Assembly (NCBI GenBank): GCA_046050355.1
Contig: JBJOPW010000015.1
Coordinates: forward strand, 1 to 21,900
DNA: 21,900 bases
Reading direction: 5' to 3'
From: Candidatus Parcubacteria bacterium
GTDB lineage: Bacteria; Patescibacteriota; Minisyncoccia; Phycocordibacterales; UBA918
Part shown: positions 1 to 21,900 of the stretch, one piece after another
Numbering within the stretch: position 1 is the stretch's first letter
Layout of the letters: the number at the start of each line of letters is the position of its first letter
Made by a program: the position numbers and the translations under genes
Notes under the pieces: model-generated
What the model was told of the DNA's origin: nothing
Database searches by the model: none
What the model saw: only the letters and a program-made list of their open reading frames with translations

Positions 1-335
1 ACTCGGGTGCCAAGGTCGGACGTGTGTTCAAGATTCTTGGTGGCTCAAAGAAGCGCTACGCTGAGCTCGGGGAAATGGTGGTACTCTCAGTACAGACCGC
101 TGAACCGCGCAAGGCAGTGAAGAAGAAGGACGTTGTGTACGGTGTAATTGTCCGTCAGGTCAAGCCCTATCGTCGCAAGGATGGTTCATACGTGAGCTTT
201 GATGACAACGCCGTGGTGCTTGTCGACAAGGTAAAGAAAGAACCAAAGGCCAACCGTGTTTTTGGTCCAATCCCACGTGAACTTGCTGAAGCTGGTTATC
301 AGAAGATCGTGTCGTTAGCACCAGAGGTGGTGTAG
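1..335 (+). CDS. rplN: 50S ribosomal protein L14 (5' partial)
   Basis: Frame open from base 3 (SGAKVGRVFKILGG); motifs FDDNAVVL, RVFGPIPREL, KIVSLAPEVV. Confidence 0.98.
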   Translation, partial: SGAKVGRVFKILGGSKKRYAELGEMVVLSVQTAEPRKAVKKKDVVYGVIVRQVKPYRRKDGSYVSFDDNAVVLVDKVKKEPKANRVFGPIPRELAEAGYQKIVSLAPEVV

Positions 336-354
336 ACGCGTAAGCAATAAAGCT

Positions 355-666
355 ATGAAAATCAGAAAAGGAGACACCGTCAAGGTGATTGCCGGAAAAG
401 ATAAAGGTAAGACCGGTACCATCCTCATGACCATGAAGGACATGAACCAGGTGGTTATTGAAGGAATCAATGTAGCGACCAAGCACCAGAAGAGTAAGCG
501 CGTGCGCTCACAGGGACAGATTATTGAAAAGAGTATGCCAATCGACGCGTCAAACGTTGCTTTGATGGAAGGGGACAAGACTGTCCGCGTTGGCTACACC
601 TTTGAAGGCGAGGGCGACAAGCGCAAGAAGGTTCGTGTTGCTCGCCCCAGTGGTAAGAAAATCTAA
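355..666 (+). CDS. rplX: 50S ribosomal protein L24
   Basis: KOW motif MKIRKGDTVKVIAGKDKGK, PIDASNV; follows rplN. Confidence 0.98.
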   Translation: MKIRKGDTVKVIAGKDKGKTGTILMTMKDMNQVVIEGINVATKHQKSKRVRSQGQIIEKSMPIDASNVALMEGDKTVRVGYTFEGEGDKRKKVRVARPSGKKI

Positions 667-668
667 GT

Positions 669-1208
669 ATGGAAACTACCAAAACCAAACTCGCTTCGGC
701 CTACGAAGCCCTCAAAGGTACTTTCGGGTACAAGAACGTCATGGAGACACCAAAGATCGAAAAGATTGTGGTGTCAGTGGGTACTGGTCGCGTACAAGAT
801 AAACATCGTGAAGCCGTGATTGTTGATCGTCTTTCGCTCATTACCGGGCAAAAGCCATCACCACGTCCCGCGAAGCAATCGATTGCCTCATTTAAGCTCC
901 GTGAAGGCGAAATCATCGGTCACCAGGTAACCATTCGTGGCGCCCGCATGATGCACTTCATCGACAAGCTCATTCACATTGCTATCCCGCAGACTCGCGA
1001 TTTCCGCGGACTGAAGGCTACTGCGATTGATGAGATGGGGAACATTACCATTGGTATCAAAGATAGTACTATCTTCCCAGAATGTGCTGACGATGAACTC
1101 AAGGATGCTTTCTCATTTGCGGTGACTATCGTCACCACAGCGAAGTCGAAGGCAGAAGCTGAGGCTTTCCTCCGTCACATTAACTTGCCACTCCAAAAAG
1201 CTGAATAA
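669..1208 (+). CDS. rplE: 50S ribosomal protein L5
   Basis: PKIEKIVV, ITGQKP, SIASFKLREG, RDFRGL. Confidence 0.98.
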   Translation: METTKTKLASAYEALKGTFGYKNVMETPKIEKIVVSVGTGRVQDKHREAVIVDRLSLITGQKPSPRPAKQSIASFKLREGEIIGHQVTIRGARMMHFIDKLIHIAIPQTRDFRGLKATAIDEMGNITIGIKDSTIFPECADDELKDAFSFAVTIVTTAKSKAEAEAFLRHINLPLQKAE

Positions 1209-1226
1209 GCTCGACAGAGAGTAAGA

Positions 1227-1272
1227 CAAAAAGCAGCAAAACCGGCCTATAGGTCGGTTTGTTGCTTTTTTG
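1227..1272. terminator. Bidirectional intrinsic terminator after rplE
   Basis: caaaaagcagcaaaaccggcct / aggtcggtttgttgcttttttg inverted repeat with A- and T-tracts. Confidence 0.8.
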
Positions 1273-1375
1273 TATCAACCTTTGGGAGCAAACCCCTCGC
1301 CTTGAGGCGAGGGTGGTTCAGTAGAAAAGGTGAAAGGCGGCGACCCGTTTATGGGTCGCCGCCTTGCGAGGTGCC

Positions 1376-2038
1376 TCATTCGGCCGCAGTGCTAGGAGGC
1401 TGATGAAGCTTAATGACCTCGTTTGGGTTGGTTTGTTCGATCGTGTTGTAAGCAGCCATCAGGCGGCTTAGCACCTTATCGAAATCCTCGACCGTTGGGA
1501 TCAGCGACTGTCCGACAGTGGCCTGTTTGACGATCTCGATTATTGCGTCTTGGAGTTTCAATTCAGGTAGCAAACGAGCCAGCGCAGTTTCGAGCCGTGC
1601 CTGTCGCTGGCTAACTAGCTCGGCGGCTGGTAGCAAGGCCTCACCGAGGTCGAGGCTGGTTCGATAGGCAGCATGCCCGGAACCAAATCGCCCTAGCACT
1701 TCCCCGATACTTTCTGTTACCGCCATGTAGACATCGAACTGCAGTTCGTTGAGGAGTTCACGTTCTGTCCACTGTCGGCGCTGGCCCATGAGGCAAAACG
1801 CCAGTGCTGAGCTCATCGTCACAAAGAGAAGTAGGATAGCTGCACCAGCGAAGTAGAATACTGGTGGCATGGTCGGCCAGCCGTATTCACTCCAGAGTAT
1901 GGCCATGGTCCCGCCAATGAAACACCAGGACAAGCTGAGGCACCAAAGCCACAGCGTAACCCACTGCTTTTGTCGCCGGAGCAGCAACTGCTCATGTCTG
2001 AACGTCGTGGCGTGGTCTTCGCCAATCTTATTTTTCAC
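1376..2038 (-). CDS. Hypothetical membrane protein (2 TM segments plus helical domain) inserted in the spc cluster
   Basis: 220-aa ORF, GTG start with GGAGGT SD (2043-2048), two hydrophobic stretches, GC hairpins downstream (1291-1318, 1334-1365). Confidence 0.8.
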   Translation of the reverse strand: MKNKIGEDHATTFRHEQLLLRRQKQWVTLWLWCLSLSWCFIGGTMAILWSEYGWPTMPPVFYFAGAAILLLFVTMSSALAFCLMGQRRQWTERELLNELQFDVYMAVTESIGEVLGRFGSGHAAYRTSLDLGEALLPAAELVSQRQARLETALARLLPELKLQDAIIEIVKQATVGQSLIPTVEDFDKVLSRLMAAYNTIEQTNPNEVIKLHQPPSTAAE

Positions 2039-2074
2039 GACAACCTCCGATGCTAAGTTGAACGACCTACAAAT

Positions 2075-2102
2075 AGCCTACGCTATCCATCTAAAACTGC
2101 AA
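2075..2102 (-). promoter_or_regulatory. Putative promoter of the inserted gene
   Basis: TTGCAG-16 nt-TAGGCT on the minus strand. Confidence 0.45.
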
Positions 2103-2133
2103 GTCTTTACTTAGTTTGGTTTATTGTTTGACC

Positions 2134-2161
2134 TTGCTATTTCAATGATTTCTGGTAGTAT
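2134..2161 (+). promoter_or_regulatory. Putative promoter re-starting the spc cluster at rpsN
   Basis: TTGCTA-16 nt-TAGTAT with extended -10 TG. Confidence 0.6.
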
Positions 2162-2167
2162 AGCGAC

Positions 2168-2333
2168 CAGCTGCGAAGCCCTCAAACTCATTGATTTTGG
2201 GACTCCGTGGTGTGTTTGAAGGGTAGAGTACTAGCTTTGCTAGTACTCGATACGACCTTTTTGGCATATTTATTAGGGGGCACGTCACTATTTTCTCAGT
2301 GATACGGCCTCGTACAGCATAACAACAAAAAAA
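2168..2333 (+). promoter_or_regulatory. Structured 5' leader of rpsN
   Basis: Stems gccctcaaac/gtttgaagggt, perfect gagtactagc/gctagtactc (2226-2248), gtcact/agtgat. Confidence 0.5.
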
Positions 2334-2519
2334 GTGGCACGAACATCAGTAAAGGTGCGAGCTACTCGCACCCCGAAGTATGCTTCACGCGTCGTCCGAC
2401 GCTGCAAGCTCTGTGGCCGCAAGCACGGATACATGCGCGATTTCGACATTTGTCGTATCTGCTTCCGTGAATTGGTTCACGAAGGACATATACCAGGTAT
2501 AAAGAAATCATCATGGTAG
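2334..2519 (+). CDS. rpsN: 30S ribosomal protein S14, zinc-binding short type (RpsZ type)
   Basis: 61 aa, CKLCGR...CRICFRE, IPGIKKSSW; GTG start. Confidence 0.97.
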   Translation: MARTSVKVRATRTPKYASRVVRRCKLCGRKHGYMRDFDICRICFRELVHEGHIPGIKKSSW

Positions 2520-2905
2520 GCGATACAATTGGCGATTTCATTATCCGTCTCAAAAATGCGGGCGTAGTTGGTCACAAGACCGTTTCTGCACCGTATTCCA
2601 AGCTTCGTCACGCTATTGCAGACAAGCTCGTTGAGGCAGGATATATTGAAGCGGCTGTAGCCAAAGGAAAAGCAGCCGAAAAGACACTTGAAGTAACACT
2701 TAAGTATGAGGATGGCGCACACCGAATTAACGGTGTTAAGCGTATTAGTAAGCCGGGACGCCGTTTATACGTAAAGGTCGAATCTATTCACCCTGTTAAG
2801 TTCGGAAAGGGACATCTCATTCTCTCGACACCAGCTGGTATCCTCACAAACGTTGAGGCCAAAGCAAAAAATGTCGGGGGTGAGCAGCTCTTCCTCATTT
2901 GGTAA
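2513..2905 (+). CDS. rpsH: 30S ribosomal protein S8
   Basis: DTIGDFIIRLKN, RISKPGRRLY, ILSTPAG, NVGGE. Confidence 0.98.
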   Translation: MVGDTIGDFIIRLKNAGVVGHKTVSAPYSKLRHAIADKLVEAGYIEAAVAKGKAAEKTLEVTLKYEDGAHRINGVKRISKPGRRLYVKVESIHPVKFGKGHLILSTPAGILTNVEAKAKNVGGEQLFLIW

Positions 2906-2906
2906 T

Positions 2907-3437
2907 ATGAGTCGTTTAGGAAAATTACCAGTAGCAATTCCTGCTGGTGTCGAGGTAACTCTCGTAGATGGAAGTATTACCATCAAAGGTCCAAAAGGGA
3001 CATTGATGCGACCGCTTCGTAATGATGTAACAATCACGGTTGAAGGTAGCGAAATCAAGCTTGCTCCAGGCAAGACTGAACTTGCGCCAGCACTTTGGGG
3101 TACCTACGCTGCTCATATTCGCAATATGATCAAAGGAGTTACCGAAGGGTTCACCAAGATTCTTGATATCGAAGGGGTGGGGTACCGCGCTGAAGTAAAG
3201 GGAACTGATTTGGTGCTGAACATGGGTTATTCTCATCCAGTGCCACTAGCCATTCCCGCTGGTATCACCGCAACGGTAGAAAAAACAGCCATTACGCTTG
3301 TGAGTCACGACCTTGAACTACTTGGTCAATTCGCAGCAAACGTGCGTAAGGTACGCAAACCAGAGCCATATAAAGGTAAAGGTATTCGCTACCGTGGTGA
3401 ATTTATTATCCGCAAGCAAGGTAAGAAGGCTGTCTAG
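2907..3437 (+). CDS. rplF: 50S ribosomal protein L6
   Basis: True start ATG 2907 (MSRLGKLPVAIP); KGPKG, GVGYRA, RKPEPYKGKGIRY. Confidence 0.98.
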   Translation: MSRLGKLPVAIPAGVEVTLVDGSITIKGPKGTLMRPLRNDVTITVEGSEIKLAPGKTELAPALWGTYAAHIRNMIKGVTEGFTKILDIEGVGYRAEVKGTDLVLNMGYSHPVPLAIPAGITATVEKTAITLVSHDLELLGQFAANVRKVRKPEPYKGKGIRYRGEFIIRKQGKKAV

Positions 3438-3446
3438 CCCACACGT

Positions 3447-3794
3447 ATGGAAAAAACACAAGCAAAACATGCGAAGCGTGCGGTTCGACACAACCGCATC
3501 CGCGCTAAGGTAACCGGCACCACTGACCGTCCTCGCCTCGCCATCTTTAAGAGTAATCGCTTTGTCTACGCGCAGCTCATCGATGATACAAAAGGTGTCA
3601 CGGTGGCAGCAGCTGACTCACGTGCGTTTAAAGGAACAATGACGGAAGGAGCGGTAGCAGTTGGCGCTGATATCGCCAAGAAAGCAACCGCGAAAGGGGT
3701 AACTGCAGTGGTATTTGACCGCGGCGGTTTTAAGTACCAGGGACTCATTGCGGCACTCGCTGATAGTGCGCGCAGTAACGGACTTACGTTCTAG
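3447..3794 (+). CDS. rplR: 50S ribosomal protein L18
   Basis: RPRLAIFKSN, YAQLIDD, VVFDRGGFKY. Confidence 0.98.
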   Translation: MEKTQAKHAKRAVRHNRIRAKVTGTTDRPRLAIFKSNRFVYAQLIDDTKGVTVAAADSRAFKGTMTEGAVAVGADIAKKATAKGVTAVVFDRGGFKYQGLIAALADSARSNGLTF

Positions 3795-3820
3795 AGGTTT
3801 ATTCTATTAAGATAGTAATT

Positions 3821-4450
3821 ATGTCAGAGCAGGAAGCTACAACTGTAGTAGATACTACTACAGACAACGCGACACCAAGTGTGCCAGCGACCGATGCACC
3901 CGCTAGTGACGCTGCGCCAGTAGATGGTCGTCGTCCTCGCCGCGGTGGTCGTGATGGAAATCGTGGGGATCGTCGTCCTCGCCGCGGGGGCAGTGCTCGT
4001 CCGGAGCGTGTTCGCCCAGAGTTTGATCAAAAAATCATCAGTATCCGTCGTGTAACCCGTGTGATGGCTGGTGGTCGTCGTTTCAGTTTCTCAGTGGCTA
4101 TGGTCGTGGGAGACAAGAAGGGCAAGGTTGGTGTTGGTATCGGCAAGGCCGGCGACACCCAACTTGCTATTGATAAGGCAGTCCGTGATGCGAAGAAGCA
4201 TATGATTGTCGTACCAATGAACAAGGATAGTCACATTCCCCATGATGTGCACACTAAATATGCATCAAGTGAGGTAATGATTATGCCTGCGCCAGGTCGT
4301 GGGTTGGTAGCCGGTTCATCAGTTCGTACCGTGCTTGAAATGGCCGGAGTGAAGGATGTTACTGCCAAAATTTTCTCACGTAGTAAAAACAAGCTTAACA
4401 ATGCTCGCGCTGCTGTCGAAGCGCTCAAGCTCCTAAAGAAGTCAAACTAG
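3821..4450 (+). CDS. rpsE: 30S ribosomal protein S5 with N-terminal extension
   Basis: IRRVTRVMAGGRRFSF, VGDKKGKVGVG, PAPGRGLVAG. Confidence 0.98.
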   Translation: MSEQEATTVVDTTTDNATPSVPATDAPASDAAPVDGRRPRRGGRDGNRGDRRPRRGGSARPERVRPEFDQKIISIRRVTRVMAGGRRFSFSVAMVVGDKKGKVGVGIGKAGDTQLAIDKAVRDAKKHMIVVPMNKDSHIPHDVHTKYASSEVMIMPAPGRGLVAGSSVRTVLEMAGVKDVTAKIFSRSKNKLNNARAAVEALKLLKKSN

Positions 4451-4451
4451 T

Positions 4452-4901
4452 ATGCAGCTTCATGAATTAAAGCCAGCTACCATTAAAAAAGCGGCCAAAC
4501 GAATTGGTCGTGGCGGTAAGCGTGGTAAGACCTCAGGCCGTGGTGGGAAGGGGCAGACTGCCCGCGCTGGTAACAGTATGCGTCCAGAAATGCGTGACTT
4601 CATCAAGAAGTTGCCAAAGCTTCGTGGTCACGGTGTGAACCGCGCTGCGACAGTCAACGCTGAGCGCGTTCGTCCAATGCCAGTCAATGTTGGTGCACTT
4701 GAACTCGCCTTCAAGGCCGGGGACACAGTTACTCCAAAGGCGCTCGTGGCAGCCGGTGTGGTAGAAACTATCCGCAAGAAGGCCCCAACGGTAAAGATCT
4801 TGGCTACCGGTGAACTCACCAAGTCACTCACTATCGAAGGGTGTGAGGTATCAGCGACTGCCAAAGCAAAAATCGAAAAAGCTGGCGGAAAGGTGCTTTA
4901 A
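4452..4901 (+). CDS. rplO: 50S ribosomal protein L15
   Basis: RIGRGGKRGKTSGRGGKGQTAR, LPKLRG, KIEKAGG. Confidence 0.97.
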   Translation: MQLHELKPATIKKAAKRIGRGGKRGKTSGRGGKGQTARAGNSMRPEMRDFIKKLPKLRGHGVNRAATVNAERVRPMPVNVGALELAFKAGDTVTPKALVAAGVVETIRKKAPTVKILATGELTKSLTIEGCEVSATAKAKIEKAGGKVL

Positions 4902-4919
4902 TCGGTAGAATAGTGCTAT

Positions 4920-6197
4920 ATGCAAACATTCTTCCGAAAACTAAAAACCGTCTTCACCGACAAAACTATCCGTAACCGAGTACTGTTTGTCCTCGGCGCA
5001 CTGGTGGTCTTTCGTCTGTTGGCGGCCGTTCCGATTCCAGGAGTAGATCAGGCAGTATTGCAGCAATTTTTTGCGAACAATCAATTCCTTGGTCTCCTTA
5101 ACATCTTCTCTGGTGGTGGTCTCTCAAATCTCTCGATCGTGATGCTTGGTGTTGGTCCGTTTATTACCGCGTCGATCATTCTTCAGCTCATGACCGTGAT
5201 GTCACCCAAGATGAAAAGTCTCTACACCGAAGAAGGGGAAGCCGGACGGGCAAAATTTACGCAGTATACACGTATGCTCTCATTGCCGCTGGCGATTCTA
5301 CAAGCATTTGGTTTCCTCACGTTGCTTGAGAGTCAGGGAGTCATCAACCATTTGAGTTTCTTTGATTTTGCTCTCAACGTTATCCTGGTGGTGGCTGGTG
5401 CCGTACTCCTCATGTGGCTCGGTGAACTCGTGACCGAATATGGTATCGGCAACGGTGTGTCTATCATCATCTTTGCGGGTATTATGGCTGGTTTGCCTGC
5501 TACTATTAGTCAACTGGTGTTCAACTTCAATGCTGCACAATTGCCACTCTATATTGGCTTTGCGTTCTTGGCGATTGGCATCATCTATGCAGTAGTGGTC
5601 ATGACAGAAGCAGAGCGAGTAGTGCCGATTACCCACGCCAAACAAAGTCGTGGTAACCTGATGTTGACCACTCGTGGTAATAATTCGTATTTGCCACTTC
5701 GTCTCAATCAGGCTGGTGTGATTCCAATCATCTTTGCGCTCTCGATTCTCTTATTCCCGCAGATGGTCCTCAATATCCTGGGCGCGTTTAACCTCCCGTG
5801 GGTAGCGAGTGCTAATGCAGCCATTGCGAGCTTCATGAACGACTACATCCTCTATGGGGCGGTCTACTTTGTTCTCGTATTCCTCTTCACCTTCTTCTAC
5901 ACGGCGGTAACCTTTGATCCTGAAGCAATCGCAAAGAACCTCCAACGAAGCGGTTCATTTATCCCGGGTATTCGTCCTGGGGACCATACCGCCGAGTATC
6001 TCGGTAACTTGATTACTCGTCTTACCTTGGTTGGTGCGCTCTTCCTTGCGGTGATAGCGGTACTGCCGATTGCTCTTCAAGTAGCGACCGGTATTGCGGC
6101 TCTCGCCATTGGTGGGACAGCGATTCTGATTGTGGTTAACGTAGTCCTTGACCTCATTCGCCGCCTCGACGCCCAGGTGTCGCTACGTGAGTACTAA
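4920..6197 (+). CDS. secY: Preprotein translocase subunit SecY
   Basis: LGVGPFITASII, GIGNGVSIIIFAGI, AGVIPIIFA, FIPGIRPG; multiple TM segments. Confidence 0.99.
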   Translation: MQTFFRKLKTVFTDKTIRNRVLFVLGALVVFRLLAAVPIPGVDQAVLQQFFANNQFLGLLNIFSGGGLSNLSIVMLGVGPFITASIILQLMTVMSPKMKSLYTEEGEAGRAKFTQYTRMLSLPLAILQAFGFLTLLESQGVINHLSFFDFALNVILVVAGAVLLMWLGELVTEYGIGNGVSIIIFAGIMAGLPATISQLVFNFNAAQLPLYIGFAFLAIGIIYAVVVMTEAERVVPITHAKQSRGNLMLTTRGNNSYLPLRLNQAGVIPIIFALSILLFPQMVLNILGAFNLPWVASANAAIASFMNDYILYGAVYFVLVFLFTFFYTAVTFDPEAIAKNLQRSGSFIPGIRPGDHTAEYLGNLITRLTLVGALFLAVIAVLPIALQVATGIAALAIGGTAILIVVNVVLDLIRRLDAQVSLREY

Positions 6198-6324
6198 AAT
6201 CACTTCATCTACTTTGTTACGCTGCGGAAAATAATTTTCAATGTATATCTATATACACCTCAAATTATTTTCCTGGCGCGCCTCGTATCTAAAGCAATTT
6301 TAGACTCACTTGAGAGGGTGATGG

Positions 6325-6361
6325 AAAACACAAAAGACCCCTTTGGGGTCTTTTGTGTTTT
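6325..6361. terminator. Bidirectional terminator after secY
   Basis: aaaacacaaaagacccc ttt ggggtcttttgtgtttt perfect inverted repeat. Confidence 0.85.
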
Positions 6362-6408
6362 AGGGTAAAGGGAAGCCCGGCCAGGGCCGGGCTTCATTTG
6401 CGAATTGC

Positions 6409-6561
6409 TTACCCTTGCGGGAAGGTGATCTCGACGGGTTCGTCTGGTAACAGATTCTTCCAGGCCCACTGTATACCGAGGCCAAGGACAATGACGAAAC
6501 ATGCTGCCATGACCCATTCGATGCTGATGTTTCCATCCTCCGATTTTAGCAACTTGCGCAT
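6409..6561 (-). CDS. Small Flp/TadE-like prepilin (50 aa; not in ORF track)
   Basis: Hand translation MRKLLKSEDG|NISIEWVMAACFVIVLGLGIQWAWKNLLPDEPVEITFPQG; GGAGGAG SD at 6566-6572; hairpin 6372-6395 downstream. Confidence 0.7.
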   Translation of the reverse strand: MRKLLKSEDGNISIEWVMAACFVIVLGLGIQWAWKNLLPDEPVEITFPQG

Positions 6562-6661
6562 CAGGCTCCTCCATGGTTGACGCTACTGGACGCCATCTAA
6601 CCATAGTGAAACCAAGAAATCAACAATGGCTATCCATGTTTACGTTTTTGTGTTAGTAGAG

Positions 6662-7294
6662 TTAGTACTGATTCTTGAAAGAATAGCCCGCCGGAATCGC
6701 ACTCCGTTCCTGCTTCCAGACCTCTGTTTCAAGCCAACGACGGTAGGTATCGTAGACGACGAGCGCTACGGTTTGTGGTGAGTGCCGTGAGGTATCGATA
6801 ATAAGGTCAAAATGAGCTAGGTCGTACGGATCGACATGGTAAAGCTCGCGGAAGCGCGATCGTTCCTCTTCCATACGACGACGCACCTGCTTCGTTACCT
6901 CAGAGAGGGAACTAATCCCTTCGCCGGCCTGGCTGCGGTTGGCGTTACTGACGGCGTCTTTGTAGATACGGACGGTCGCAACTTCGATATCGAGGTCAAG
7001 GTACACTTTGAAGGACTCTGGGATCCAGTAGAAGCCGAGGCGTGAATCGACTACAATATCCTTTTTGGTCCGGAGTGCGCGCAGACGGTCATCAACCGCA
7101 TCATCGAGCGCATGGTCGCTCTTGGCTCGTTCATTATACTCAGCGAGGGACATCCCTTTGTCGGCGAGGATTTGGCGCACCATATCACCGGAGGAGTGGC
7201 GGGTGTACCCAAGGAGCTCCGCCACGATATCTGCGGTCGACGACTTACCGCTGCCGGGTTTGCCCGAAATAGTGATAATGTGCTGCCGTTTCAT
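6662..7294 (-). CDS. cmk: Cytidylate kinase (short, archaeal-like family)
   Basis: Start ATG 7294 (MKRQHIITISGKPGSGKST P-loop), VVDSRLGFYW, FKVYL, DLIIDTS. Confidence 0.85.
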   Translation of the reverse strand: MKRQHIITISGKPGSGKSSTADIVAELLGYTRHSSGDMVRQILADKGMSLAEYNERAKSDHALDDAVDDRLRALRTKKDIVVDSRLGFYWIPESFKVYLDLDIEVATVRIYKDAVSNANRSQAGEGISSLSEVTKQVRRRMEEERSRFRELYHVDPYDLAHFDLIIDTSRHSPQTVALVVYDTYRRWLETEVWKQERSAIPAGYSFKNQY

Positions 7295-7362
7295 GCGCGT
7301 AGTATAGCATGTTGGCTTTGGACAATGTTGCATCTCATTTCAAAAATTGCTACCGTACATGC

Positions 7363-7935
7363 ATGCAATACGAGACTAAATATCAGAGCATCGTCTTAAT
7401 GGGTAAAATTTGTTCCGGGAAAGGCACTCAGGCCCACTACATTTTAGAAAACTTTGGTGGCACACTGTACTCAAACGGTAACAAAGTCCGTGAGACAGCA
7501 GCTCAACCAACCGTGTTTGGTCAGAAGATGAAAGAAATGTATGAGAGCGGACGCTTGATTCCCGAGTGGATTGCTTCATACTGGATGACGCACGCTCTAG
7601 TCTCTCAATACGAAAAAGACCGAGTGATATTTGAAGCTGTCGCCAAAAAGCCCGACGAAGCTGAGTTATTTCACGAAATACACGAATGGGTAAATCGTCC
7701 CTACATTGTCTTTAACCTCGACATTAGTGATGAACAGGTACATGAACGAAGTGAAAAGCGGGCTCGCGATATCGTCGACTCACCCAAGTCAGTTGATAAA
7801 CGTCTCGAAGAGTACCGTACTTACACCGCCAAATCGATTGAATTTTTTCGGTCACAAGGTACGCTGATTGATATTGATGGAACACAGGCACCTGAGGTCG
7901 TGCGGGAACACATTTTTAATGTACTCAAGGGGTAG
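7363..7935 (+). CDS. Adenylate kinase-family NMP kinase, divergent paralog
   Basis: Start ATG 7363; GKICSGKGTQA P-loop, GRLIP, KRLEEY, IDGT; DGFPR motif replaced by EAVAK. Confidence 0.85.
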   Translation: MQYETKYQSIVLMGKICSGKGTQAHYILENFGGTLYSNGNKVRETAAQPTVFGQKMKEMYESGRLIPEWIASYWMTHALVSQYEKDRVIFEAVAKKPDEAELFHEIHEWVNRPYIVFNLDISDEQVHERSEKRARDIVDSPKSVDKRLEEYRTYTAKSIEFFRSQGTLIDIDGTQAPEVVREHIFNVLKG

Positions 7936-7981
7936 TTTCTTGCCTTAATCAAATAAGTCGCTACACTGTACCAGTATGGAT

Positions 7982-8058
7982 CCCGTTAGAAATCGGGTAT
8001 AATACACTTTATTATTCAGATCAGTTGCTTATAGTAAGTAACTCTAATTTCTAACGGG
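7982..8058. mobile_element. 77-bp MITE-like element, copy 1
   Basis: Inverted ends cccgttagaaat/atttctaacggg; flanked by direct repeat ATGGAT (7976-7981, 8059-8064). Confidence 0.7.
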
Positions 8059-8652
8059 ATGGATATCAAAACAGTCATTTTTATTGGCCCACAGGGAAGT
8101 GGTAAGGGAACCCAGATTGAAAAGCTGAAAGGTGTACTCGAAGCTCGTGATCGTCGGCGGGTAGTAGACATTCAGACCGGTCGTCGCTTCCGTGCTCTCG
8201 CTGCGACCCAAGAAACCTTTGCCGAAGATAAAATCGCTGCGACACTTAATAGTGGCATCTTGCAGCCAGACTTTATTACGACCGTGCTGTGGGGGCGGGC
8301 CATGCTTGATCAGCTTGACGACAAGAGCCATCTCCTTATTGACGGTTTTCCCCGCACTGTGGGACAGATTCCTGACCTTGACGATGCATTTAGATTCTTT
8401 GATCGTACCAGTATCGATGTGGTTAATCTCGCCACTCCAGAGGAAGTAGTCCGCGCGCGCATGGAAAGTCGAGCAAGACAAGATGACACGAGCGATTCTA
8501 TCGAAGAACGACTTCGCTGGTACCGCGAAGAGACACTCCCGGTTATCGAATACTATCGCACTCGTCCTATTGCCCGTGTTCATGATATCGACGGTACGCT
8601 GTCGATTGACGAGGTACATACCGCTATTGTGACGGCTCTCGCCCTCGACTAA
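8059..8652 (+). CDS. adk: Adenylate kinase-family NMP kinase (short LID)
   Basis: GPQGSGKGTQ, LLIDGFPRT, RARQDD, RLRWY; immediately upstream of map. Confidence 0.88.
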   Translation: MDIKTVIFIGPQGSGKGTQIEKLKGVLEARDRRRVVDIQTGRRFRALAATQETFAEDKIAATLNSGILQPDFITTVLWGRAMLDQLDDKSHLLIDGFPRTVGQIPDLDDAFRFFDRTSIDVVNLATPEEVVRARMESRARQDDTSDSIEERLRWYREETLPVIEYYRTRPIARVHDIDGTLSIDEVHTAIVTALALD

Positions 8653-8675
8653 CCACCTGCTACAGTAAACAAAAA

Positions 8676-8709
8676 CAAAAAACCTTTCTGTTAACAGAAA
8701 GGTTTTTTG
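8676..8709. terminator. Terminator after adk
   Basis: Perfect palindrome caaaaaacctttctgtt|aacagaaaggttttttg. Confidence 0.8.
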
Positions 8710-8812
8710 GTTCAGTAATCAGTTGGTATCTACACTACTTCATTTAAATGAAGTAGTATAGATTTTATATCTCATTGCCTTTAGACCTATTTTCCTCTAT
8801 AGTAGCCATATT

Positions 8813-9592
8813 ATGTCGGGTATTAAGAAGAAATCATCAGAAGAAATCGACGTGCTTCGTGAAGCGGGGCGGATTTTGGCGACTATCCTGAAGCGCCTCG
8901 GTGAAGCCGCCAAGCCTGGGGTCTCGACCCTTGATCTTGATGATTTGGCTATGGAGATGGTTGAGGAATATGGGGTAGAGCCAGTCCTCCTTGGCTACCA
9001 TCCGACGTTTGCTCCGACACCGTACCCAGCGGCGGTCTGTATTTCAGTCAATGACTGCGTACAGCACGGTATTCCTTCAGCCGATATCGTTCTTAAGGAG
9101 GGTGATGTCGTGAATCTCGATATGTCCATTGGGCTAAAGGGTATGATTGTTGACTCAGGCATTACCGTTGGCGTGGGGGAGATCTCAAAAGAAGCCTCGT
9201 CCTTGATTGCCTGCACCCGTGAGGCTCTCGCTCACGCCATCAAGGAAGCGAAGCCCGGCAATCATATCGGCGACATTAGTCACGCCATTGGAGAATTTGT
9301 AAAAAGTCGGGGCATGAGTCCGGTCGAGGTCCTCTGTGGTCACGGGGTTGGCTACGCCGTGCACGAAGAACCAAATATTCCCAATGTCGGCAAAGCCGGT
9401 CAGGGACCACTGATTGAAGTTGGGCATGTCTACGCCATTGAGCCGATTGTGAACCTGGGTAAAGCCGATGTGTATTTTGATGATGAAGGCGACGGCTACA
9501 GTGTCTACACTACAGATGGCTCAATCTCAGCTCACTTTGAACACACCGTTGCCATTACTGAGCACGGAGCAGAGATATTGACGAGAGCATAG
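8813..9592 (+). CDS. map: Type I methionine aminopeptidase
   Basis: CISVNDCVQHGIP, D...DSG, GHGVGYAVHEEP, AIEP, SAHFEHTV. Confidence 0.98.
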   Translation: MSGIKKKSSEEIDVLREAGRILATILKRLGEAAKPGVSTLDLDDLAMEMVEEYGVEPVLLGYHPTFAPTPYPAAVCISVNDCVQHGIPSADIVLKEGDVVNLDMSIGLKGMIVDSGITVGVGEISKEASSLIACTREALAHAIKEAKPGNHIGDISHAIGEFVKSRGMSPVEVLCGHGVGYAVHEEPNIPNVGKAGQGPLIEVGHVYAIEPIVNLGKADVYFDDEGDGYSVYTTDGSISAHFEHTVAITEHGAEILTRA

Positions 9593-9635
9593 TCCTTTAG
9601 TGACTTTGATGTAGTGGTTGTCCTCATCTACTAAT

Positions 9636-9664
9636 TTTACAAATTCATCAAAACGGCCTACACT
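9636..9664 (+). promoter_or_regulatory. Putative promoter of the sRNA candidate
   Basis: TTTACA-17 nt-TACACT. Confidence 0.5.
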
Positions 9665-9670
9665 GAAAGT

Positions 9671-9765
9671 AGGCAGCAGATCCTCCCTCCCTACGATTTG
9701 GTGTCTAACCTCCCTGTTGGACTTGGCCGAGCTCTCACTCCCTGGAGCTCGGCCCTTTTCCTTTT
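9671..9765 (+). ncRNA. Candidate sRNA with three hairpins, each with a C-rich anti-SD loop (cuckoo/RsaE-like architecture)
   Basis: cagatc[ctccctccctac]gatttg; gtctaac[ctccct]gttggac; ggccgagctc[tcactccctg]gagctcggcc followed by a U-rich tail. Confidence 0.65.
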
Positions 9766-9933
9766 CTATAATTTTGTTGTAGTGATCAAACTCCTCAAAG
9801 ACCCTGTCGCAGAGGACCTGCCTGCGGCTTCTGTCGCCACTTCAACCCCCCGTTTTCGCAACCGATGGAGGGTCTTTTCTTTTATAGTGGACAATGGTAT
9901 AGTGCGGGCGTTATTTTGTAACTTATTTTTAGC

Positions 9934-10536
9934 ATGAAGCACCCACACCAAGAACGTACCTTTGTTATCCTGAAGCCTGACACTGTCCAGCGCTCACTGA
10001 TTGGCGAAGTGATCAAGCGCTTTGAACGCACTGGTCTTAAGTGCACCGCCATGAAGATGTTTATGGCTGACGAAGCTCGCCTTCTTGAGCACTACAACAA
10101 GGACGATGCCTGGTTTTTGAAGAAGGGAACACGCATCGTTGAGGACCTCAAGGCTCAAGGCCGTCCTGTTGAGAAGGAAGCTATTGAATACGGTAAGGAT
10201 ATCATTCGGACGATTGTGCACTACATGGAAGCGGCACCAGTAGTAGCCATGGTGTGGGAGGGTAATGCCTCAGTCGCCGTAATTACAAAGCTCGTTGGTA
10301 CCACTGAACCAACCACTTCAGATGTAGGTACTATCCGTGGTGACTACACTGTTGATTCATACAGTCACTCATCATACGAGGATCGAGCCGTGCGAAATCT
10401 CATCCACTGTTCTGAGTCTCCCGAGGAAGCCGAACGTGAAATCGCACTTTGGTTTGCCGAAGACGAAATCATGAAGTATACGACGGCGCAGGAACGGATC
10501 ATGTACGATATCAACCTAGACGGAAAGGGAGAATAG
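9934..10536 (+). CDS. ndk: Nucleoside diphosphate kinase
   Basis: ERTFVILKPD, GTIRGDY, RNLIHCSES (catalytic His). Confidence 0.96.
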   Translation: MKHPHQERTFVILKPDTVQRSLIGEVIKRFERTGLKCTAMKMFMADEARLLEHYNKDDAWFLKKGTRIVEDLKAQGRPVEKEAIEYGKDIIRTIVHYMEAAPVVAMVWEGNASVAVITKLVGTTEPTTSDVGTIRGDYTVDSYSHSSYEDRAVRNLIHCSESPEEAEREIALWFAEDEIMKYTTAQERIMYDINLDGKGE

Positions 10537-10569
10537 CCAAAAGCACTTCATTGTCTTTGTCAGACTACG

Positions 10570-10618
10570 AAAAAAGACCCGCGCTGGACACCCTCGTCCC
10601 ACTTGGGTCTTTTTTCTT
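10570..10618 (+). terminator. Terminator-like hairpin after ndk
   Basis: aaaaaagaccc...gggtctttttt. Confidence 0.6.
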
Positions 10619-10748
10619 GTCTTTCGCGACACTAAAGCACTTTTGACTATTCTCTACATGTTCACCTAATGTGGAATGCTAAACATACATGCACACAAAA
10701 AGAAGCCGACCCCTTTAGGGGTTGGCTCATTTTTGCTATACTACCTTA

Positions 10749-10895
10749 GGGACGACATCACGTATGTTCCGGTTATATAACACGCAGGGCTGCCTGAAGT
10801 CGCGAGGAGTAATGAGAATTCGCAAGAAATTTCAGACACGAATCGGAAAGGGTGCCCACCTGGACTTAGTCTAGGAGCATGCGTCTGTCGTTCCC
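10749..10895 (+). ncRNA. ssrS: 6S RNA
   Basis: Closing stems gggacgaca/tgtcgttccc and acgtatgttcc/ggagcatgcgt, central bubble, gggtgcccacctg motif typical of 6S; TGnTATACT -10 at 10737-10742; own terminator. Confidence 0.8.
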
Positions 10896-10931
10896 ACAAA
10901 AAAGGCCTTCGCAACGAAGGCCTTTTTTGTG
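10896..10931 (+). terminator. Terminator of 6S RNA
   Basis: acaaaaaaaggccttcg caa cgaaggccttttttgt. Confidence 0.85.
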
Positions 10932-10977
10932 CCCGCTAGAGACGTATGAGGGGCAAGGATATGATACGATATAGATA

Positions 10978-11376
10978 ATGATCTACGCAGTGACGATTAT
11001 CTTCGGTATCACCTTTGCCGTCTTACACACCTTAGCTGAAGCCCTCTCGCTCTATTGGCAATACGAATGGCTCGATATGCCGATGCATATTCTCGGCGGT
11101 ATTGTACTCATGTTTATGTTTGCGAGTTTGCGTCAAATGTCCCCGATGCTCAAGCGACTCCCTGCGTATCTATCAGTCCTTGGTTTTAGTACTGCCCTTA
11201 TCCTGTGGGAGCTGTTTGGTATTTGGCGGTTTGGCGGGCTTAAACCCGATTATTGGTCTGATACTATTGGTGATCTTATCTGTGGCGTAGTCGGTCTCGT
11301 CACAGGCTACATGCTTGTACGTACGATGACAGAATTTAGCAAACTAACGCAACGACATGATGAGCGTCGCTCATGA
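10978..11376 (+). CDS. Hypothetical 4-TM membrane protein (VanZ/DUF2238-like motifs)
   Basis: WLDMPMHILGG, LWELF, DTIGDL; four hydrophobic segments. Confidence 0.8.
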   Translation: MIYAVTIIFGITFAVLHTLAEALSLYWQYEWLDMPMHILGGIVLMFMFASLRQMSPMLKRLPAYLSVLGFSTALILWELFGIWRFGGLKPDYWSDTIGDLICGVVGLVTGYMLVRTMTEFSKLTQRHDERRS

Positions 11377-11386
11377 ACAAGTTTGT

Positions 11387-12757
11387 ATGAAAAGTACATT
11401 AGGATTTTATGGTGGGGTAGGGAGTGTGACTGGGGCAAACTTTATGCTTGATACCGGTGCGGCGGCGTTTCTTGTCGACTGTGGGCTTGTACAAGGCGAC
11501 CGTTTTGCTGCAGAAGCAAACGCCGTGCCGTTCGTATACAATCCGGCCCAAGTCGATGTGCTCCTCGTAACTCACGCGCATGCTGACCATATCGGTCGGA
11601 TCCCGAAGCTTATCAAAGATGGTTTTCAAGGAGTAATTTATTCCACTCATCCGACGAAAGACTTGGCGAACATCATGCTCCGTGATGCACTCAAGGTGAT
11701 GGAGTACGAGTATGAGCGGTATGGCTACGAGGTCCTCTATGAAGTAGGTGATATCGACCGCGCCCTCTCCCTCTGGAAGACGGTTGGCTATAATGAAGCG
11801 TTCAGTCTCCCTGATGGAGTGACCGCACACTACACTGACGCTGGGCATATTCTTGGTTCGGGAATGATTCATCTTGAACGTGGGGGACAAAAAATTGTTT
11901 TCACCGGTGATATCGGCAATGTGCCGCAACCACTGTTGGCCCCGCCGGTGATACCTACAGACTATGACTACCTCATCATGGAAAGTGTTTATGGCGACCG
12001 CCTCCACGAACAAGTAAAAGAACGCACCGCCCTCCTCCAACACTACATCGAGGAGACGAGACAAAAGGGTGGAACGCTCATCATTCCGGCCTTCTCGCTC
12101 GAACGAACGCAGGGGATGTTGCTTGAAATCAACAATCTTGTCGAAAGTGGGGCAATGCAACCGATTCCGGTTTTTCTTGATTCGCCACTAGCCATCAGTG
12201 TGACTGATATCTACCGTCGCTACCGTGAGTATCTTTCGCCCGAGATTCAAGCCCAGATCAAAGCGGGGGACGACATCTTTGATTTCTCCGGATTGTCGTT
12301 TACGCGGACAGTCAAAGAATCACACGAAATCGATGAAGAAAAAGGGGCCAAGGTCATTATTGCTGGTTCGGGTATGAGTCATGGTGGTCGCATCCAACGT
12401 CACGAACAGAACTACCTCGATGATCCAAAAACCACCGTCCTCCTCGTCGGCTACCAGGCCGCCGGTAGTCTCGGTCGCATTCTCCAAGATGGCGCCAAGA
12501 AGGTCACTATTGATGGTAAGCCAGTGAAGGTGCGTGCGAGTATTGCCCGGATTGCCGGTTTTTCTGGTCATGCCGATCGTGATCAACTACTCAATCTAGT
12601 GGCCCAAGGAGCGGAGAAAGCCGAAGACATCAAAGGTATCTATGTGGTGATGGGTGAGGAGCGGTCATCGCTATTCCTCACGCAGCGCCTAAGGGATTAC
12701 CTCGGTGTAAAGGCGAAGGCACCGAATGCGAACGAAGAAGTCGAAATCGAATTCTAG
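11387..12757 (+). CDS. MBL-fold beta-CASP family ribonuclease
   Basis: Likely start 11387 (MKSTLGFYGGVGSVTGA); VDCG, THAHADHIG, AGHILGS, MESVYG, FSGHAD. Confidence 0.95.
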   Translation: MKSTLGFYGGVGSVTGANFMLDTGAAAFLVDCGLVQGDRFAAEANAVPFVYNPAQVDVLLVTHAHADHIGRIPKLIKDGFQGVIYSTHPTKDLANIMLRDALKVMEYEYERYGYEVLYEVGDIDRALSLWKTVGYNEAFSLPDGVTAHYTDAGHILGSGMIHLERGGQKIVFTGDIGNVPQPLLAPPVIPTDYDYLIMESVYGDRLHEQVKERTALLQHYIEETRQKGGTLIIPAFSLERTQGMLLEINNLVESGAMQPIPVFLDSPLAISVTDIYRRYREYLSPEIQAQIKAGDDIFDFSGLSFTRTVKESHEIDEEKGAKVIIAGSGMSHGGRIQRHEQNYLDDPKTTVLLVGYQAAGSLGRILQDGAKKVTIDGKPVKVRASIARIAGFSGHADRDQLLNLVAQGAEKAEDIKGIYVVMGEERSSLFLTQRLRDYLGVKAKAPNANEEVEIEF

Positions 12758-12878
12758 GAAATGGCAAAACGAGCGAATTACTTTGTCGCACTACGTCGTT
12801 AAACATTCACTGGATTTGTTATCCCATTCATGTTCAACTCCTTGTGCTTCTCGTACTTCATCTCGTTTTGCCATTCCC
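12757..12878. mobile_element. About 120-bp long-hairpin MITE-like element
   Basis: 14-bp perfect inverted ends aatggcaaaacgag (12760-12773)/ctcgttttgccatt (12862-12875) with continued internal pairing. Confidence 0.5.
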
Positions 12879-12910
12879 TTCAACCTGATCAGTAAGTGAT
12901 AATTTATTTT

Positions 12911-13300
12911 ATGGAAATACCTTTTACTTTAGTTACTACCGGCGTCCTCGCCCTCATCTTTTTTACTCATAGTTTACGGACTATCAATGCACGGCGGGAC
13001 ACGAAGACCAACCTCGGCGATGGTGGTAATGACATCATGCTGCGCCGTATCCGTACCCACGGCAACTTTGCTGAGTATGTACCGTTCCTTATGTTCATAT
13101 TATTCCTCCTTGAAACACAGGGTGTGCCTGTGCTGTTCCTCGGCGCATTTGCTCTCGCGGTAGTCCTCGGGCGACTCCTTCACGCCTACGGCCTCTACTC
13201 GCCAGCGACACCAGGGGTGGCCCGTGTCCTCGGGATGCAGCTGACTCTCTGGCCACTGATTCTCGGTGGGATGTACCTCATCTACCTCGGCTTATTCTAA
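12911..13300 (+). CDS. MAPEG family membrane protein
   Basis: LGDGG, RRIRTHGNFAEYVP, LLE, GRLLHAYG. Confidence 0.93.
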   Translation: MEIPFTLVTTGVLALIFFTHSLRTINARRDTKTNLGDGGNDIMLRRIRTHGNFAEYVPFLMFILFLLETQGVPVLFLGAFALAVVLGRLLHAYGLYSPATPGVARVLGMQLTLWPLILGGMYLIYLGLF

Positions 13301-13306
13301 GACCAA

Positions 13307-13340
13307 CAAAAGACCGACGCCCTTGGGCGTCGGTCTTTTG
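13307..13340. terminator. Bidirectional terminator between MAPEG and rplT
   Basis: caaaagaccgacgccc tt gggcgtcggtcttttg between convergent genes. Confidence 0.9.
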
Positions 13341-13355
13341 TAACGAAGTGAGTAG

Positions 13356-13703
13356 TTATTTGGTAACCATCTCGACTACTCGTTTGAATGCATCTGGGCG
13401 GTCTTTGGCGAGGGTTGCCAGGATCTTGCGGTCGATCTTGATACCTTTTACTTCCATAGTGTGGATGAAAGTACTGTACTTGAATCCAAGAGCTCGGAGA
13501 GCCGCATTGATGCGAACTGTCCAGAGACGACGGAAGTCGTTCTTCTTGTCTTTGCGGTGAGCGAAAGCGTGGAGTTGAGCGTGGTAGATCGCTTCTTTAG
13601 CGACGCGCTTCTTCTTTGAGCGCTGGAGTCGGTACCCCTTTACTTCAGCGAGGATATTGCGGCGGCGCTTTTGGGCCATGAGGCCTCCCTTTACACGTGA
13701 CAT
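13356..13703 (-). CDS. rplT: 50S ribosomal protein L20
   Basis: MSRVKGG, FRRLWTVRINAA, YSTFI, IDRKILA. Confidence 0.98.
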   Translation of the reverse strand: MSRVKGGLMAQKRRRNILAEVKGYRLQRSKKKRVAKEAIYHAQLHAFAHRKDKKNDFRRLWTVRINAALRALGFKYSTFIHTMEVKGIKIDRKILATLAKDRPDAFKRVVEMVTK

Positions 13704-13711
13704 ATGAAGGT

Positions 13712-13939
13712 TTATTTAGCGGCAGAGCCGTTAGTTTCTGCTAATGGCTTGGCACCCATCCCTGGCAGGAAGCGGCGACTGAGACGCTTACTGAAGTTCA
13801 GGAGCTGTGTTCGCTTGCGGCGAAGGCGCTGCTGACCAGTCTGGCGAGCGTTGAAGTGATTCTGACCAATTTTGCGAGCCACCACCTTTCCGTTTTTGGT
13901 GACTTTGACACGCTTGGTGAAAGATTTGTTGGTTTTCAT
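13712..13939 (-). CDS. rpmI: 50S ribosomal protein L35
   Basis: MKTNKSFTKRVKVTKNGK, HFN; lies between infC and rplT. Confidence 0.93.
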   Translation of the reverse strand: MKTNKSFTKRVKVTKNGKVVARKIGQNHFNARQTGQQRLRRKRTQLLNFSKRLSRRFLPGMGAKPLAETNGSAAK

Positions 13940-14107
13940 ACCAGTGCAGTTAGATGGGTAATTAAAGTTGCTAAAGCTTGTGATAATCAGACGGAAATGT
14001 GAAGCGTCTCAATATCCCAAAGCTCTAGAATGTTGATCGGGTTGCCAAAAGGGGATCTGGCAAGGTGGCAGAAATATACCGTATTTCGGTCAATTAATCA
14101 AGTTCAG

Positions 14108-14205
14108 CCCGTTAGAGTTTTTTATTGAGTATGTAGCGATTTTGGCCCATATGGGCAGCGCACGTTTATTTAGGCTTTGCAGTAGAGTATTAAAACTCTA
14201 ACGGG
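14108..14205. mobile_element. 98-bp MITE-like element, copy 2 of the CCCGTTAGA family
   Basis: Inverted ends cccgttagagtttt/aaaactctaacggg; abuts the infC stop codon. Confidence 0.65.
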
Positions 14206-14871
14206 CTAAATCAACCCACTTTCAAGGAGCGTATCAAGATCTTTCTTTTTGTTCTTCTGTGGGGCAGCGGGAGCTTTTTTCTCTTCAATCACGGGCTTCG
14301 CTGCATCTTTGAGCTTTTGGACTTTGGTGCCCGGCATGCGTTCGAGGGTAGTGGTGTAGCCCTTTGGACTTTTCTTCATTTCGTCCGCAATTTTGTATTC
14401 AGTCGGGATGATTTTAAGGAAACGATCAAGACGCTCTTTGAGGAAGGCAGCTTCCATAAACTTGTAGCGGCCCCAGAGGAAGAGGTCAACTTTCACGCGG
14501 TGTCCTTCTTCGAGCCATTCTGCGACCCGACTCGCCTTAAGGAGCTGATCGTTTTCACCGGTACCGATTTTTACCTGGACACTCTTGGTCTCAGTGACAT
14601 GGGACTTGGCCCGCATCTCACTTTCTTTTTGACCAGTATCGTAGCGGTACTTACCGTAGTCGATGATTTTCGCTACTGGCGGCTTGGCGTTTGGGCTAAT
14701 CTCAATAAGGTCAAGATTGAGTTCATCGGCCTTCGCGAGCGCGTCAGCGAGCGATAGGAGACCGAAGTTTTCGCCCTCGGGACCAACCACGCGTAACTCT
14801 TTTGCCTTGATGGCATGATTAATACGAGTCTTTACTTTTGGGGTGTACGCGTCCTTTGATTGGTTTTGCAA
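14206..14871 (-). CDS. infC: Translation initiation factor IF-3
   Basis: RINHAI, LDLIEISPNAKPPVAKIIDYGKYRY, GHRVKV; probable TTG start. Confidence 0.97.
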   Translation of the reverse strand: MQNQSKDAYTPKVKTRINHAIKAKELRVVGPEGENFGLLSLADALAKADELNLDLIEISPNAKPPVAKIIDYGKYRYDTGQKESEMRAKSHVTETKSVQVKIGTGENDQLLKASRVAEWLEEGHRVKVDLFLWGRYKFMEAAFLKERLDRFLKIIPTEYKIADEMKKSPKGYTTTLERMPGTKVQKLKDAAKPVIEEKKAPAAPQKNKKKDLDTLLESGLI

Positions 14872-14937
14872 ATTGAGTGGGCTTAAGAATTAAACAACTT
14901 CAGGGTAGGAGTGGAGTGACTACCAATTCGTAGCGCA

Positions 14938-14965
14938 AATATACCATAGAAACAGGCATTTGCAA
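14938..14965 (-). promoter_or_regulatory. Putative infC promoter
   Basis: TTGCAA-16 nt-TATATT with extended TG. Confidence 0.6.
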
Positions 14966-14982
14966 CGTTATACAGGTACGGG

Positions 14983-15010
14983 TTGCATATTTTTTTGGCC
15001 TTGCTACTAT
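14983..15010 (+). promoter_or_regulatory. Putative promoter of the leader-peptide unit
   Basis: TTGCAT-16 nt-TACTAT with extended TG, 8 nt before ATG 15019. Confidence 0.6.
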
Positions 15011-15018
15011 CAGGTTAT

Positions 15019-15111
15019 ATGAAGACACAACCAATAGTACAGTTCGTGTTCGTGCTCGTCCTTCTACTCGCAATAAAGCGAGGTTGGTTGTGTACTGCAC
15101 GGATATCCTAA
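15019..15111 (+). CDS. Putative leader peptide or small hydrophobic peptide (30 aa)
   Basis: MKTQPIVQFVFVLVLLLAIKRGWLCTARIS; lies between a promoter and a terminator hairpin. Confidence 0.5.
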   Translation: MKTQPIVQFVFVLVLLLAIKRGWLCTARIS

Positions 15112-15126
15112 AGACTCTCTGTAGCT

Positions 15127-15161
15127 CAAAGCCCGCCTTGCGCAAGCAACGGCGGGTTTTG
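15127..15161 (+). terminator. Attenuator-like terminator
   Basis: aaagcccgcc-ttgc GCAA gcaa-c-ggcgggtttt, upstream of ORF 15187. Confidence 0.65.
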
Positions 15162-15186
15162 TGTCGGCTAGGAAAAGGAGTACATC

Positions 15187-15489
15187 ATGCCGAAAGAAAA
15201 GCAGTTCTTTGTGAGTAGCGAGTGTGGTGGCGAGGCCGTGTGGTCGCTCCACAACCCGGTGCAACCCGAGTACGACCACTGGGGATGGGCCAACATCTTG
15301 CCCTGTGGCCGAGTGGAGTTCATTCGGCAGATGACACCCGCCGAAATCACCTTTATCAGGCAGCGGTACATGGTTTGGGGAGACAAACTGTCTAAGCAAC
15401 CGTGGGCCCGCGTCGTCGGCTACGAAGGCGGATCGAGTATTGGTGTCAACGCCATCAACTGCGACCCGACCGGCGGAGTGGGGGTGTAA
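15187..15489 (+). CDS. Hypothetical protein (100 aa)
   Basis: ATG with AAGGAG SD (15175-15180); followed by terminator. Confidence 0.7.
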   Translation: MPKEKQFFVSSECGGEAVWSLHNPVQPEYDHWGWANILPCGRVEFIRQMTPAEITFIRQRYMVWGDKLSKQPWARVVGYEGGSSIGVNAINCDPTGGVGV

Positions 15490-15508
15490 CATGCTCGTGC
15501 AGCTTATC

Positions 15509-15542
15509 AAGACACCGAACCAAGGTAGGTTCGGTGTCTTTT
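15509..15542. terminator. Terminator between convergent genes
   Basis: aagacaccgaacc/ggttcggtgtctt. Confidence 0.8.
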
Positions 15543-15543
15543 C

Positions 15544-17004
15544 TTACAAAAGCCAGTCTGCAGCTAGACGCATATGCGCGTCGTACGTGTCTCTAGACAT
15601 GTTTTCAAGTAAACGTGGCATCATGGAGAGACGGGGATTCTTTAAAAAGACCGTTTTATGAGTCGCAATAAAGTGCCAGTAGAGAGCGGTCCATGTTGCC
15701 TCCCAGTCACCCTTCGGGTAGTTGCTCATCTTCTTTATATACGATGCGCCGCTGATATAGGGCTTGGTGGCAAAGCTGCCACCATCGGCAAATTGGCTCA
15801 TGCCATAGACGTTTGGCACCATCACCCAATCATAGGCATCAATGTACATCCCCATGAACCACCGGTAAGCCTCGTCTGGATGTGTGCCCGAGAGAAGCAT
15901 GAGGTTTCCAGCGACCATGAGCCGCTCGATATGGTGCGTGTATCCAAATTGGAGTGCTCGAGAGATTGTAGTATCAAGGGGCAGTATGCCCGTGGTACCC
16001 TCCCACCAACGAGCAGGCAGTGTACGGGTGTGTCCAAAAAAGTTCTTGGTACGCATGGTGCGGCCATCGACCTCGTAGCTGGCGCGAATAAATTCGCGCC
16101 AGCCGATAATTTGCCGGATAAAGCCTTCAAGTGAAGCGATAGGTACGTCGTGTTGCTTTGTATACACGAGCGTGGTGTCGACTACCTGGCGGGGAGTAAG
16201 GAGTCCGATATTGAGAAGTGGCGACAGTACCGAGTGGAATAGTTTGGTGTGTTCGGTTGTCATCGAGTCTTCGTACGGACCAAATGCTGCCAACCGCTCG
16301 ACCAAAAAGTCTGCCAAGTATTCCGTCGCTCCCCCGTGTGTGATTGGTAGGTACCAGGCGGCCTCACCGTATTGTTCGGCTGGCACACGCTTAGCCCAGG
16401 CCACTGCCGCGCCGTACGCTTCCGTCGGCGGATACGGCGTGATGTCCTCGGGTAGGGGGAGTGACTTCGGGAGCTTCTGGCGATTCTCGCTATCAAAGCT
16501 CCACGCACCACCAACCGGTTCGTCTCCGTCCATGAGGATGCCGGTATCTTGGCGCAGCTTTTTGTAGAAGTTCGCCATGAAGCGGCGACTCTTTACAAAT
16601 CGTTCTTTGGCCTCGGCTTTGGGCAAGAGAAAGAGCGGCGACTCGTACCAGGTGCGGGTAAAGCCGTGAGTGGCGCACGCAGTACTAATAGCTTGTTCGA
16701 GGTAATCATCGGTGGTATCGCAAATATGCAGTGTCTGTACCCCATCTTTGGCGATGCGTTTAAAGATCTCTTCAGTAGTCGGGTGTTCGAGTAGTTCAAT
16801 GTAGTGGACAGTAAAGCCAGCCTCTAAGAGCGCCTGTCGGTAGGCCTGCATGGTGAGGCGATGGAGGATGAGCTTCGCCCGGTGGATGGGATTGTGGGTA
16901 AGGAGGAGCGGTTCTTCAATCAGGTACAATGCACGACCTGGGGTAAGGGCAGGGTGATGTGGGATAGCAAATAGCTGATTCGGGTAAATGAGGGTGGCTT
17001 CCAT
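15544..17004 (-). CDS. Cryptochrome/photolyase family protein, bacterial (6-4) photolyase-like, without Fe-S cysteines
   Basis: Start 17004 (MEATLIYPNQLF); GGAWSFDSENR, FGPYED, EGFIRQIIGWREF, YTHHIERLM, DAYDWVMVPNVYGM, TKPYISG. Confidence 0.93.
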   Translation of the reverse strand: MEATLIYPNQLFAIPHHPALTPGRALYLIEEPLLLTHNPIHRAKLILHRLTMQAYRQALLEAGFTVHYIELLEHPTTEEIFKRIAKDGVQTLHICDTTDDYLEQAISTACATHGFTRTWYESPLFLLPKAEAKERFVKSRRFMANFYKKLRQDTGILMDGDEPVGGAWSFDSENRQKLPKSLPLPEDITPYPPTEAYGAAVAWAKRVPAEQYGEAAWYLPITHGGATEYLADFLVERLAAFGPYEDSMTTEHTKLFHSVLSPLLNIGLLTPRQVVDTTLVYTKQHDVPIASLEGFIRQIIGWREFIRASYEVDGRTMRTKNFFGHTRTLPARWWEGTTGILPLDTTISRALQFGYTHHIERLMVAGNLMLLSGTHPDEAYRWFMGMYIDAYDWVMVPNVYGMSQFADGGSFATKPYISGASYIKKMSNYPKGDWEATWTALYWHFIATHKTVFLKNPRLSMMPRLLENMSRDTYDAHMRLAADWLL

Positions 17005-17094
17005 ACGTGTACCGTGAGTATAGCAAACAATCAAAATTAGAGACAAAAGAAAAGCGCGCCACGGGGGGCGCGCCTCAGTCTTAGGGTTCAGGCT

Positions 17095-17295
17095 TCAGCC
17101 AGAGCGACGTCCTTTCCAGGCGCCGACTCTGACGGGGCCTCCCTGGCTGTCGTTGAAATCGGCAAGTCCTTCTTGCACTCGACGCGCTTTCGCATGGGTC
17201 ATGCAGACGACCCGGCCGATTTCTTGTCCGAGAAGCCCCGATTTTGCTGCCATAAGCAACGGATCAACGGCTTCTGTCCTCAAATCATCCGCCAT
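17095..17295 (-). CDS. Hypothetical protein (about 66 aa)
   Basis: AAAGGA SD ahead of ATG 17295 (alternative 17304); TTGACA-16-TAGAGT promoter at 17422-17449; GC hairpin near 17052-17075 downstream. Confidence 0.5.
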   Translation of the reverse strand: MADDLRTEAVDPLLMAAKSGLLGQEIGRVVCMTHAKARRVQEGLADFNDSQGGPVRVGAWKGRRSG

Positions 17296-17524
17296 TTTGA
17301 GCATCCTTTTCTAGGCGGTTTCAGTTTATCGGGGTGTTACCCGACGGTTCTTAGAAAGCAGTGCCCGCAGGCCGTCTGCTTCATGCCTGGTGCTGTCCCT
17401 GTGGCAGCGAGGCATCTAATTACTCTATACCTACCTTAGAGGGTGTCAAGACGCTCCACCGTGATACTTGTGTCTAACTCATTTTTGTGGCATGATACCG
17501 CTCCGCCCAAAAAGGAGAATACCG

Positions 17525-17692
17525 GTGACTGCAGCACAAAAACAAACAACCTTTGCCATGCTCTTGGACAGGACCTCTATCGGAGATACGTTTCAGTGGG
17601 AAGGTGAGTATCACCTGGTGCTGATGGCCGATGATGGTCGACGGTTCACTGTTGTGGTGGCGTATGGCTACCCGCGTAAGCAGGCAGCGTAA
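17525..17692 (+). CDS. Hypothetical protein (55 aa)
   Basis: GTG start with AAGGAG SD (17512-17517); MTAAQKQTTFAMLLDRTSIGDTFQWEG... Confidence 0.65.
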   Translation: MTAAQKQTTFAMLLDRTSIGDTFQWEGEYHLVLMADDGRRFTVVVAYGYPRKQAA

Positions 17693-17769
17693 AGCCAAAG
17701 ACAGCGAGGGGTGGCGAGCGGTCAGGTTCCGCTAGTACCCCTCGCCGTTATAAGGAGAAAACGATAGAC

Positions 17770-18093
17770 ATGAAGATTGTTTTTGATCGGATTCCTCTTG
17801 TATGGGAAGAATCGCTCAAAACTTTGGTGGACGTTTCGATTCGGCAACACGTGGCTGAGCACCATAACGTCTGCCGGACAGTGATCGTGAGACCATATCC
17901 TGCCACTCTGACCATCAATGGCCAACAGTTTCCGCCAGGGACAGGTGTTACGTTGCGGGCAGAGACAGATCATGGACAGATGACGTTTGGTGCTGTGTAT
18001 ACAGAAGACCATTGGCAACTCATTCCAGTCCTTAATACAAAGTGGCCACGGCGTAGACGTGGTACCAATAACGCAGGCTCCGGACTACGATGA
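17770..18093 (+). CDS. Hypothetical protein (107 aa)
   Basis: TAAGGAG at 17751-17757; hairpin plus T-tract at the 3' end. Confidence 0.65.
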   Translation: MKIVFDRIPLVWEESLKTLVDVSIRQHVAEHHNVCRTVIVRPYPATLTINGQQFPPGTGVTLRAETDHGQMTFGAVYTEDHWQLIPVLNTKWPRRRRGTNNAGSGLR

Positions 18094-18290
18094 CCGGGGC
18101 TTTTTATTATAGAAAACGCCACCCGTGAGGAGAGTTCGTGTGGCGTTCTCTCTGTCTAAGGTGGCGTTCAAGGCAAAATTTTTCTTGTAAGTATATGGAA
18201 CCTGGCCTACCTTACCAACGTAAATAATATGTTACGTGGCTTATACGAGATTGGTCAGCCTCGTCTGATTTCCTCACGGCAATTGTATTT

Positions 18291-18324
18291 CCGCCGCGAC
18301 CTAGTGTGGCCGCGGCGGTGGGTG
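18291..18324. repeat. 34-bp palindromic direct repeat, copy 1
   Basis: ccgccgcgacctagtgtggccgcggcggtgggtg, identical to 19119-19152. Confidence 0.95.
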
Positions 18325-18331
18325 GTATACG

Positions 18332-19006
18332 TCATCCAATACAGAGACTAGTATCAACCTTATGGAAGATGGTATCCAAAATCTTTGCCAATGCCGCGTC
18401 ATCATGGACACTGTAGGTTGTGCCGCTGTTGGCCACCATACTATTGGTGAGGTACTGGCCTACCACATCTGTCTTGTTTGTTTCGATTCCGACCTTATAG
18501 AGCACTGTGTCAGGGGGTGGTTGTGTCAGCACGACTCTTCCGGCTTGGTCAGTGATAAAGACGATAGCTGAAGCTGACCACTCAACTTCGTTAATCACCG
18601 CCAGCGCCTTATTCCAGCCCACCTGGTGGTTGGTGCCAATCAGGTTGGTGCGGGAAAGCTCAGCTCTGAGCTTGTCGAGGAACTCCACTCTCTCTCCTTC
18701 TTGATCAAGATCGACCCATTCTGGTCCTCGAGCGGTATCACCCCACATGATATATCCGATAGAGAGCGATGCGCAGCGCTTGAGGTAGTTGTTGACAGCT
18801 GCGCTGATGGCGGCGGTTTGGATCGCCATGTGACTTGATGCCTGTTTGATTGCCGAAATGTGGGACAGATCGGTATGCATACTGTCACTGTGGTCGGCCA
18901 CAATGAGCAAAATCGACTGCACTTCTTTCGTATCGGCCCAAACGGCGTCGCTGCCAAAGACCAAAAAGATCAGTGGCAACATAGAGCGTTTGAAAAGTTT
19001 CAGCAT
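18332..19006 (-). CDS. Secreted von Willebrand factor A domain protein (DUF1194-like)
   Basis: Signal peptide (...AVWA|D), MIDAS DHSDS, GTN, IVFITD; AAGGAGGT SD at 19012-19019 favours ATG 19006 over GTG 19009. Confidence 0.8.
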   Translation of the reverse strand: MLKLFKRSMLPLIFLVFGSDAVWADTKEVQSILLIVADHSDSMHTDLSHISAIKQASSHMAIQTAAISAAVNNYLKRCASLSIGYIMWGDTARGPEWVDLDQEGERVEFLDKLRAELSRTNLIGTNHQVGWNKALAVINEVEWSASAIVFITDQAGRVVLTQPPPDTVLYKVGIETNKTDVVGQYLTNSMVANSGTTYSVHDDAALAKILDTIFHKVDTSLCIG

Positions 19007-19118
19007 CACTGACCTCCTTCAGGTTGTTGTTGCTCGGTACTCTACATACGGTACGCCTATTATCACGTAGTGTAAAGATCTCATGATGTATATGTGGAAA
19101 CTACTGCAAATAGCATTA

Positions 19119-19152
19119 CCGCCGCGACCTAGTGTGGCCGCGGCGGTGGGTG
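19119..19152. repeat. 34-bp palindromic direct repeat, copy 2
   Basis: Identical to 18291-18324; overlaps the stop codon of ORF 19129-19434. Confidence 0.95.
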
Positions 19153-19434
19153 ACGGTTGATGGTGTCGCCTGCTACCGTGATGAGGTCAGCACCAAAGTA
19201 GAATTTGAGATCAAGTTTCAACTTGATCAAGGTTTCTTCTGAACGAAACTCTGGCGGAACGAACGTAGAGTGCCATTCGCCGTTAGGCGAACAGTATCCG
19301 AAGATGGCAACACGTTGACCATCCGCGACTCCGATGAGCAACTCCCTTTCAATGTCATGTTGAGGACATCTTATAGCGACGATTTTTTCTGCCGTCAGAC
19401 AGATGGGTGCGGGTGTCGGCTGTTGGATGTTCAT
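19129..19434 (-). CDS. Hypothetical protein (101 aa)
   Basis: ATG preceded by AGGGAGGGA; TTTACA-16-TACGGT promoter upstream. Confidence 0.7.
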   Translation of the reverse strand: MNIQQPTPAPICLTAEKIVAIRCPQHDIERELLIGVADGQRVAIFGYCSPNGEWHSTFVPPEFRSEETLIKLKLDLKFYFGADLITVAGDTINRHPPPRPH

Positions 19435-19559
19435 GGTTTCCCTCCCTGTAACGTAGAGTCGTTTCTCATATTACCGTAGCAAAAATGGTGAAATTGTAAA
19501 TAGAGCAAAATATGCTACGATAAACATGAAATAAGTCTGGACTTTCAAGGAGTGGACTA

Positions 19560-19874
19560 ATGACACTTACCATCAACAGTGATCGTGTGCTGATCAATCA
19601 CGCTGGTCATGTTTGCGCTATGAGTGAAGAGATCACCAAAGCAATAAGTTGTTACAGTAAAATTGCCACAGCCACCATCACACGAAAAGATCTTTGTGGC
19701 AACGAGGTGCCCCGTATACCCCGCAGGGGAACGCTTTATGTGGTTACCTACACCAACCGAGATGGATCAAAAGTACGTCTACCAGAGCAACTTTTCTTTC
19801 GTATCGAAAAAAGTGTACTGCATGTACATAAAGTTCCAAAGGTCAAATCGCACACACCTGCCCCACATCGATGA
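19560..19874 (+). CDS. Hypothetical protein (104 aa)
   Basis: AAGGAG at 19547-19552; TTGTAA-16-TACGAT promoter at 19494-19521. Confidence 0.7.
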   Translation: MTLTINSDRVLINHAGHVCAMSEEITKAISCYSKIATATITRKDLCGNEVPRIPRRGTLYVVTYTNRDGSKVRLPEQLFFRIEKSVLHVHKVPKVKSHTPAPHR

Positions 19875-20296
19875 TGGGGAGCTTTATGTGTTGATCAGAG
19901 CCATCTACACAGTTTGATTGTCTAAACTAAAGCCCCTCGCATTGACCAAGTGCGAGGGGGAAGGGCACCGAACCCTTATATGGTGAAGCAGAACTCGGAC
20001 CGTTGCCGATAGGTTGACAGCTCTTCCGGTGTAGGGCTATGTCACAAGGACCAGATCAGGGCAAGTGAATGAATCACGTGACCGACCGGTCCTTGGGTCG
20101 GACTTACTCCACTTCAGTAGCCTACTACTAAAATAATAAAGGTCAAATATGAAACTTAAATTCTCATGATACCCATCACTCGACTGGGCGACTAGTTGAG
20201 GGATTTCTTTTGCAAAAATAACCAATTGTGATTCGCGATTGTATGAAAAACGGCCGAGGGGAACCCTCGGCCGTAGCTCATCAGAGCTGAGATCGA

Positions 20297-20524
20297 TTAG
20301 TCGCCAAGCACGTCGCTAATGATATGTCGGCAGCCCTGGCATCGACCGCCACAGTTGCATCCGAGCGCCTTCGTGATTTCCTTGACACTCTGTTCATAGC
20401 TCAGAACAGTTGGATGCTCATGCCTGCTGCGGGGTTCAAAGAACATGCGGACCCCCTTGAAGATCCGTCGCTCCCTCGTTTTGGCTGACGTGGCCATGGC
20501 GGGCTGTGTTGTTGTCATTGACAT
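20297..20524 (-). CDS. Hypothetical small Cys-cluster protein (75 aa)
   Basis: AGAGGA SD before ATG 20524; C-terminal GCNCGGRCQGC; hairpin acggccgaggg/ccctcggccgt downstream. Confidence 0.6.
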   Translation of the reverse strand: MSMTTTQPAMATSAKTRERRIFKGVRMFFEPRSRHEHPTVLSYEQSVKEITKALGCNCGGRCQGCRHIISDVLGD

Positions 20525-20678
20525 GCTAGTCCTCTTTCTTCTGCTTCTTTTCCGACTGTGTACCTGCACGGCCGGAACGCACGATAGTAACTGCGATGTG
20601 AGTCGCTGTCAATTGGGGGATAGTACAGTGTTTGTTTGGTAAGTCCGGAGCCATATCGTCGTCTGATATAGTACAGAT

Positions 20679-21665
20679 ATGAAAAAGCCAAGTGTACAAA
20701 AAGAATTGGTTATCTTTACAACGAAGGAGGGGCAGGTAAAGCTCCGCGGGGATTTTGATCGTGAGACGATTTGGGCGACCCAAGCTGAAATGGCAGAGGT
20801 TTTTGGGGTGTCTCCACAAAATATCACTATGCATTTACGTGGTATATACAAGGACAATGAGTTGGACAAAGAAGCAACTTGTAAGGAATCCTTACAAGTT
20901 CAACTTGAAGGAAATCGTACCGTTCGGCGTACCGTATCGTACTATAACCTTGATGTCATGATTGCCGTTGGTTATCGAATAAATTCGGTCACTGGTACCA
21001 AATTCCGTCAGTGGGCTACGAAGACTTTGCGGGAGCATATTACAAAAGGCTTCACCATTAACCCGAAGCAAATTAAGCAAAACCACGAAGCGTTTTTGGC
21101 GGCGGTCGAAAAAGTAAAAAAGGTGTTACCCGCCACGGGTGCGGTTCCGGGGGAGACGGTCCTTGATCTCGTCTCGCTGTTTGCTGATACCTGGTTCTCA
21201 CTTGATGCCTATGACAAGGAATCCTTGGTACCAAAGAAACCAACCAAAAAGAAAGTTGCCTTGACCGCTGACGCACTCACAACTGGTATTGCTGCTCTCA
21301 AGACTGTGCTCATGAAAGACGGTACGGCCACCGCGAACTTTGCCCAAGAGCGTAATCAAGGAGCGCTTGCAGGTATCGTTGGGAACATCATGCAGACGTT
21401 TGGTGGTAATGCCTTGTATCCGACCATCGAAGGCAAGGCAGCGCACTTGCTCTATTTCATCATCAAAAATCATCCGTTTGTCGATGGTAACAAGCGCTCA
21501 GGAGCGTACGCGTTTGTGTGGTTCCTCGAACGGGCCAAGGTACTTGAACCAGCACGTCTTTCTCCAACCGCTCTCACTGCCCTCACTATTCTCATCGCTG
21601 AAAGTAGTCCAAAAGATAAGGACAAGATTATTGATTTGGTTACGTATCTGATTACTATCAAGTGA
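20679..21665 (+). CDS. RhuM-family / Fic-Doc fusion protein
   Basis: ETIWATQAEMAEVF, YYNLDVMIAVGYRINS, FRQWAT (RhuM); HPFVDGNKRSG (Fic/Doc). Confidence 0.93.
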   Translation: MKKPSVQKELVIFTTKEGQVKLRGDFDRETIWATQAEMAEVFGVSPQNITMHLRGIYKDNELDKEATCKESLQVQLEGNRTVRRTVSYYNLDVMIAVGYRINSVTGTKFRQWATKTLREHITKGFTINPKQIKQNHEAFLAAVEKVKKVLPATGAVPGETVLDLVSLFADTWFSLDAYDKESLVPKKPTKKKVALTADALTTGIAALKTVLMKDGTATANFAQERNQGALAGIVGNIMQTFGGNALYPTIEGKAAHLLYFIIKNHPFVDGNKRSGAYAFVWFLERAKVLEPARLSPTALTALTILIAESSPKDKDKIIDLVTYLITIK

Positions 21666-21666
21666 C

Positions 21667-21789
21667 ATGAAAGATTCAAAGCTTTGTATCCGCTGTGGCA
21701 AATCATTTACGAATCGGAAGAGTTGGAAACTGCGCGGTCAGTGGGAGCAGGTCATCTATTGCAGCGAGCGGTGTAAAGCCAGGAAGTAA
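21667..21789 (+). CDS. DUF2256 family small 4-Cys protein (40 aa; not in ORF track)
   Basis: MKDSKLCIRCGKSFTNRKSWKLRGQWEQVIYCSERCKARK matches the CxxCGxxFxxRKxW...YCSERC pattern. Confidence 0.85.
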   Translation: MKDSKLCIRCGKSFTNRKSWKLRGQWEQVIYCSERCKARK

Positions 21790-21823
21790 ACAAAAGCGGC
21801 GCCCAGGGGTGCCGCTTTTGTTT
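21788..21823. terminator. Bidirectional terminator
   Basis: aaacaaaagcggcgccc ag gggtgccgcttttgttt. Confidence 0.85.
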
Positions 21824-21824
21824 G

Positions 21825-21900
21825 TTAGGACTTTGGCTTTCCGGGAATAAAGTAATTCGTACGATCCATATACGCACGGTAGTCGAGGGGGTATTTCTCG
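21825..21900 (-). CDS. 3' end of a probable DUF1295 / ICMT-like membrane protein (partial)
   Basis: ...EKYPLDYRAYMDRTNYFIPGKPKS* resembles the family's YxxYxxxTxxFIP C-terminus. Confidence 0.6.
   Translation of the reverse strand, partial: EKYPLDYRAYMDRTNYFIPGKPKS

Follow-up and report, generated by a model that had tools for sequence, protein, structure and literature searches.

The window analysed here (the whole stretch of 21,900 nt) is one complete contig of a 0.94-Mb Patescibacteria genome (G000; completeness 99.97%) from a tiny freshwater bacterium. Related MAGs are labelled variously Saccharibacteria, Kaiserbacteria, Parcubacteria, Paceibacteria or Patescibacteria. The window contains native genes, among them many for ribosomal proteins, and orphan ORFs preceded by SD-like motifs (Table 1).

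Table 1. Features of the window, in order of position
Position	Strand	Feature	Remarks
3..1208	+	uL14 (cut by contig end), uL24 (355-666), uL5 (669-1208)	Native; no SD before 355 or 669; Pfam; coding scores 25-49
1376..2038	-	Orphan ORF, 220 aa, predicted membrane segments	Between uL5 and uS14, on the strand opposite to its neighbours
2043..2048	-	GGAGGT	4 nt before GTG 2038
2334..6197	+	uS14, uS8, uL6 (start 2907), uL18, uS5, uL15, SecY	Native, SD-less; Pfam
6409..6572	-	Doubtful 50-aa ORF (6409-6561)	GGAGGAG (6566-6572), 4 nt before ATG 6561
6662..14871		Native block: cytidylate-kinase-like (-), two adenylate kinases, MAP, NDK, membrane protein, beta-CASP metallo-beta-lactamase, MAPEG, bL20 (-), bL35 (-), IF3 (-)	Pfam
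15120..15489	+	Cassette with 100-aa orphan	Conserved hairpin with T-run, AAGGAG (15175-15180), 6-nt spacer, ATG 15187
15544..17046	-	Photolyase-related protein (DPRP)	Without SD; Pfam
17095..17304	-	Small ORF (66-69 aa), start 17295/17304	Behind AAAGGA; weak case
17512..17692	+	55-aa orphan	AAGGAG (17512-17517), 7 nt, GTG 17525
17752..18093	+	107-aa orphan	AAGGAG (17752-17757), 12 nt, ATG 17770
18332..19019	-	Small VWA-domain protein, secreted-type, 224 aa	DxSxS motif; AAGGAGGT (19012-19019), 5 nt before ATG 19006
19129..19447	-	101-aa orphan	Behind AGGGAGGGA (19439-19447), 4 nt before ATG 19434
19547..19874	+	104-aa orphan	AAGGAG (19547-19552), 7 nt, ATG 19560
20297..20535	-	75-aa ORF, start 20524	Behind weak motif AGAGGA (20530-20535)
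20679..21665	+	RhuM-Fic protein, candidate defence gene (PDC-S23)	SD-less; TATAGT ends 6 nt before ATG; Pfam; PADLOC E=4e-107

The SD-like motifs quoted in a sequence-only reading of the window were all found where it had placed them. The 220-aa orphan matched no Pfam, PHROGs or PADLOC family and has a native coding score of -8.6 and a GC content of 0.55; it is absent from the nearest relative searched (G007), which has 233 bp at this place. The same database searches found no family for the 101-aa orphan. The spacer holding the doubtful 50-aa ORF also contains a dispersed repeat. Homologues of the 15187 orphan were found at the same place in L027, L030 and L036 (58, 41 and 33% identity), with the hairpin and GGAG/AAGGAG kept; the cassette is missing in G007. 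The 17525 orphan has homologues in L028 (50%; AGGGAGGG) and L027 (44%; GGAGGG), the 17770 orphan has one in L028 (30%), and the 75-aa ORF has them in L026, L027 and L042 (31-50%; two with GAGG). The AF2 model of the VWA protein has a pLDDT of 90.1 and matched VWA folds at E~1e-7. Its family comprises 51 clusters at E<=1e-10, all on contigs of this lineage, and the SD-like motif was kept in 4/5 genome homologues and 9/10 metagenome loci.

Within the window, a 4-mer core (GGAG, GAGG or AGGA) whose end lies 4-12 nt upstream of the start was found at 10/10 orphan starts vs 0/22 core starts (Fisher p=1.6e-8), where position 24, counted among the core starts, is no true start because the contig end cuts uL14, and where the orphan set includes weak members (17770, with its 12-nt spacer; 17295 and 20524, with AAAGGA/AGAGGA only) and the doubtful 50-aa ORF. 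The abundance of GGAGG in the window is no signal (29 observed vs 34.9 expected). The signal is the position of the motif relative to ORF starts, and genome-wide it lies far above chance. The sequence-only reading had proposed two initiation classes, and both exist across the genome, as determined with gene calls and starts from a hexamer caller made for this analysis: GGAGG was found 3-12 nt upstream of 0/590 native genes in G000, and a start-position peak was observed outside native genes. The core genes are SD-less for any choice of start, since alternative downstream starts show no peak, and the 4-mer core occurs in 1/131 core genes with an unambiguous start. Native genes of G000 instead show a -10-like TAnnnT box ending 6-9 nt before the ATG (counts 51, 33, 48 and 52 vs ~14 elsewhere), and 63% of them carry T at -1; the native genes of G029 show the same pattern. 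In the window block 6662-14871, no gene has an SD and several have the box at this distance. Such a short distance between box and ATG suggests that native mRNAs lack a leader, or carry a short, G-poor one with no SD.

This SD-less mode fits the 16S rRNA, in which the CCUCC that the sequence-only reading had proposed to look for is absent. G000 has a single 16S rRNA gene of 1459 nt with the 3' tail GGATTAATTCCAAT; CCUCC is missing from the tail (GGAUUAAUUCCAAU), and CCTCC from all 1459 nt plus 700 nt downstream. The closed genome G307 has one 16S gene with the same tail, CCTCC is likewise absent from the tail of the L030 genome, and that of G029 (GGATTAATTCAATG) is without any CC. Among the same-order genomes whose tail was read, CCTCC was found in 0/18, and as a positive control the CCUCC-bearing GGATCACCTCCTTT was found in 10/18 genomes sampled from other orders of the class. 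The anti-SD has been lost from 16S across the whole order, and the loss occurred long ago. It follows that the two gene classes cannot differ by the strength of ordinary SD/anti-SD pairing. With about half of the class retaining the anti-SD, an SD-using gene pool exists nearby. uL1 (PF00687) was not found in G000 with a control that was positive in 14/14 genomes; uL30 is missing at its usual place in the window, where uS5 and uL15 abut; and bS21 gave a sub-threshold match only (23.7 bits vs the cut-off of 27).

Outside native genes, GGAGG and AGGAG show a sharp peak 5-9 nt before ORF starts in four genomes. In G000, 51 sites were observed vs 17.2 expected for GGAGG, and 47 vs 16.8 for AGGAG; the corresponding values are 36 vs 11.7 in G007, 55 vs 10.8 and 67 vs 13.8 in G307, and 17 vs 6.3 and 25 vs 9.5 in G029. 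In a permutation test that requires no start calls, an ORF-opening start followed 28/438 GGAGG sites outside high-score genes vs 42/1477 for permuted motifs (p=0.0012), and 35/505 AGGAG sites vs 114/3933 (p=1.8e-5). An artefact of chance, of motif-based ORF choice or of mis-assembly therefore has a probability close to negligible. It is true that the starts in the sequence-only reading were picked by eye and that the SD-led list includes false ORFs (e.g., a site inside bL20), about 1/3 of those listed being expected by chance. However, both the permutation and the distance tests are positive, and the result is replicated in a closed genome. In addition, native genes and orphans are linked on contigs from public runs, with even depth (1293-2544, where the Logan contig of X1 has 0 differences, and 14672-18320), and IF3 and the 15187 ORF lie together on a contig from another study; X4 contigs cover 17675-18306. 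At least some of the SD-led ORFs are real genes, and those with identifiable products include the VWA fold (pLDDT 90), NUDIX, radical SAM and DUF3768.

The consensus of the SD-led class is AAGGAGG, of the (A)AGGAGG type. In the flanks, A is favoured at -1 and -2 and G at +1, with T at +1 depleted, which fits the canonical anti-SD and not the resident 16S tail. This bears on whether GGAG might still pair with the UUCC of the resident tail, through four pairs including one G-U, as a weak SD. The tail of the genus does retain UUCC, and the motifs share GGAG as their core. Nevertheless, no peak is seen for the better-pairing GGAA and GGAAT, the flank preferences are opposite to what the tail would select, and G029 still shows the peak with its CC-less tail. 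Such residual pairing is largely refuted and must be considered highly improbable. The partner of the motif is thus something other than the resident 16S tail.

The SD-led ORFs number in the dozens and are small, fast-evolving and lineage-restricted. Their native coding scores are low, their GC is higher in G000, and their turnover is high, with 4/59 of the G000 set matching G307 and 1/63 in reverse. In G000, a 5-mer SD precedes 3/568 genes with a G307 homologue vs 12/282 without (p=2e-4). One explanation of these features is that the genes were acquired from donors that use SD (other bacteria, relatives in the class with an anti-SD, or mobile elements cycling through them) and retain the donor SD for a while, unused. 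The composition, the near lack of SD-led ORFs common to G000 and G307, the anti-SD kept in other orders and the match of the flanks to a canonical anti-SD are all in line with such inherited baggage. So is a higher-GC island of proteobacterial type elsewhere in G000 (C4:13.7-43 kb), which carries a serine recombinase, an arm-type tyrosine integrase (GGGAGG before its ATG), type III restriction, SNF2 with DUF4391, AbiEii, radical SAM and DUF3768. Its best plasmid matches are 73% (Acinetobacter), 50% (Tritonibacter/Sinorhizobium) and 43% (Sulfitobacter). Because some SD-led genes of the island are 43-50% identical to alphaproteobacterial plasmid genes, part of the SD-led class is plainly foreign.

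For the window ORFs, the view of the sequence-only reading that they are not simple fresh imports was borne out. These orphans are of atypical composition and patchy among close relatives, but whereas the island has both donor-lineage homologues and nearby recombinases, they are without donor homologues: a word-indexed search returned self only, viral contigs gave no match, and matches were found in 4/301 genomes of the order and, in metagenomes, only on contigs of this lineage. By eye, sigma-70-like promoters lie upstream. Identity falls in step with the core at syntenic places (IF3 91, 83 and 77% vs 58, 41 and 33% for the 15187 orphan), and the window families keep the SD-like motif at 26-58% aa identity. 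Among the G007 homologues of SD-led ORFs, GGAG or GAGG is kept at the start in 10/22 and not kept in 12/22, at a median aa identity of 53.5%, vs 13/317 (p=1e-7) and 14/453 (p=6e-9), or ~4%, in controls. Since 4-fold sites are saturated at this divergence (42.6% identical; 30910/72598), such retention indicates that the motif is under purifying selection within the anti-SD-less lineage. Together with the 14/63 SD-led genes of G307 that are native-like in composition, these observations make unused donor baggage an unlikely, though by no means trivial, account of the class.

We propose that two start-site architectures coexist, with the SD-type motif as a selected working element of leadered flexible-genome mRNAs, and we give this an even chance of being correct. 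Native genes would be expressed from leaderless mRNAs or short G-poor leaders, matching a 16S without anti-SD. The flexible genome, comprising small fast-evolving lineage-restricted genes and island cargo, would be inserted at hot spots as self-contained cassettes, each with its own promoter, a leader of roughly 20-30 nt and a canonical-type (A)AGGAGG 5-8 nt before the start. Purifying selection inside the anti-SD-less genus would make the motif a working element of these mRNAs rather than baggage, and its putative role in translation is most likely the selection of start sites or the loading of ribosomes. Alternatively, a protein or small RNA might recognise the GGA-containing motif and so repress or activate these mRNAs, which would form a regulon as meant in the sequence-only reading, the SD likeness being secondary. 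A constant spacing from the start would be in keeping with translational regulation, and in the VWA family the motif lies within a conserved GACC...GGTC hairpin whose loop contains GGA. Against this, no CsrA gene (PF02599) was found, no shared structure or additional conserved position was detected in 42 and 67 anchored leaders, and consensus and spacing are exactly those of an SD, which makes a purely regulatory site quite improbable. Conserved non-coding stretches with CCTCC turned out to be tRNAs. Within the two-architecture proposal, the SD-type leader may be decoded by a protein or another RNA, not the 16S 3' tail, giving the flexible genome an initiation channel that can be controlled separately from the leaderless core; this extension is tentative. 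We know of no mechanism for reading GGAGG without CCUCC, and no partner for the motif was found in this analysis.

Loss of the anti-SD is usually taken as the end of the SD mechanism, with which single-motif genome-wide surveys agree. Here, a lineage without the reader keeps a canonical SD at canonical spacing, under purifying selection and before flexible genes only. Bacteroidetes, including Flavobacteria, also have SD-poor genomes, in which an intact anti-SD is sequestered and a few SD-led genes are translated by ribosomes lacking bS21. Both systems combine a genome-wide SD-less mode with a small SD-led set open to separate control. However, the Bacteroidetes anti-SD is merely occluded, whereas here it has been mutated away, and the SD-led set serves ribosomal-protein autoregulation there and consists of the flexible genome here. 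Organisms without anti-SD were reportedly also treated by Lim et al. in 2012, a work cited by Amin et al. in 2018.

Loss of the anti-SD motif in a subgroup of Parcubacteria that overlaps with the group lacking uL1 has already been published (Tsurumaki et al., 2022, RNA 28:1041, PMC9297842). G000 resembles this subgroup in its 16S without CCUCCU, in uL1 not being found and in uL30 missing at the usual place, and the roughly half of the sampled class without the motif here compares with a 48% detection rate there. SD helices are thought not to form in that subgroup, and the portion of that paper drawn on here reports no SD-led gene class, unlike the present case. According to the excerpted text of Amin et al. 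(2018, PLoS One, PMC6107228), anti-SD-less organisms in general are also without recognisable SD. Likewise, motifs that would pair with the variant tail show no enrichment upstream of genes here, but a minority class, which a consensus search over the whole genome would overlook, retains a canonical SD, and does so under selection. The -10-like box, close to the native ATG at constant spacing, and the atypical genes as a compositional class of their own are both familiar from models of leaderless-rich bacteria and atypical genes (GeneMarkS-2, PMC6028130; Zheng et al., 2011, PMC3160421), the passages of which used here contain no mention of atypical genes keeping an SD in an anti-SD-less host.

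If the motif does have another decoder, the textbook SD signal has persisted throughout an order that lost its textbook reader. Should GGAGG aid translation without CCUCC, this would bear on the long debate over the purpose of the SD; should the motif instead be inherited from donors, the flexible genome of these episymbiont-type bacteria would be in constant exchange with SD-using cells. For gene prediction, a caller trained on a single start model for each such genome will place the starts of one class or the other wrongly.

As the sequence-only reading had proposed, the 16S rRNA 3' tail was inspected for CCUCC, the canonical anti-Shine-Dalgarno (anti-SD) sequence. The genome containing the window (G000; 939,894 bp in 17 contigs, completeness 99.97%, the window being the complete contig C15) has a single 16S gene of 1459 nt, which reads GGATTAATTCCAAT past helix 45, and CCTCC was absent from all 1459 nt and from the 700 nt downstream. 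Among 31 relatives searched, 17 gave a 16S match and 16 a readable tail, nine of these being genus members with a tail identical to that of G000 and seven coming from other families of the order. CCTCC was found in none of them (0/16), and four additional genomes were likewise devoid of it: two from the same order, G307, a closed genome of the genus with one 16S only, and the genome carrying locus L030. As a positive control, tails were examined in 18 genomes belonging to other orders of the class, drawn from the 103 (out of 151) that had given a match; 10 read GGATCACCTCCTTT, seven were other tails and one was unreadable. The procedure therefore detects an anti-SD where one is present, and its loss here is old and clade-wide. 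The loss as such is not new, having been published for part of the Parcubacteria in a group that overlaps the one lacking uL1 (PMC9297842); no uL1 gene was found in G000, in agreement with that description. The 23S gene lies on a different contig from the 16S gene (C5) and spans 4.18 kb against a 2925-position model, and thus carries insertions.

A hexamer coding model trained on G000 itself yielded 594 high-score (native) genes, the gene calls being our own. The proposed split into SD-less core genes and SD-led orphan genes was borne out by genome-wide scoring, with a start-linked peak of SD motifs found outside the native genes. GGAGG occurred 3-12 nt upstream of 0/590 native genes (5 and 5 at control offsets), and any of AGGAG, GGAGG or GAGGT upstream of 7/590 (controls, 13 and 11). 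No SD peak appeared at alternative downstream starts of these genes, and only 1/131 with an unambiguous start had a 4-mer SD. Instead, native genes showed a TAnnnT box whose end lies 6-9 nt ahead of the start codon (51, 33, 48 and 52 cases vs about 14), T at -1 in 63% of starts and depletion of G upstream. This geometry is that of leaderless transcripts, which suggests that many of the mRNAs may be leaderless.

Outside the high-score genes, an ORF-opening start followed 28/438 GGAGG sites, compared with 42/1477 for permutations, and 35/505 AGGAG sites, compared with 114/3933. The distance from GGAGG to the start peaked at 5-8 nt (18, 13, 7 and 13 vs about 4) and that from AGGAG at 6-7 nt (17 and 15). 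A 5-mer SD preceded 3/568 genes with a homologue in G307 vs 12/282 genes without one. The same pipeline, applied to three further genomes, gave similar peaks; the full analysis thus covers four genomes, and kin do not count as independent cases. High-score genes contributed counts of 0-10 in the same peak windows. In six close relatives, the 111 kb around IF3 showed the same pattern, with SD in 0/83 native genes and peaks of 7 and 7.

Start-linked SD motifs within the peak distance range, high-score genes excluded (observed vs expected)
Genome	Description	GGAGG	AGGAG
G000	this genome	51 vs 17.2	47 vs 16.8
G007	nearest searched; median 87% aa identity; 530/594 genes shared	36 vs 11.7	31 vs 15.0
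G307	closed; 1,087,875 bp; GC 0.41; median 58% aa identity	55 vs 10.8	67 vs 13.8
G029	other family; 535 kb; tail GGATTAATTCAATG, no CC	17 vs 6.3	25 vs 9.5

Within the window, every SD-like motif quoted by the sequence-only reading was found at its position. When starts were scored for a 4-mer core whose end lies 4-12 nt ahead of them, 10/10 orphan starts and 0/22 core starts were positive (p=1.6e-8). One of the 22 core positions is no genuine start; among the orphans, 17770, 17295 and 20524 are weak cases and one 50-aa ORF (see table of features) is doubtful. GGAGG itself is not in excess (29 observed vs 34.9 expected); what is special about these motifs is their position, not their abundance. 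An internal site of bL20 is a false positive of the SD scan.

The motif at the homologous start was found to be kept in homologues of 26-58% identity: in 3/3 homologues of the 15187 family, in 2/2 of the 17525 family, and, for the VWA family, at 4/5 genome loci and 9/10 evaluable metagenome loci (6/7 distinct sequences). The genome-wide estimate used the 22 SD-led ORFs whose alignment to a G007 homologue begins at the N-terminus (median identity 53.5%). GGAG or GAGG 4-11 nt before a start was retained in 10/22 of the G007 homologues, compared with 13/317 for other low-score ORFs and 14/453 for native genes (p=1e-7 and 6e-9). Because only 42.6% of four-fold degenerate sites are identical between G000 and G007 (30910/72598), neutral survival of a 4-mer is about 3%. 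Set against this figure, and with CCUCC missing from the tails of both genomes, the retention shows that the SD motif is maintained by selection in cells without its canonical reader. In Bacteroidetes, the anti-SD is occluded and a few genes are SD-led. Leaderless-rich bacteria and atypical-gene models are already described, and organisms without an anti-SD are said in PMC6107228 to lack recognisable SD in general. The titles and passages returned by a literature search contained no description of a lineage that has lost the anti-SD and yet keeps a canonical SD under selection ahead of its flexible genes.

Several candidate readers of the motif were considered. For the resident 16S tail, GGAA and GGAAT, which are better partners for its UUCC, show no peak. 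Next to the motif, A is favoured at -1 and -2 and G at +1, the pattern expected from selection by a canonical anti-SD, and T is depleted at +1; furthermore, the peak is present in G029, whose tail has no CC at all. These observations show that the resident tail is not the reader. No second 16S was found in G000 or G307. A hidden anti-SD was also rejected: the 700 nt past the 16S lack CCTCC, and the lone GATCACCTCC of the genome sits within a high-score gene. Of four inspected conserved non-coding stretches with CCTCC, three are tRNAs and one is unexplained, and no conserved non-coding RNA exposing CCUCC emerged from them. A CsrA gene was not found in G000; the genome does encode an S1 protein of four domains. 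In VWA-family leaders, a conserved GACC...GGTC stem surrounds AAGGAGG, and nothing comparable was seen in other SD-led families. That the motif belongs to an alternative sigma-type promoter and is not an SD was rejected as well, no position being conserved upstream of the anchored motif. Inspected by eye, the leaders of SD-led genes carry sigma-70-like promoters whose distance varies, and no further position is conserved in them.

The SD-led ORFs are small, with a median length of 88 aa in the G000 list and 164 aa in G307, compared with 323 aa for native genes, and about one third of those listed are chance or false. Their native coding scores are low, and in G000 they are sited in higher-GC gaps. 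In a Pfam test of 20 of them, three exceeded the cut-off (B12-radical SAM, DUF3768 and NUDIX) and a fourth gave a weak VWA match, while the 10 window orphans gave nothing above threshold against Pfam, PHROGs and PADLOC. The VWA orphan is a real protein; its structural model (pLDDT 90.1) matches VWA domains, and its family comprises 51 representative clusters at E<=1e-10. A bias towards secreted proteins was rejected because hydrophobic N-termini are not enriched (8/59 and 23/63 SD-led ORFs vs 192/594 native genes).

SD-led genes were located at variable hot spots. One insertion hot spot is the uL5-uS14 spacer inside the ribosomal-protein operon. Its length runs from 233 bp (G007) through about 0.3 kb (G004), 0.9 kb (G000 and G010) and 2.7 kb (G006) to 4.4 kb (G012), and its contents are unrelated from genome to genome. 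That of G010 holds a different SD-led cassette, in which a terminator is followed by TTGACA-N17-TTTATAA and a leader, and GGAGGT stands 3 nt before the ATG of a 109-aa ORF. In G307 (loci L084-L138), an identical 140-aa ORF stretch occurs at at least 10 places and is probably an insertion sequence.

SD-led genes include both imports and residents of the lineage. The C4 island is a higher-GC integrated element with two recombinases and defence genes, whose proteins are 43-73% identical to those of proteobacterial plasmid genes (73% for the type III restriction enzyme, to an Acinetobacter plasmid gene), and several of its genes have GGAGG before the start; the island shows that a CPR genome has received genes from Proteobacteria. 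For the VWA orphan, a word-indexed protein search returned only itself and a scan of viral contigs gave no match. Window orphans were matched in 4/301 genomes of the order. A 4-sequence alignment of the VWA family recovered 11 metagenome loci encoding relatives, with neighbours 62-92% identical to native genes of G000, and the 15187 family adjoins IF3 in four genomes, its identity declining in parallel with the core. The window orphans, with no relatives outside the lineage, thus look like residents. The view that SD-led orphans are not simple fresh imports therefore stands for the window, where relatives are confined to the lineage, but does not extend to the plasmid-like genes of the C4 island.

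Mis-assembly as the cause of the pattern was ruled out by bridging contigs. Contigs of a public run, possibly the source sample, span 1293-2544 and 14672-18320 without differences and at even depth, and a contig of another study, at about 90% identity, joins IF3 to the 15187 ORF. In another public run (X2), contigs cover little or nothing of 1668-2334 and 15008-18342, the flanks being covered and no contig joining across. The public runs containing the window are labelled freshwater metagenome, and the relatives reached through IF3 are metagenome-assembled genomes.

Features of the window and of the genome (window positions unless a contig is named)
Feature	Position	Observation
Ribosomal and secretion genes		uL14 (truncated by contig end), uL24, uL5, uS14, uS8, uL6, uL18, uS5, uL15, SecY (Pfam)
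Nucleotide and processing enzymes		cytidylate-kinase-like protein, two adenylate kinases, methionine aminopeptidase, NDK (Pfam)
Other proteins		beta-CASP metallo-beta-lactamase, MAPEG protein (Pfam)
Ribosomal proteins and IF3		bL20, bL35, IF3 (Pfam)
Further genes		photolyase-related protein, RhuM-Fic protein (Pfam)
uL5-uS14 spacer	1209-2333	insertion hot spot
uS5 extension	3821-4030	about 67 aa, low-complexity, N-terminal, ahead of Pfam domain; Arg-, Gly-, Asp-, Pro-rich
T at -1/TAnnnT box	4905-4919, 8798-8812, 20664-20678	examples at native genes
Sequences right after secY and ndk	6195-6300, 10555-10621	many copies in G012, G004, G007 and G006
50-aa ORF	6409-6561	doubtful
P-loop nucleotide kinases	6662-8652	run of three: one cytidylate-kinase-like, two adenylate-kinase paralogues; one adenylate kinase with low native coding score, 14.9
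bL20 internal ATG	13679-13703	in frame behind AGGGAGG, which encodes Lys-Gly-Gly; site conserved in G307
Hairpin and T-run	15120-15160	immediately upstream of the SD of the 15187 ORF; kept by compensatory changes, four genomes
VWA orphan	18332-19006	
VWA leader	19012-19030	stem/hairpin, also in homologues
RhuM-Fic protein	20679-21665	match to candidate defence family PDC-S23, E=4e-107
23S gene	G000:C2:120216-124398	
C4 island	G000:C4:13700-43300 (L058-L060)	serine recombinase, arm-type tyrosine integrase, type III restriction enzyme, SNF2+DUF4391, AbiEii, JAB/ThiF, B12-radical SAM, DUF3768

No tRNA genes were found in the window, an Rfam search of it gave sub-threshold matches only, and a promoter/terminator scan of 14-21.9 kb gave a promoter signal no higher than in shuffles. 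uL15 directly abuts uS5, with no intervening uL30 gene. The hairpin ahead of the 15187 ORF might act in termination or attenuation, or mark a site of recombination. The short sequences repeated after secY and ndk resemble a small dispersed repeat that may be terminator-like.

Follow-up and report, generated by a model that had tools for sequence, protein, structure and literature searches.

The map-ndk spacer and its predicted RNA

The window, i.e. the whole 21,900-nt stretch of DNA analyzed here, carries the genes map (8813-9592; Pfam match to Peptidase_M24) and ndk (9934-10536; Pfam match to NDK), both on the + strand and separated by a spacer of 341 nt. In this spacer, at 9671-9765 on the + strand, lies a predicted small RNA (sRNA) of ~85-95 nt, which its match to the Rfam SorX model and its syntenic orthologs mark as a diverged member of the SorX/SorY family of stress RNAs from Rhodobacter-like bacteria. 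It is preceded by a predicted sigma-70-like promoter (9636-9664, +), in which a consensus scan recovers the -35 element TTTACA at 9636-9641, a 17-nt spacer and the -10 element TACACT at 9659-9664, together agreeing with the consensus at nine of 12 positions; the 5' end of the RNA is predicted at ~9671. In two relatives, G007 and G041, TTGACA-17-TACACT is seen at the equivalent position. Thus, an original prediction made from the letters alone, namely that of an unannotated + strand sRNA candidate with exposed C-rich motifs and its own promoter, is borne out. An intrinsic terminator, detected by a terminator scan and in the fold (9725-9765, +), would form the 3' end of the transcript. Its stem (9725-9754) has 11 pairs, eight of them G-C, as against the 10 originally counted; it encloses an 8-nt loop, CACUCCCU, with the third C-rich motif CUCCCUG, and is followed by the predicted U-tail, CTTTTCCTTT.

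The first of the C-rich motifs, CCUCCCUCCCU (9682-9692, +), has two overlapping copies of CUCCC and an unpaired probability of 0.97-1.0, and in the cmscan alignment it falls on the unpaired C-rich stretch with which the SorX model begins. The second is what we term the family seed, CCUCCCUGUUGGAC (9709-9722, +), which is delimited by a four-species alignment and by an identical 18-mer in Rhodobacterales-type loci. In all, CUCCC starts at 9683, 9687, 9710 and 9738, with a mean unpaired probability of 0.93-1.0 for each copy in the partition function of 9671-9765. CTCCC occurs 1250 times on the two strands together (1.88 Mb), which corresponds to an expectation of 0.063 per 95 nt and a Poisson probability of 6e-7 for at least four; nowhere else in the 940-kb genome are four CTCCC found inside 90 nt.

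The region 9655-9775 (+) folds with -42.4 kcal/mol (z -4.78), an energy reached by none of 200 shuffled sequences. The minus strand folds equally well (-43.7 kcal/mol, z -3.62), and the folding energy is consequently no guide to the strand. G-U pairs, originally held to favor the + strand, amount to only three of the 25 pairs in 9671-9765; that argument holds instead for the relatives, in whose hairpin 1 three of seven pairs are U-G and would become C-A mismatches on the minus strand. Together with the promoter, the U-tail and Rfam matches confined to the + strand, these pairs lead us to assign the RNA to the + strand. The choice of hairpins varies with the length of the stretch folded. The first hairpin is weak, with 6 bp and a 12-nt loop, and the middle one, GUCUAAC/GUUGGAC (9703-9722), in which the seed would alternatively supply the 6-nt loop CUCCCU, is present in the minimum free energy structure of 9655-9775 but absent from that of 9671-9765, which leaves the seed mostly unpaired. 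Thus, of the three CUCCC-loop hairpins originally described, the exposure of the motifs stands, whereas the first two hairpins themselves are either weak or dependent on the stretch folded.

The sRNA is followed by a second promoter-to-terminator unit of ~100 structured nt (9767-9884, +), read from the sequence, with TATAAT at 9767-9772 and the U-tail TCTTTTCTTTT at 9874-9884. G007, G041 and G046 share its layout, and in G046 the unit terminates with the seed-like CUGCCUGUUGGGGGU and a terminator. It has no significant match in Rfam and, in view of the seed-like end in G046, may be a decayed tandem paralog of the sRNA. Further downstream, ndk has a promoter of its own, TGGTATAGT (9895-9903), and a 5' UTR devoid of a Shine-Dalgarno (SD) motif, the two spanning 9895-9933 (+); a promoter-like site is also returned by the consensus scan at 9888-9917. 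The ndk promoter and AU-rich 5' UTR (9891-9931) are near-invariant in the four aligned species, whose spacers are otherwise unalignable.

The map-ndk synteny is kept in 25 of 30 loci of the genus, with spacers of 50-1009 nt, a range that makes this spacer look like an insertion hot spot; in some relatives it is as short as 50-66 nt. In three loci (L013 in G018, L015 in G001 and L016 in G076) the spacer holds small accessory ORFs with GGAGG-type leaders instead. The Map and Ndk proteins of G046 are 95% and 81% identical to those of the window, and those of G007 94% and 95%, a pattern suggestive of a recombination breakpoint within the spacer. Elsewhere in the window, two adjacent adenylate-kinase-family genes (7309-7935 and 8059-8652; ADK, 75.7 and 86.2 bits) follow secY, and a gene for a ribonuclease of the beta-CASP/metallo-beta-lactamase RNA-specificity type (11357-12757) is found 1.4 kb downstream.

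Relationship to the SorX and SorY RNAs

At the gathering scores the window has no match in Rfam. In E-value mode the spacer matches the full SorX model (RF02784, positions 1-73) at 9683-9760 (+). With 36.5 bits and an E-value of 9e-8 to 2e-7, this match falls short of the gathering score of 46.6, and the match to SorY (RF02651), of 29.3 bits (E 1.5e-4 to 3.5e-4), does not reach its gathering score of 111. The spacer has no minus-strand match, and the nearest of the other matches, suhB/mmgR (18.2 bits), anti-hemB (17.3) and LhrC (15.8), are faint and far below gathering. The gathering score of SorX is passed by the syntenic orthologs in G007 (61.7 bits), in G041 (61.3) and at the metagenome locus L229 (68.6), whose contig encodes an Ndk 95% identical to that of the window; for reference, the copy of Tabrizicola flagellatus scores 74.8 bits. 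The copies of G007 and G041 are identical to their best Rhodobacterales counterparts at 73 of 78 and 74 of 79 positions (94%), and thus G007 is closer to Rhodobacterales than to the window copy, with which it shares 52 of 72 positions. The Rfam covariance check proposed with the original prediction therefore gave a positive, if sub-gathering, answer in the window, and the RNA, at first treated as one of the lineage's own, is instead a diverged member of a family shared with Rhodobacterales.

According to the published accounts, SorX of Rhodobacter sphaeroides is a 75-nt Hfq-dependent sRNA, which is cut with the aid of RNase E from an ompR-type 3' UTR and represses potA, involved in polyamine uptake (PMC9438474, PMC6238624, PMC8625941). 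SorY is described as being transcribed from its own promoter (PMC6238624), and as an RpoHII-induced, Hfq-dependent sRNA that targets takP (PMC4615379). The SorY-takP pairing predicted by IntaRNA involves SorY nt 39-75 and takP positions -44..-7, and point mutants of SorY at +39, +49 and +52 are reported to show weaker takP repression (PMC4615379).

The window RNA resembles the Rfam consensus of SorX in its architecture: an unpaired C-rich 5' end leads to a hairpin, which is followed by single-stranded ACCUCCCUGUUGGAC and a GGCCG... terminator; the stretch 9708-9729, where ACCUCCCUGUUGGAC lies directly 5' of the GGCCG-based terminator, fits that consensus. The window RNA differs in that the 7-bp stem of SorX hairpin 1 is absent: a CU-rich stretch takes its place, which appears as an 18-nt insert state in the alignment and folds locally into the weak 6-bp hairpin. 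Moreover, it lies after map under a sigma-70-like promoter of its own, rather than deriving from an ompR-type 3' UTR, and its host belongs to another phylum. With SorY it shares an own (predicted) promoter and a 3' module that fits the SorY consensus near letter-for-letter from ACCUCCCUGUUGGACUU through the GGCCGAGCU stem, whereas its 5' half is unrelated. The window sequence ACCUCCCUGUUGGACUUGGCCGAGCU...GCUCGGCC is close to the consensus of both families at almost every letter, and this common block, comprising CCUCCCUGUUGGAC and the terminator base, falls within the predicted seed region of SorY.

The cuckoo/CcsR-type RNAs of Alphaproteobacteria are characterized by loops that expose C-rich motifs and by promoter-terminator units in tandem, while RsaE/RoxS of Firmicutes are C-rich sRNAs that act independently of Hfq. 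The former resemble the window RNA in both respects, with tandem units being seen here (9767-9884) and in G017; no cuckoo or CcsR family matches the spacer in Rfam at E up to 10. A further Hfq-independent C-rich sRNA, sX13, has been reported from Xanthomonas (PMC3771888). RsaE/RoxS and sX13 may serve as a working analogy only, with several unpaired C-rich motifs that could pair with G-rich mRNA sites independently of Hfq, as the window RNA would have to do; they have no sequence or Rfam relationship to the window RNA, and their ribosomes use SD motifs, unlike those of the window genome, whose 16S rRNA tail lacks an anti-SD. Hence, the kinship with known C-rich sRNAs originally suggested was right in pointing to alphaproteobacterial RNAs that pair at ribosome-binding regions, but the relatives are SorX and SorY rather than the cuckoo RNAs or RsaE.

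Distribution and conservation of the copies

A BLAST search of the element against 40 relatives yielded a single 21-nt match, so that synteny and covariance models were needed to trace its copies. In the alignment of the map-ndk spacers of four species (the window genome G000, G007, G041 and G046), conserved islands stand out from otherwise unalignable sequence: the -35 element, the -10 element with the start, the seed with the terminator base (9709-9729; invariant but for one column), and the second U-tail with the ndk promoter and 5' UTR. What is conserved in the relatives is CCUCCCUG(UUGGAC) adjoining the terminator; the placement of CUCCC in loops, whose conservation the original prediction had anticipated, is not kept.

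An 18-mer covering most of the seed, CCCTGTTGGACYTGGCCG, occurs exactly in five of the 128 genomes of the genus and with two mismatches in G096, each time in front of ndk; a reversed-pattern control of this search has matches in six of the 128 genomes. Two-mismatch matches in G120, G127 and G130 are coding-like sequence and were rejected as copies. When one genome per species was searched, at least 102 of the 120 matches listed proved to be sRNA-like, with both seed and U-tail. All sRNA-like matches among L040-L119 come from Rhodobacterales or from unclassified Alpha-/Pseudomonadota, and the matches from other phyla, among those listed, sit inside coding-like sequence. A coding gene as the source of the Rhodobacterales matches was ruled out, as the loci are seed-plus-terminator units.

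The RF02784 model has matches at E <= 0.01 in 20 of the 128 genus genomes, two of them above the gathering score. On inspection, 11 of these 20 loci have the seed, one is doubtful (G044) and eight are plain terminators; the last (G094, G012, G006, G023, G131, G114, G134 and G054) are of the GGCCGG type without a seed and were discarded. Seven of the seed-bearing copies precede ndk (in G000, G007, G041, G046, G047, G096 and, in degenerate form, G076), those of G074 and G022 precede rpsP, and those of G017 and G073 follow glyA. A sample of 150 further genomes from the phylum, representing 130 genera and 0.5-1.2 Mb in size, yielded one weak match of 25 bits. Among 80 metagenome ndk loci, 71 have at least 300 nt of upstream sequence, and six carry seed and U-tail, representing five distinct sequences. 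The map-ndk homologs proposed for examination in the original prediction thus exist as a syntenic series, for which the homology to the SorX/SorY family is established at the level of sequence.

The 5' halves of the copies are of two types, with the SorX hairpin being present in G007, G041, L229 and L233, and the CU-rich stretch in G000, G046 and L257. In the four sequences of the former type, all 28 cells of hairpin 1 are paired and a single compensatory exchange (G-C to A-U) is seen, though this covariation is not significant, being reached by 124 of 500 shuffles. Two further seed-like elements deserve mention. At L175 (G017), a tandem degenerate seed-plus-terminator module (~1700-1760) lies ~150 nt downstream of the SorX-like RNA. 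The window genome has a second UCUCCCUGUUGG just after a stop codon (G000:C8:15092-15105), with a weak hairpin and no U-tail, which the covariance model misses.

Host genome and the partners of the family

The window genome comprises 939,894 bases, is 99.97% complete and has a G+C content of 0.48. In the window, the gene for ribosomal protein S5 is directly followed by that for L15 (3821-4901), with no L30 gene in between. Neither uL30 nor uL1 has a family match genome-wide, the controls being positive in 13 of 14 and 14 of 14 named genomes, respectively. The 16S rRNA, identified by a full-length Rfam match, ends in ...GGAUUAAUUCCAAU; CCUCC occurs neither within the rRNA nor beyond its end (G000:C5, L169:5442-5460, minus strand). 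The anti-SD motif is reported to be missing in about half of the Parcubacteria, overlapping the group that lacks uL1 (PMC9297842), and the 16S tail observed here matches this published loss. We take the host, an ultra-small and uncultured organism, to be a uL1-lacking Parcubacteria-type bacterium of the candidate phyla radiation (CPR).

No family match was found in this 99.97%-complete genome for Hfq, for which the control is positive in five of 14 named genomes. RNase E/G, CsrA and the DctP family of TRAP transporter subunits, to which TakP would belong, likewise have no family match in it. The PotA equivalog was not found, the best protein, with 150.8 bits, falling short of the cut-off of 355.6 and matching in the ABC ATPase core only. 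Thus, compared with SorX, the window RNA resides in a cell without Hfq, RNase E and the PotA equivalog, and compared with SorY, in one without Hfq and a DctP/TakP family protein.

Probable origin and possible mode of action

The explanation that we favor, and regard as probable, is that the window encodes an sRNA of the SorX/SorY family that was transferred from Rhodobacterales, is expressed from its own promoter and acts by Hfq-independent C-rich pairing. The family is broadly distributed in Rhodobacterales and patchy in a single CPR genus, and the SorX matches have a G+C content of 0.59-0.65 in a genome of 0.48; the simplest reading of these observations is a transfer from Rhodobacterales to the CPR genus. 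An ancestor of part of this Parcubacteria-like genus would have acquired the sRNA gene, which would now be fixed between map and ndk. Its exposed C-rich stretches, most prominently the conserved seed adjoining the terminator, would pair in trans with G-rich sites of mRNAs, leading to a block of translation or a change in stability, and would do so without Hfq, in the manner of the C-rich sRNAs of Hfq-less bacteria. In the window copy, the replacement of the SorX 5' hairpin by the CU-rich stretch would have added CUCCC motifs. While the conservation islands at promoter and start, seed and terminator base in the otherwise unalignable spacer are plain in the aligned sequences, we infer the transcription, the trans action and the targets of the RNA. 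Repeated uptake from donors with an invariant seed, rather than selection in the recipient, could account for part of the seed conservation among the CPR copies.

A less likely but serious alternative is that the element is an inert passenger, i.e. Rhodobacterales-derived DNA kept as the terminator of the ribosomal-protein/secY/adk/map operon, which insulates ndk and has no role in trans. The terminator is indeed the best-kept structure, with a hairpin and U-tail directly after the seed in all 11 genus copies even as the inner stems differ. The genome has none of the partner proteins or known targets, its start regions give no target signal (see below), the 5' half is not conserved, with G000 and G007 agreeing at 52 of 72 positions overall, and the copy of G076 looks degenerate. 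However, a terminator needs neither an upstream promoter nor an invariant 14-nt single strand, and both are conserved islands. The copies occupy three different loci and have the seed at each of them, and in G047 map has a separate terminator of its own ahead of the promoter of the sRNA unit. CPR genomes, moreover, are streamlined, and the 50-66 nt spacers of some relatives argue against the retention of inert DNA at this site.

Potential targets and the Shine-Dalgarno question

Potential targets of such an sRNA were sought in the window genome with gene starts derived from crude longest-ORF calling, which provided 902 ORF starts for motif counts and 900 start regions for pairing. SD motifs are not enriched before the 902 starts (GGAG 4.3% against a background of 3.8%; GGAGG 1.3% against 0.9%), as would be expected from a 16S tail without an anti-SD. 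Of 1437 GGAGG sites, 149 (10.4%) are followed by a start and an ORF of 60 aa or more, the figures for 14 control pentamers being 6.8-10.3%. Pairing with the seed at <= -14 kcal/mol is predicted for 29 of the 900 start regions, against 30.9 +/- 10.5 for 100 shuffled seeds. The top match, G000:C4:57178 (-22.1 kcal/mol; z -3.9 of 900), is a hypothetical gene without a Pfam family and is not conserved as a target, with 31% identity in three of five genomes. For a hypothetical 101-aa gene of the window (19129-19434, minus strand), likewise without a Pfam family, ACAGGGAGGG is found five nt ahead of the ATG; nine nt of this site are complementary to the seed, and the start region takes third place among the 900 (-19.4 kcal/mol). 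Thus, the best single candidates in the genome, with AGGGAGG-like sites, are hypothetical genes that are not conserved. A search for 12-mer complements in five genomes gave 21 matches against nine in the control, four of them being the antisense of the sRNA gene itself, and no orthologous target.

These results bear on the function originally proposed for the RNA, that of an anti-SD mimic silencing SD-led genes, or SD-led phage mRNAs, from which SD-less housekeeping genes would escape. The seed does contain CCUCC, ribosome-binding regions are where the family acts in Rhodobacter, a few hypothetical genes, such as the two described above, have AGGGAGG-type sites before the ATG, and the accessory ORFs in the map-ndk spacers of relatives are GGAGG-led. 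Yet with no anti-SD motif in the 16S tail, an SD sequence would have no ribosomal role to be blocked; neither SD motifs nor start regions complementary to the seed exceed expectation, and the five sRNA-bearing genomes have no orthologous target in common. Consequently we consider the silencing of an SD-led gene class a long shot.

Equally little credence, or slightly less, is due to the notion that the CPR bacterium is an epibiont of Rhodobacter-like bacteria and that its sRNA reaches the host, where it would repress SorX/SorY targets in polyamine and C4-acid uptake. The seed is the same as in Rhodobacterales to the letter, the CPR genome contains neither the known targets nor the cofactors and itself gives no own-target signal, and the 94% identity to copies of the freshwater Tabrizicola/Rhodobacter type implies an exchange of DNA. 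In Tabrizicola flagellatus, two of six potA-like loci have CAGGGAGAC, with seven nt complementary to the seed, just before the start. This 7-nt match, however, is an ordinary SD motif of a high-G+C genome; full-length duplexfold comparisons with the Tabrizicola potA-like loci returned only artificial long duplexes, and the uptake of environmental DNA explains the transfer without a symbiosis. We are not aware of any case in which a CPR bacterium passes RNA to its host, and the literature listed for Patescibacteria together with Tabrizicola and hosts consisted only of community surveys. As a speculation with a comparably small chance of being correct, the RNA might be a host-derived stress sRNA turned inter-bacterial effector, its seed being kept, under a promoter of its own, for action in the host, where it would shut down polyamine and C4-acid uptake or switch on a stress state; at the least, it might then be a tag of freshwater Tabrizicola/Rhodobacter-type hosts.

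Finally, a cis-acting leader or attenuator of ndk, for which the position upstream of ndk on the same strand would speak, is hardly credible, since ndk has its own near-invariant promoter, which together with two terminators separates it from the sRNA, and family members lie beside the unrelated rpsP and glyA; the same is true of a minus-strand RNA such as the CsrA sponge originally offered as an alternative, with AGGGAG loops, which could fold about as well, but for which no CsrA was found and against which the + strand location of the promoter, U-tail and all Rfam matches and the C-A mismatches predicted for the relatives stand.

Significance

Base-pairing sRNAs are usually narrow in their range and tied to a chaperone and a set of targets. 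Here, a recognizable representative of an Hfq-dependent sRNA family of Rhodobacterales is seen in another phylum, in a recipient devoid of Hfq, RNase E, both known targets and the anti-SD tail, and its promoter and seed are nonetheless among the conserved parts of the spacer. In the literature listings and abstracts searched, we found no report of sRNAs in CPR bacteria, in agreement with the original prediction, or of SorX outside Alphaproteobacteria. If the proposed origin and action of the RNA are correct, it would represent a rare documented case of a regulatory RNA being transferred across phyla and re-wired, and the first concrete sRNA candidate for CPR bacteria. It would also offer a lead to the hosts or DNA donors of this freshwater Parcubacteria genus, as the apparent gene transfer may hint at the bacteria with which these CPR cells live.
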